Source: Gemmata obscuriglobus (lineage in GTDB: Bacteria; Planctomycetota; Planctomycetia; Gemmatales; Gemmataceae). Taken from it: DNA of 32,000 nucleotides. Below, piece by piece: positions 1 to 32,000 of the stretch. The notes beneath the pieces were generated by a model. The model searched no databases, was not told the DNA's origin, and was given only the letters and a program-made list of their open reading frames with translations. Both the position numbers and the translations under genes were made by a program. The number at the start of each line of letters is the position of its first letter. The first letter of the stretch is position 1. The stretch lies in the NCBI RefSeq assembly GCF_008065095.1, contig NZ_CP042911.1, positions 5,490,001 through 5,522,000 of the forward strand. The letters run 5' to 3'.

Positions 1-244
1 GTCGGAGGCCACCCACCACCCCCACTCGCGGCGACGAGCCGCGCCGACCACCGACCGGTGTTGGCGGAGCGCAACCGACCCGAACCGCCGTATCCCCACC
101 CGCCGCCCGCCACGCCCAACCGCACCTCGCGGCGGTGAGCCGCGCCAGCGACCACCGGCACCACGCGGAGCCCGACCCGCGGGCGTCACCCACGCGGACC
201 ACACGCACACCGCCACCGCACGCGCGCTCCAGAACGCGAGGGTG
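1..244 (-). repeat. ORF-less cassette body (partial; its attC lies off-window)
   Basis: Same C-rich, T-poor sub-repeat family; contains two cgcggcgRYgagccgcg hairpins. Confidence 0.65.
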
Positions 245-335
245 ACCGAACATAAAGCTCACCTGCACCGCCCCCTCCCAGGGAGCGATGCGTCACAAAC
301 TCGCGGGCGGTGTCAGGTGCAGCGCCGGGTTCGGC
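245..335 (-). other. attC site
   Basis: accgaac(variant R')..agctcacctgcaccgcc-loop-ggcggtgTcaggtgCagc..gttcggc. Confidence 0.75.
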
Positions 336-693
336 TCGATGCCCTCGGCGGTTCCGAGGTGGCACGCTCAGCATCGCGGCTCCGCGGAAGCCCGCCCACC
401 GTCGCGGCCGAGCGGAGCACCACCGACCCACCCGCCGTGTCCCGGCCCATTGGAGGCTGGCACCAACCGCACCTGGCGGCGACGAGCCGCGCCAACCACC
501 AGCGGGCGCCACGCGGAGCACCACCGACCCGAACCACCGTGTCCCCACGCGCCGCCGGCCACGCGCACCCGCACCTCGCGGCGGCGAGCCGCGCCAGACA
601 CGACCGGCACCCCGCGGAACCCGACACAAGGGTTTCACCACCGCGGACCACACGCCTCGCACCGCCGCACGCGCACTCATGCACGCGATGGTT
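336..693 (-). repeat. ORF-less cassette body, subfamily 1, 358 nt (2 core hairpins)
   Basis: Sub-repeats of ~101-102 nt; hand count of T is 28/358 on the plus strand; no conserved frame. Confidence 0.65.
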
Positions 694-784
694 GCCGAAC
701 GAACAGCTCACCTGCACCGCCATCATACCGTCAGCGGTGCGTCACAAACCCGATGGCGGTGTCAGGTGCAGCGCCGGGTTCGGC
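694..784 (-). other. attC site
   Basis: gccgaac..agctcacctgcaccgcc-loop-ggcggtgTcaggtgCagc..gttcggc. Confidence 0.8.
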
Positions 785-1143
785 TCGCTCACGTCCGCGG
801 GTCCGGGGCACACGCCGAGCGCTGCGCATCCGCGGAAGCCCGCCCACCGGTGCGGCCACGCGGAGCACCGCCGACCCGGAGCACCGTGTCGCGACACATC
901 GGAGGCCACCCACCCACCGCCACCCGCGGCGATGAGCCGCGCCCGCAACCGATCGGTCTCGGCGGAGCACTACCGACCCGAACCGCCGTGTCCCCACCCG
1001 CACCCCGGCCACGCCCAACCGCACCTCGCGGCGGTGAGCCGCGCCCGCGACCACCGGCACCACGCGGAGCCCGATGCGCGGGGGTCACCGTCGCGGACCA
1101 CACGCCCAGCTCCGCCGCACGCGCATTCATGCACGCTCGGGTT
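785..1143 (-). repeat. ORF-less cassette body, subfamily 1, 359 nt
   Basis: sub-repeat family; near-duplicate of 19363-19721. Confidence 0.65.
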
Positions 1144-1235
1144 GCCGAACATACAGCTCACCTGCACCGCCATCATCGGATGAGCGGTGCGTCGCAATAT
1201 CGCATGGCGGTGTCAGGTGCAGCGCCGGGTTCGGC
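1144..1235 (-). other. attC site
   Basis: canonical arms and R boxes as at 694-784. Confidence 0.8.
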
Positions 1236-1590
1236 TCGCTGACCTCGGCGGTTCCGGGGCACGCGCCCCGCGCCGCGCGTCCGCGGAGCCCGCGGCACCG
1301 GTGCGGCTCTGCGGAGCAGCACCGACCCGACGCGCCGTGTCGCGGCCCACTGGAGGCCACCCACCACCGCCCCTCGCGGCGATGAGCCGCGCCAGCCCCG
1401 ACCCGTATCAGCGAAGCCAACACCGATACGCACTATCGTGTCCCCATGCACCGCTGGCCATGCCCAACCGCACCTCGCGGCGGCGAGCCGCGCCCGCCAC
1501 AGACCGGCACCACGCGGAGCACCACACGCGCCGTTCACCCACGCGGACCACACGCCTACCGCCGCACGCGCACCCCGCGCCCTTCTGGTG
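1236..1590 (-). repeat. ORF-less cassette body, subfamily 1, 355 nt
   Basis: sub-repeat family. Confidence 0.65.
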
Positions 1591-1680
1591 GCCGAACAAT
1601 GAGCTCACCTGCACCGCCTGGGTGACGTGAGCACCACAACTATGGCCGATGGCGGTGTCAGGTGCAGCGCCGGGTTCGGC
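1591..1680 (-). other. attC site
   Basis: canonical arms and R boxes. Confidence 0.8.
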
Positions 1681-1688
1681 CTCGGCCC

Positions 1689-2030
1689 TCACGCGATCAA
1701 CCGGTGCCGTTGGCTCACTATCTGCTCGAACACAGACCAGCCATGCCCCTCGACGAGTCGGGTGAGCGCCTCGGCCGATGTCCGCACGGGATCATAGCGG
1801 ACCTGGACCCACACCACGGTGTACACGCCTCCTGTGACGGCCGCCAACTTGTCCCCATCGCACAGTTCGTCCGCCAACTGGCCACGGCTCTTAATGACCG
1901 TCAGAGAGTACCGAACAGCGTCGCCGTGGGACTCGGCGAACGCTGCGAACAGGAACTCAGCCCCGGCGAGGCTCGCAGCGAGGTCGCCAAGGTTCCGAAC
2001 GTCTACGCAGTTGAGAAGGCCAAGCGCCAT
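1689..2030 (-). CDS. Cassette-encoded hypothetical protein (113 aa)
   Basis: Internal ATG (MALGLLNCVD...) of track ORF 1689..2237. Normal amino-acid composition. GAGGG 7 nt upstream of the ATG. Stop lies 8 nt from the attC at 1591-1680. Confidence 0.6.
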   Translation of the reverse strand: MALGLLNCVDVRNLGDLAASLAGAEFLFAAFAESHGDAVRYSLTVIKSRGQLADELCDGDKLAAVTGGVYTVVWVQVRYDPVRTSAEALTRLVEGHGWSVFEQIVSQRHRLIA

Positions 2031-2046
2031 CCGAAGCCCTCGGTTG

Positions 2047-2199
2047 GCCGAACCAGGAGCTGAGCTGCAAGCCGCCCCTCTCAGGGCGGTCTCCCCTTGC
2101 TCCCGCGACGGCTGGTCAGCTCCAGCGGGGGGTTCGGCCGACGGCCGCCTCCTTCCGCCAGAGGATGAGTGAGCGTTGCAGCTCAGCTCCTGGTTCGGC
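2047..2199 (-). other. Alternative 153-nt palindromic attC-like site (copy 1 of 3)
   Basis: Perfect 24-bp terminal inverted repeat gccgaaccaggagctgagctgcaa / ttgcagctcagctcctggttcggc. It has the same R boxes as the attC sites, and an internal gttcggc at 2132-2138. Confidence 0.5.
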
Positions 2200-2372
2200 C
2201 GCCGCCGGATGAGCTCAGCCCACCGGGGACATCGCACGGCGGGAGATCACCATGCGACCTCAGGCCGCTCGGATCGGCGGGCCCTCGTCGGTCGCCTTCA
2301 CCAGGGGGGAGGTGGCGACAACCTTACGACCGCCCGCCGATCCGCGGCGCTTGCAACCACCTCACGGCGGCG
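2200..2372 (-). repeat. 173-nt ORF-less hairpin cassette body (copy 1 of 3)
   Basis: Closing stem cgccgccg (2200-2207) / cggcggcg (2365-2372). Inner 17-bp stem 2264-2282 / 2332-2348. No ORF conserved beyond the module. Confidence 0.55.
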
Positions 2373-2463
2373 GCCGAACAAATAGCTCACCTGCACCGCC
2401 ACATCCCGAGCAGCGATGCGTCATAAATCAGCGGGCGGTGTCAGGTGCAGCGCCGGGTTCGGC
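2373..2463 (-). other. attC site
   Basis: canonical arms and R boxes. Confidence 0.8.
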
Positions 2464-2921
2464 TCGCTGACCTCTGCGGTTCCGGGGCACGCGCCCCGCA
2501 CCGCGCATCCGCGGAGCCCGGGCCACCGGTGCGGGCAGGCGGAGCACCACCGACCCGAACCGCCGTGTCCCGGCCCACCGAGGGCCGCCCACCACCGCAC
2601 CTCGCGGCGACGAGCCGCGCCGACCACACCCGGGCACTACGCGGAGCACCACCGACACGCACCGCCGTGTCGCGGCTCACTGGAGGCCGCCCACCACCGC
2701 CACTCGCGGCGATGAGCCGCGCCCGTTACCACCGGCACCACGCGGAGCACCACCGACCCGCAATCACCGTGTCCGCACCCGCTCCCGGCCACGCCCACCC
2801 ACCACTCGCGGCGGTGAGCCGCGCCCGTCGCACTCGGGCACCACGCGGAGCCCGACACTCGCCGTTTACCACCGCGGACCACACGTTCAGCGCCGCACGC
2901 GCACTCATGCACGCGATGGTT
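2464..2921 (-). repeat. ORF-less cassette body, subfamily 1, long form 458 nt (3 core hairpins)
   Basis: sub-repeat family with one extra ~101-nt unit. Confidence 0.65.
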
Positions 2922-3034
2922 GCCGAACGATGAAGCTCACCGGCCCGGCCGCGACACCCGCGGCCTGAACGACAAACGGATGAGCACTGAAAAACCGGGC
3001 AGATGGCCGGGTCCGGTGCAGCGCCGGGTTCGGC
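2922..3034 (-). other. attC site (L-stem variant)
   Basis: gctcaccggcccggcc pairs with ggccgggTccggtgCagc: compensated changes, with the same two bulged bases. Confidence 0.75.
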
Positions 3035-3074
3035 GTGACTCTGCTGCACAATCAGTTGCGCGCGACGCCGATAC

Positions 3075-3479
3075 TCACCACTCTCGCCATTCCTCCGTGA
3101 TGTCATGCACGCTCGAAACCAGCCCGGCTCGTTGTGCCGCAGCAATGATTAACTCGCAGAGCTGCTCACGCTGGTCGGTCTCGATGAGAGAGCCATCGCA
3201 TCGGTCGTTCAACTTGTTCAGCTTGATGACCGCCGTCTTCACAGCCTTGAGGATGGCCTCGTTCTTCTTGGTTTCCGGCACTCCCTCCAGCGCGGCAAGC
3301 AACTCATCGACGATCTTTGCACACCTGTCGATGTCGGCCTGCGTGTACCCCGCGTCGAAATCCTCGTCGAAGTCCGGGTCGGCCTCGCTCTCGGCCGCGC
3401 CGAACTTCATGTAACTGACCATGCCGTCAATGGCAGCCTTCCGAAGCCGGAGGAGGTCTTGCTTGGTGGGCTTCGCCAT
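3075..3479 (-). CDS. Cassette-encoded hypothetical acidic protein (134 aa)
   Basis: Track ORF with an ATG start. Balanced, lower-GC composition unlike its surroundings. AGAGGG leader directly after the R' box. Confidence 0.7.
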   Translation of the reverse strand: MAKPTKQDLLRLRKAAIDGMVSYMKFGAAESEADPDFDEDFDAGYTQADIDRCAKIVDELLAALEGVPETKKNEAILKAVKTAVIKLNKLNDRCDGSLIETDQREQLCELIIAAAQRAGLVSSVHDITEEWREW

Positions 3480-3495
3480 CCGTGAACCCTCTTGT

Positions 3496-3586
3496 GCCGA
3501 ACATAAAGCTCACCTGCACCGCCATGATGCAGGCCGCAATGCGTTACAGAGCAGCCGGCGGTGTCAGGTGCAGCGCCGGGTTCGGC
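3496..3586 (-). other. attC site
   Basis: canonical arms and R boxes. Confidence 0.8.
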
Positions 3587-3942
3587 TCAATGCCCTCGGC
3601 GGTTCCGGGCGCGCTCAGTGTCGCGCATCTGCGGATGCCCGCGGCACCGGTGCGGCCGAGCGGAGCACCACCGACCCGCACCACCGTATCCCGACCCATC
3701 GGAGGCCGCCCAACACCGCACCTCGCGGCGATGAGCCGCGCCCACCACCGGCGGGCGCCACGCGGAGCACCACCGACCCGAACCGCCGTGTCCCACGATA
3801 CCACCAGCCACGCCCAACCGCAGCTCGCGGCGATGAGCCGCGCCCGCCCCGACCGGCACCACGCGGAGCACGACGCACGGGGTTCACCCACGCGGACCAT
3901 ACCGTCAGCGCCGCCGCACGGGCGATCATGCACGCGATGGTT
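3587..3942 (-). repeat. ORF-less cassette body, subfamily 1, 356 nt
   Basis: sub-repeat family. Confidence 0.65.
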
Positions 3943-4032
3943 GCCGAACATAAAGCTCACCTGCACCGCCCGTCCCGAGGAGCGATGCGTCACAAGTCAG
4001 CCGGCGGTGTCAGGTGCAGCGCCGGGTTCAGC
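3943..4032 (-). other. attC site
   Basis: canonical arms; R'' variant gttcagc. Confidence 0.75.
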
Positions 4033-4390
4033 TCGCTTACCTCGGCGGTTCCGGGCCTCACGCTGAGCGCCGCGCATCCGCTGTGCGCGTGCCACCAATG
4101 CGAGCGTGCGGAGCACCACCGATCCGACGTACCGTGCCGCGGCCCACCGGAGGCCGGCACCAACCGCCACCCGCGGCGACGAGCCGCGCCAGCCCTGATC
4201 GGCACCACGCGGAGCCCCACCGACTCGCGCCACCGTGTCCCCACTCACTGCCCGCCACGCCCAACCGCACCTCGCGGCGATGAGCCGCGCCGGCCACTCG
4301 CGGGCACCACGCGGAGCCCGACACGCACTGTTCACCTTTGCGGACCATACGTTCAGCGCCGCCGCACGCGCGATCGAGCGCCTTGGGGTT
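4033..4390 (-). repeat. ORF-less cassette body, subfamily 1, 358 nt
   Basis: sub-repeat family; duplicate of 14675-15032. Confidence 0.65.
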
Positions 4391-4481
4391 GCCGAACGTA
4401 AAGCTCACCTGCACCGCCATCACCGGATGAGCGATGCGCTCCTGATCAGCCGGCGGTGTCAGGTGCAGCGCCGGGTTCGGC
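4391..4481 (-). other. attC site
   Basis: canonical arms and R boxes. Confidence 0.8.
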
Positions 4482-4814
4482 TCGCTCACATCCGCGCCGC
4501 GCATCCGCGGATGCCCGCCCACCGGTGCGACCGGGCGGAGCACCACCGAACCACGGCGCCGTGTCCCGACACATCGGGGGCCACCCACCACCGCACCTCG
4601 CGGCGACGAGCCGCGCCGCCCCCCCCCGGGCACCACGCGGAGCGCCACCGACCCGAACCGCCGTGTCCCACGACACCGCCGGCCACGCTCACCGCAAGCT
4701 CGCGGCGACGAGCCGCGCCCGCCACCGCCGGCACCACGCGGAGCACCACACGCGCCGTTCACCCACGCGGACCACACACCCACCGCCGCACGCGCGCTCC
4801 TGCACGCGAGGGCG
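4482..4814 (-). repeat. ORF-less cassette body, subfamily 1 with shortened attC-proximal block, 333 nt
   Basis: sub-repeat family. Confidence 0.65.
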
Positions 4815-4904
4815 GCCGAACAAATAGCTCACCGGCCGCGGTGTGAGCGACACGGTCTACAAACAGCGCATTATACAGCGGTCCGGTGCAGCGCCCGGTT
4901 CGGC
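4815..4904 (-). other. attC site (L-stem variant)
   Basis: gctcaccggccgc pairs with gcggTccggtgCagc. Confidence 0.75.
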
Positions 4905-5234
4905 TTCTGCGCGGGCATGTGCGGTTCCGCGGAGCCCGCGCCCGCGTCGCGGTTCCGCCACCGACACGCGCCACCGGGCCGCGGCACACCGGTGGCCACC
5001 CACCACCGCACCTCGCGGCGGTGAGCCGCGCCACCCACCCACGGGCCACACGCGAAGCCACCACTGACACGCACCACCGTGTCCCCACGCGCTGCCGGCC
5101 ACGCCCACTCGCACCTCGCGGCGGTGAGCCGCGCCCGCACCCACGGGCACCACGCGGAGCCCGACGCGCGCGGTTCACCCACGCGGACCACACGCCCACC
5201 ACCGCCGCACGTGCGCTCACGGCACGCGATGGTA
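4905..5234 (-). repeat. ORF-less cassette body, subfamily 2 (starts ttctgcgc), 330 nt
   Basis: sub-repeat family. Confidence 0.65.
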
Positions 5235-5324
5235 GCCGAACAAACAGCTCACCTGCACCGCCCGTCCCGATGAGCGATGCCTCCCGAATCAGCCGGCGGT
5301 GTCAGGTGCAGCGCCGGGTTCGGC
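5235..5324 (-). other. attC site
   Basis: canonical; identical to 10990-11079. Confidence 0.8.
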
Positions 5325-5661
5325 TTCTGCGCCCACCGTCGCGGTTCCGCGGAGCCCGCGCCCGCGCCGCGCATCCGCGGAGCCACCACCGACCCGCACC
5401 ACCGTGCCGCGGCACACCGGTGGCCGCCCACCACCGACACCCGCGGCGGTGAGCCGCGCCCGCCAACCACGGGCACCACGCGGAGCACCACCGACCCGCA
5501 CCACCGTGTCCCCACCCACACCGGGCCACGACCACCCGCACCTCGCGGCGGCGAGCCGCGCCAACCACCAGCAGGCCACACGCGGAGCCCGACACCCGGG
5601 GTTCACCCACGCGGACCACACGCCCACTACCGCCGCACGCGCGCTCCTGCACGCGATGGTT
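5325..5661 (-). repeat. ORF-less cassette body, subfamily 2, 337 nt
   Basis: sub-repeat family; identical to 11080-11416. Confidence 0.65.
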
Positions 5662-5752
5662 GCCGAACATAAAGCTCACCTGCACCGCCATCACCGGATG
5701 AGCGGTGCGCCCCCAATCAGCCGGCGGTGTCAGGTGCAGCGCCGGGTTCGGC
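5662..5752 (-). other. attC site
   Basis: canonical; same loop as 7571-7661 and 11417-11507. Confidence 0.8.
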
Positions 5753-6213
5753 TCCCTGACCACCGCGGTTCGGGGGCACACGCCGAGCACCGCGGCTCCG
5801 TGGATGCCCGCGGCACCGGTGCGGCCCTGCGGAGCATCACCGACTCCGCGCCCCGTGTCCCGGCCCACCGAGGGCCACCCACCACCGACACCTCGCGGCG
5901 GTGAGCCGCGCCCGCCACCAACGGCGCCACGCGGAGCACCACCGACACGACCCGCCGTGTCCCGGCACACCGGAGGCCACGCCCACCGCCACACGCGGCG
6001 ACGAGCCGCGCCAACCACCCACGGGCACCACGCGGAGCGCCACCGACCCGCACCACCGTGTCCCCACCCGCACCCGGCCACGCCCAACCGCCACTCGCGG
6101 CGGCGAGCCGCGCCAGACACCCACGAGCACCACGCGGAGCCCGGCGCGCGGGCGTCACCCACGCGGACCACACGCCCAGCACCACCGCACGGGCGCTCGC
6201 GCGGCTTTGGGTG
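5753..6213 (-). repeat. ORF-less cassette body, subfamily 1, long form 461 nt
   Basis: sub-repeat family. Confidence 0.65.
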
Positions 6214-6303
6214 GCCGAACGAACAGCTCACCTGCACCGCCAGGATGAAGTGAGCATCACAACTGCGGCCGATGGCGGTGTCAGGTGCAGCGCCGGGTTC
6301 GGC
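6214..6303 (-). other. attC site
   Basis: canonical arms and R boxes. Confidence 0.8.
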
Positions 6304-6638
6304 TTCTGCGCTGGCATGTGCGGTTCCGCGGAGCCCGCGCTTGCACCGCGCATCCGCGGAGCCACCACCGACCCGCACCACCATGCCGCGGCACACCGGG
6401 GGCCACCCACCACGGCACCGCGCGGCGATGAGCCGCGCCGCCCACCGACCGGTATCGGCGGAGCACCACCGATTCGACGCGCCGTGTCCCCACGCGCCTC
6501 CGCCCACGCCCAACCGCACCTCGCGGCGATGAGCCGCGCCAGACACGACCGGCACCACGCGGAGCACCACACGCGAGGTTCACCCATGCGGACCACACGC
6601 TCAGCGCCGCCGCACGCGCGCTCCAGAACGCGAGGGTG
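6304..6638 (-). repeat. ORF-less cassette body, subfamily 2, 335 nt
   Basis: sub-repeat family. Confidence 0.65.
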
Positions 6639-6729
6639 GCCGAACGAACAGCTCACCTGCACCGCCACCACCGGATGAGGGGTGCGTCACAAACCCGCGG
6701 GCGGTGTCAGGTGCAGCGCCGGGTTCGGC
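6639..6729 (-). other. attC site
   Basis: canonical arms and R boxes. Confidence 0.8.
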
Positions 6730-7060
6730 TTCTGCGCTGGCATTTGCGGTTCCGCGGAGCCCGCACCCGCACCGCGCATCCGCGGAGCCACCACCGACAC
6801 GCACCACCGTGCCGCGGCACATCGGGGGCCACCCAACACGGCACCTCGCGGCGATGAGCCGCGCCGACCACCGACCGGTCTCGGCGGAGCGCCACCGACC
6901 CGAACGGCCGTGTCCCCACGCGCCCCCGGCCACGCCCAACCGCAACTCGCGGCGGTGAGCCGCGCCAACCACCGACCGGCAGCACGCGGAGCCACCACCG
7001 TCTGGTGCCCCGCGGACCACACGCACGCGCGCCGCACGCGCACTCATGCACGCGAGGGTG
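6730..7060 (-). repeat. ORF-less cassette body, subfamily 2, 331 nt
   Basis: sub-repeat family. Confidence 0.65.
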
Positions 7061-7151
7061 GCCGAACATACAGCTCACCGGCCGCGGGACCACGCGACAC
7101 GGTCGGGAAAGTACGTATTTGACCGCGGTCCGGTGCAGCGCCGGGTTCGGC
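7061..7151 (-). other. attC site (L-stem variant)
   Basis: gctcaccggccgcgg pairs with ccgcggTccggtgCagc. Confidence 0.75.
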
Positions 7152-7278
7152 TTCTTCGCTCACCGTCGCGCATCTGCGTAGCCCGCGCCCGCATGGCGCA
7201 TCCGCAGCGACCGCGCCCACCGCCGCGCATCCGCGGAGCGGGACCGGCACGCCGGTGTGAGTCCCCGGCCATAATAAC

Positions 7279-7545
7279 TCAGCCGCTCGGAGCAGCGAAT
7301 GCACAGGTCCCACCCACCCTGACCTCGGCCACATCCGTGAGCGCGAAGTTCATGAACGCCCCAACCGGGATGGAACCCGCCGCGACAGTCAGGATCTCGG
7401 CAATGACATCGCCGCCGGCATCCGCGTGAGCCGTCGAGATGACCCGCACCCCATACGCCTCGCCGTCGTAGAAGCGGATCACTGCATCCGCGGATGAGCG
7501 ATCTAACTCGTGCAGGAGAGATAAGAGGTTGCCGTCTATCGCCAC
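7279..7545 (-). CDS. Cassette-encoded hypothetical protein (88 aa, GTG start)
   Basis: Track ORF with GGAGG 7 nt upstream of the GTG. A 127-nt remnant of a subfamily-2 ORF-less block (7152-7278) follows it. Confidence 0.5.
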   Translation of the reverse strand: MAIDGNLLSLLHELDRSSADAVIRFYDGEAYGVRVISTAHADAGGDVIAEILTVAAGSIPVGAFMNFALTDVAEVRVGGTCAFAAPSG

Positions 7546-7570
7546 CTTCGCGCCTCCGTCTCCTTCTGCC

Positions 7571-7661
7571 GCCGAACATAAAGCTCACCTGCACCGCCAT
7601 CACCGGATGAGCGGTGCGCCCCCAATCAGCCGGCGGTGTCAGGTGCAGCGCCGGGTTCGGC
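7571..7661 (-). other. attC site
   Basis: canonical; contains the stop codon of the SUKH ORF. Confidence 0.8.
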
Positions 7662-8075
7662 GTTTGGGGATAACCCGGCGGCCAGGAACGCGGGGAACGA
7701 AGGGGCCATCTCGTGGATGCCGCCAAAGTCGTGATCCTCGACCAGCACTCGCCCGGACGAGAGCTCGATGCCGAACGGGTTGCCGCCGCCATCCCAACCG
7801 ATGATGAACACTCCTCGCATGTGCCAGAACTCGTTGTCCGCTCGGAACTGGCGGTGCGAATCGGCCAACTCGGGCAGCCCGTCGATCCACTCGCCGTCAC
7901 CGCCCACGCGCCCGCCGCACACCGTCAGGTACTCGCGGAACGCTGGCGGGATCGTCCCGAACTCGACCTCGAACGCCCGCAGGTCGCCCTCGGCGGCCGG
8001 CGGGTGGCGTTCCTCCTCAGGGCAGGCGTGCCACGCCGCGACAAGGAGTTGCCGCAGTCGCTCGTTCACATGCAA
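7626..8075 (-). CDS. SMI1/KNR4 (SUKH-1) family protein, copy 1 of 3
   Basis: Motifs IPPAFREYLTVCGG and FIIGWDGGGNPFGIE are typical of SMI1_KNR4. The start is TTG at 8075, or more likely GTG at 8069 (GAGGG 7 nt upstream). The stop lies inside the attC loop. Confidence 0.8.
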   Translation of the reverse strand: MHVNERLRQLLVAAWHACPEEERHPPAAEGDLRAFEVEFGTIPPAFREYLTVCGGRVGGDGEWIDGLPELADSHRQFRADNEFWHMRGVFIIGWDGGGNPFGIELSSGRVLVEDHDFGGIHEMAPSFPAFLAAGLSPNAEPGAAPDTAG

Positions 8076-8085
8076 GCCCTCTGTG

Positions 8086-8176
8086 GCCGAACATAAAGCT
8101 CACCTGCACCGCCATCATCGGATGAGCGGTGCGTTCCGGATCAGCCGGCGGTGTCAGGTGCAGCGCCGGGTTCGGC
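8086..8176 (-). other. attC site
   Basis: canonical arms and R boxes. Confidence 0.8.
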
Positions 8177-8531
8177 TCGCTGACCTCGGCGGTTCCGGGC
8201 GACCCGCCTCGCACCGCGGCTCCGCAGAGCCCGGGCCACCGGTGCGGGCGTGCGGAGCACCGACCCGATGCGCCGTGTCGCGGCACACCGGAGGCCGCGT
8301 ACCACCGCCACACGCGGCGACGAGCCGCGCCCGCCACCGGCGGGCGCCACGCGGAGCACCACCGATCCGAACCGCCGTGTCCCCATGCGCGGCTGGCCGC
8401 GCCCAACCGCACCTCGCGGCGACGAGCCGCGACCGCTACCCACGGCACCACGCGGAGCACCACACGCACGGTTCACCCACGCGGACCACACGCCTCGCAC
8501 CGCCGCCCGCGTGTTCCTGAACGCCCGGGTG
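8177..8531 (-). repeat. ORF-less cassette body, subfamily 1, 355 nt
   Basis: sub-repeat family; hairpin spacing here is 102 nt. Confidence 0.6.
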
Positions 8532-8622
8532 GCCGAACATAAAGCTCACCTGCACTGCCAGGATCGAGTGAGCAACACAACGCAGATCAGATGGCGGTGT
8601 CAGGTGCAGCGCCGGGTTCGGC
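8532..8622 (-). other. attC site
   Basis: canonical, with one mismatch in arm A (ctgcactgcc). Confidence 0.8.
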
Positions 8623-8627
8623 GCGCT

Positions 8628-9077
8628 TTAACCCCACATTACTTTTTCTGGCAGCAAGCCGGGCTGGTTGAAGATGATCCAGAACGAGTGCGCATTCATC
8701 AGGTCGCCCGTGCCATAACCCACCTCGGCCACGTCACCTTTGAAGTGGACGCATTCCAATTGGAGCTGCTCTCGGAACAATTCCGGGTTGGTGATGGACG
8801 ATCTTAACTCCTCAGCCCATTCTGTCCGCTCCCACCAAGAGTACATCCGATCTACTACGAGTTTCAGCATTGTGGGCTCGTTCTCGCAGATCCACGCGAC
8901 GTGCCCTCGAATCGTTTCGAACTCGACGCCGGACATCGGCACCGCCTGATCGGTGGGGAAGATGTACCCCATCACACGCCGCCCACCAAATGCCCCGACA
9001 CGAAATCTCCACCACCGCCATTCCTCATCCCAGAGGACCGGCCCGAGCGTTCCGTCGCGGATCAGGCTATCGTCCAC
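8628..9077 (-). CDS. Cassette-encoded hypothetical protein (149 aa, GTG start)
   Basis: Track ORF with a Trp/Glu-rich normal composition, a GAGG leader, and a stop 6 nt from the attC. Confidence 0.65.
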   Translation of the reverse strand: MDDSLIRDGTLGPVLWDEEWRWWRFRVGAFGGRRVMGYIFPTDQAVPMSGVEFETIRGHVAWICENEPTMLKLVVDRMYSWWERTEWAEELRSSITNPELFREQLQLECVHFKGDVAEVGYGTGDLMNAHSFWIIFNQPGLLPEKVMWG

Positions 9078-9091
9078 GCTTACCTCGGGCG

Positions 9092-9181
9092 GCCGAACAA
9101 TGAGCTCACCTGCACCGCCCGTCTCGATGAGCAGTGCGTTCCGAATCAGCCGGCGGTGTCAGGTGCAGCGCCGGGTTCGGC
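9092..9181 (-). other. attC site
   Basis: canonical arms and R boxes. Confidence 0.8.
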
Positions 9182-9565
9182 GGCTTCGCGCTGGGAGTCT
9201 GGACTGAACCGACTGCCTCCCGCCCACCACTCACGGAACTGAGGCGGTACAACGTTGGGCGGTTGACCGGAGGCGGCTCCCGGGCACGGTGCTTGGTTCT
9301 GAACCACGATGATACCCACGGCGCGAAAGGAGAGGAACTCCGTCGTGGCCCAGTTCCGGGATGACCGAAAGATGCCCGCCTGTCTGGTGACCCAGACTTG
9401 AACGCTCGGACCGCCCAACCCGTTCCACCGCAACCCACGCCCGACCGCGGGCGGTTCGTCAAACACTTGACACTCGTTGGGCTCCAGGCCCAGTGCCACC
9501 AGCACTTCGCCGACCGTTCGCCCGACGAGCAAACCACAGTCTCGGGTCAGGAGGTGTTTCGACAT
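9146..9565 (-). CDS. Cassette-encoded hypothetical protein (139 aa)
   Basis: Internal ATG (MSKHLLTRDC...) of track ORF 9146..9619, which otherwise begins inside the upstream attC. AGAGGGG leader. Reads through the attC arm (tail AEPGAAPDTAG). Confidence 0.55.
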   Translation of the reverse strand: MSKHLLTRDCGLLVGRTVGEVLVALGLEPNECQVFDEPPAVGRGLRWNGLGGPSVQVWVTRQAGIFRSSRNWATTEFLSFRAVGIIVVQNQAPCPGAASGQPPNVVPPQFREWWAGGSRFSPDSQREAAEPGAAPDTAG

Positions 9566-9586
9566 TCGCCGCGCGCCCCTCTGGTT

Positions 9587-9677
9587 GCCGAACAACAAGC
9601 TCACCTGCACCGCCATCATCGGACGAGCGGTGCGTCACAATACAGCGGGCGGTGTCAGGTGCAGCGCCGGGTTCGGC
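9587..9677 (-). other. attC site
   Basis: canonical arms and R boxes. Confidence 0.8.
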
Positions 9678-10036
9678 TCGCTGCCGTCCGCGGTTCCGGG
9701 CGACACGCTCCGCGCCGCGCATCCGCGGAGCCCGGGCCACCGGTGCGACCGGGCGGAGCACCACCGACTCCGCGCGCCGTGTCCCGGCCCACCGGAGGCC
9801 ACCCACCACCGCCACACGCGGCGGTGAGCCGCGCCGACCACCGGCGGGCGCCACGCGGAGCACCACCGACCCGCACCACCGTGTCCCTATCCGCACCGGG
9901 CCGCGCCCACCCGCACCTCGCGGCGACGAGCCGCGCCAGACCCAACCGGCACCACGCGAAGCCCCACTGCACCGTCTCACGCGCCGCGGACCACACGCAC
10001 ACCGCCGCCGCACGCGTGATCGAGCGCCTCGGGGTG
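9678..10036 (-). repeat. ORF-less cassette body, subfamily 1, 359 nt
   Basis: sub-repeat family. Confidence 0.65.
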
Positions 10037-10127
10037 GCCGAACAATGAGCTCACCTGCAACGCCATCACCGGATCAGCGGTGCGCCCCAAGTCAGATGGC
10101 GGTGTCAGGTGCAGCGCCGGGTTCGGC
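10037..10127 (-). other. attC site
   Basis: canonical arms and R boxes. Confidence 0.8.
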
Positions 10128-10485
10128 TCGCTCACGTCCGCGGTTCCGGGGCACACGCCCCACGCCGCGCATCCGCGGAGCCCGCCCACCGGTGCGGCCG
10201 AGCGGAGCCACCACCGACCCCACGCGCCGTGTCGCGGCACGCCGGAGGCCACCCACCACCGCACTTCGCGGCGACGAGCCGCGCCCGCCCTGACGCGCAC
10301 CACGCGGAGCACCACCGACCCGACCCGCCGTGTCCCCACGCACCGCCAGCCGCGCTCAACCGCACCTCGCGGCGGCGAGCCGCGCCAGACCCGACCGGCA
10401 CCACGCGGAGCCCGACACGCGAGATTCACTCACGCGGACCACACGCACACCACCGCCGCACGCGCGCTCCTGCACGCTCGGGCGT
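10128..10485 (-). repeat. ORF-less cassette body, subfamily 1, 358 nt
   Basis: sub-repeat family. Confidence 0.65.
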
Positions 10486-10576
10486 GCCGAACAACAAGCT
10501 CACCTGCACCGCCATCACACGATGAGCGATGCGTCCCAAGTCCGATGGCGGTGTCAGGTGCAGCGCCGGGTTCGGC
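10486..10576 (-). other. attC site
   Basis: canonical arms and R boxes. Confidence 0.8.
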
Positions 10577-10596
10577 GTCTTGGCGCTGCCAATCAC

Positions 10597-10977
10597 CTAC
10601 CCGTCCCAGCCTGTGCCGGCCCGATCGCGAATCCAGCCGTCCAACACCTCCAGGGCAGACGCCTGGGCTGAGTCGGCCACGCCCCACGGAGGGATGGGGC
10701 CGGGGTTGGGCAGGCCCATGCCGCTCGGCGGCCAATGCCACCCTCCGCCCGCGATCCGGCAGCCGGTCAGCCGCCCGGACAAGCCGGCCATGAGTGCCTG
10801 AGGAACGGCGTCCAACGCCTCTACCACCGACGGCAGATCGGTGGGAAAGTCCAGCACCGCGAAGGCAAACCGATCCAGCAGCCAGCCGCTTGTCTCGGTC
10901 GCGGTCACCACCTCGCGCTCCCACAGGCTCACACGCCGCGCCACGTCCGACTTCAGCGTTGCGAGAGGAAACAGCAT
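10597..10977 (-). CDS. Cassette-encoded hypothetical protein (126 aa)
   Basis: Internal ATG (MLFPLATLKS...) of track ORF 10597..11013, with GGAGG 5 nt upstream. Confidence 0.55.
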   Translation of the reverse strand: MLFPLATLKSDVARRVSLWEREVVTATETSGWLLDRFAFAVLDFPTDLPSVVEALDAVPQALMAGLSGRLTGCRIAGGGWHWPPSGMGLPNPGPIPPWGVADSAQASALEVLDGWIRDRAGTGWDG

Positions 10978-10989
10978 CGCGCCTCCGCC

Positions 10990-11079
10990 GCCGAACAAAC
11001 AGCTCACCTGCACCGCCCGTCCCGATGAGCGATGCCTCCCGAATCAGCCGGCGGTGTCAGGTGCAGCGCCGGGTTCGGC
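10990..11079 (-). other. attC site
   Basis: canonical; identical to 5235-5324. Confidence 0.8.
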
Positions 11080-11416
11080 TTCTGCGCCCACCGTCGCGGT
11101 TCCGCGGAGCCCGCGCCCGCGCCGCGCATCCGCGGAGCCACCACCGACCCGCACCACCGTGCCGCGGCACACCGGTGGCCGCCCACCACCGACACCCGCG
11201 GCGGTGAGCCGCGCCCGCCAACCACGGGCACCACGCGGAGCACCACCGACCCGCACCACCGTGTCCCCACCCACACCGGGCCACGACCACCCGCACCTCG
11301 CGGCGGCGAGCCGCGCCAACCACCAGCAGGCCACACGCGGAGCCCGACACCCGGGGTTCACCCACGCGGACCACACGCCCACTACCGCCGCACGCGCGCT
11401 CCTGCACGCGATGGTT
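11080..11416 (-). repeat. ORF-less cassette body, subfamily 2, 337 nt
   Basis: identical to 5325-5661. Confidence 0.65.
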
Positions 11417-11507
11417 GCCGAACATAAAGCTCACCTGCACCGCCATCACCGGATGAGCGGTGCGCCCCCAATCAGCCGGCGGTGTCAGGTGCAGCGCCGG
11501 GTTCGGC
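11417..11507 (-). other. attC site
   Basis: canonical; identical to 7571-7661. Confidence 0.8.
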
Positions 11508-11921
11508 GTTTGGGGATAACCCGGCGGCCAGGAACGCGGGGAACGAAGGGGCCATCTCGTGGATGCCGCCAAAGTCGTGATCCTCGACCAGCACTCGCCC
11601 GGACGAGAGCTCGATGCCGAACGGGTTGCCGCCGCCATCCCAACCGATGATGAACACTCCTCGCATGTGCCAGAACTCGTTGTCCGCTCGGAACTGGCGG
11701 TGCGAATCGGCCAACTCGGGCAGCCCGTCGATCCACTCGCCGTCACCGCCCACGCGCCCGCCGCACACCGTCAGGTACTCGCGGAACGCTGGCGGGATCG
11801 TCCCGAACTCGACCTCGAACGCCCGCAGGTCGCCCTCGGCGGCCGGCGGGTGGCGTTCCTCCTCAGGGCAGGCGTGCCACGCCGCGACAAGGAGTTGCCG
11901 CAGTCGCTCGTTCACATGCAA
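11472..11921 (-). CDS. SMI1/KNR4 (SUKH-1) family protein, copy 2 of 3
   Basis: All overlapping track ORFs translate identically to those at 7626-8096. Confidence 0.8.
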   Translation of the reverse strand: MHVNERLRQLLVAAWHACPEEERHPPAAEGDLRAFEVEFGTIPPAFREYLTVCGGRVGGDGEWIDGLPELADSHRQFRADNEFWHMRGVFIIGWDGGGNPFGIELSSGRVLVEDHDFGGIHEMAPSFPAFLAAGLSPNAEPGAAPDTAG

Positions 11922-11931
11922 GCCCTCTGTG

Positions 11932-12022
11932 GCCGAACATAAAGCTCACCTGCACCGCCATCATCGGACAAGCGATGCGTTCCAGATCAGCGGGCGGTGT
12001 CAGGTGCAGCGCCGGGTTCGGC
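11932..12022 (-). other. attC site
   Basis: canonical arms and R boxes. Confidence 0.8.
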
Positions 12023-12052
12023 TTGCCTTCGGGCACTGTGACTCCGTAAGCA

Positions 12053-12421
12053 TCAAGTGGAACCGGACAACTCGGCGTGGGTCAGCACCCACGGGCACTC
12101 CATGCTCGCGTCGTGACGGAGCGTGAGCCGGTATGGGCCGCCGGGCAACGTGTCGCTCTCGGTCGTGCGCTCGGCGGTTGCGACCACGAAGCCGTCGCCG
12201 ACTTCGACGACGCGCCCCGTGAGGATGGCCCATCCCCCGTCCTCTGTCCACACCTGCACCTTGACGCGGTGCCGCACGGCCGGCGGTTCGCCTGGCAGTA
12301 GCCACTCGCCGCGCTGCTCGGGGCGCACTTGGAGGATGTGGGCGACGAGGTCGTCCCTATGGAACCCCTCGACGATTCCGCACGCCATCGTTGGGGGTGG
12401 GTCGGCATCAACGTCGCTCAT
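12053..12421 (-). CDS. Cassette-encoded hypothetical protein (122 aa), paralog of 12939..13310
   Basis: ATG start with GAGG 6 nt upstream. Shares the block GIVEGFHRDDLVA...VKVQVWTEDGGWAILTGRVVEVGDG with the neighbouring cassette. Confidence 0.7.
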   Translation of the reverse strand: MSDVDADPPPTMACGIVEGFHRDDLVAHILQVRPEQRGEWLLPGEPPAVRHRVKVQVWTEDGGWAILTGRVVEVGDGFVVATAERTTESDTLPGGPYRLTLRHDASMECPWVLTHAELSGST

Positions 12422-12472
12422 GGACGACCTCAGGAAGCGAAATCTGCCGGTTCACTCCCGCAGGCTTCCGCC

Positions 12473-12563
12473 GCCGAACAATGAGCTCACCTGCACCGCC
12501 ATCACCGGATGAGCGGTGCGTCCCAAGTCCGATGGCGGTGTCAGGTGCAGCGCTGGGTTCGGC
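12473..12563 (-). other. attC site
   Basis: canonical arms (spacer gctgg). Confidence 0.8.
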
Positions 12564-12819
12564 TCGATGCCCTCGGCGTTTCCGGGTTGCACGCCGAGCG
12601 CCGCGCCTCCGCGGAGCCCGCGGCACCGGTGCGTGCGGGCGGAGCATCACCGCCTCGATGCGCCGTGTCGCGGCCCACCGAGGGCCACCCACCACTGCAC
12701 CTCGCGGCGATGAGCCGCGCCAGCACCGACCGGCACCAGGCGGAGCCCGACACACGGGTTTCACCACCGCGGGCCACACGCCTACTGCCGCCGCACGCGC
12801 GCTCCTGCGACCTCGGGTT
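12564..12819 (-). repeat. ORF-less cassette body, subfamily 1, short form 256 nt (1 core hairpin)
   Basis: sub-repeat family lacking one ~101-nt unit. Confidence 0.65.
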
Positions 12820-12910
12820 GCCGAACATAAAGCTCACCTGCACCGCCATCATCGGATGAGCGATGCGCTCCGAATCAGCCGGCGGTGTCAGGTGCAGCGC
12901 CGGGTTCGGC
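12820..12910 (-). other. attC site
   Basis: canonical arms and R boxes. Confidence 0.8.
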
Positions 12911-12938
12911 GTGCCTTTACTCCCGGCGACGACGAACA

Positions 12939-13310
12939 TCAGGGGAAACTGGACAGCTCGGCATGGGTCAGCACCCAGGAGCACTCCATCCGTGCATCGT
13001 GACGGAGCGTGAGCCGGTACGGGCCGCCCGGCAACGCGTCCTCGTCGTCGGTGGTGCGTTCGGCGGTCGCCACCACGACGCCGTCGCCGACCTCGACCAC
13101 GCGCCCCGTCAGGATGGCCCATCCGCCGTCCTCCGTCCACACCTGGACCTTGACGCGGTGCCGCACGGCCGGCGGCTCGTCCGAGAGCAGCCACTCGCCG
13201 CGCTGCTCGGGGCGCCGCTGCAGGATGGGGGCGACGAGGTCGTCCCGGTGGAACCCCTCCACGATCCCGCAGCACATAGCTGGGTGATTGCCGGGAGCCG
13301 CATCGCTCAT
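12939..13310 (-). CDS. Cassette-encoded hypothetical protein (123 aa), paralog of 12053..12421
   Basis: Internal ATG (MSDAAPGNHP...) of track ORF 12939..13712, with GGAGG 7 nt upstream. Confidence 0.7.
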   Translation of the reverse strand: MSDAAPGNHPAMCCGIVEGFHRDDLVAPILQRRPEQRGEWLLSDEPPAVRHRVKVQVWTEDGGWAILTGRVVEVGDGVVVATAERTTDDEDALPGGPYRLTLRHDARMECSWVLTHAELSSFP

Positions 13311-13342
13311 GGACGAGCCTCCGCTGATGTCTGCCTTCCGCC

Positions 13343-13433
13343 GCCGAACATAAAGCTCACCTGCACCGCCATGATGCAAGCCGCAATGCGTTACAGAGCA
13401 GCGGGCGGTGTCAGGTGCAGCGCCGGGTTCGGC
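13343..13433 (-). other. attC site
   Basis: canonical arms and R boxes. Confidence 0.8.
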
Positions 13434-13789
13434 TCGCTCACGTCCGCGGTTCCGGGTCACGCGCCGAGCGATGCGGCTCCGCGGAGCCCGGGCCACCGGT
13501 GCGACCCGGCGGAGCACCACCGGCTCCCCGCGCCGTGTCCCGGCACACCGAGGGCCACCCACCACCGCACCTCGCGGCGATGAGCCGCGCCCACCACCCA
13601 CGGGCACCACGCGGAGCACCACCGACCCGAACCACCGTGTCCCACGATACCACCAGCCACGCTCACCGCAAGCTCGCGGCGACGAGCCGCGCCCGTCGCA
13701 CTCGGGCACCACGCGGAGCCCGACACGTAGGGTTCACCCACGCGGACCACACGCACACCGCCGCACGCGCGATCCAGAACGCGAGGGTG
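13434..13789 (-). repeat. ORF-less cassette body, subfamily 1, 356 nt
   Basis: sub-repeat family; its 5' boundary joins the alternative attC-like site. Confidence 0.65.
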
Positions 13790-13942
13790 GCCGAACCAGG
13801 AGCTGAGCTGCAAGCCGCCCCTCTCAGGGCGGTCTCCCCTTGCTCCCGCGACGGCTGGTCAGCTCCAGCGGGGGGTTCGGCCGACGGCCGCCTCCTTCCG
13901 CCAGAGGATGAGTGAGCGTTGCAGCTCAGCTCCTGGTTCGGC
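13790..13942 (-). other. Alternative 153-nt palindromic attC-like site (copy 2 of 3)
   Basis: same 24-bp terminal inverted repeat as 2047-2199. Confidence 0.5.
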
Positions 13943-14115
13943 CGCCGCCGGATGAGCTCAGCCCACCGGGGACATCGCACGGCGGGAGATCACCATGCGA
14001 CCTCAGGCCGCTCGGATCGGCGGGCCCTCGTCGGTCGCCTTCACCAGGGGGGAGGTGGCGACAACCTTACGACCGCCCGCCGATCCGCGGCGCTTGCAAC
14101 CACCTCACGGCGGCG
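13943..14115 (-). repeat. 173-nt ORF-less hairpin cassette body (copy 2 of 3)
   Basis: same sequence as 2200-2372. Confidence 0.55.
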
Positions 14116-14206
14116 GCCGAACGAACAGCTCACCTGCACCGCCACCATCGGATGAGCGATGCGTTCCAAATTAGCCGGCGGTGTCAGGTGCAGCGCCGGG
14201 TTCGGC
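14116..14206 (-). other. attC site
   Basis: canonical arms and R boxes. Confidence 0.8.
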
Positions 14207-14210
14207 GCGG

Positions 14211-14567
14211 CTATACTACCCGGTCGGGCGACTCGCTACCTGGTTCGGCGTCTTGCGGCCGGGGCACGCGGTAGAGGCGTGTCCCAGGGGTGATCGGAAA
14301 ATCGGCCCACCCTCGCACCAGTACTCCAACCTCGTCGCCCCGGCGCACCTCATCTAGGGTCTGCATCCACCGCTCGATTGCAACCGCGACGCCCCGGCAG
14401 ATCAGGCGGTCTGCCACCGCGACGACACGATCGCCGACCCGCAGCACCTCGCACTCGACGCGGCCGACGAGGATGGTGCCCTTCGCCCGCATCACGTGCT
14501 CGGCAGTGAGGATCAATTCCGCCCCGGCGGGTAACTGGTCACAGGGGCCGATCACCGCCTCGCCCAC
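14211..14567 (-). CDS. Stand-alone EF-Tu domain-II-like (GTP_EFTU_D2) beta-barrel protein (118 aa, GTG start)
   Basis: GTILVGRVECEVLRVGDRVVAV...IERWMQTLDEVRRGDEVGVLVRG aligns by eye to EF-Tu [22 protein letters not shown]...[23 protein letters not shown]. Confidence 0.7.
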   Translation of the reverse strand: MGEAVIGPCDQLPAGAELILTAEHVMRAKGTILVGRVECEVLRVGDRVVAVADRLICRGVAVAIERWMQTLDEVRRGDEVGVLVRGWADFPITPGTRLYRVPRPQDAEPGSESPDRVV

Positions 14568-14583
14568 CGTGCGCCCTCGGGTG

Positions 14584-14674
14584 GCCGAACAGAAAGCTCA
14601 CCTGCACCGCCATGATACAGTGAGCGGTGCGTCCCGAATCAGATGGCGGTGTCAGGTGCAGCGCCGGGTTCGGC
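14584..14674 (-). other. attC site
   Basis: canonical arms and R boxes. Confidence 0.8.
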
Positions 14675-15032
14675 TCGCTTACCTCGGCGGTTCCGGGCCT
14701 CACGCTGAGCGCCGCGCATCCGCTGTGCGCGTGCCACCAATGCGAGCGTGCGGAGCACCACCGATCCGACGTACCGTGCCGCGGCCCACCGGAGGCCGGC
14801 ACCAACCGCCACCCGCGGCGACGAGCCGCGCCAGCCCTGATCGGCACCACGCGGAGCCCCACCGACTCGCGCCACCGTGTCCCCACTCACTGCCCGCCAC
14901 GCCCAACCGCACCTCGCGGCGATGAGCCGCGCCGGCCACTCGCGGGCACCACGCGGAGCCCGACACGCACTGTTCACCTTTGCGGACCATACGTTCAGCG
15001 CCGCCGCACGCGCGATCGAGCGCCTTGGGGTT
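14675..15032 (-). repeat. ORF-less cassette body, subfamily 1, 358 nt
   Basis: duplicate of 4033-4390. Confidence 0.65.
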
Positions 15033-15123
15033 GCCGAACATAAAGCTCACCTGCACCGCCCTCACCGGATGAGCGGTGCGTCCCGAATCAGCCGGCGGTG
15101 TCAGGTGCAGCGCCGGGTTCGGC
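15033..15123 (-). other. attC site
   Basis: canonical; contains the stop of SUKH copy 3. Confidence 0.8.
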
Positions 15124-15537
15124 GTTTGGGGATAACCCGGCGGCCAGGAACGCGGGGAACGAAGGGGCCATCTCGTGGATGCCGCCAAAGTCGTGATCCT
15201 CGACCAGCACTCGCCCGGACGAGAGCTCGATGCCGAACGGGTTGCCGCCGCCATCCCAACCGATGATGAACACTCCTCGCATGTGCCAGAACTCGTTGTC
15301 CGCTCGGAACTGGCGGTGCGAATCGGCCAACTCGGGCAGCCCGTCGATCCACTCGCCGTCACCGCCCACGCGCCCGCCGCACACCGTCAGGTACTCGCGG
15401 AACGCTGGCGGGATCGTCCCGAACTCGACCTCGAACGCCCGCAGGTCGCCCTCGGCGGCCGGCGGGTGGCGTTCCTCCTCAGGGCAGGCGTGCCACGCCG
15501 CGACAAGGAGTTGCCGCAGTCGCTCGTTCACATGCAA
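15088..15537 (-). CDS. SMI1/KNR4 (SUKH-1) family protein, copy 3 of 3
   Basis: Translations are identical to copies 1 and 2 in all frames. Confidence 0.8.
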   Translation of the reverse strand: MHVNERLRQLLVAAWHACPEEERHPPAAEGDLRAFEVEFGTIPPAFREYLTVCGGRVGGDGEWIDGLPELADSHRQFRADNEFWHMRGVFIIGWDGGGNPFGIELSSGRVLVEDHDFGGIHEMAPSFPAFLAAGLSPNAEPGAAPDTAG

Positions 15538-15547
15538 GCCCTCTGTG

Positions 15548-15638
15548 GCCGAACATAAAGCTCACCTGCACCGCCATCATCGGATCAGCAGTGCGTCACA
15601 ATGCAGCGGGCGGTGTCAGGTGCAGCGCCGGGTTCGGC
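15548..15638 (-). other. attC site
   Basis: canonical arms and R boxes. Confidence 0.8.
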
Positions 15639-15893
15639 TCGCTCACGTCCGCGGTTCCGGGCGGCACGCCCCGCACCGCGGCTCCGCGGAGCCCGGGCCA
15701 CCCACGGACCACACGCGGAGCACCACCGACTCCGCGCGCCGTGTCCCCACGCGCCTCCGGCCACGCCCAACCGTACCTCGCGGCGATGAGCCGCGCCAGC
15801 TACCACGGGCACCACGCGGAGCGCCACACCGCCGCTTGATGCCCTGCGGACCACACGCCTACCGCCGCACGCACACTCATGCACGCGAGGGCG
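15639..15893 (-). repeat. ORF-less cassette body, subfamily 1, short form 255 nt
   Basis: sub-repeat family. Confidence 0.65.
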
Positions 15894-15984
15894 GCCGAAC
15901 GAACAGCTCACCTGCACCGCCATCACCGGATGAGCGGTGCGTCACAAATCAGCGGGCGGTGTCAGGTGCAGCGCCGGGTTCGGC
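15894..15984 (-). other. attC site
   Basis: canonical arms and R boxes. Confidence 0.8.
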
Positions 15985-16355
15985 TCGCGGCCGTCCGCGG
16001 TTCCGGGCCACACGCTCGGCGCCGCGCATCTGCGGATGCCCGCGGCACCGGTGCGGCCCTGCGGAGCATCACCGACTCCGCGCGCCGTGTCGCGGCCCAC
16101 CGTGGCCACCCACCACGGCCACCCGCGGCGGTGAGCCGCGCCCGCCACCCACGGGCACCACGCGGAGCACCACCGACCCGCACCGCCGTGTCCCGATGCA
16201 CCACCCGCCACGCTCACCGCAAGCTCGCGGCGGTGAGCCGCGCCACACACCCACGGGCACCACGCGGAGCCCGACGCGGAGCCCGACGCGCGGGGTTCAC
16301 CCACGCGGACCACGCGCCCACCACCGCCGCACGCGCCCTCATGCACGGTCGGGTG
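15985..16355 (-). repeat. ORF-less cassette body, subfamily 1, 371 nt
   Basis: sub-repeat family. Confidence 0.65.
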
Positions 16356-16445
16356 GCCGAACGAACAGCTCACCTGCACCGCCAGGGTGAAGTGAGCACC
16401 ACAACTATGGCCGATGGCGGTGTCAGGTGCAGCGCCGGGTTCGGC
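16356..16445 (-). other. attC site
   Basis: canonical arms and R boxes. Confidence 0.8.
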
Positions 16446-16804
16446 GCGCTCACGTCCGCGGTTCCGAGCCATGCGCCCAGCACCGCGCATCCGCGGAGCC
16501 CGTGCCACCGGTGCGGGCGGGCGGAGCACCACCGGCCCCACGCACCGTGTCGCGGCACACCGGAGGCCACCCACCACTGGACCGCGCGGCGACGAGCCGC
16601 GCCCGCCACCCACCGGCACCACGCGGAGCACCACCGACCCGATGCACCGTGTCCCCTCGCGCCGCCGGCCACGCCCACCGCCACTCGCGGCGACGAGCCG
16701 CGCGGGCCACCGGCGGGGCACCACGCGGAGCCCGATACACCGGCGCCACCACCGCGGACCACACGCCCCGCACCGCCGCCCCCGCGCTCATGCACGCGAT
16801 GGTG
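16446..16804 (-). repeat. ORF-less cassette body, subfamily 1, 359 nt
   Basis: sub-repeat family. Confidence 0.65.
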
Positions 16805-16895
16805 GCCGAACATAAAGCTCACCTGCACCGCCATGATGCAGGATGCGGTGCGTCGCAGTTAAGCGGGCGGTGTCAGGTGCAGCGCCGGGTTCGGC
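16805..16895 (-). other. attC site
   Basis: canonical arms and R boxes. Confidence 0.8.
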
Positions 16896-16903
16896 CTCGC
16901 CAC

Positions 16904-17254
16904 CTACACCCGGAAGAGGCGAGCCGCGATGGCCGCAACCGCGCCGACCTGCTCCGTGGGTACGAAGATGGTGAACCGCGTGGTGCGATATCTCCGCCCG
17001 CGGAACTCAGCGAAGTATCGCACCCCAATACGGGCCATCTCTTGGTCGAACAGGTAGATGTTGTGCTCTGCGGTCTCGCGGAACACGCCTGCGTACTCGA
17101 CAGCCCCAACCGGCTGGGGCAACTCAGCGACCGACCCGACCATGTGTTGCGCGCGGCGCTGCCACGCGCCCACCGGCCTCTTCTTGCGGGCTCCGCCGGG
17201 GCGGCCGGGCCAACGTCGGGCGCCCTTACCGCGACTTCGTGGCGAACGGCACAT
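16904..17254 (-). CDS. Cassette-encoded hypothetical protein (~116 aa; start uncertain)
   Basis: The C-terminal ~80 aa have ordinary composition (VEYAGVFRETAEHNIYLFDQEMARIGVRYFAEF...). The first in-cassette ATG is at 17254; an alternative ATG is at 17143. Confidence 0.45.
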   Translation of the reverse strand: MCRSPRSRGKGARRWPGRPGGARKKRPVGAWQRRAQHMVGSVAELPQPVGAVEYAGVFRETAEHNIYLFDQEMARIGVRYFAEFRGRRYRTTRFTIFVPTEQVGAVAAIAARLFRV

Positions 17255-17274
17255 CTGAAGTCTGCGCCTCTGTA

Positions 17275-17367
17275 GCCGAACAATGAAGCTCACCGGCTTG
17301 CCCCCGCTCAGGTGAGTTCCGCGGATGTAATCAGCAGGGGCAAGTCCGGTGCAGCGCCGGGTTCGGC
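17275..17367 (-). other. attC site (L-stem variant)
   Basis: gctcaccggcttgcccc pairs with ggggcaagTccggtgCagc. Confidence 0.75.
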
Positions 17368-17380
17368 GGGCCCACACCCA

Positions 17381-17797
17381 CTACCGGACCTGTACGACAA
17401 TCGCGGCCGCGAACCCGACTAGGGTGCCCCCGACCGCGAGCCCGCCCCACGTCCGGAATGCCTCACCGGGGGTCCACAGGACGCCACACTCGGGCCGCCC
17501 GGGCGGGTAGCGGATGGATGCGACCTCCCCGACCGGCCACTCATCGGCCGAGGCGGGCAGCGCCTCGACCTCGACCGACCGCCCCTCCGTCTCCAACCGG
17601 ACGACCGCGGCCCGCCCGCCCCACCACGAGGCCCGCGTCGCCCCGGTCACCGTCCCGGTCGCCCGGACCCCGCGGCGGGCGCGCACCCACCGGGGGATCA
17701 GTGGCAGGGAAAGTACGATGTTGACCGCCCCGAGGGCGGCGCAGAACAGTCCGGTCAGCACAATGTACCCTCGGCGGTGCGCACCCAACTGTAGCAC
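17381..17797 (-). CDS. DUF3592-like two-TM membrane protein (~138 aa; start uncertain)
   Basis: N-terminal TM (YIVLTGLFCAALGAVNIVLSLPLI), central ATGTV...VASIRYPPGRPE beta-rich segment, and C-terminal TM. There is no ATG inside the cassette, so GTG at 17797 is assumed. Confidence 0.5.
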   Translation of the reverse strand: MLQLGAHRRGYIVLTGLFCAALGAVNIVLSLPLIPRWVRARRGVRATGTVTGATRASWWGGRAAVVRLETEGRSVEVEALPASADEWPVGEVASIRYPPGRPECGVLWTPGEAFRTWGGLAVGGTLVGFAAAIVVQVR

Positions 17798-17824
17798 GCC
17801 GCCCCGGCCCCCTTCGCTTTCCCC

Positions 17825-17916
17825 GCCGAACATACAGCTCACCTGCACCGCCATCACCGGATGAGCGGTGCGTTCCCGAATCAGCCGGCGGTGTCAGGTG
17901 CAGCGCCGGGTTCGGC
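17825..17916 (-). other. attC site
   Basis: canonical arms and R boxes. Confidence 0.8.
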
Positions 17917-18272
17917 TCGCTGCCCTCGGCGGTTCCGGGCGACACGCTCCGCACCGCGGATCCGCAGAGCCCGGGCCACCGGTGCGGCCGAGCGGAGCAC
18001 CACCGACCCGACGCGCCGTGTCGCGGCCCAGCGGAGGCCGGCACCGTCGCACCGCGCGGCGACGAGCCGCGCCGCCCACCCACGGCACCACGCGGAGCAC
18101 CACCAACCCGAACCGCCGTGTCCCCATGCGCGGCTGGCCGCGCTCACCGCAAGCTCGCGGCGATGAGCCGCGCCCGCGACCACCGGCATCATGCGGAGCC
18201 CGACACGCGGAGTTCACCCATGCGGACCACACGCCCAGCACCGCCGCCCGCGCGATCATGCACGCGATGGCG
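17917..18272 (-). repeat. ORF-less cassette body, subfamily 1, 356 nt
   Basis: sub-repeat family. Confidence 0.65.
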
Positions 18273-18363
18273 GCCGAACATAAAGCTCACCTGCACCGCC
18301 ATGATGCAGGATGCGGTGCGTCCCGAATCAGCGGGCGGTGTCAGGTGCAGCGCCGGGTTCGGC
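18273..18363 (-). other. attC site
   Basis: canonical arms and R boxes. Confidence 0.8.
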
Positions 18364-18725
18364 TCGCTCACGTCCGCGGTTCCGGGCCACACGCCGAGCG
18401 CCACGCATCCGCGGAAGCCCGCCCACCGTCGCGGCCGAGCGGAGCACCACCGACCCCACCCGCCGTGTCCCGGCCCACCGCAGGCCACCCACCACCGCAC
18501 CTCGCGGCGATGAGCCGCGCCCGCCACCGGCGGGGGCCACGCGGAGCACCACCGACCCGAACCACCGTGCCGTCGCACACCGGAGGCCACGCACCACTGC
18601 ACCTCGCGGCGACGAGCCGCGCCCACCACCGACCGGCACCACGCGGAGCACTACCGACACGCGGGGGCACCCACGCGGACAACACGCCCCGCACCGCCGC
18701 ACGCGCGATCGAGCGGCTTGGGGTG
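18364..18725 (-). repeat. ORF-less cassette body, subfamily 1, 362 nt
   Basis: sub-repeat family. Confidence 0.65.
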
Positions 18726-18816
18726 GCCGAACGAACAGCTCACCTGCACCGCCCCTTCCCAGGGAGCGGTGCGTCCCGAATCAGCGGGCGGTGTCAGGTG
18801 CAGCGCCGGGTTCGGC
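18726..18816 (-). other. attC site
   Basis: canonical arms and R boxes. Confidence 0.8.
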
Positions 18817-19271
18817 TCACTGACCTCCGCGGTTCCGGGCGACACGCGCCGCACCGCGGCTCCGCGGAGCCCGTGCCACCGGTGCGGCCGGGCGGAGCAC
18901 CCCCAACCCGATGCGCCGTGTCGCGACACATCGGAGGCCACCCACCACCGCCACCCGCGGCGATGAGCCGCGCCCGCCACCCACGGGCGCCACGCGGAGC
19001 ACCACCGACACGAACCGCCGTGTCCCCACCCGCGCCCGGCCACGCCCAACCACACCTCGCGGCGGCGAGCCGCGCCAGACCCGATCGGCACCACGCGGAG
19101 CGCCACCGAACCGACACGCCGTGTCCGCACCCGCCACCGGCCGCGCCCACCGCACCTCGCGGCGACGAGCCGCGCCACACACCCACGGGCACCACGCGGA
19201 GCCCGACCCTCGGGATTCACCTTCGCGGACCACACGCCCACCGCCGCACGCGCGATCGAGCAACTCGGGTG
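18817..19271 (-). repeat. ORF-less cassette body, subfamily 1, long form 455 nt
   Basis: sub-repeat family. Confidence 0.65.
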
Positions 19272-19362
19272 GCCGAACGAACAGCTCACCTGCACCGCCA
19301 TCATACAGTCAGCGGTGCGTCACAAACCCGATGGCGGTGTCAGGTGCAGCGCCGGGTTCGGC
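19272..19362 (-). other. attC site
   Basis: canonical arms and R boxes. Confidence 0.8.
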
Positions 19363-19721
19363 TCGCTCACGTCCGCGGGTCCGGGGCACACGCCGAGCGC
19401 TGCGCATCCGCGGAAGCCCGCCCACCGGTGCGGGCGGGCGGAGCACCACCGACCCCGCGCGCCGTGTCGCGACACATCGGAGGCCACCCACCCACCGCCA
19501 CCCGCGGCGATGAGCCGCGCCCGCAACCGATCGGTCTCGGCGGAGCACTACCGACCCGAACCGCCGTGTCCCCACCCGCACCCCGGCCACGCCCAACCGC
19601 ACCTCGCGGCGGTGAGCCGCGCCCGCGACCACCGGCACCACGCGGAGCCCGATGCGCGGGGGTCACCGTCGCGGACCACACGCCCAGCTCCGCCGCACGC
19701 GCATTCATGCACGCTCGGGTT
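19363..19721 (-). repeat. ORF-less cassette body, subfamily 1, 359 nt
   Basis: near-duplicate of 785-1143. Confidence 0.65.
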
Positions 19722-19874
19722 GCCGAACCAGGAGCTGAGCTGCAAGCCGCCCCTCTCAGGACGGTCTCCCCTTGCTCCCGCGGCGGCTTGTCAGCTCCAG
19801 CGGGGGGTTCGGCCGACGGCCGCCTCCTTCCGCCAGAGGGTGAGTGAGCGTTGCAGCTCAGCTCCTGGTTCGGC
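19722..19874 (-). other. Alternative 153-nt palindromic attC-like site (copy 3 of 3)
   Basis: same 24-bp terminal inverted repeat as 2047-2199. Confidence 0.5.
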
Positions 19875-20047
19875 CGCCGCCGGATGAGCTCAGCCCACCG
19901 GGGACATCGCACGGCGGGAGAACACCATGCGACCTCGGGCCGCTCGGATCGGCGGGCCCTCGCCGGTCGCCTTCACCAGGGGGGAGGTGGCGACAACCTT
20001 ACGACCGCCCGCCGATCCGCGGCGCTTGCAACCACCTCACGGCGGCG
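19875..20047 (-). repeat. 173-nt ORF-less hairpin cassette body (copy 3 of 3)
   Basis: same as 2200-2372 with a few substitutions. Confidence 0.55.
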
Positions 20048-20138
20048 GCCGAACGAACAGCTCACCTGCACCGCCATCACACGATGAGCGGTGCGTCACA
20101 ATACAGCGGGCGGTGTCAGGTGCAGCGCCGGGTTCGGC
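20048..20138 (-). other. attC site
   Basis: canonical arms and R boxes. Confidence 0.8.
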
Positions 20139-20494
20139 TCGCTGCCGTCCGCGGTTCCGGGCGACACGCCGAGCGCCGCGCATCTGCGGATGCCCGCGGC
20201 ACCGGTGCGACCGGGCGGAGTGCTACCGACTCGATGCGCCGTGTCCCGGCCCATCGAGGGCCACGCCCACCGCTACACGCGGCGACGAGCCGCGCCCCTA
20301 CCCACGGGCACCACGCGGAGCGCCACCGACCCGAACCGCCGTGTCCCCACACACCGCCGGCCACGCCCAACCGCACCTCGCGGCGACGAGCCGCGCCAGC
20401 ACCGACCGGCACCACGCGAAGCCCGACACGCGAGACTCACCACCGCGGACCACACGCTCAGCGCCGCCGCACGCGCCCTCATGCCCTCGGGGTT
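20139..20494 (-). repeat. ORF-less cassette body, subfamily 1, 356 nt
   Basis: sub-repeat family. Confidence 0.65.
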
Positions 20495-20585
20495 GCCGAA
20501 CGAAAAGCTCACCTGCACCGCCATCATCGGAAGAGCGATGCGTCACAAACTAGCGGGCGGTGTCAGGTGCAGCGCCGGGTTCGGC
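20495..20585 (-). other. attC site
   Basis: canonical arms and R boxes; last (integrase-proximal) attC of the array. Confidence 0.8.
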
Positions 20586-20837
20586 CGGCCTTTGCTGGGC
20601 GAGTTGCACCCGCGCCTCCTGCCATTGGGGCCAGACCCGCTCTGGGTCGAGGTCGTTGTACCCCCGCTTCTCGTCCAGCGCGATGGCGTGCTCCTCCCGC
20701 ATCATCATGCATACCCCGTTGTCCCGGATGGCCAGCACCTCGGCCTCGGTCAGCGGGCGACCCTTCTCCCGCTCGGAGTGGACGAGCAGAACGACGAGAG
20801 CGGGCATGAACACCGGGGTCAGCTTCGGCTCCGCCAT
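20550..20837 (-). CDS. Cassette-encoded hypothetical protein (95 aa); first cassette next to the array end
   Basis: Internal ATG (MAEPKLTPVF...) of track ORF 20550..20897, with a GAGGGCGCAAAGG leader. Reads through the attC arm (tail AEPGAAPDTAR). Confidence 0.55.
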   Translation of the reverse strand: MAEPKLTPVFMPALVVLLVHSEREKGRPLTEAEVLAIRDNGVCMMMREEHAIALDEKRGYNDLDPERVWPQWQEARVQLAQQRPAEPGAAPDTAR

Positions 20838-20855
20838 CCTTTGCGCCCTCGGGTT

Positions 20856-20862
20856 GCCGAAC
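20856..20862 (-). other. Terminal solo R box (array/flank junction; candidate attI crossover point)
   Basis: gccgaac with no partner arm. The sequence to its right (cagtgtttagtgtgcgagg...) is unrelated to any attC. Confidence 0.5.
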
Positions 20863-21100
20863 CAGTGTTTAGTGTGCGAGGCTTCGCGCAATAACACGGG
20901 ATGATTTCACCCGCCGCACCGCGCGCCGGGGACCGAACTCCTGACCGGCCTTATCGTTACCGTGTGAAGGTCGCCTTCACAATATGCGCAATAACACGGT
21001 AATGGGCCGTGCGAAACTTCGACTCGCCCTTCATGGCTCGCACAATACTGCGTCCCGGGTAGTTAACGCACCCTTTGGTCACGGATGCTCTCTAACTGGT

Positions 21101-21558
21101 ATGAGCAGACCCATCGGAACGCCTGTCGAACTGGAACGCCGCCGTCAGCAGGCGGTACAAGCTGTTGCGGACGGTCCGGCCCGCCAGACGGTCGCGACGG
21201 TCCTGGGGGTTCACGTCAAGACCGTGTCCCGCTGGGTCCGGGCCGCACGCACGCCCGGCGGCGTGGCGGCCAAGGTCCACCCGGGTCCGACCCCAGGCCT
21301 GACGGACGACGACCTCAAGCGATTGGCCGAGTTGCTGCTCCAAGGGGCCAAGGCCCACGGGTGGCACAACCAGCTCTGGACGGCGGCACGGGTTGCCCGG
21401 TTGATCGAGCACGAGTTCCACATCCGGTACCACCCGGAACACGTCCGGGAGATCCTCAAGCGGCGGCTCGGGTGGACCAGCCAGAAGCCCCGCCGGAAGG
21501 CCCGGGAGCGAAACGACAAGGAGGTGGCGAGGTGGGTCGGTGACGAGGGGTGCCCCTG
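21101..21558 (+). pseudogene. IS630-family transposase, N-terminal (HTH) fragment
   Basis: LTDDDLKRLAELLLQGAKAHGWHNQLWTAARVARLIEHEFHIRYHPEHVREILKRRLGWTSQKPRRKA is typical of the IS630 N-terminus. Similarity stops near 21558, where another IS end begins. Confidence 0.7.
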
Positions 21559-22001
21559 GGTCCACGACACGGTTTGCAAGTTGGGGTATCATGATAGACC
21601 GCGGCTCGAAGAAATAACGGCCGTGCGAGCCACACAAGTCGTTGGTGGAGATCAGGTATGGCACGCCCCAATAACGCTCGTCCCGAAGTCGCAGCGAATA
21701 AGGCGTACCTGGACGGGGTGGCCAAAACGTTGGTCGAGAGGCTGTTCGGACCCGATGGGCCGCCGTGGGGCACGACGTTCGAGGAACTCGAAGAACTGGT
21801 CGTCCAGTTGGGCCAAACGGTGTCACGCGAACTGCTCCGCCAAGCTCTCCAGAAACAAGCGGCCGGCACCATACCCGCCGAGAGACAACAATGCCCGGGG
21901 TGCCGACAGACGCCATCACCCGGTGATCCCGAACCACGCATCCTCACCACGCGGGTCGGGGAAGCGGAGTGGAGCGAACCGTCGGCCTACTGCACCGCCT
22001 G
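21559..22001 (+). mobile_element. 5' fragment of a second copy of the IS at 25343-27077 (terminal repeat + N-terminal transposase fragment 21658..22001)
   Basis: The end ggtccacgacacggtttgc matches the 19-bp TIR aggtcacgccacggtttgc at 15/19. The ORF starts ~83 nt inside and has the same CxxC...CxxC zinc-finger layout. It is cut at 22001 by the next IS. Confidence 0.55.
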
Positions 22002-23468
22002 CCGGGTGCCCCTCTGGATTTTGGCATTTGTGAACGGTATGGGAGCCGGCTGGGGAAGCCGTGGCAATCTGGGAGGGATACTGATGCCGACGCTGACTAT
22101 AGAATACAGTACCGAATCCGAACGGTTGGCCTTGGAACAACTGCTGGGCTATTTCACGGACCTGAATCGTCTGGCCCAAGAAGCTCCCGACGGCACGGTC
22201 CTGGCCGCCTGCGAGAAGCATGCACTCGATCAAGGGCGCAAACTGTTGCGGACCACACTCGGTGCCGCCTTGGGTTCACGGATCGAGAAGGACGAGCAAA
22301 AAGGGGGCGCGCCCGCACCTGCGCGAAGACGCACCCCGGGCGCTCCAAAGGACCGCACACCCGAACGGTTGTGACCGCCGTTGGTCCGATTGAGCTGGAG
22401 CGGAGGTATTTCCACTGCCCCACTTGCGGGCAAGGCGAGTTCGGAGCCGATCGCGGGCTGGGCCTCAGCGGCTACGTCACCCCGGGCGCCTGTCGGATGG
22501 CCGTCTTGCTGGGCGTCCAACAGTCCTTCGCCAAAGCCGAAGTGACTCTGGCCGAGGTGGTCGGCTGGGAATTGGACGACAACACCATCCGGCAACTCTG
22601 CCACGCCACGGCGGCCCAGGCCACCGCCACCCGGCAACACCGCTCGACCGCTGAAGTCTTCACCCGAGCCCAAGCCGCGGCCAGGACCGAGCGGCCGGTG
22701 GACAGCGAGTTGCACATCGACGCGGGCAAGGTCAACACTGTGGAGGACGGTTGGCGGGATCTCAAGATGGCCGTTTTTGCCCGGCGCGAGCGAAGTGCGC
22801 CGACCACGGCGATGGACTGGGAGGGACGCGACCTGCCAACCCCGTTGGCGCGGTCGGTGATCGCGGCCGTGGAGGAGGCGAGCCTGTTCGGGAAGCGGTG
22901 TCACGACGAGGCCACGCGACTGGAGTGGACCGATTCGAGCCAAATGACGGTACTGGGGGATGGGGCCGAGTGGTTGTGGAACGTGTCCGAGCAGCACTTC
23001 CGTGACGCGACCCAGGTCCTCGACTTCTGGCATGGGGCGGAGTACCTCGCCAGCGGGGCGAAGGCGGTGTTCGGTCCCGGGGTCCAAGCCGCGACGGCGT
23101 TTGTCCGGGGCAAGTCGAAGCTGCTGGAAGACGGATATCCCGGGTTGGTGGACTGGATCGGAGAACTGACCGGGCAGATGCCCGCCGGAGGCGACGGAGC
23201 CGCCTTGGGCGGCGTATTGAATTACTTTTGTGGCCAACAGGGGCGGTTGAATTATGCGGTGCGTTTGCGGCGGGGGCAGTCGATTGGAAGCGGGTTGGTG
23301 GAGGGAACGGTTAAGCAATTGCTCAACATCAGAATGAAACAAACTGGGGCGAGATGGAATCTGGGGCATGTGGCACCGTTTGTCGAACTGGGGGCATTAG
23401 CAGCGGGGCCGGAGTGGAAGGGGTTTTGGGAAAACCAATAACGGGCCAAAATCCAGAGGGGCACCCGG
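22002..23468 (+). mobile_element. Complete-looking IS (1467 bp), ISKra4-like (family tentative)
   Basis: 24-bp perfect terminal inverted repeats: ccgggtgcccctctggattttggc at 22002-22025, and its reverse complement at 23445-23468. Confidence 0.7.
22084..23441 (+). pseudogene. DDE transposase of the 22002-23468 IS; needs a -1 frameshift near 22298-22307
   Basis: ORFa MPTLTIEYSTESERLALEQLL... and ORFb ...RYFHCPTCGQ...LGDGAEWLWN...VLDFWHGAEYL...IGSGLVEGTVKQLLNIRMKQTGARW overlap at an aaaaaggggg run. Confidence 0.65.
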
Positions 23469-23471
23469 GAC

Positions 23472-24821
23472 CTCTCCAAGCAAGTCGCCGAACTCACGGC
23501 CCAGGTCGCCGAACTGACCCGGCGGCTGGACGAGGCCACGCGCGCCGGCAAGCGGCAGGCCGCTCCGTTCCGCAAGGGCCCGCCCAAGCCGAACCCGAAG
23601 CCACCCGGCCGCAAGTCGGGCGATGTCCACGGCAAGCACGGTCACCGCTCGCCGCCCCCACCCGAACAGGTCGCCGAGTGCCACGAGGCCGACCTCCCCG
23701 ACGCGTGCCCGCACTGCCGGGGCCGGCTCGTCGAGACCGGCACGGCCGAACAGTTCCAGACCGAGATCCCACGCCAGCCGCTGATCCGCAAGTTCCGTAT
23801 CCACATCGGGCACTGTGAGGCGTGCGGGAAGCGGACCCAGGGCCGGCACCCGCTCCAGACGTCCGACGCCCTGGGCGCGGCGGCCAGCCAGGTCGGCCCG
23901 GACGCTCAGACCGCGGCGGCGCTCCTGCACACCCAGATGGGGCTGTCGCACGGCAAGGTCGCGTCGGTCTTCGAGACCCTGTTCGGCATCACGCTGACGC
24001 GCGGGGCCAGCGCCCAGATCGGCCTACGGGCCGCCACGCGGCTGGAGCCGGACTACCACCTGATCCTCGGCGAGGTGCGGGCGTCCGAGCAGATTGCGGC
24101 CGACGAGACGGGTTGGCGGATCGGAGGGCACCCGGCCTGGCTCCACGCGTGGGTCGCCGACCGGGCCACGGCTTACGGCGTCGACTCGAAACGCAGTGCC
24201 GACGCCCTGGAGCGGGTGATCGGGGCGGACTGGTCGGGCGTCCTGAGCCACGACGGGTTCGCCTCCTACGAGCGATTCGAGGGGGCGATCCACCAGCAGT
24301 GCCTGGCCCATGTGCTCCGCCGCGCGCGGGAACTGCTGGAGCGGGCGACCCGCGGGGCCGTGCGGTTCCCGCGCCAGGTGATCGCGCGGTTCACCGAGGC
24401 GATCCACTGGCGGAATGAGTACGCGCCGGGGACGTGGACCGACGACCAACGGGACGCGCACCGGTCGCAGTTCGACGACCGCCTGCTGGAGTTGGTGACG
24501 CGACCGCGGGCGGTGCCGGCGTACGTGACGCTGGCGAAGCACCTGTGGAACCATTTCGAGCAGTGGTTTACGTTCGTGTTCGACCCGCGGGTCGAGCCCA
24601 CCAACTGGAAGGCCGAGCAGGCGATTCGCCCCGCGGTTGTGAACCGCAAGGTGTGGGGCGGGAACCGGACCGCCGCGGGCGCGAAGGCGCAAGGCGTGTT
24701 GATGTCCGTGTTCGAGACGTGCCGCCGCCGGACCCTCTCGGTCGTGGATCACGTCAGCCACACGTTGCGATGCTTCGGAAACCGGCTCCTACCTCGCCCT
24801 GTGCTACTACCGGCGCGCTAA
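23472..24821 (+). pseudogene. IS66-family transposase, 5'-truncated
   Basis: The open frame runs from the IS end at 23468 with no start codon until 23937. It contains a coiled-coil (AELTAQVAELTRRLDEA), a zinc finger (CPHCRG...CEACGK), ADETGWRIGG, QQCLAHVLRR and EPTNWKAEQAIRPAVVNRKVWGGNRT. Confidence 0.75.
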
Positions 24822-24942
24822 ACAAGTACCGGGCCGGTTTTCGCCGTAGGCCCTTGCTTGAAAACGAGTTGCGACATTGAATGTGAATTCGCCGCAAACT
24901 CTTTCTGGACAAGGGCTTGCTGCCTAATGCGCAACGAGTCTA

Positions 24943-25236
24943 CTGTATAACGCGCGGTATCAGCGGTGCGCGGCGGTAGAGGCCGAAGCCAAGCGGTTGG
25001 GGATCGTGTTGCTGTCCCTGCCCTCGTACTCGCCCAACCTGAACGTGATCGAGCAGCTGTGGCGGTTCACCAAGAAGAAGGCCATGCGGGGTAAGCACTA
25101 CGCCGACTTCGCGACCTTCCGGGCGGCCATCGACGAGTGCCTCGATCGCATCCCAACGGACCACCGCGAGGCTCTCGCCTCACTCATGACGCGGAAGTTC
25201 CAGACGTTCGACAGTGACTCATTTCTGACCGCGTAA
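24943..25236 (+). pseudogene. IS630-family transposase, C-terminal fragment
   Basis: YNARYQRCAAVEAEAKRLGIVLLSLPSYSPNLNVIEQLW is the DDE C-terminal signature (LPxYSPxLNxIE). It probably belongs to the same element as 21101-21558. Confidence 0.7.
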
Positions 25237-25342
25237 AGGTAAGCGTTCACAAGTGATGCAGGTGCATATCAACAGTTGGCGAGGAGTGGGCTCACGATCG
25301 GTGACTGTTGGGCCTGGCCCGGGATGAGCGTCGGTGCTTTGG

Positions 25343-27077
25343 AGGTCACGCCACGGTTTGCGCCGTGACATCCTCTGGTTTATGGCAGCATGTATCTCGT
25401 TTGCGGAACGGGCATCCCGGCCGTTCGGTGAAGAACCGTGGGAGCCGGTCGTCTTGGCTGAGCACCGCGGCCCGCAGTTGGAGGATCGATTCGGCACCGT
25501 CGGGACGGTTCCAGTGCTTCTGCGTGCTCTTCACCCGTGCGTTGGCCTCGCCCACCAACGACTCGACCAAACTGCTGGTCGTCGGGAGCCCGTGGCGTCG
25601 GTACCGCGGATAGTCCATGCGATTACGATTATTCCCCAGGTAGCTCCGCGCCTGGGCCACCACCCGGCGCGGGTCCCTTTGCTCCTCGGCCGTCAACGCC
25701 TCGCTCGGTGGGGTTTCGCACAGACGCGCCTGCCACTGGTCCAGTTCCACCAGTACCTCCCCGGCTCGGCCTTGCCAGCACGCCCGCATCCACACCCGGT
25801 ATTGGGACCAACCGGCGCCCTCATCGGCGCTCACCGCCGCGGCCGCGGAGAACACGTAACAGACCGCGTGCAGGAAATCCTCGATCGGCTCGAAGTACCC
25901 GAAGTACCCGCGCCAGATGGTCCAGTTGTACGCTTGACCGTCGGCCACGAACGCGCGCCGCGGGGCCGCATAGAAGCGCCGCTCCTGGGCCTCCGCGGCC
26001 ATCATCAGGCCGAACGAGGCGCTCGTCTCCAGGCTCGCCACGCACGTCCGTACCAACCGCGTCGGGGACCACCGCTCGGCCCCTTCGGGTTCCCCGACCT
26101 GCGACCTCGGGGACGCCGATTCGTCCGGGCTTTCCAGGACCGCGGCCTCGCCCGCCGCGCCCTTCATCTGCTGGACCAGGCGACGTACCCGGCGCGGGCA
26201 GTGGAACGATTCGGGCGGTTCGGGACACGGGTCGGCGGCAAACGTGGGGCCGCTCAACGTGGCCAGGCACGCCACCTTATCCTCCTTGTTCTGGGCGCCG
26301 TGAACACCCGGCCCGGAACCCGCGGCGCGGGTGCGGATGCGCCCCCCATCGACCTCCACCACCACGGCCACGGGGATCACTTCGGTCCGCGGCTCCAACT
26401 GGCGCCGCCGGTGCTCGACCACCTTCCGGTCGCGCCGGGCGATCAACTCGCGGCCCACCCCCGTGAGCCAATCGCCGCACCTGGTTGTCGCTGATCGTGC
26501 CCCCGGTCATCCGCACCGCATCCGCGGCGTCACGGAACGACGAGAACCGGGCGGCGGCGGTGACGATGCGTTGAACGACCGAGGAACTGTACCCGTGCTC
26601 ATCCAGCCCCAGTGTCACCCGCAGGGGGGAAAAAGTCCCGTCGGCAGGCGGGACAATGGGCGATCCGTTCGGGTTGCTGGACCGTGGCCCCTTGGGCCGC
26701 CAGGGTGCGGGTGTGTGGTCGGGTCGGGCACGGCTCGCCACACACCGGACACGGAACCTGTTCGGGCACCTTCTGGGCTTGCTGGCGGAGCATCTGCTGG
26801 AGCGCCCCTTCGGTGAGCCCTTGTGCCGCCGCGGTGGCGATCTGCTCCATCGTTCGGAAGTCCACATCCAACCCCGGCCCGTCCTCCCCGAACGCCCGCT
26901 TGGAAACGATTTTGCCCCACGCCGCCGCCAGTTCCCGGAGTTGGTCCAGTTCCTCGGCCGTGAAACGCGGTGTGCTCATGACTCGCCCCACACAACAGTT
27001 GCGGCGAAATCGACCCGCGCTTTTCCTATCCCAAGGCCCGAGGGACGCAAGGGCCACTGCAAACCGTGGCGTGACCT
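25343..27077 (-). mobile_element. IS (1735 bp) nested in the IS66 element; zinc-finger DDE transposase, family uncertain (ISKra4-related?)
   Basis: 19-bp perfect TIRs: aggtcacgccacggtttgc at 25343-25361, and its reverse complement at 27059-27077. Flanked by an 11-bp direct repeat cggtgctttgg (25332-25342 and 27078-27088). Confidence 0.8.
25346..26979 (-). pseudogene. Transposase of the nested IS, with two frameshifts
   Basis: Three overlapping frames (26599..26979, 26460..26640, 25346..26458) join into one protein. The shifts fall in a tttttcccccc run (~26625-26635) and a ggggg run (~26455-26470). Confidence 0.65.
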
Positions 27078-27088
27078 CGGTGCTTTGG

Positions 27089-28088
27089 CTCCGGTCCAAT
27101 AGGCGTTGACGGCATCGGTGAGGAACGCCAGGACATTACGCTCCTGTCGGCGGCACGAGGCGATGACCGTGAGGATCCGTTCCACGAACCAGCTCCCCTG
27201 CTCGCTGTCGGTCCCGAAGCTCGCTTTCCGCCAGCACACCGCGTGACGCACCTCGCGCTCGGCCGCGTTGTTGGTCGGGTCCACACCGAGGACCCGGCGA
27301 ACGTCCACAGGGACGCCTCGATGGCCAACCGCTCGCGGCATTCCCGGCCGTCTTCGGGCACCCGCACCGGACGCCCTTCTCCAGGTGCGTGCGGACCCGG
27401 GTCCGAAACCCGCGGACGTACACGCATCGGAACGTGGCCCGGGACACGGTGCTGTCCCGAACACGGAACCAATGCTCGAACAGGGTGTCGGAACACCCGA
27501 GCAGGTCGGCTCCGATCCCCGCGCCCCCGTTGGCCCGGTCGATCATGGCCTGGAAGTCCCGCCGCAGGTGTGCCCAACACACCTGCGGCTTGTGCTTCGG
27601 CAGGTGCGTGTACACCGGGTATCGGTCGGTCGTGTGCACCTGGGGCGAACCCGCCCGCAGGTCCTCGAACGTCGTGCCACAGCGGGAACACCGGAGCCGG
27701 TGGCACCGGTACTCGGTCACGTGAGGCGTGACCACGGGGATCTCGTGGACCTGATGAACCGCCGGGTCTGGGTCGTCCCAGGTCAGCGGATGCGCGCAGT
27801 CCCGGCACGTGGCCGGTTGGAGGGTCCGGACCTCATCGGGGGGGCAGGAGTGTGCGTTCGGCCTTGGGGTGTCCGGGTTGGCCGCCCCGACTCTTGCCCG
27901 AAGGTGCCTGGGGACGGGGCCAGTTTTACGTACGGGGCGTCAGACGACGGCGGCTGGGACGAGTTGGTCGAGTTCTGGTTGAGACGGGCCTCGAGTTCCG
28001 CGATCTTGGCTTCGAGGACGCGAATATACGCCACCACCGGCGCGGGCAGGTTATCGGGGAGGTCCGGTGGTTGAGGAACAGGTGTCAT
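27089..28088 (-). pseudogene. IS66-family transposase remnant
   Basis: Pieces in three frames: MTPVPQ...LEAKIAELEARLNQNSTNSSQPPSSD, VTEYRCHRLRCSRCGTT, TTDRYPVYTHLP...VCWAHLRRDF and DPTNNAAEREVRHAVCWRKASFGT. The DETGW catalytic segment is missing. Confidence 0.7.
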
Positions 28089-28260
28089 CGCGTTAGCTCG
28101 ATTACGGAACACCCTTACTTGTGGCAACCGCCCGCTCAACGGAGCAAAATCGCCCTGAAAAACGCGGGGCGGACTCCCCGTGAACGGTTACAGGTTATGA
28201 ATCCGCTCCTCGCAAACTGTTGATGCGCAACCGCATCACTCGTGAGCGATTACCGGTATT

Positions 28261-29619
28261 TTACATTCCCAAATACTGACGCAAGGCGTGGTGCAGTTTA
28301 TCACAGCGATCGTGCCAGTTGCGTTGGTCCTGGGGCGGGTAATCCTTCATCGGTCGGAACGCGGCGACCACACACAGCCGCGGTAGCCCGGGGTCGGGCT
28401 TGTCCATCTGAAGTTCCAGCTCGATCGGCTCTTGCCCGCGCGGCACCGTCGGCCGGCGACCTGCGAACCACCCGAAGATGCCGCTCCCTTCCTTCGCTTC
28501 CTTGTACCCCTCGGGTACGCCCAGGCGCAGTTTGATGACGCCCGGCTCGCTCGCCAGCACCTGCCCGCCGAAATCTTCTACGAACCCGCGCAGCTTCGCC
28601 GCGGCCATCCGCTCGGGCATCATCGCCTCGAACTCGTGCAGCACGTGAAACGGGTCGGCCGGCGACGGCCGCACCCGCGCGGGCGGCGCGGCGACCACGT
28701 CCGCCTCTTCTTCGGCAGCGAGCGGCTCCCAGCCCTCCGGCAGCGTGGCCGCCCAGATGTCCTCACCGGTCGCCTGCCCGAACATTGATGCCAGTTCCTG
28801 CGCCGACTGCTGCCGCTCGTTGGGGTACTTGCTCAGCGCCAGTTGCACCACCGCTTCGAGCGGGGGCGGCAGGTGGCTGCACCCGATCTTGTGGAACCGC
28901 GGCGGCGCGTCCTTGATGTGCGCGGTAAGGAGCTTGTCCTGCGTGTGGTGGTTGAACGGCAGCCGGCCGGTGAGCAACTCGTACAGAATGATGCCCACCG
29001 AGTACAGGTCGCTGCGACCGTCCACACGGTCCCCGCGGATCATCTCCGGGCTGACATAAGCGGGGGTCCCGATCGCGTAAATCGCCCCGTGGCCGGTCAG
29101 CTCGGCAAGCTGAATGTGCGGCTTGGCCGAGAACCCCGCGAACCCGAAGTCCATCACTTTGAGCGACTCGTCCGGCCGGCCGGCGTTGAGCACCATCAGG
29201 TTAGAGGGCTTGAGGTCGCGGTGAACGATGCCCGCGTCGTGCGCCGCCTGGAGCGCGTGGCAGAAGCCGCCGAGCAAACGCCCGACGCGTTCCGGCGACA
29301 GAACGCGTTCCCGCTGAACCAGTTCCTCGAGTGTGATGCCGGGCACGTACTCCATCACGAGGCACGGCCCGATCGGGTCGTCGAGGGACGCCTCGATCAG
29401 TTGCACCGCGTAGGGGTGGTGGAAGTTCGCCATCGAGCGCACTTCGGCCTCGAAGAGCTGGCGGAACTTCGGGTGCGTCACGACGTGGTCGTGGACCCGC
29501 TTCACGACGGCTCGGTGATCGGGGCTGTTGAGCGGCTGCGCCAGGAACACTTCGGCGTTGCTACCGGCTCCGAGTGAGCGCAGGAGCCGGTACTTTCCGA
29601 GCGCCGTCTTGCCGACCAT
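28261..29619 (-). CDS. Serine/threonine protein kinase (452 aa) with an uncharacterised C-terminal domain
   Basis: LGAGSNAEV (Gly loop), HRDLKPSNLMV, DFGFAG and GTPAYVSPE motifs. Confidence 0.9.
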   Translation of the reverse strand: MVGKTALGKYRLLRSLGAGSNAEVFLAQPLNSPDHRAVVKRVHDHVVTHPKFRQLFEAEVRSMANFHHPYAVQLIEASLDDPIGPCLVMEYVPGITLEELVQRERVLSPERVGRLLGGFCHALQAAHDAGIVHRDLKPSNLMVLNAGRPDESLKVMDFGFAGFSAKPHIQLAELTGHGAIYAIGTPAYVSPEMIRGDRVDGRSDLYSVGIILYELLTGRLPFNHHTQDKLLTAHIKDAPPRFHKIGCSHLPPPLEAVVQLALSKYPNERQQSAQELASMFGQATGEDIWAATLPEGWEPLAAEEEADVVAAPPARVRPSPADPFHVLHEFEAMMPERMAAAKLRGFVEDFGGQVLASEPGVIKLRLGVPEGYKEAKEGSGIFGWFAGRRPTVPRGQEPIELELQMDKPDPGLPRLCVVAAFRPMKDYPPQDQRNWHDRCDKLHHALRQYLGM

Positions 29620-29707
29620 CCGCGTGCCCCCGCCGGTCCCGTCCCGCCCGGCGCAAATCTAGGATGCTTCAGTACCGGGAGCAAACCGTTACGCCCGGGG
29701 CCGAATT

Positions 29708-30739
29708 TCACACGGCGACCGGCTCGTACCGGTACTCCACCGCGCTCTCCCAGACCCCGCCCACGGGCAGCACCCGCCACCCGCTGTCGGCCCCCTTCGC
29801 CTGAAGGTTCGAGGCGTCCGCGGAGCACGAATACGGCTCGATCGCGACCGCGTGCCGGTGAGCCGGCGTGAACAGCACCAGGTCGCTGAACGATGCGTCC
29901 GCCAGCACCCGCAGCCGGCCCATCGCGTTCGGGTGCGAGAGGGTCGCCACCTCGGTCAACCCGCTCTGCGGGTCCACCGGCCCGTGCGCGTCGGCGAACA
30001 CGTTGTCCAGCGCCGTCGAGCCGACGGGTCGGGGTGTGCGGAAATCGAGTTCGGGCGGCAACCCGACCTTCCGCCCGGTCGGCAGGTTGTTCTCCGCTTC
30101 CCAAAGTGCGCCCGTGCCAGCCTGAAGCACGTAATCGGAAACGTCGGCGGCGTTGGCACCGGGAAGCACGAAGTACCCGTGATACCCCAACCCGAACGGG
30201 AGCGGCGCGGCCCCGACGTTCTCAACCCGCGCGTCCACGCGGAGCCGATCCGCGTACAGCCGATAGGTGACCTGGAACTCGAAGTCCGACGGCCACCACG
30301 GGAGCGCCTCCGGGAAATCCTTGGCGAGGTTGAACGCGCCGGTCAGCGCGGCGCATGTGTCGCCGCTGTCGTGACTAACGACTCGCCACCGGTTGCGCGG
30401 GGTGAACCCGTGGATCGCGTGCAGTTTGCTCGATTCGTTCAGCGGGAGCTGGTACGTCTTCCCCTCGAAGGTGAACCGGCCGTCCCGCAGGCGCCCGGGG
30501 AACGGGAACAGGATCGGCTGCCCGCTCCGAGTCGGCACCGGGTTGCTCTCCCAATCCGGCATGTGAAACAGGATGTCGGCCCAGTGTCCGTCGGGCTGCC
30601 GCACCTGCCACTTCAGGCAGTTGAACCCCCACTGCGGCCACACCTCGGCGCGAACGGTGCTCGCGGCGTCGGTGAGTTCGTAAATCGTGCCGCTGCGGTC
30701 GCCCGCCTTGCCCTCGGACGCGCGCACTTCAAAAGCCAT
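29708..30739 (-). CDS. Aldose 1-epimerase (galactose mutarotase-like) family protein (343 aa)
   Basis: Size and motifs (LHAIHGF, PFGLGYHGYF) resemble the aldose-epimerase fold. The ATG at 30739 is preferred over the GTG at 30748. Confidence 0.6.
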   Translation of the reverse strand: MAFEVRASEGKAGDRSGTIYELTDAASTVRAEVWPQWGFNCLKWQVRQPDGHWADILFHMPDWESNPVPTRSGQPILFPFPGRLRDGRFTFEGKTYQLPLNESSKLHAIHGFTPRNRWRVVSHDSGDTCAALTGAFNLAKDFPEALPWWPSDFEFQVTYRLYADRLRVDARVENVGAAPLPFGLGYHGYFVLPGANAADVSDYVLQAGTGALWEAENNLPTGRKVGLPPELDFRTPRPVGSTALDNVFADAHGPVDPQSGLTEVATLSHPNAMGRLRVLADASFSDLVLFTPAHRHAVAIEPYSCSADASNLQAKGADSGWRVLPVGGVWESAVEYRYEPVAV

Positions 30740-30822
30740 GACGGACACCTTTTCTGATAATAAGGGGTAATTCGCGCGGGTGATTGTACCTCGAACCCGC
30801 GACCGATTTCACGGAACATCCG

Positions 30823-31875
30823 ATGCCCACCTTCTCCCCGGCGGCACTCACCCAACTCTCGCAAACGCTGTTCGAGGCGGTCGGCGTTCCGACTACCGAC
30901 GCCGCGACCGTGGCTCGCAGCCTCGTGGACGCCAACCTGTGCGGGCACGACTCGCATGGAGTCATGCGCGTCCCGCAGTACCTCGACTTCATCCGCAAAG
31001 GCACCTACAAGGCCGGCGCGCCGCTGACCGTACTCTCCGAAACGCCCGCGGTGGTCGCGGCCGATGCGGGTTGGGGGCTCGGACAGGTTCAAACGTACCG
31101 GCTCCTCGACAAGTTGGTGCCGAAGGCAAAGGCACTCGGGATCGCGGCCGGCACGCTCCGCAACTGCGGACACACGGGGCGACTCGGCGAGTACGCGGAG
31201 TTTGTCGCGAAGGAGAACTTTGCTCTCTTCGCGGCCGTTAACTCGCACGGCTCGGGGCGCCGCGTCGCCCCGCCCGGGGGCACCGAAGGACGCATCAGCA
31301 CCAACCCCATTTGCATGGGCACCCCGACTAGCACCGATCCCGTCGTAATCGACTTCGGCACCAGTTCCGTTGCGGAAGGAAAAGTGCGGGCGCAGTTCCA
31401 AAAGAAGGAGCCCGCCGGCGAGGGCTGGCTGATCGACCACACCGGCCAGCCGACCACCGACCCAAGCGTGCTATACAACGAGCCGCGCGGCGCGCTGCTC
31501 CCGTTCGGCGGCACGCAGGCGTACAAGGGCTTCGGGCTCGGACTGCTGCTCGACCTCCTGTGCGGCGGGCTATCCGGCGGGGCGTGCAGCAACCCGACGT
31601 TCCCGCTGGCGGGCCAAGGCAACGCGGCGGTGTTCGTGCTGTTCAACCCGGCACTGTTCGGCGGCGTCGAGCACTTCTTGAAGGAAACCGACGGACTGAC
31701 GGCATACGTTCGCTCGTGCCCGACGGCGGCCGGCGCCGGCACGATCACACTGCCGGGCGACCCCGAACGCACCGCGAAGGGCAAGCGCACTAAAGACGGC
31801 ATTCCGGTTCCCGATGGCACGTGGGAGCTGATCGCCAAATCGGCAGCGGAACTCAAAGTACCGCTGCCCGCGTAA
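30823..31875 (+). CDS. Ldh_2 family (malate/L-lactate/ureidoglycolate-type) dehydrogenase (350 aa)
   Basis: ANLCGHDSHGVMRVPQYL and FGGTQAYKGFGLGLLLDLL motifs. The ATG at 30823 is preferred over the TTG at 30784. Confidence 0.75.
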   Translation: MPTFSPAALTQLSQTLFEAVGVPTTDAATVARSLVDANLCGHDSHGVMRVPQYLDFIRKGTYKAGAPLTVLSETPAVVAADAGWGLGQVQTYRLLDKLVPKAKALGIAAGTLRNCGHTGRLGEYAEFVAKENFALFAAVNSHGSGRRVAPPGGTEGRISTNPICMGTPTSTDPVVIDFGTSSVAEGKVRAQFQKKEPAGEGWLIDHTGQPTTDPSVLYNEPRGALLPFGGTQAYKGFGLGLLLDLLCGGLSGGACSNPTFPLAGQGNAAVFVLFNPALFGGVEHFLKETDGLTAYVRSCPTAAGAGTITLPGDPERTAKGKRTKDGIPVPDGTWELIAKSAAELKVPLPA

Positions 31876-32000
31876 ACGCAACCTTCACGACACCGCAGAG
31901 GTACGCCGGAGCGAGAATCGCTCCCTAAATCTCGCTCCAGCGCCGGCGGCCGCCAAGGCACAAGTGACTTCACAAAAACACCTTATAGCATAATTCGCGA

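Follow-up and report, generated by a model that had tools for sequence, protein, structure and literature searches.

What is the long run of imperfect palindromes in the Gemmata obscuriglobus chromosome, and if it is an integron, where is the integrase? The stretch of DNA that we analysed (hereafter the window) is 32,000 nt long. A preliminary description claimed 45 hairpins within its first 20.9 kb and interpreted them as integron attC sites, and our analysis supports that interpretation. We conclude that the region is very probably what remains of a sedentary chromosomal integron, namely its cassette array and attI site, after the loss of the integrase gene (intI); such an element is a CALIN, here with 47 attC sites. 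CALINs are sets of at least two co-oriented attC sites with no intI within 4 kb, and loss of intI is one possible origin for them (Cury et al. 2016, PMC4889954). The element is thus of a known kind: a "decapitated" sedentary chromosomal integron is a large CALIN.

The arm of the hairpin, GCTCACCTGCACCGCC, occurs 39 times (with up to 3 mismatches), on the plus strand only; dinucleotide shuffles average 1.4 occurrences. Pairing CCGAAC with a downstream GTTCGG recovers 44 sites, and the 45th (3943-4032) has a mutated R'' box. A structural regular expression matches 45 times on the plus strand and never on the minus strand of the window, with no matches in 20863-32000 or in the stretches L001 (1-19035) and L066 (12758-20342). 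The claimed 45 hairpins are confirmed, and all are co-oriented. As had been suspected, the array continues past position 1: two more attC sites lie leftward of the window, the last of them ending about 727 nt out (L066 up to 12757), followed by an IS5 remnant and then mutS. The whole array therefore has 47 sites, and it is also found in ABGO01, an independent draft genome of G. obscuriglobus.

1-20861, minus strand: integron cassette array, with 45 complete cassettes and a partial one at 1-250
245-20585, cassettes on the minus strand, bottom strand of attC being the plus strand of the window: 45 attC sites of 90-113 nt each, as follows
attC sites 1-15, starting at 245, 694, 1144, 1591, 2047, 2373, 2922, 3496, 3943, 4391, 4815, 5235, 5662, 6214, 6639
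attC sites 16-30, starting at 7061, 7571, 8086, 8532, 9092, 9587, 10037, 10486, 10990, 11417, 11932, 12473, 12820, 13343, 13790
attC sites 31-45, starting at 14116, 14584, 15033, 15548, 15894, 16356, 16805, 17275, 17825, 18273, 18726, 19272, 19722, 20048, 20495

attC sites have R boxes of the form RYYYAAC and GTTRRRY with a conserved AAC...GTT, an unpaired spacer of 5-6 nt in each arm, and a length of 57-141 nt. The R box pair GCCGAAC...GTTCGGC is present in 44 of our 45 sites; in the exception (3943-4032), R'' is GTTCAGC on the plus strand, or GCTGAAC on the top strand. Position 4 of R'' is a G, not a pyrimidine, yet it is paired with a C in R'. When folded as single-stranded DNA, the plus strand forms a 7-bp R stem, an unpaired spacer (5+5 nt), 3 bp, a bulged C, 6 bp, a bulged T, 7 bp, and a variable loop, with z-scores of -3 to -4. 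This structure is kept while the sequence varies, at lengths of 90-113 nt.

9587-9677, minus strand: representative attC site (-25.1 kcal/mol, z = -3.6), whose geometry agrees with PMC5027507; the top strand reads R'' GCCGAAC, spacer CCGGC, GCT, extrahelical G16, CACCTG, extrahelical A23, CACCGCC, loop, GGCGGTG, CAGGTG, AGC, spacer TTGTT, R' GTTCGGC (the extrahelical bases are C16 and T23 on the bottom strand)
17275-17367, minus strand: sequence-divergent attC site with unchanged structure, stem CCGGCTTGCCCC / GGGGCAAG-T-CCGGTG-C-AGC
2922-3034, 4815-4904 and 7061-7151, minus strand: divergent attC variants resembling 17275-17367

The four divergent sites provide compensatory changes inside the window. 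Among 148 distinct sites from relatives, 96.6% of the cells in the L stem are paired, and 175 cells have double changes, which involve 9 of the 16 L-stem pairs; the alignment was fitted to our own covariance model. As controls, slid alignments had 32-43% of cells paired, and none of 500 shuffles attained the observed values. Fold and covariation thus agree with the claimed architecture of R boxes, unpaired spacer, L stem, extrahelical bases, and variable loop.

The features that had been singled out as unusual are less so than they seemed. In canonical attC sites, the '' arm alone carries extrahelical bases, one at position 16 and one at position 23/24, and a 6-bp stem separates the two (PMC5027507). 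The two bulges described as "7 nt apart" are both present, and they are no departure from the classical site: they are at positions 16 and 23, on the '' arm only, with the 6-bp stem in between. The extrahelical C does differ from the usual G, but this is minor, as C is the majority state in the attC model for Planctomycetes (Ghaly et al. 2021, PMC8352920, supplementary file 3), where position 16 is a top-strand G in ~62% of the training sites. C16 is no novelty. Similarly, the R' box GTTCGGC is a rarer variant (in PMC8352920, the R-box consensus is GCCUAAC/GUUAGGC, with G at position 4 in ~5% and C at position 100 in ~7%), but it covaries properly, and this deviation is also minor. Like our sites, the Planctomycetes model has a 7-nt R'', a 5-nt spacer, 3 bp, an unpaired position 16, and invariant AAC and GTT; what differs is the Gemmata R box (GCCGAAC/GTTCGGC) and the low scores from sequence alone. 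Specifically, the sequence-only HMM embedded in the covariance model matched 42 of the 45 sites end to end, on the minus strand, with 3.3-18.6 bits. Its matches to 20 shuffles numbered 0-4, with a maximum of 4.8 bits. The scores of real sites are individually weak (3-19 bits), which counts against the interpretation, and they come from the embedded HMM; the cut-off of 60 bits belongs to the full covariance model. Both this profile and our own covariance model take the minus strand as the top strand. As discussed below, the open reading frames agree, so the cassettes are on the minus strand, as proposed.

Placing the boundaries at GCCGAA|C divides the array (GC content ~72%) into 45 cassettes of 326-574 bp, with the attI-proximal cassette at the right end. 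Fifteen of these contain a minus-strand ORF that starts 17-58 nt past the boundary and ends in or near the attC hairpin. These positions confirm the 15 credible ORFs that had been reported, all on the minus strand with the hairpin at the 3' end. Their GC3 is 0.71-0.90, and several match gene calls of the public record.

7626-8075, 11472-11921 and 15088-15537, minus strand: three copies of a cassette ORF of the SMI1/KNR4 (SUKH) family, 149 amino acids (PF09346, E = 6.5e-11)
1689-2030, 3075-3479, 7279-7545, 8628-9077, 9146-9565, 10597-10977, 12053-12421, 12939-13310, 14211-14567, 16904-17254, 17381-17797 and 20550-20837, minus strand: other cassette ORFs
2053-2378, 13796-14121 and 19728-20053, minus strand: three copies of a 326-bp cassette

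The attC of the 326-bp cassette differs in sequence (GCTGAGCTGCAAGCCGCC...) and possesses a second outer arm, which is perfectly complementary. Gemmataceae CJuql4 (L041) has two copies of this cassette. Where cassettes are duplicated, the copies begin and end at cassette junctions, and their neighbours differ. The block at 5235-5752, which equals 10990-11507, likewise has common cassette boundaries; the cassette-level boundaries that had been described for the duplicates are correct. Three cassettes recur at distant positions in the array with 100% identity.

We find the same attC arm in 62 stretches; nearly all of these are from Planctomycetota, and in every one the sites form co-oriented arrays. 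Integron integrases (TIGR02249) are encoded adjacent to the same attC type in L041 (450 bits), L022 (420 bits), and L005 (399 bits), with a cut-off of 265 bits, and there are further copies of intI in L006, L043, and L068. All five related loci with this attC type have intI on the strand of the cassettes, with its stop codon facing attI; the gene is located ~150-570 nt past the attI junction, and its transcription runs towards the cassettes. This is the inverted-integrase type of integron, known from Treponema, Planctomycetes, and other groups (cited in PMC4889954 and PMC8352920), although G. obscuriglobus itself has no intI here. The Gemmata type of attC (C16/T23, R box GCCGAAC) is common to Planctomycetota and is tied to inverted-orientation integrases, and it could improve taxon-specific attC models.

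Just past the last hairpin, the right end of the array appears to retain an attI site, as judged from its similarity to the corresponding region of G. algarum.

20856-20862, minus strand: lone R' half-site GCCGAA|C, at the junction of the first cassette and attI
20863-21047, minus strand: attI-like region of ~185 nt, ~90% identical to the attI-proximal end of the intI-attI spacer of G. algarum JC717
21048-28200, no strand assigned: nested insertion-sequence debris (by Pfam annotation), occupying the expected place of intI
about 21101-21640, plus strand: IS630-type HTH fragment
21658-23441 (plus strand) and 25346-27099 (minus strand): UPF0236-like elements
23937-24821 (plus strand) and 27136-27735 (minus strand): IS66-family DDE fragments

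A G. algarum contig ends exactly at ...CACTAAACACTG, which is the other side of the junction between the first cassette and attI. The attI-like region contains two direct copies of GCGCAATAACACGG (20886-20899 and 20986-20999), and similar motifs are found in the region downstream of intI in L005, L041, and L006. Immediately past the attI-like region, the IS fragments begin: the DNA upstream of the array has been replaced by IS elements.

A tblastn search with Gemmata IntI (best E = 4) turned up neither intI nor a remnant of it in the 11 kb on the right of the array and the 7.6 kb on its left. Two protein searches, seeded with IntI from Gemmataceae and from G. algarum, found no G. obscuriglobus protein with at least ~64% identity to Gemmata IntI among the best 120 of about 8000 matches in each; pseudogenes are invisible to such searches, and other G. 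obscuriglobus proteins are present in the collection. A complete integron has intI beside the array, attI where the first cassette begins, and a promoter (Pc) from which the cassettes are expressed; in G. obscuriglobus the expected place of intI holds IS fragments instead. By the wording of the preliminary description, a missing intI would be half a failure of its interpretation, yet arrays without an integrase are a recognised class (CALIN, PMC4889954), and the IS cluster lies where intI is expected.

Given the canonical attC geometry, the strict co-orientation, the covariation, the ORFs that end at attC, the integrases in relatives, and the attI homology, we infer that this is an integron array; given the retained attI-like region, the IS debris in place of intI, and the failure to find intI, it is a large CALIN, with 47 attC sites and no intI within the distances stated above. 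Established integron biology suggests that IntI assembled the array in the past: each ~90-nt hairpin would have functioned as an attC, whose bottom strand (the plus strand of the window) folds when single-stranded. IntI, a tyrosine recombinase, would recognise the folded site via the R box, the unpaired spacer, and extrahelical C16 and T23; by cutting GCCGAA|C between its A and its C, it would remove or insert a single cassette. Insertion of IS630-, UPF0236-, and IS66-like elements into one another at the expected position of intI may account for its loss. Since IS fragments occupy that position, the array is probably frozen now, unless an integrase is supplied in trans.

Like other CALINs, the array has co-oriented attC sites, no intI, cassettes that mostly lack a known function, and IS elements nearby (PMC4889954), but here the attI side is kept and the point of loss maps to the IS cluster. 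Sedentary chromosomal integrons have more than 19 attC sites or are present in all genomes of the species (Cury 2016, PMC4889954). With 47 sites, and with the array in ABGO01 as well, the G. obscuriglobus array fits this description apart from the missing integrase. Similarly, the superintegron of Vibrio cholerae (with VCR as its attC) is chromosomal and has more than 19 attC sites, very homogeneous attCs, small cassettes, and many paralogous cassettes. Unlike that superintegron, the Gemmata array has no integrase, a GC content of ~72%, and very short cassettes (326-574 bp), 60% of which belong to one non-coding family. So high a proportion of ORF-less cassettes is atypical for an integron array and counts against our interpretation. 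The picture of what integrons are is unchanged, but this is a well-resolved example of the transition from a large chromosomal integron to a CALIN, in which the attI side was kept, intI was replaced by nested insertion sequences, and the breakpoint can be mapped against a sister species.

Could an active intI instead lie elsewhere on the 9-Mb chromosome, parted from its array by IS-mediated rearrangement and shuffling cassettes in trans? IntI is reported to be encoded in the same replicon for half of all CALINs (Cury et al., PMC4889954), integrons are split by agents such as the IS cluster found at this junction, and the three cassettes with identical distant copies and different neighbours suggest recent movement of cassettes. 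But identical attC repeats every 450 bp would also permit RecA-dependent rearrangement, so the duplicates need no integrase. Also, the protein searches described above turned up no such IntI down to ~64% identity; because they do not see pseudogenes and cover the best 120 of about 8000 matches, this leaves its absence unproven, and we consider a complete but split integron to be unlikely.

Two other explanations involve no integrase at all. In a tandem satellite, a unit of ~450 bp (hairpin plus G-rich body) would have been amplified by unequal crossing-over, which would fit the absence of the integrase, the modal spacing of ~450 bp, and the 27 of 45 units that are paralogous and similar in length. 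These paralogues are only 72-85% identical, however, while the hairpin arms are nearly invariant, and variant hairpins hold their structure by compensatory changes. Interleaved among the paralogues are 18 unrelated cassettes (15 with ORFs), and the exact GCCGAA|C boundary is present in all. In other species, moreover, quite different genes are flanked by the same hairpin, which there also adjoins intI and attI. These observations largely refute the satellite explanation, which we regard as very improbable. It is scarcely credible that these are REP/BIME-like or MITE-like palindromes that are clustered here by happenstance. Like REP/BIME elements, the hairpins are GC-rich imperfect palindromes in many copies, but REP/BIME elements are dispersed through intergenic regions of the whole genome and in both orientations. 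In contrast, the hairpins number 47 in the 21.6 kb of the array and none in ~26 kb of flanking DNA, and they point one way throughout the window, as do the sites of each of the 25 other loci that have at least two. They also have a 90-nt length and an asymmetric bulge architecture that are unlike REP elements, they flank ORFs at a fixed junction, and in relatives they occur together with intI and attI. Whole-genome matches in G. algarum and Gemmata sp. SMAG_U3706 are all in clusters with cassette-like spacing.

The most interesting aspect of the array is its non-coding cargo. A single G-rich, ORF-less family makes up 27 of the 45 cassettes (60%).

251-699, 700-1149, 1150-1596, 2379-2927, 3502-3948, 3949-4396, 4397-4820, 4821-5240 and 5241-5667, minus strand: G-rich cassettes 1-9
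5668-6219, 6220-6644, 6645-7066, 8092-8537, 9593-10042, 10043-10491, 10996-11422, 12479-12825 and 13349-13795, minus strand: G-rich cassettes 10-18
14590-15038, 15554-15899, 15900-16361, 16362-16810, 17831-18278, 18279-18731, 18732-19277, 19278-19727 and 20054-20500, minus strand: G-rich cassettes 19-27

Perhaps these cassettes are functional non-coding elements and not junk, although we hold this only tentatively and think it somewhat doubtful. They might be, for example, arrays of protein-binding sites or sponge-like RNAs. If functional, they would amount to a new class of cargo for integrons, one that has become dominant in a chromosomal array, and cargo would not be limited to protein genes; if selfish, they would be a clear case of a cassette spreading for its own sake. 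In each G-rich cassette, units of A and B type (100-103 nt) alternate between a head and a tail. Although whole copies are just 72-85% identical to each other (about 79%), several blocks are invariant over 78 distinct units, including the hairpin GGCGCGGCTC-RY-CGCCGCG, which points to selection on motifs at the DNA or RNA level. G. algarum and Gemmata sp. SMAG_U3706 have members of this family as well, and these blocks are invariant across the three Gemmata species.

The arm GCTCACCTGCACCGCC occurs 39 times in the window with up to 3 mismatches, and every copy is on the + strand; shuffled sequences average 1.4 copies. Pairing CCGAAC with a downstream GTTCGG yields 44 hairpins. A 45th hairpin, at 3943-4032, has GTTCAGC as its R'' box in place of GTTCGGC, and a lone GCCGAAC lies at 20856-20862. 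A structural regular expression recovers 45 sites on the + strand and 0 on the - strand; the 11 kb that follow the array on the right contain none, and the hairpin is absent from ~26 kb of flanking DNA. Folded as single-stranded DNA, the sites have a 7-bp R stem and 5+5 unpaired nucleotides, then helices of 3, 6, and 7 bp separated by a bulged C (after the 3 bp) and a bulged T (after the 6 bp), and finally a variable loop; the z-scores are -3 to -4. Pairing, the structural expression, and folding all agree with the preliminary description of 45 hairpins with this fold and layout. The site that starts at 245 has a mutated R' box (ACCGAAC, 245-251); this site and the one at 3943-4032 are possibly decaying, as expected without an integrase. 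We rejected a CRISPR because the repeat length is 90 nt and the "spacers" (235-480 nt) are paralogous or contain ORFs.

According to Nivina et al. 2016 (PMC5027507), the central spacer of an attC site leaves 5-6 nt unpaired on each arm; position 16 carries an extrahelical base, most often G, and a T is conserved at position 23 or 24; 6 bp of stem separate the two extrahelical bases; and the whole site measures 57-141 nt. The geometry of the sites in the window is exactly this, with C16 and T23. Although the bulged C and the GTTCGGC box are indeed present, as had been claimed, the C is not exotic. In the Planctomycetes attC covariance model from the supplement of Ghaly et al. 2021 (PMC8352920), which was trained on 188 sites, the top strand has G at the unpaired position 16 with a probability of ~0.62 (C, ~0.33), so C is the majority base on the bottom strand. 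The R box GCCGAAC/GTTCGGC is a rare variant within the training set of that model.

We transcribed the HMM that accompanies this covariance model and ran it with nhmmer, which uses the sequence terms only. It matched 42 of the 45 sites from end to end, on the minus strand, with individually weak scores (3.3-18.6 bits). There was one weak stray match on the + strand, and 20 shuffles gave 0-4 matches each (4.8 bits or less). The individual scores are weak because the structural terms are absent and because the R box is rare in the training set.

The window has a GC content of ~70%, and from 1 to ~20.9 kb its + strand is strongly C-rich, with a GC skew between -0.10 and -0.23. When the array is cut at GCCGAA|C, it falls into 45 cassettes of 326-574 bp. 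As previously noted, ORFs are on the minus strand with the hairpin at their 3' end: this holds for all 15 of the cassettes with an ORF (88-149 amino acids; GC3 of 0.71-0.90). These ORFs start 17-58 nt past the cassette boundary and stop at or inside the hairpin. One of them, in three copies, belongs to the SMI1/KNR4 family. Duplicated blocks, which the preliminary description had also reported, are 97-100% identical; they end at cassette junctions, and the neighbors differ between copies. The identity between 5235-5752 and 10990-11507 runs on into the following attC because that attC is common to the SMI1 cassettes. The attC at 5662-5752, which belongs to a G-rich cassette (5668-6219), is identical to those at 7571-7661 and 11417-11507, which belong to SMI1/KNR4 cassettes (two of the three copies). 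The implication is that attC sites were exchanged or that hybrid cassettes arose, by attC x attC or homologous recombination.

The array was said to be still running at position 1, and a locus that extends the window leftward (L066) bears this out. It contains two further attC sites, which bring the whole array to ~21.6 kb and 47 attC sites, followed by an attC-less terminal piece, an IS5-type remnant, and mutS. At L066 12758-13400, the attC-less piece is followed by DNA for the C terminus of an IS5-type transposase (…RYDKTARNSLAFVHIASIMILLR), just ahead of mutS. The flanking kinase and one cassette ORF are found both in the 8.99 Mb G. obscuriglobus chromosome CP025958.1 and in the independent draft ABGO01.

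To the right of the array, beyond 21047, are an IS630-type HTH fragment, two UPF0236-like elements, and IS66-family fragments. Together with the IS5-type remnant on the left, this means that both ends of the array abut IS remnants. The debris forms a nested IS graveyard (21048-28200), in which a UPF0236-like element and an IS66-family element have inserted into the IS630-type transposase and split it:

~21101-21640, HTH part of an IS630-type transposase (a DDE_3 fragment lies further on, according to the public annotation)
25346-27099, second UPF0236-like copy, inverted
27136-27735, further IS66 fragment

We built our own covariance model from the attC sites of the window, and it identified ~230 further sites in related loci, each scoring 60-70 bits higher on one strand. 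Among 148 distinct best sites, in an alignment fitted to this same model, 96.6% of cells are paired, and in 9 of the 16 L-stem pairs both positions change (175 cells). None of 500 shuffles reached these values, and slid controls pair at 32-43%. An exact scan for the attC 3' arm, with one genome per species, found 62 stretches, nearly all from Planctomycetota. Many of these are multi-copy, and every multi-copy stretch is co-oriented. Carriers include Gemmata algarum, Gemmata sp. SMAG_U3706, Gemmata sp. IIL30, Gemmataceae CJuql4, Pirellulales, and Phycisphaeraceae. One contig that was binned as "uncultured Alcaligenaceae" combines a Gemmata-type attC with an attI motif that is also similar, and it encodes an IntI with 68% identity to the Gemmata IntI; it has more AT-rich attC variants as well (GTTAGCC and GTTATGG). 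The explanation is either wrong binning of this contig or an exchange of integrons between phyla.

An IntI1 sequence, which we used as a lead only, pointed to integrase genes in five related loci. Three of these are integron integrases according to NCBIfam (TIGR02249 at 450, 420, and 399 bits; the cut-off is 265). In all of these loci, intI shares the strand of the cassettes, and its stop codon is on the side of the array. Such an "inverted integrase" layout is known from Treponema and Planctomycetes (PMC4889954).

The contig of G. algarum JC717 stops at ...CACTAAACACTG, ~565 nt past the stop codon of intI. The last ~185 nt of this spacer align at ~90% identity with 20863-21047 of the window. 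The alignment begins exactly at the cassette junction, and homology ceases beyond 21047. This attI-like region contains two direct copies of GCGCAATAACACGG (20886-20899 and 20986-20999). Other loci also have analogous repeats downstream of intI, such as the pair …GCGAGCCTCGCACACCAACACGG / …GCGAGGCTCGCACACCATCACGG between attI and intI in L041 (from CJuql4). By analogy with DR1/DR2 of attI1, the GCGCAATAACACGG copies and the L041 pair may be accessory IntI-binding sites.

Using tblastn, with the IntI1 sequence and then with the Gemmata IntI, we found no intI remnant in the window; with the Gemmata IntI, the best E-value over the window and its flanks was 4. The preliminary description had proposed looking for intI elsewhere in the genome. 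Two database searches, seeded with the Gemmataceae and G. algarum IntI, each listed the best 120 homologs (to ~64% identity), and none of those listed is on an 8.99 Mb contig, the length of the G. obscuriglobus chromosome. With no tblastn match and no listed homolog on a contig of that length, we conclude from sequence comparison that this locus, and probably the genome as a whole, has lost intI.

We count attC structure, strand polarity, cassette modularity, attI retention, linkage to IntI in relatives, and IS elements where intI would be expected as observations; from established integron biology, we infer assembly, loss of intI, and present stasis. IntI would have assembled the array by recombining folded bottom strands at attI and cleaving them at GCCGAA|C. 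Insertion of an IS or a deletion would then have removed intI, and the array would now be static unless an integrase is supplied in trans. The dispersed duplicates that are 100% identical suggest that the loss was recent. Another possibility is that homologous recombination between near-identical attC repeats is still reshuffling the cassettes.

By the definitions of Cury et al. 2016 (PMC4889954), the array is a CALIN, and its attC count is in the range of sedentary chromosomal integrons (>19). Planctomycetes integrons and a Planctomycetes attC model are already published (PMC4889954, PMC8352920), and our literature search on Gemmata, integron, and attC found no description of this Gemmata array. 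Specialists may be interested in how intI was replaced by IS elements at a mapped site, and in the dominance of non-coding cassettes.

That dominance is due to one ORF-less family, G-rich on the cassette strand, which accounts for 27 of the 45 cassettes and 60% of the array (251-20500; for example, 9593-10042). The same family is also found in three of the loci that we compared with the window (L026, L051, and L037). Each cassette has a head of ~80 nt, usually two units (A then B, which alternate and measure 100-103 nt), a tail of ~90 nt, and the attC. We counted 57 copies of the hairpin GGCGCGGCTC-RY-CGCCGCG in the window, against 0 expected. Copies are 72-85% identical to each other (median 79%) and 79-88% identical to their best counterparts in G. 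algarum.

We rejected the idea that these cassettes encode proteins. The spacing of the units within a cassette varies (100, 101, 102, or 103 nt) and thus does not maintain a reading frame, and the candidate ATG is not conserved. Block-wise conservation, the lack of 3-nt periodicity, and low-complexity-like translations in all frames also argue against coding. As for known RNAs, Rfam gave no match, including to group II introns or known sRNAs, either over the whole window at gathering thresholds or over 1-7100 at E <= 1. An RNA fold of the whole cassette showed no excess stability (z = +0.9 and +0.1 on the two strands). RNAalifold and mutual information, applied to sets of 51 and 78 units, recovered only the invariant 6-bp hairpin; there was no covariation beyond it, and the top correlated columns reflect the split between A and B subtypes rather than Watson-Crick pairing. 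In JGI metagenome contigs, the two-block unit pattern matched 0 stretches, and the unit 19-mer alone gave only single matches in GC-rich contigs, probably by chance.

The main alternative is that the family is a selfish cassette, which spreads because its attC is an efficient substrate. Several blocks are invariant across 78 distinct units from three Gemmata species, despite the low identity of whole copies, and the best reading is that the family is a putative non-coding element under constraint.

A 326-bp cassette, in three copies, has a nested attC (2047-2200, 13790-13943, and 19722-19875), and we did not find a convincing ORF in these copies. The inner '' arm has the usual two bulges. The outer arm, TTGCAGCTCAGCTCCTGGTTCGGC (2176-2200), is a perfect complement of the ' arm, without bulge or spacer. 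This cassette is also found twice in the distant Gemmataceae strain CJuql4 (L041 957-1105 and 2313-2460).

Follow-up and report, generated by a model that had tools for sequence, protein, structure and literature searches.

A family of non-coding, modular cassettes in an attC array of Gemmata obscuriglobus

The array and its cassettes

The window, i.e., the whole 32,000-bp stretch of the Gemmata obscuriglobus contig NZ_CP042911.1 that was analysed and to which all coordinates refer, contains a sedentary attC array (245..20585, plus strand) of approximately 46 cassettes between 45 attC sites. A 27-nt pattern of the attC 3' arm has 40 matches on the plus strand versus none expected, and looser matching yields 42 standard sites of 90–93 nt (~91 nt as a rule; one of ~113 nt). 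The other three sites are long variants, two of which lie at 13790..13942 and 19722..19874 (plus strand), after the bodies 13434..13789 and 19363..19721 described below. All sites have the same orientation. Their hairpin comprises a 7-bp R box and 5/5 unpaired spacers, the 3' arm of the plus strand carrying two extrahelical bases, and the fold of the site at 694..784 has a z-score of −5.3. The plus strand corresponds to the recombinogenic bottom strand of attC, and the minus strand to the sense strand of the cassettes. On the right, the array ends with a GCCGAAC box (20854..20860, plus strand) followed by non-attC DNA and IS elements. The array sequence also occurs in ABGO01000300, an independent draft assembly, and hence is not an assembly artifact. 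No intI was found in the 11 kb beyond the right boundary or anywhere else in the window, and mobilization of the array is therefore assumed to occur in trans.

More than one-half of the array belongs to a single paralogous family, whose members are recognized by the family core in the body between two attC sites. There are 27 complete bodies and one partial body, exactly the count of the original prediction, and they constitute about 60% of the cassettes (28/~46; ~61%). The remaining ~18 cassettes are 15 with a coding signature, located on the minus strand (e.g., one matching SMI1_KNR4), and three copies of a small 173-bp cassette; thus, the family indeed outnumbers the coding cassettes (28 vs. 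15), among which its copies are scattered. Each member consists of an attC-proximal block, one to three tandem modules of 100–103 nt, and a distal block; on the sense strand, it reads as a 5' block, the modules, and a 3' block, followed by the species-standard attC of ~91 nt, of the same type as in the coding cassettes. The bodies contain 76.7% GC compared to ~67% in the host flank, and their G-rich sense strand has only 7.7% A and 15.6% T.

All family bodies lie on the minus strand. The partial one (1..244), cut by the window start, retains two modules (cores at 27 and 128) and the distal block. Single-module bodies are 12564..12819 (attC 12473–12563, core 12703) and 15639..15893 (attC 15548–15638, core 15779), and three modules are present in 2464..2921 (attC 2373–2463; cores 2603, 2705, 2807), 5753..6213 (attC 5662–5752; cores 5894, 5994, 6096), and 18817..19271 (attC 18726–18816; cores 18956, 19058, 19158). 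All others have two modules. Among these, 4905..5234 (attC 4815–4904), 5325..5661 (attC 5235–5324), 6304..6638 (attC 6214–6303), and 6730..7060 (attC 6639–6729) form a "GCAGAA" subtype; 11080..11416 (attC 10990–11079) is an exact duplicate of 5325..5661; 4482..4814 (attC 4391–4481) has a short proximal block; and 15985..16355 (attC 15894–15984) contains a 12-nt internal duplication. The rest are 336..693 (attC 245–335), 785..1143 (attC 694–784), 1236..1590 (attC 1144–1235), 3587..3942 (attC 3496–3586), 4033..4390 (attC 3943–4032), 8177..8531 (attC 8086–8176), 9678..10036 (attC 9587–9677), 10128..10485 (attC 10037–10127), 13434..13789 (attC 13343–13433), 14675..15032 (attC 14584–14674), 16446..16804 (attC 16356–16445), 17917..18272 (attC 17825–17916), 18364..18725 (attC 18273–18363), 19363..19721 (attC 19272–19362), and 20139..20494 (attC 20048–20138), the last being the second cassette from the right end of the array.

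Conserved modules and the spread of the family

The window contains 57 modules with the core CGCGGCG-RY-GAGCCGCGC. The distances between modules of the same cassette (n = 29) are 100 (2 cases), 101 (10), 102 (16), and 103 bp (1), so that the alternation of 101 and 102 noticed in the original prediction is part of a slightly wider range. Once per module there occurs a nearly invariant 17-bp palindrome, CGCGGC-N5-GCCGCG (e.g., CGCGGC-GRYGA-GCCGCG at 1027..1044), formed by a 6-bp inverted repeat with a 5-nt spacer; the core is matched exactly in 55 of the 57 copies, and the number of cores in every cassette is exactly that predicted by the cassette length. In a tree of 92 units, core positions have undergone 0–3 changes compared to the mean of 8.2, although this conservation is somewhat inflated, as the units had been selected for a core match with at most three mismatches. 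At the same time, the two RY positions of the spacer in this tree have changed 14 and 20 times, and per-site changes have an index of dispersion of 5.2. The near-invariant palindrome and the highly uneven substitution rates indicate that the modules most likely are under sequence-specific constraint; their homogeneity may in part reflect gene conversion between paralogues. As a DNA hairpin, the core would have an energy of about −9 to −10 kcal/mol; since the stems never vary, selection for a hairpin, for a duplex palindrome, or for another feature would leave the same pattern.

The family is not confined to this array. Ten copies are present in a second array of the G. obscuriglobus genome, and both G. 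algarum and a Gemmata MAG have further ones; all these copies are bounded by attC sites and have a constant orientation. Copies from different species intermix, with a mean identity of 78.5%. None of 64 candidate metagenome loci proved to be a real family member, and no viral matches to the family were observed.

Recent duplications are evident within the array. The region 5235–5752 is identical to 10990–11507 at 100%, the body at 4033–4390 is identical to that at 14675–15032, and the one at 19363–19721 is 98% identical to that at 785–1143. Duplicates of single cassettes end within attC sites and are re-inserted beside different neighbors. Given these boundaries and the canonical attC structure (R boxes, extrahelical bases, the above z-score), the family elements very likely are genuine attC cassettes mobilized by an integrase, and we infer IntI to be the enzyme involved.

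One rival reading is that the cassettes are selfish or neutral passengers, perhaps descended from a decayed coding cassette and lacking a host function: small attC-bearing units that multiply only via integrase excision, re-insertion, and duplication. Such a reading agrees with their abundance here and presence in several arrays, with the single-cassette duplicates, and with the restriction to a genus sharing one attC type, and a selfish element has been proposed for the Vibrio families (Boucher et al., 2006; PMC1382264). Moreover, the 5' ends resemble leaders of coding cassettes, ~40% of the copies have an ATG at the canonical place, and 9 of the 10 with this codon keep the frame over the first ~25 codons; hence, the family may descend from a decayed gene. 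However, neutral decay does not predict near-invariant blocks shared by species and by copies only ~78% identical. Further, IntI recombination is not known to require any internal sequence, the family attC sites are not special, and recent duplication is no more common than among coding cassettes, where the SUKH-1 and X cassettes have three copies each. Overall, we consider this passenger reading rather unlikely.

Promoters, folds, and proteins

Another reading holds that the cassettes contain internal promoters that drive neighbors located far from Pc or, in antisense, silence them. The interspersion with coding cassettes fits such a role, and, on the sense strand, GGAACCGC is conserved near the 3' end, upstream of the following cassette; it may resemble the −35 element of ECF sigma factors. 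On the other hand, a scan of both strands over 20 kb for the sigma-70 consensus yielded no sites, the copies share no −10-like element at a fixed position, and, by inspection, what follows GGAAC is wrongly spaced for an ECF −10 element. The only motif containing A/T, CATGA, is missing from more than one-half of the copies. As far as the accounts in PMC11014356 and PMC8876359 (the latter for PMC6557892) go, promoter activity is the sole experimentally demonstrated function of gene-less cassette families, yet in Vibrio it is tied to AT-richness (PMC11014356), contrary to the composition seen here. Since the family is unusually GC-rich, the Vibrio explanation probably does not apply, and a promoter role appears improbable.

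The original prediction described the cassettes as structured, which the tests did not support. Folding z-scores of 18 family cassettes average −0.52 on the plus strand and +0.09 on the minus strand (with some single cases at +1.0 to +1.7), similar to shuffled sequences and to coding cassettes. The covariance terms of RNAalifold are unfavorable on both strands; mutual information reveals no helix, the top pairs reflecting adjacent columns or module subtypes; and an Rfam search produced nothing at the gathering threshold or even at E ≤ 1. In most copies, a candidate proximal palindrome of 14 nt is interrupted, no terminator was found, and there is no toxin-like gene among the cassettes. Thus, a structured non-coding RNA or ssDNA element, be it an sRNA or a protein sponge, a repeat RNA resembling type III antitoxins, or an accessory fold of the attC bottom strand, is quite improbable, despite the GC-rich, hairpin-capable inverted repeat with a variable loop in each module and a few stem variants that are G·T-compatible only on the plus (attC bottom) strand. 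The tandem architecture also recalls ToxI-type RNAs. An integron-borne sRNA does exist in Xanthomonas, according to the descriptions in PMC8876359 and PMC12444791.

We are highly confident that the family is non-coding. Tabulation of indel lengths, suggested by the original prediction, showed that only 5 of 42 unique events, and 11% of indels in pairwise comparisons, are multiples of three, and per-column variability of the alignment has no period of three. GC content differs among codon phases by 0.02–0.13 in the family, compared to 0.14–0.38 in non-family cassette bodies and 0.15–0.44 in flanking genes. The peptide examples of the original prediction were reproduced, the same bases being read as GTRRFGSVVLRV in one copy and in another frame as DTAVRVGSAPP in a different one. 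The candidate start gtgcATGa retains its ATG in only about 10 of 25 complete copies, being replaced by AGG, TGG, CGATC, or further variants elsewhere. Its term "ORF-less" stands in that no credible gene is present but not literally, as mechanical ORFs of 90–659 aa abound, stop codons being rare given the low A and T content of the G-rich strand. A family of ~34-aa-repeat proteins, Arg/Gly-rich (minus strand) or His/Pro-rich (plus strand), is for practical purposes refuted: although long ORFs occur on both strands, 34 codons equal the 102-nt period, and some ORFs are annotated in GenBank as hypothetical proteins (e.g., GobsT_46960), 13 of the 29 module spacings are not divisible by three, indels and codon phases lack a coding signal, the frame varies without a conserved start, no Pfam match was found, and the annotated ORFs run through attC sites, spanning several cassettes.

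Relation to known gene-less cassettes and a proposed role

The statement that no described system matches the array has to be withdrawn. In Vibrio arrays, 6–49% of cassettes are non-coding, the maximum being in V. vulnificus CMCP6, where one paralogous non-coding family restricted to vibrios has 45 copies and was explained as a selfish element or by a promoter or RNA function (Boucher et al., 2006; PMC1382264); promoter activity of gene-less Vibrio cassettes was subsequently demonstrated by Blanco et al. (2024; PMC11014356). Like the Gemmata family, the Vibrio ones, which belong to chromosomal integrons, are attC-bounded, geneless, and highly paralogous within an array, and show conservation throughout with no synonymous-site pattern; they have close homologues only within the genus and invite the same candidate explanations (PMC1382264). 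In contrast, the Gemmata family comes from a different phylum, Planctomycetota, and would not be expected to resemble the Vibrio ones in sequence; it is GC-richer than the host flank, while the Vibrio families are AT-rich; it has a higher share of the array (~61%); and it is built of one to three ~102-nt modules, each with a near-invariant palindrome.

The promoter cassettes of Vibrionaceae superintegrons (PMC11014356) and, as cited in PMC8876359, the ORF-less cassettes of Treponema (Tansirichaiya, 2019) likewise are gene-less, a few hundred bp long, and interspersed in long arrays; judging by these accounts, they plausibly act in cis on neighbors, as the Gemmata family may, and some apparently derive from decayed genes. 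The Gemmata bodies differ in having no detectable sigma-70-like promoter, an extreme GC content, and little A/T on either strand, and, due to the rarity of stop codons, they exceed the limit of "no ORF longer than 210 bp" used to define gene-less cassettes. As described in PMC8876359 and PMC12444791, sRNA-Xcc1 of Xanthomonas also is a non-coding cassette in a high-GC host, but it represents one defined sRNA with a link to symE and an orientation against Pc, whereas the Gemmata family has dozens of copies and a discrete or structured RNA is not supported by folding, RNAalifold, or Rfam.

Hence, this kind of element is already described in Vibrio, and the Gemmata family is a new GC-rich, modular variant of it. 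It is a non-coding, cassette-borne, genus-shared family under site-specific constraint, and the earlier interpretation as a whole is partly supported: of the roles it listed, the selfish and the expression-modulating ones stay candidates, while structured RNA or ssDNA is disfavored. At the level of modules, a parallel is offered by repetitive extragenic palindromes of the REP/BIME type, short GC-rich inverted repeats with many copies, conserved stems, variable loops, and probable recognition by proteins. The Gemmata palindromes share the repeat structure, the copy number, and the conserved stems with variable loops and may likewise be recognized by proteins, but they are found only in attC-bounded cassettes, within a 102-nt module, and in one orientation relative to attC.

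As an overall explanation, we tentatively favor gene-less attC cassettes whose modules serve as cis-acting recognition sites; the recognition role itself, suggested by conservation, is the preferred one but should be regarded only as possible. Family cassettes would be carried, duplicated, and shuffled by integron-integrase recombination at attC like any other cassette, which would have distributed a pool of diversified copies over several arrays and among several species of Gemmata. Having neither a protein product nor a fold with thermodynamic or evolutionary support, they retain short sequence blocks, chiefly the 17-bp inverted repeat of each module with its spacer free to vary. A factor of the host or one associated with the integron may bind the modules, either as palindromes in duplex form or folded into small hairpins on the attC bottom strand, and the cassettes would then act not via an encoded product but on the array itself, affecting its expression, insulation, or recombination.

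The attC Array and Its Boundaries

The left 20.6 kb of the window are filled by an attC array, which runs on past the left window edge. On the + strand, 40 matches to the 27-nt attC arm pattern were observed versus 0 expected. The array comprises 42 standard sites (90-93 nt, with one of ~113 nt; looser matching) and three variant long sites of 153 nt each, yielding a total of 45. All of them, standard and variant, are located on the + strand in a single orientation and read GCCGAAC ... GTTCGGC, conforming to the inverse-core and core boxes of integron cassettes (RYYYAAC ... GTTRRRY). The single-stranded DNA fold of the site is canonical: an R box of 7 bp, unpaired 5/5 spacers, and a long L stem whose 3' arm carries two bulged bases on the + strand; the hairpin has an MFE of -28.9 kcal/mol (z = -5.3). 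Extrahelical bases on this attC arm mark the bottom, i.e., recombined, strand. The ORFs of coding cassettes are localized on the - strand, begin just past one attC and finish at or within the next one, and have a concordant GC-phase pattern. Since the + strand is the attC bottom strand and the coding ORFs are on the - strand, the latter is the cassette sense strand, and intI should lie on its right-hand side, past the array end at 20854-20860.

The right end of the array is a GCCGAAC box (20854-20860), followed by non-attC DNA and by IS630-like, UPF0236, and IS66 elements. None of the 19 ORFs right of the array has a tyrosine-recombinase domain, the only transposases there being of these three types, and the adjacent intI, attI, and Pc of a complete integron were not found within the window. 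As no integrase is present in the window, the array is operationally a CALIN (Cury, 2016, PMC4889954), or it has been severed from intI by IS insertions. Past the array end, a 14-nt direct repeat GCGCAATAACACGG occurs at 20886 and 20986, its second copy overlapping the start of the IS630-like ORF; this may be what is left of an attI, or else the end of an IS. The nest of IS elements covers 20984-28254. The IS630-like ORF (20984-22033) is broken near its 3' end by an inserted element. This element contains a UPF0236-like ORF and ends in perfect terminal inverted repeats of 24 nt (22002-22025 / 23445-23468). IS66-family pieces are situated at 23937-24821 and within a unit (25238-28254) whose ends are inverted repeats of 72 nt.

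Approximately 18 cassettes do not belong to the gene-less family described below. A SUKH-1 / SMI1_KNR4 immunity-type protein is encoded on the - strand in three copies (7626-8075, 11472-11921, and 15088-15537; Pfam E = 6.5e-11), and a DUF5713 cassette, also on the - strand, is located at 3075-3479 (weak match). Together with a weak Imm1 match in a second G. obscuriglobus array (L078), these assignments indicate that the coding cassettes lean towards toxin-immunity proteins. The small, apparently gene-less "X" cassette, with a body of 173 bp, is also present in three copies (2047-2372, 13790-14115, and 19722-20047), each preceded by a 153-nt attC in which an inner attC-like 3' end is nested within a perfect 24-bp outer stem (GCCGAACCAGGAGCTGAGCTGCAA / TTGCAGCTCAGCTCCTGGTTCGGC).

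In the same species, a draft contig from an independent assembly (L079) is identical where compared and has a matching cassette layout, and hence the window sequence is not an assembly artefact. Two segments are duplicated within the array: 5235-5752 and 10990-11507 are 100% identical, and 7571-8180 and 11417-12026 are 99% identical. Both are single cassettes with ends within attC sites and with neighbours that are now different, and coding cassettes show the same duplication and relocation as cassettes of the family. Such single-cassette duplicates are consistent with integrase-mediated shuffling and, as indirect evidence from the sequence, suggest that the cassettes act as independent mobile units.

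Composition, Distribution, and Constraint of the Cassette Family

The gene-less cassettes form a family that is non-coding, borne on attC cassettes, shared within the genus, constrained in a site-specific manner, and not unusually folded. We counted 28 family-core bodies, 27 complete and one partial (at 1-244), in agreement with the 28-member paralogous family of the original prediction. They contain 57 modules, with one, two, or three per cassette. The 29 module spacings within cassettes are 100 (2), 101 (10), 102 (16), and 103 (1) nt. The 5' and 3' ends of the modules carry GCACCAC direct repeats 12 nt apart.

The second array L078 contains 26 attC sites and 10 family cassettes. A pattern scan covering 185,579 species genomes identified true members in Gemmata algarum JC673, on 8 small contigs, in a Gemmata MAG, and nowhere else; three of the 12 matches were chance occurrences inside coding sequence. 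All 64 metagenome candidate loci were chance matches in GC-rich DNA, and a scan of viral contigs with the family patterns yielded none. All true members found are flanked by attC sites of one type and share one orientation; the expectation that the family is attC-bounded in related genomes thus holds for the copies in G. algarum JC673 and the Gemmata MAG. In the distance tree, copies from different species intermix, and nearest neighbours are often from different species at 83-88% identity, the mean identity being 78.5%. Hence, the family is an old, diversified genus-wide pool rather than a single recent burst.

Constraint was estimated from a neighbour-joining tree built with 92 distinct modules, by counting the parsimony changes at each site. 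The mean is 8.2 changes per site and the index of dispersion 5.2; 12 sites changed at most once, and 18 changed at least 15 times. Positions of the palindromic core CGCGGC-GRYGA-GCCGCG changed 0-3 times each, the spacer R and Y 14 and 20 times. As the modules were picked by their core, its conservation is somewhat biased, yet the number of cores per cassette is exactly as the length predicts. Further conserved blocks in the module are GCGGAGCACCACCGAC, CCGTGTC, GGCC, and GGCACCAC. The invariance of entire blocks, across species and among copies that are ~78% identical, indicates sequence-specific constraint.

A tentative explanation is that the modules serve as cis-acting recognition sites, i.e., an operator-like palindrome or a small hairpin every ~102 bp, that these sites would affect the array itself, and that an integron integrase would mobilise the family cassettes in trans. 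Taken as a whole, this explanation is a serious candidate, if short of an even chance; the recognition-site role of the modules in itself is possible, with a degree of doubt. A stronger version, in which the modules are dedicated cis sites whose invariant 17-bp palindrome or bottom-strand hairpin is bound by a Gemmata protein, with the integron controlling its own array, seems unlikely. Control of this kind might operate, e.g., through insulation or silencing of transcription, through an adjustment of attC folding, or through the priming or stabilisation of excised cassette circles in single-stranded form.

The main rival explanation, that the cassettes are purely selfish or decayed-gene passengers, accounts for the copy number, the confined taxonomic range, and a 5' end that is gene-like and has an ATG in ~40% of copies; it leaves the invariant blocks unaccounted for, and we consider it somewhat unlikely.

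Several other candidate functions of the repeats were rejected. Local alignment of modules with attC was no better than that of shuffles (p = 0.16-0.63), which does not support modules as degenerate attC copies; nor do they seem to be attI mimics, as nhmmer found no similarity to the family in the DNA past the right array boundary. A canonical G-quadruplex motif is present on the G-rich strand of only 8 of the 57 modules, R-loop initiation zones occur in only 14 of 27 family cassettes, and the scan for intrinsic terminators produced three terminator-like sites versus 6.6 expected, none inside a family cassette.

Promoter Signals, Folding, and Coding Potential

The GC content of family bodies is 76.7%, compared with 66.8% in coding cassettes and 66.9% in flanking genes; the family is hence not AT-rich relative to the host genome. 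The composition of the + strand is 15.6% A, 46.5% C, 30.2% G, and 7.7% T, an extreme strand asymmetry of the family bodies (336-20494) that is absent from coding cassettes and flanks. A role as promoter cassettes has a proven precedent in Vibrio, where the ability of gene-less cassettes to act as promoters has been demonstrated and related to their AT-richness (Blanco et al., 2024, PMC11014356). For the Gemmata family it is improbable given the extreme GC-richness and a consensus scan that found 0 sigma-70-like sites in 20 kb.

The original prediction described the cassettes as structured, and this part of it was not supported. Whether folded as DNA or as RNA of the + or - strand, a representative family cassette does worse than its dinucleotide shuffles (z = +1.0 to +1.7). 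The mean z across 18 family cassettes is -0.52 on the + strand and +0.09 on the - strand, and coding cassettes are indistinguishable from them. RNAalifold on 22 full-length copies produced unfavourable covariance terms on both strands (+0.95 and +0.75), and mutual information revealed no helix, the top pairs being adjacent columns or reflecting two module subtypes. No Rfam match was found at the gathering threshold in the whole window, or at E<=1 in a 2.8-kb region (245-3034). The module core is the sole recurrent hairpin-capable element of the family, and since its stem is invariant, it is uninformative for or against pairing. A structured RNA or ssDNA element is thus very unlikely.

Rare substitutions in the palindrome arms, GAGCCGCG -> GAGTCGCG and GTGTCGCGGCAC, were observed, e.g., in L078, in L010, and at 8313-8330 in the window. 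The few stem variants are G·T-compatible only on the + strand, which is the attC bottom strand; on the other strand they would produce mismatches of the A·C type. This amounts to a weak hint, not evidence, that if anything folds, it would be the bottom strand. In the proximal block, TCCGCGGA sits within an extended palindrome of 14 nt, which looks like a covarying helix in a few copies and is disrupted in most. A ToxI-like type III antitoxin RNA, which consists of non-coding repeats directly preceding an endoribonuclease toxin gene, would agree with the tandem repeats, but there is no adjacent gene, and no toxin-like domain was found in the scanned cassette ORFs.

The non-coding reading of the original prediction is well supported, and neither of the checks on indel length and per-frame variability shows coding. 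Lengths divisible by three occur in only five of the 42 unique indel events and in 11% of pairwise indels, and family cassette lengths cover all three residue classes modulo 3. Variability per module column lacks 3-base periodicity (phase means 0.63, 0.55, and 0.63; no period-3 Fourier peak). The spread of GC across codon phases is 0.02-0.13 in family bodies, 0.14-0.38 in non-family bodies, and 0.15-0.44 in flanking genes. We reproduced the reading of the same nucleotides in differing frames (...GTRRFGSVVLRV... in one copy, ...GDTAVRVGSAPP... in another), and the candidate start gtgcATGa, said to be missing from many copies, retains its ATG in ~10 of 25 complete copies. Six long translations of the family, from both strands, have no match in Pfam. 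A repeat-protein gene family with a single frame, triplet indels, and third-position variability fails the spacing, periodicity, frame, GC-phase, and indel tests alike, and protein coding can practically be dismissed.

Mechanical ORFs of 90-659 aa nevertheless span the cassettes on both strands, exceeding the cut-offs for gene-less cassettes, namely, no ORF >150 bp (Boucher et al., 2006, PMC1382264) or >210 bp (Blanco et al., 2024, PMC11014356). They are long because stop codons are rare at 77% GC, not because they are coding. Some long ones read through several cassettes and attC sites (17868-19847 and 242-1183 on the + strand, 5302-6570 on the - strand), and one is deposited in GenBank as the 659-aa "hypothetical protein GobsT_46960," which crosses four attC sites. 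For the same reason, the rarity of stop codons, these read-through ORFs are annotation artefacts. The 659-aa ORF matches Gemmata obscuriglobus exactly, and related spurious ORFs fall in other loci of the same genome; similar entries (GobsT_11270, 11520, 43780, and 43830) mark other arrays.

The body-start block TCGCTSACSTCSGCGG, i.e., the first 12-15 nt beside attC (e.g., 785-799 and 1236-1250), changes mostly at every third base. The variation is synonymous for SLTSAVPG on the + strand; the - strand reads PGTA(D/E)VS, with A-(D/E)-V-S entering attC. Positions 9 and 12 of the block vary together: 9 copies have G..C, 8 have C..G, and 3 have C..C. A short conserved ORF beside attC was rejected, as a start codon is absent and frameshifting indels occur within ~60 nt.

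Relation to Known Gene-Less Cassettes

The statement that no described system matches this family proved incorrect, since gene-less cassette families have been described in Vibrio (PMC1382264, PMC11014356). In Vibrio arrays, 6-49% of cassettes are non-coding and tend to paralogy, and V. vulnificus CMCP6 has one family of 45 copies; the only close homologues of such cassettes are in other vibrios, they are under apparent purifying selection, and selfish elements or promoter and RNA functions have been proposed (Boucher et al., 2006, PMC1382264). ORF-less promoter cassettes of Treponema and an integron-borne sRNA of Xanthomonas are among the examples mentioned in a review (PMC8876359). In the defining respects, the Gemmata family behaves like the Vibrio families, including the absence of a protein-coding signature and paralogy with restriction to related species (28 copies here, 10 in the second array, and those of G. 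algarum and the Gemmata MAG). On the other hand, it comes from another phylum, is GC-richer than its own genome, has a modular tandem build with a near-invariant palindrome, and carries no promoter signal. In the literature on Gemmata integrons or repeats, we found no paper describing the family. The phenomenon of gene-less cassettes itself is two decades old.

A practical consequence concerns genome annotations, which call spurious proteins such as GobsT_46960 across family cassettes and attC sites. More generally, gene-less cassettes, which constitute up to half of a Vibrio array, are an open problem in integron biology, and promoter activity, the sole role demonstrated for them, may in part be a by-product of AT-richness. 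The Gemmata family is a natural counter-example, having ~77% GC and no sigma-70-like signal, yet dozens of diverged copies with near-invariant blocks that persist in different arrays and species, and it offers a clean GC-rich test case for gene-less roles beyond promoters. If the modules are indeed dedicated sites through which the integron controls its array, the family would represent a functional cassette class apart from gene cassettes and AT-rich promoter cassettes. If the blocks are functional, non-coding cassettes would do more than supply promoters, and the study of integrons would reach into Planctomycetota.

Follow-up and report, generated by a model that had tools for sequence, protein, structure and literature searches.

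The strand asymmetry described here, which was found in a window of 32,000 nucleotides of the Gemmata obscuriglobus chromosome (the whole stretch of DNA that was analysed), is probably a built-in and inherited property of one non-coding family of integron cassettes, and in all likelihood reflects neither a mutational bias of replication or of the whole array nor a link to translation. This repeat family makes up 126 of the 370 cassette bodies of the genome, which is about one third. In the first-pass annotation, the asymmetry had been described from hand counts of a 101-nt unit at positions 513-613 and of the cassette body at positions 336-693, and recounting the bases of both returned exactly the same numbers (A17 C52 G29 T3 for the unit and 28 T in the 358 nt of the body), which agrees with the proposed A content of 3-8% on the cassette sense strand, the minus strand of the window.

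The genome consists of one contig of 9.0 Mb with a G+C content of 67%. The first 20.6 kb of the window (positions 1-20585) are an integron cassette array, which extends to the left beyond the window start and ends at a group of IS-type transposase genes. An nhmmer search with a 91-nt attC model, which was built on sites within the window, identified 42 co-oriented attC sites at genome positions 5489273-5510585, and the same model finds a total of approximately 390 attC sites in the genome, which are distributed over five large arrays and several small ones. The sites possess the inverted R''/L'' and L'/R' boxes that define attC sites, with unpaired extra bases in one arm, and the extra T and C are found in the 3' arm on the plus strand. 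The sense strand of the cassettes is the minus strand in the window, based on ORF counts, the direction of the integrase IntI and the attC extra bases. The sense strand carries 90 cassette ORFs with gene-like GC3, compared to 14 on the opposite strand, and the placement of the extra bases likewise appears to point to the minus strand.

No integrase was found within the window. The single IntI of the genome (genome positions 1377432-1378373; TIGR02249, 427 bits with a cut-off of 265) sits at the end of another array and points into its cassettes, with which it is co-directional; downstream of it, an attI-like region is followed by the first cassette. IntI is 98% identical to the integrase of Gemmata algarum JC673. 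The attI-adjacent cassette is a family member in G. obscuriglobus and also in G. algarum, an observation that is not statistically significant; the presence of a family cassette beside attI suggests a recent integrase-mediated insertion. The array of the window resembles CALIN elements in having attC sites and no integrase (Cury et al. 2016, PMC4889954), and comparison with the chromosomal integrons with inverted integrases (PMC4889954) shows that the Gemmata integrase adjoins another array and has the same direction as its cassettes. Both comparisons concern the platform and leave the skewed family unexplained. In the literature searched, no paper on integrons of Gemmata was found.

A family cassette consists of a leader of around 90 nt, one to four tandem units of around 102 nt and a tail of around 95 nt, followed by an ordinary attC site. 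The most common body has two units and a length of about 356 nt; body lengths typically range from 335 to 460 nt and vary by single bases (355, 356, 358 and 359 nt). The units are 102 nt (70 copies), 101 nt (56 copies), 103 nt (23 copies) or 100 nt (13 copies) long. Around 45% of the unit columns are nearly invariant, and conservation is concentrated in blocks of about 20 nt, which include a hairpin with a GC stem of 6 bp and a loop of 5 nt that is present once per unit and reads CGCGGC-GRYGA-GCCGCG on the plus strand. This motif has 57 matches in the window versus 0.02 expected, and its columns have near-zero entropy. The features of the window are the following (positions in the window):

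1-244, minus strand: family body cut by the window start, with hairpins at 27-43 and 128-144 and a TRF period of 449 from base 2
245-335, minus strand: attC of the cassette body 336-693 as read on the sense strand (attC alignment and model)
336-693, minus strand: two-unit family cassette body, A61 C162 G107 T28, two unit matches
412-512, minus strand: second unit of this cassette, 76% identical to 513-613
475-491, no strand: hairpin of the second unit, one mismatch (motif search)
513-613, minus strand: repeat unit of about 102 nt (101-nt copy)
577-593, no strand: invariant hairpin of unit 513-613 (motif search, column entropy)
694-784, minus strand: attC bounding the cassette 336-693 on its sense-upstream side (attC alignment and model)
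785-1143, minus strand: family body, 2 units
1236-1590, minus strand: family body, 2 units
2464-2921, minus strand: family body, 3 units
3587-3942, minus strand: family body, 2 units
4033-4390, minus strand: family body, 2 units
4482-5234, minus strand: family body, 4 units
5302-6579, minus strand: stop-free frame of 426 codons that spans three family cassettes, a by-product
5325-5661, minus strand: family body, 2 units, equal in length and composition to 11080-11416
5753-6213, minus strand: family body, 3 units
6304-6638, minus strand: family body, 2 units
6730-7570, minus strand: composite interval, 2 units and other sequence
8177-8531, minus strand: family body, 2 units
9678-10036, minus strand: family body, 2 units
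10128-10485, minus strand: family body, 2 units
11080-11416, minus strand: family body, 2 units
12564-12819, minus strand: family body, 1 unit
13434-14115, minus strand: composite interval, 2 units and other sequence
14675-15032, minus strand: family body, 2 units
15639-15893, minus strand: family body, 1 unit
15985-16355, minus strand: family body, 2 units
16446-16804, minus strand: family body, 2 units
17865-19847, plus strand: longest stop-free frame, 661 codons, crosses four attC sites; a by-product, no gene
17917-18272, minus strand: family body, 2 units
18364-18725, minus strand: family body, 2 units
18817-19271, minus strand: family body, 3 units
19363-20047, minus strand: composite interval, 2 units and other sequence
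20139-20494, minus strand: family body, 2 units
20984-24821: IS-type transposase genes, where the array ends

The family is confined to cassette arrays. The unit at positions 513-613 has 81 matches in the genome, every one of which lies within an array; all units of the family are situated within 1.5 kb of an attC site, and neither a DNA homologue nor a translated homologue was found in the genome outside the arrays. Family cassettes are scattered almost randomly along the arrays, and the small arrays, with 55 cassettes in total, contain no family member. Relatives are found in three other Gemmata genomes and share the base composition of the sense strand (A 6-9%, C 29-33%, G 44-49%, T 14-17%). 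Weak unit matches in two further genomes (G015 and G008) are chance similarities of GC-rich sequence, and neither locus contains an attC site or a unit.

On the plus strand, family bodies have a median G+C content of 0.767, a GC skew of -0.215, an AT skew of +0.368 and 7.2% T, whereas the medians of the other cassettes are 0.679, -0.083, +0.053 and 15%, respectively (Mann-Whitney p of about 1e-48 to 1e-52 for each measure); in 100-kb windows of the genome, the skews stay within about 0.05. Both skews and the raised G+C content of 76% can be attributed to one shift, namely that the purines of the sense strand are almost all G. The share of A among sense-strand purines is 0.133 in the family versus 0.304 in other cassettes, and the share of T among pyrimidines is 0.347 versus 0.353. 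The depletion of A on the sense strand depends on the preceding base: after T it reaches 7-fold, after C 2.4-fold and after G 2.1-fold, and after A there is none. In addition, TT is 4-fold depleted on the sense strand of the family.

It had been proposed that this skew belongs to the cassette family and not to the genome, and that an equal skew in the coding cassettes and the flanking chromosome would speak against this. Such a skew was not observed: coding cassettes, their four-fold sites and flanks as well as the flanking chromosome lack it. At the four-fold sites of the 90 sense-coded cassettes, the GC3 skew is +0.08 and the AT3 skew -0.04, compared to +0.08 and -0.11 for the genes of the genome, and the non-coding flanks of the same 90 cassettes have a GC skew of +0.10 and an AT skew of +0.09. 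ORF-less cassettes outside the family likewise show ordinary skew. Only 9 of the 244 non-family bodies are equally skewed, and none of these nine matches the family model; six of them owe their T excess to the fact that they encode small hydrophobic proteins. A search for independent skewed ORF-less families found none, since the nine outliers mostly encode such proteins.

The copies of the family are mosaics. How similar two copies are in one segment (leader, unit A, unit B or tail) says almost nothing about their similarity in the other segments (r 0.01-0.24 between pairwise identities). The mean pairwise identity per segment is 0.76-0.83, and in 34 pairs of copies one segment matches at 97% or more and another at 82% or less. 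The substitution spectrum obtained with FastTree and parsimony suggested that transitions are symmetric and transversions are not, with net flux in the direction of A; it is compromised by this mosaicism and was therefore kept only as an indication. In a tree-free test of rare variants, which was restricted to columns with a majority base of at least 90%, the rate of derived variants per 1000 sites is 4.9 for C>T and 4.4 for G>A. Considering derived alleles in all columns, the incidence is 0.50 for C>T and 0.56 for G>A per column, with a summed frequency of 0.042 each; both changes share one frequency spectrum (p 0.85), and T>C and A>G likewise resemble each other. Thus, neither strand-biased transitions nor selection against A on the sense strand is visible in the tree-free tests within the family. 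Since columns with a G majority outnumber those with an A majority (160 versus 16), the flux from G to A exceeds the reverse flux (89 G>A versus 10 A>G derived alleles), which dilutes the skew. Transversions are strand-asymmetric: G>T is about 2-3 fold more frequent than C>A, and A>T is more frequent than T>A. A strand-specific force, either mutational or selective, may still act. Variable unit columns are still poor in A (8% versus 28% T); inheritance can explain this, as the columns with a T majority are the variable ones, and selection against A may also be involved.

Taken together, the preferred reading is that a founder unit would already have carried the skew, which would persist because nearly half of the columns stay constant and segments are exchanged among copies, while the flux from G to A would slowly dilute it. 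The family itself might be a nucleic-acid element whose invariant blocks and hairpin serve for its recognition, a suggestion that we put forward tentatively and at less than even chances; such an element would more likely act as a transcript of the sense strand or as DNA in single-stranded form than as duplex DNA. By analogy with the GRINS repeats of polyketide synthase genes, the skew itself would most likely be a passive attribute.

GRINS are repeats in polyketide synthase (PKS) genes, which show intense and correlated GC and TA skews and undergo gene conversion (2021, PMC8256042). They are defined as repeats of more than 500 bp and more than 80% identity that lie inside protein-coding PKS and other genes, with a skew threshold of 0.15, and a skew correlation of r 0.70 has been described (PMC8256042). 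The threshold was applied here to the mean of the absolute skews, both GC and TA, over windows of 150 nt. Family windows exceed it with a mean absolute GC skew of 0.216 and a mean absolute TA skew of 0.432, and their GC and TA skews are correlated as in GRINS (r 0.73 versus 0.11 in the flank). The Gemmata family thus resembles GRINS in that it consists of repeats in a bacterium of high G+C content with intense, positively correlated GC and TA skews, and its mosaic copies are as expected from gene conversion, another feature of GRINS. Unlike GRINS, the bodies are 335-460 nt long, non-coding, typically 76-83% identical and spread as integron cassettes. As they fall outside the definition by length and by the lack of coding sequence, the family is called GRINS-like and not GRINS.

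It is tempting to speculate that the skew itself is the function, namely that the composition of the family encodes a one-way valve for transcription, through which sense transcripts pass without Rho polarity whereas C-rich antisense transcripts are stopped. We regard this as unlikely. The rut sites of Rho are C-rich and G-poor. The G-rich sense RNA of an untranslated cassette would offer Rho no stretches with more C than G and would be free of U-tracts, and the antisense transcript could load Rho along nearly its whole length. When 78-nt windows with more C than G are counted, they account for 1.8% of the sense RNA of the family and 97% of its antisense RNA, compared to 25% and 70% in other cassettes; however, this measure only restates the GC skew. 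The depletion of TT on the sense strand, the lack of terminator-like sites in family cassettes and the presence of Rho genes in the genome (655, 620 and 455 bits) are consistent with such a valve, the polarity of the family is constant relative to the integrase and the cassette direction in all arrays, and a requirement at the level of composition would agree with the finding that no fold is conserved. However, a valve accounts neither for the invariant blocks nor for the fact that A instead of C is depleted, and the identical frequency spectra of G>A and C>T changes argue against visible selection on composition. Furthermore, placement of the family shows no association with sense- or antisense-coded neighbours, and there is no enrichment beside antisense-coded cassettes (7 of 15 versus a background of 40%). 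In the Vibrio superintegron, inhibition of Rho changed nothing for gene-less cassettes (Blanco et al. 2024, PMC11014356). If the valve existed, it would keep an integron of several hundred cassettes readable. Even more speculatively, the shift from A to G among the purines of the founder could be a trace of editing that targeted adenines in an RNA or a single-stranded intermediate at the birth of the cassette; this idea derives from the unchanged pyrimidine ratio and the 7-fold depletion of A after T.

The alternative that the family acts through a defined nucleic-acid structure, be it an RNA fold, a G-quadruplex, an R-loop or a C-rich bottom strand that aids attC folding, is given little credence. 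The sense RNA is predicted to be far more stable than the antisense RNA (-207 versus -151 kcal/mol), and each unit contains the invariant hairpin. The higher absolute stability, however, results from the ability of G to pair with both C and U, and predicted folds of single sequences are not significantly different from those of shuffled sequences (z -0.5 for sense and 0.04 for antisense). An alignment fold of 52 diverse copies yields z-scores of -2.2 (sense) and -4.1 (antisense) against column shuffles, but contains little besides the invariant hairpins, and no match was found in Rfam. The family therefore shows neither a conserved fold with covariation nor membership in a described RNA family, and the suggestion of the first-pass annotation that G-rich, A-poor RNA may matter gained no support from these predictions. 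A G-cluster rule for R-loops is satisfied on the sense strand by 45 of 90 bodies and on the antisense strand by none, but also by 86 of 90 shuffled sequences, and the mean G4Hunter score is 0.44 for the family versus 0.60 for shuffles, so that the clustering of G-runs lies below the expectation from composition for G-quadruplexes and R-loops alike. For the C-rich bottom strand, which according to the first-pass annotation may matter for recombination, a benefit to attC folding is likewise not borne out in silico. Calculated with DNA parameters, the pairing probability of attC in its context is 0.375 for family cassettes versus 0.458 for others (p 0.5), and the bodies of the family have more structure than others, not less.

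It is hardly probable that the skew is being written by ongoing strand-biased mutation, due to replication, transcription-coupled deamination or exposure of excised cassette circles as single strands. Transcription-associated asymmetry leads to an excess of G and T on the non-template strand, which fits the direction of the family skew, and the 2-3 fold excess of G>T over C>A also speaks for such a process. However, relative to the orientation of the cassettes, the family skew never changes direction among the five large arrays, which occupy both replichores and both orientations (the cumulative skew of the genome has its maximum near 4.2 Mb and its minimum near 8.9 Mb), and this rules out a replication bias. 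A mutational bias of the whole array is ruled out by the four-fold sites, the flanks and the other ORF-less cassettes. Neighbouring neutral sites thus lack the skew and its sign does not follow the replichore, as would be expected of a mutational strand bias. In addition, C>T and G>A occur at equal rates, as do T>C and A>G, and if the excised bottom strand were deaminated, a skew of opposite sign would be expected. A polar motif of the Chi or KOPS type was also considered and was rejected because the orientation of the family is inconsistent with the direction of replication; the Chi octamer of E. coli occurs only 14 times in 116 bodies.

According to the first-pass annotation, the skew removes stop codons from all six frames, fully explains the long overlapping open frames of the array and would allow ribosomes to read through ORF-less cassettes into the next attC site, where they might, as a speculation, melt the attC hairpins. 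The two open frames named there do exist and extend from stop to stop over positions 17865-19847 (plus strand, 661 codons) and 5302-6579 (minus strand, 426 codons). The absence of stop codons from six frames holds for the 101-nt unit at positions 513-613, but not for whole bodies, as none of the 90 distinct bodies is open in all six frames. Freedom from stops is also seen in 39% of the mononucleotide shuffles of this unit and in 16% of sequences that have its G+C content but no skew, and just 43 of the 121 distinct units lack stops in all six frames. The body at positions 336-693 has five open frames and three stops in one minus frame, and the most common value among the 90 distinct bodies is three of six. 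Stop codons are 2.25-fold rarer in the family than in other cassettes (6.8 versus 15.3 per 1000 codons); however, the observed number of 462 equals the expectation from dinucleotide shuffles (481), compared to 725 in mononucleotide shuffles. According to an analytic calculation, the rise in G+C content from 0.677 to 0.76 lowers the expected density of stops from 21.9 to 12.6 per 1000 codons, whereas the skew at fixed G+C content lowers it from 12.6 to 9.8 on the plus strand and has no effect on the minus strand (12.6). The skew is thus not a full explanation: the rise in G+C content reduces the expected stops more strongly and the dinucleotide content covers the rest, and the long overlapping ORFs arise as statistical by-products from composition, mainly from the 76% G+C, and from dinucleotide content, to which the skew makes a minor contribution.

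That the skew evolved in order to remove stops and to permit such read-through is highly improbable, despite the rarity of stops and the open frames of up to 661 codons that span several attC sites. Only 38% of the sense frames are open through the body of a family cassette and 14% through body and attC; 62% contain a stop inside the body and 86% before the end of attC, and one sense frame averages 1.75 stops per body. A ribosome would usually terminate, and the proposed read-through to the next attC therefore does not follow. Besides the agreement of the stop count with dinucleotide shuffles and the small effect of the skew alone on stop density, no frame is kept across the units because their lengths vary by 1-2 nt.

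Family cassettes are non-coding and, in this respect, correspond to gene-less cassettes. The period-3 signal was absent from the unit column entropy, the G+C content by codon phase is flat (0.82, 0.82 and 0.74), unlike in genes of the same genome, and no Pfam match was found for the five open frames of the body at positions 336-693. The notion of a repeat protein, rich in Pro, Thr and Arg (plus strand) or in Gly, Val and Arg (minus strand), receives next to no credence: although the modal unit of 102 nt corresponds to 34 codons and several frames are open, units of 101, 103 and 100 nt are common, bodies differ in length by single bases, the invariant blocks are runs of 20 nt without codon pattern, and translated homologues are missing elsewhere in the genome, so that neither frame-preserving lengths nor a pattern of codon positions is seen.

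Gene-less cassettes have been described for the Vibrio superintegron, where they are AT-rich and mostly carry promoters (Blanco et al. 2024, PMC11014356); these promoters are described as not predictable in silico (PMC11014356). ORF-less cassettes have also been described from an oral metagenome (PMC6557892). The Gemmata family resembles the gene-less cassettes of sedentary chromosomal integrons, as it is bounded by attC sites, lacks genes and is present in many paralogous copies in large chromosomal arrays. In contrast to the AT-rich Vibrio cassettes with promoter activity, it has a G+C content of 76% and no sigma-70-like site in the 20 kb scanned, a scan that does not cover planctomycete promoters. 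It further differs from the gene-less cassettes of Vibrio in its tandem units of about 102 nt with invariant blocks, in the intense bias of its purines towards G over A and in that it fills one third of the cassettes of the genome.

For genome annotation, these results mean that the ORFs of 100-660 codons that gene callers place over the arrays are artefacts, and that one third of the 'gene' cassettes in a set of arrays with approximately 390 attC sites carry no gene. With regard to GRINS, the family would extend the phenomenon of intense, correlated GC and TA skews to repeats that are mobile and non-coding, and the writing or upkeep of such skews would then not depend on coding sequence. An abundant, conserved and mosaic non-coding family that is common to several Gemmata species calls for an undescribed function or a selfish dynamic.

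The single integron integrase gene of the genome lies outside the window, in locus L007 (contig G000:C1, positions 1377432-1378373), and is co-directional with its own cassettes (inverted type). Past the attI-like region, the first cassette belongs to the skewed non-coding family, both at this locus and at locus L008 of Gemmata algarum, and the attI-like segment is duplicated in G. algarum. An integrase was not found at the cassette array of the window, which is therefore CALIN-like, that is, an attC array without an integrase. The array is terminated by a cluster of transposase genes (window 20984-24821):

20984-22033, helix-turn-helix (HTH_33/HTH_32) protein
21969-23441, UPF0236-like ORF, weak match
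23937-24821, IS66-family DDE transposase, N-terminal part missing (profile positions 27-283 of 284)

Two genes of the chromosomal flank look like ordinary genes:

28261-29619, minus strand, Ser/Thr protein kinase
29708-30748, minus strand, aldose 1-epimerase

Elsewhere, the genome carries three Rho-like genes (at 3921532, 6751409 and 8708326; 655, 620 and 455 bits, respectively, against TIGR00767), which is an unusual number of paralogues.

Within the window's array, one 424-nt non-family cassette is present at three places (7662-8085, 11508-11931 and 15124-15547), its length and composition being the same at each, and the family cassettes at 5325-5661 and 11080-11416 are likewise equal in both respects, which suggests segmental duplication.

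Family-like skew is also found in six non-family cassettes, each of which encodes a small hydrophobic protein, probably a membrane protein; their excess of T over A is due to hydrophobic codons:

genome 1964634, 2672355, 7349789, 7354332 and 7976808
window 17368-17824

A further cassette with such skew, located in a small minus-oriented array (genome 7350696-7351008; 313 nt, 77% G+C), lacks an ORF and gave no match to the family model; it may be a skewed non-coding cassette that is independent of the family.

Among the bodies of the skewed family genome-wide, sense-strand G>T changes are two- to three-fold above C>A and T>G is above A>C, whereas transitions are strand-symmetric. One idea is that guanine oxidation in a GG context lies behind this transversion asymmetry.

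Follow-up and report, generated by a model that had tools for sequence, protein, structure and literature searches.

A gene-less integron cassette of Gemmata obscuriglobus with a canonical attC site and a second, competing arm

A 326-nt unit without an evident gene occurs three times in a 32,000-nt stretch of the Gemmata obscuriglobus genome (GCF_008065095.1 NZ_CP042911.1:5490001-5522000; hereafter the window, with positions counted from its first nucleotide), and it raises the question of what kind of element this is and what the long palindrome in its left part has to do with recombination. The original prediction described the unit as a mobile cassette made of a 153-nt perfect-palindrome attC-like site plus a long hairpin, and all three copies were found as claimed, at 2047-2372, 13790-14115 and 19722-20047. 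The first two are identical at 326 of 326 nucleotides, and the third, which is the third cassette counted from the attI end of the surrounding array, differs from the first by seven substitutions at the equivalents of 2086, 2108, 2114, 2165, 2247, 2262 and 2288. The parts of the module, the array and the attI remnant described below read on the - strand, save for one complementary segment (2176-2207) to which no strand is assigned. The unit had also been called ORF-less, and in agreement with this no ORF is conserved across the lineages in which it occurs, the indels between lineages not being multiples of three. A small protein encoded in the module was considered and rejected, as no ORF is common to the lineages and a protein search with the longest frame, which is open in all three copies, returned no protein match.

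The copies are embedded in an array of 45 attC sites (245-20585), 90-93 nt long except for one of 113 nt, lying 326-574 nt apart and each bounded by GCCGAAC...GTTCGGC; GCCGAAC itself occurs 107 times in the window, compared with 10.3 occurrences expected by chance. In its genomic context (G. obscuriglobus CP025958.1, ~2.49-2.54 Mb) the array extends to about 1.5 kb left of the window, where it ends beside mutS. In the + strand, the 3′ arm of the sites holds the bulged bases and the arm facing it the AAC, which is the arrangement of a recombinogenic bottom strand (PMC5027507), and the cassettes are therefore read on the - strand, the strand on which all called cassette genes of the array are found. 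Read in this direction, the order of attC plus hairpin originally given for the module is reversed: the body comes first (2372-2200), followed by a 24-nt arm (2199-2176), a 37-nt spacer and the attC (2138-2047). Beyond the last GCCGAAC (20856), on the integrase-proximal side, the array gives way to sequence that shares homology with the Gemmata algarum intI-attI spacer and with two attI sites of Gemmataceae bacterium CJuql4, and for this reason 20856-21060 is assigned as an attI remnant together with the former intI-attI spacer. No intI gene was found in the window and its ~8 kb flanks, including by tblastn for remnants, and the place of the integrase is taken by an IS630-like ORF (20984-22033), IS66 transposase genes (23937-24821) and IS66 fragments (27026-27808). 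The local array is an integron without its integrase, in other words a CALIN with an attI remnant.

Several other features of this array deserve mention in their own right. As many as 26 of the 45 cassettes are ORF-less and consist of one to three tandem units of ~101-102 nt (for example at 2539-2851, 5829-6140 and 18417-18658), each unit carrying the GC-rich hairpin GCGGCGRYGAGCCGCG; indel lengths among them do not follow multiples of three and the copies agree on no ORF, so that they form a second and much larger non-coding family, and 29 of the 45 array cassettes are without a gene. Such a proportion raises the question of whether non-coding cassettes have a function or are selfish passengers of the integron. 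A coding cassette for 149 aa on the - strand likewise occurs three times (7571-8085, 11417-11931 and 15033-15547; 99-100% identity, with an extra internal GCCGAAC), which indicates that cassette duplication is common in the array and that the module is no exception in this respect. A different L box, AGCTCACCGGC... / ...GTCCGGTGCAGC, sets apart a minority class among the attC sites, at 2922-3034, 4815-4904, 7061-7151 and 17275-17367, and the one site of 113 nt belongs to this class.

Whether the module is a cassette or an element that has merely landed among cassettes can be judged from its boundaries. The left boundary had been placed at the R box with differing neighbours, and the copies are alike exactly from GCCGAAC and unrelated leftwards of it, where copy 1 adjoins a coding cassette for 113 aa and copies 2 and 3 adjoin ORF-less cassettes of the repeat type. 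Past 2372 they are alike only through the next array-wide attC (2373-2463), and the flanks of the module are the array's own R boxes, with no further duplication. These varied neighbours, and the fact that all genuine homologues lie within attC arrays, two of them directly at attI sites, uphold the view of the module as a mobile cassette. A MITE-like element that ends in inverted repeats of 24 bp and has no more than the R box in common with cassettes would explain the perfect inverted repeats of 24-25 bp, the 142-153 nt length of the unit that they bound and its multiple copies. However, the inverted-repeat unit is never seen without the body, no genuine copy lies outside attC arrays, the ends fall on the core sites of recombination and attI crossover points are among the places where homologues are inserted; target-site duplications around copies outside arrays, which had been named as the mark of a MITE, were looked for and absent from all genuine homologues. 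On its array-only context, its ends at core sites and its insertion at attI, we reject a MITE origin as extremely improbable and treat the unit as a gene-less cassette family of Gemmataceae integrons, read on the - strand.

The family was traced by an exact search with the arm, using one genome per species, and by a metagenome scan, which together revealed homologues in four other Gemmataceae lineages, 73-90% identical and all inside attC arrays with the same core boxes. The genome search yielded two sources, a Gemmata sp. MAG (L001; 90% identical, with a truncated attC) and Gemmataceae bacterium CJuql4 (73% identical), the latter with four complete identical copies and one partial copy (two and the partial one in L002, the others in L003 and L004), and the metagenome contigs added L007 and L011, of the CJuql4 type, as well as L014 and L019, which represent further lineages. 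The orientation of the module is that of its neighbours in 12 of 12 occurrences, and the body and the dual-arm attC always occur together, in copies and homologues alike. In CJuql4 the module abuts attI beside an integron integrase (449 bits for TIGR02249, whose cutoff is 265), and a second module is the first cassette at another attI-like site, ~70% identical and without an integrase; the module copies at these two attI sites are identical, which points to independent recent insertions or to conversion. No module copy was present in nine loci around other Gemmataceae integron integrases (L027-L035), nhmmer detected no divergent copies in 218 kb of sequence beyond those already found, and a body-specific pattern had no match among viral contigs. 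Other exact matches to the arm, searched as a 19-mer, fell in unrelated low-GC sequences and were dismissed as chance.

Three observations on these homologous loci may be added. In L002 of CJuql4 (2649-3070) an assembly gap lies between two module copies, followed by the partial third copy abutting attI, and the identical repeats probably broke the assembly, so that the copy number there is possibly underestimated. In the Gemmataceae integrons (L002 3223-4392; L027-L035) the integrase gene is on the strand of the cassettes and transcribed towards them; in the classical integron arrangement it is divergent from the cassettes. Finally, pairs of IS110-family (DEDD) transposase genes are located inside the arrays just downstream of the integrase in two metagenomic or MAG loci (L027 12919-15642 and L033 8170-10960), recalling the attC-targeting insertion sequences.

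What, then, is the recombination site of this cassette? The original prediction took the 153-nt palindrome as the attC equivalent and remarked that an internal GTTCGGC at 2132-2138 allows an alternative fold of 92 nt. Both the internal box and the shorter fold are real, and the equation of the palindrome with attC fails, because the internal GTTCGGC bounds the actual site, a canonical attC of 92 nt at 2047-2138 (13790-13881 and 19722-19813 in the other copies) with its R′ box at 2047-2053 and its R″ box at 2132-2138. The inverted core sites GCCGAAC and GTTCGGC at these two positions are the boxes of the other array sites, and the fold consists of a 7-bp R stem, an unpaired spacer of 5 nt and a stem with a bulged T and a bulged C on the 3′ arm of the + strand. 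This arm reads GGCTGG-T-CAGCTC-C-AGC-GGGGG-GTTCGGC in the module and GGCGGTG-T-CAGGTG-C-AGC-GCCGG-GTTCGGC in the array consensus, and the architecture of the inner site equals that of the other 42 array sites base for base, with bulges and unpaired spacer at the same places. The R stem, spacer, L stem and extrahelical bases that define an attC fold are thus found in the inner 92-nt site and not in the 153-nt outer pairing. The core box GCCGAAC departs from the RYYYAAC consensus once, with G for Y, and the module lacks the promoterless ORF of gene cassettes, which places it in an ORF-less subclass. Judged by sequence, the inner site appears to agree with the attC and cassette family in every respect apart from a local integrase and an ORF. 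Strand exchange by the integrase would take place within the AAC of the R′ box, on the bottom (+) strand, so that by the crossover rule the first copy would move as 2053-2378, whichever partner its R′-L′ arm has. The body was also compared with attC as a possible degenerate or inverted site, and this idea was discarded, its local alignments being no better than those of shuffled sequences save for one marginal match of 21 nt.

The feature first read as a 153-nt attC is a composite of the 92-nt attC and an extra, competing arm. This outer R″-L″ arm (2176-2199; 13919-13942 and 19851-19874 in the other copies) is the exact reverse complement of 2047-2070, and it pairs with no bulges and with the spacer paired as well. 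The 24-bp perfect inverted repeat of the original prediction is accordingly present, 100% complementary (25 nt with 2046/2200) and with 105 nt between the arms, and the 153-nt stretch reaches about -55 kcal/mol on either strand (z of about -6.5; none of 200 shuffles did as well). The extra arm is separated from the inner R″ box by a spacer of 37 nt (2139-2175), which measures 30-37 nt in the homologues and is poorly conserved. The outer arm continues directly into the closing stem of the body, and one 32-nt strand (2176-2207) is therefore complementary to both ends of the cassette, pairing with 2365-2372 and then with 2047-2070, that is, with the junction of the excised circle; 32 of the 32 pairs are Watson-Crick. 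The same strand also matches the adjoining array-type attC of the upstream cassette (2373-2463): over 35 nt, 2173-2207 shows 83% complementarity to the R′-L′ arm of that site (2365-2399). No comparable extra arm was found in the other 42 attC sites of the array.

If both pairings matter, both should have left traces in the divergence of the lineages. No lineage departs from the others in the first 22 bp of the outer helix, and covariation is seen at position 23: in the shared arm this position is T in three lineages and C in two (L019, L014), its outer partner changes from A to G (columns 215/324, AU in three sequences and GC in two) and its inner partner likewise changes from A to G (columns 278/324, AU in two and GC in two). 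Since the T-to-C change is compensated in both alternative partners, both pairings are maintained, and on this alignment the cleavable R′-L′ arm has two mutually exclusive partners, inner and outer, both retained by selection. The inner site is 97.7% paired across six sequences, and its spacer and bulged bases vary in identity and not in position. In the helices of the body and the outer arm, 97.7% of the cells form pairs, compared with at most 42% when the partners are slid, one whole base pair has been inserted in the closing stem of CJuql4, and five pairs are changed on both sides, and the covariation score lies above all 500 shuffles, in figures that are drawn from 4-5 independent lineages.

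These data also bear on another explanation, that the extra arm is a neutral by-product of a single templated copying error or rearrangement in an attC and has been kept perfect by intrastrand templated repair or gene conversion, a functionless hitch-hiker on a successful cassette. Copies within a genome are identical, which points to homogenization or recent spread, and as the first 22 bp of both arms never vary there is no covariation signal in that part. However, the arm and the junction complement persist through 10-27% overall divergence in 4-5 lineages, compensatory changes have occurred on both sides of the 32-nt strand (the inserted pair of the closing stem and position 23 with its two partners), and a harmful mask on a recombination site should be lost without selection for it. 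We consider a neutral origin and maintenance unlikely and continue with the reading in which both partners of the arm are under selection.

Predicted folding shows a marked bias between the two partners. In an equilibrium model in which SSB, integrase and folding kinetics are not part, the ensemble of the bottom strand over 2047-2463 gives the outer helix a probability of 0.8-0.98 and the inner attC fold 0.000, the 32-bp helix of a circular single-stranded cassette reaches 0.99, and the full site lies at ~-54 kcal/mol in all five lineages compared with -25 to -30 for the inner site alone. The dominance of the outer helix, by far the more stable fold on both strands, could be taken to mean that the 153-nt perfect palindrome is itself the functional site, bulge-less and usable on either strand, the more so as engineered attC sites without bulged bases still recombine, and do so on both strands (PMC5027507). 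However, a canonical attC with array-typical bulges and spacer is conserved inside the palindrome in all lineages and covaries with the shared arm, and a strand-neutral site predicts some inverted copies where every occurrence is in the orientation of its neighbours. The palindrome as a working site is thus very unlikely in our view. The original remark that a bulge-less site is atypical for lack of strand selectivity holds for the outer pairing: in experiments, deletion of the bulged bases weakens strand selectivity or does away with it, lowers recombination for some attC sites, shifts selectivity towards the top strand and in some sites makes the two strands nearly equal (PMC5027507).

We are then left with an ordinary attC whose cleavable arm can pair in two ways, and the question becomes what the second pairing would do. 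With the inner partner the arm would give the recombinogenic fold, and with the outer one a perfect helix of 24 bp without any unpaired feature. On single-stranded DNA the outer arm may thus act as a built-in decoy or clamp for recombination, a proposal to which we give somewhat less than an even chance. It would pull the cleavable arm away from the recombinogenic fold, and through the closing stem and the 83% match the outer strand could also tie up the R′-L′ arm of the upstream attC, the partner in excision. The site would be on only transiently, for instance when the integrase captures the inner hairpin, and integrated copies would consequently resist re-excision and accumulate. Several findings speak against such a clamp. 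The same mask should hinder insertion too, being strongest in the excised circle, and yet the cassette has several copies, which do not differ within a genome, and takes the first place at two attI sites, so that it looks highly mobile; it is absent from the nine other Gemmataceae integrase loci; and perfect palindromes can be homogenized by templated repair without selection. Moreover, in some attC sites removal of the bulges leaves bottom-strand recombination undiminished (PMC5027507), which means that a perfect helix need not be an off state and might alter strand choice instead. Features of the body, finally, would fit a role as RNA at least as well, namely G·U pairs that exist on the - strand alone and the better RNA z-score of that strand.

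The non-coding body spans 173 nt (2200-2372), and with the flanking R boxes it forms a domain at 2193-2379. The long hairpin described in the original prediction was recovered in all its parts: the closing stem CGCCGCCG/CGGCGGCG is present and amounts to 15 bp when the R boxes are counted (2193-2207 / 2365-2379), the inner stem with a 2-nt bulge pairs 2264-2282 with 2332-2348 in 12+5 bp, and the apical GTCGCC/GGCGAC stem follows. Within the domain, the long hairpin H1 (2264-2348) has a lower 12+5-bp stem that is specific to this lineage, and its apical stem (2291-2296 / 2314-2319) and loop flanks are invariant in all lineages. In hairpin H2 (2230-2259), which covaries, both partners have changed in three of nine pairs, and the G·U pairs that it has in this lineage form on the - strand only. 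Hairpin H3 (2205-2226) has an invariant loop, GCUGAGC (GCTCAGC on the + strand, 2213-2219). This loop is also identical to part of the R″-L″ arms (cf. 2056-2068 and 2178-2190) and complementary to the shared arm, for which it is a possible third partner. As DNA of the + strand the body has a z-score of -5.0, and as RNA of the - strand one of -7.3.

The main rival to the DNA clamp is accordingly that the cassette makes a structured non-coding RNA of ~190-330 nt from the sense (-) strand, with the extra arm as part of that RNA. The 24-bp helix stacked on the closing stem would then define or protect the RNA ends inside a long transcript of the array, for instance as a site of double-strand-specific processing, and the DNA site would be masked only incidentally. 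Folded as RNA, the - strand reaches -125 kcal/mol (z -7.3) compared with -107 (z -5.5) for the + strand, and it is the more stable one in four of five lineages, whereas L019 folds equally well on both. On the opposite strand, three G·U pairs of the covarying H2 would turn into A·C mismatches; two lineages have a - strand G·U at stem position 24, and the loops GCUGAGC, ACCU...UGAA and GAGCRAGGGGA are invariant. Body and arm are contiguous and always linked, and ORF-less cassettes producing regulatory RNA are known in Xanthomonas (PMC8876359). However, the - strand is G+T-rich across the array, so that G·U pairs are favoured by composition alone, and the same wobble bias is seen in the stem of the inner attC, a stem that functions as DNA of the + strand; wobble is therefore a weak guide to the functional strand. 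Nor do consensus signals come to the aid of an RNA gene. A promoter scan of 1600-2600 gave no sigma-70-type match, planctomycete promoter types being outside the consensus used, and a terminator consensus scan gave nothing; Rfam returned no match to any family at gathering thresholds in the window, and at relaxed thresholds, in the window and four homologous loci, weak and inconsistent matches with E > 0.1. As the sole purpose of the extra arm, such an RNA strikes us as possible but doubtful. The clamp and an RNA role do not exclude each other, and the body most likely is transcribed as a structured RNA from the sense strand, which may be a second function of the cassette beside the decoy proposed for its arm.

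Taken together, the account that we find best, and about as likely to hold as not, is that of a gene-less Gemmataceae cassette with an ordinary attC and a competing extra arm acting as decoy or clamp. A further and more tentative step would be to regard the site as self-gating, the arm toggling between the bulged attC fold and the perfect helix, and the excised single-stranded circle adopting the shape of a dumbbell. Should it be true, this would be the first natural integron cassette to use alternative folds of its DNA for control over its excision, its insertion or the choice of strand, and it could explain how a gene-less cassette has spread to the first position of several arrays. The frequency with which an attC folds into its recombinogenic shape is regarded as a main determinant of cassette mobility, and to our knowledge this folding has so far been studied with single-fold natural sites and engineered mutants. 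A conserved natural site with two folds, one of them devoid of all the unpaired features on which the integrase is thought to depend, would offer a natural system for examining how folding controls excision, insertion and orientation.

It remains to place the module among known systems. Like the cassettes and attC sites of integrons in general (e.g., the VCR of Vibrio, and the model of IntegronFinder; PMC4889954), the inner site has the same core sites with AAC/GTT triplets, an R stem, an unpaired spacer, an L stem with two bulges opposite AAC and a variable terminal structure, and the module lies in an array, is bounded at core sites and has homologues at attI beside an integron integrase. 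Unlike a usual attC, it possesses a second perfect R″-L″ arm, 37 nt upstream of the real one and competing for the cleavable arm, and unlike usual cassettes it has a 32-nt complement to the circle junction, a core box with G for Y and a local array without integrase, and it has no ORF. Neither a junction complement nor a further arm of perfect complementarity is described for any natural attC in the integron literature compared here.

Gene-less cassettes as such are known, encoding regulatory RNA in Xanthomonas campestris and providing promoters in Treponema and Vibrionaceae (PMC8876359, PMC6557892, PMC11014356), and the module, which adds to this little-studied class, shares with them the lack of coding capacity, a normal attC, multiple copies in chromosomal arrays and a possible RNA or regulatory role. 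It differs from the promoter cassettes in having no sigma-70-type promoter match, and from the known gene-less cassettes in its body, a closed multi-helix domain of ~187 nt with R boxes in the closing stem; the dual-arm attC is absent from the descriptions of these cassettes (PMC8876359, PMC6557892, PMC11014356). Other short or non-coding repeats inside cassette arrays are represented by IS1111-attC elements, group IIC-attC introns and MITEs. Unlike the attC-targeting elements, the module has no transposase, intron RNA or Rfam intron match, and its ends are cassette crossover points where such elements insert within attC.

The outer pairing may further be seen as the natural counterpart of the engineered attC mutants without bulges or with altered spacers (PMC5027507), with its spacer also paired. 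Unlike in those mutants, the bulge-less fold coexists with the wild-type fold on one molecule and encloses a loop of 105 nt. What appears to be new here is the conserved competing arm with its junction complement, whereas ORF-less cassettes themselves were already known. In its logic, one segment having two exclusive partners whose choice decides the functional structure, the module recalls attenuators and the expression platforms of riboswitches; unlike in these, the functional structure is a recombination site of single-stranded DNA in place of an RNA terminator, and the likeness is one of logic and not of membership.
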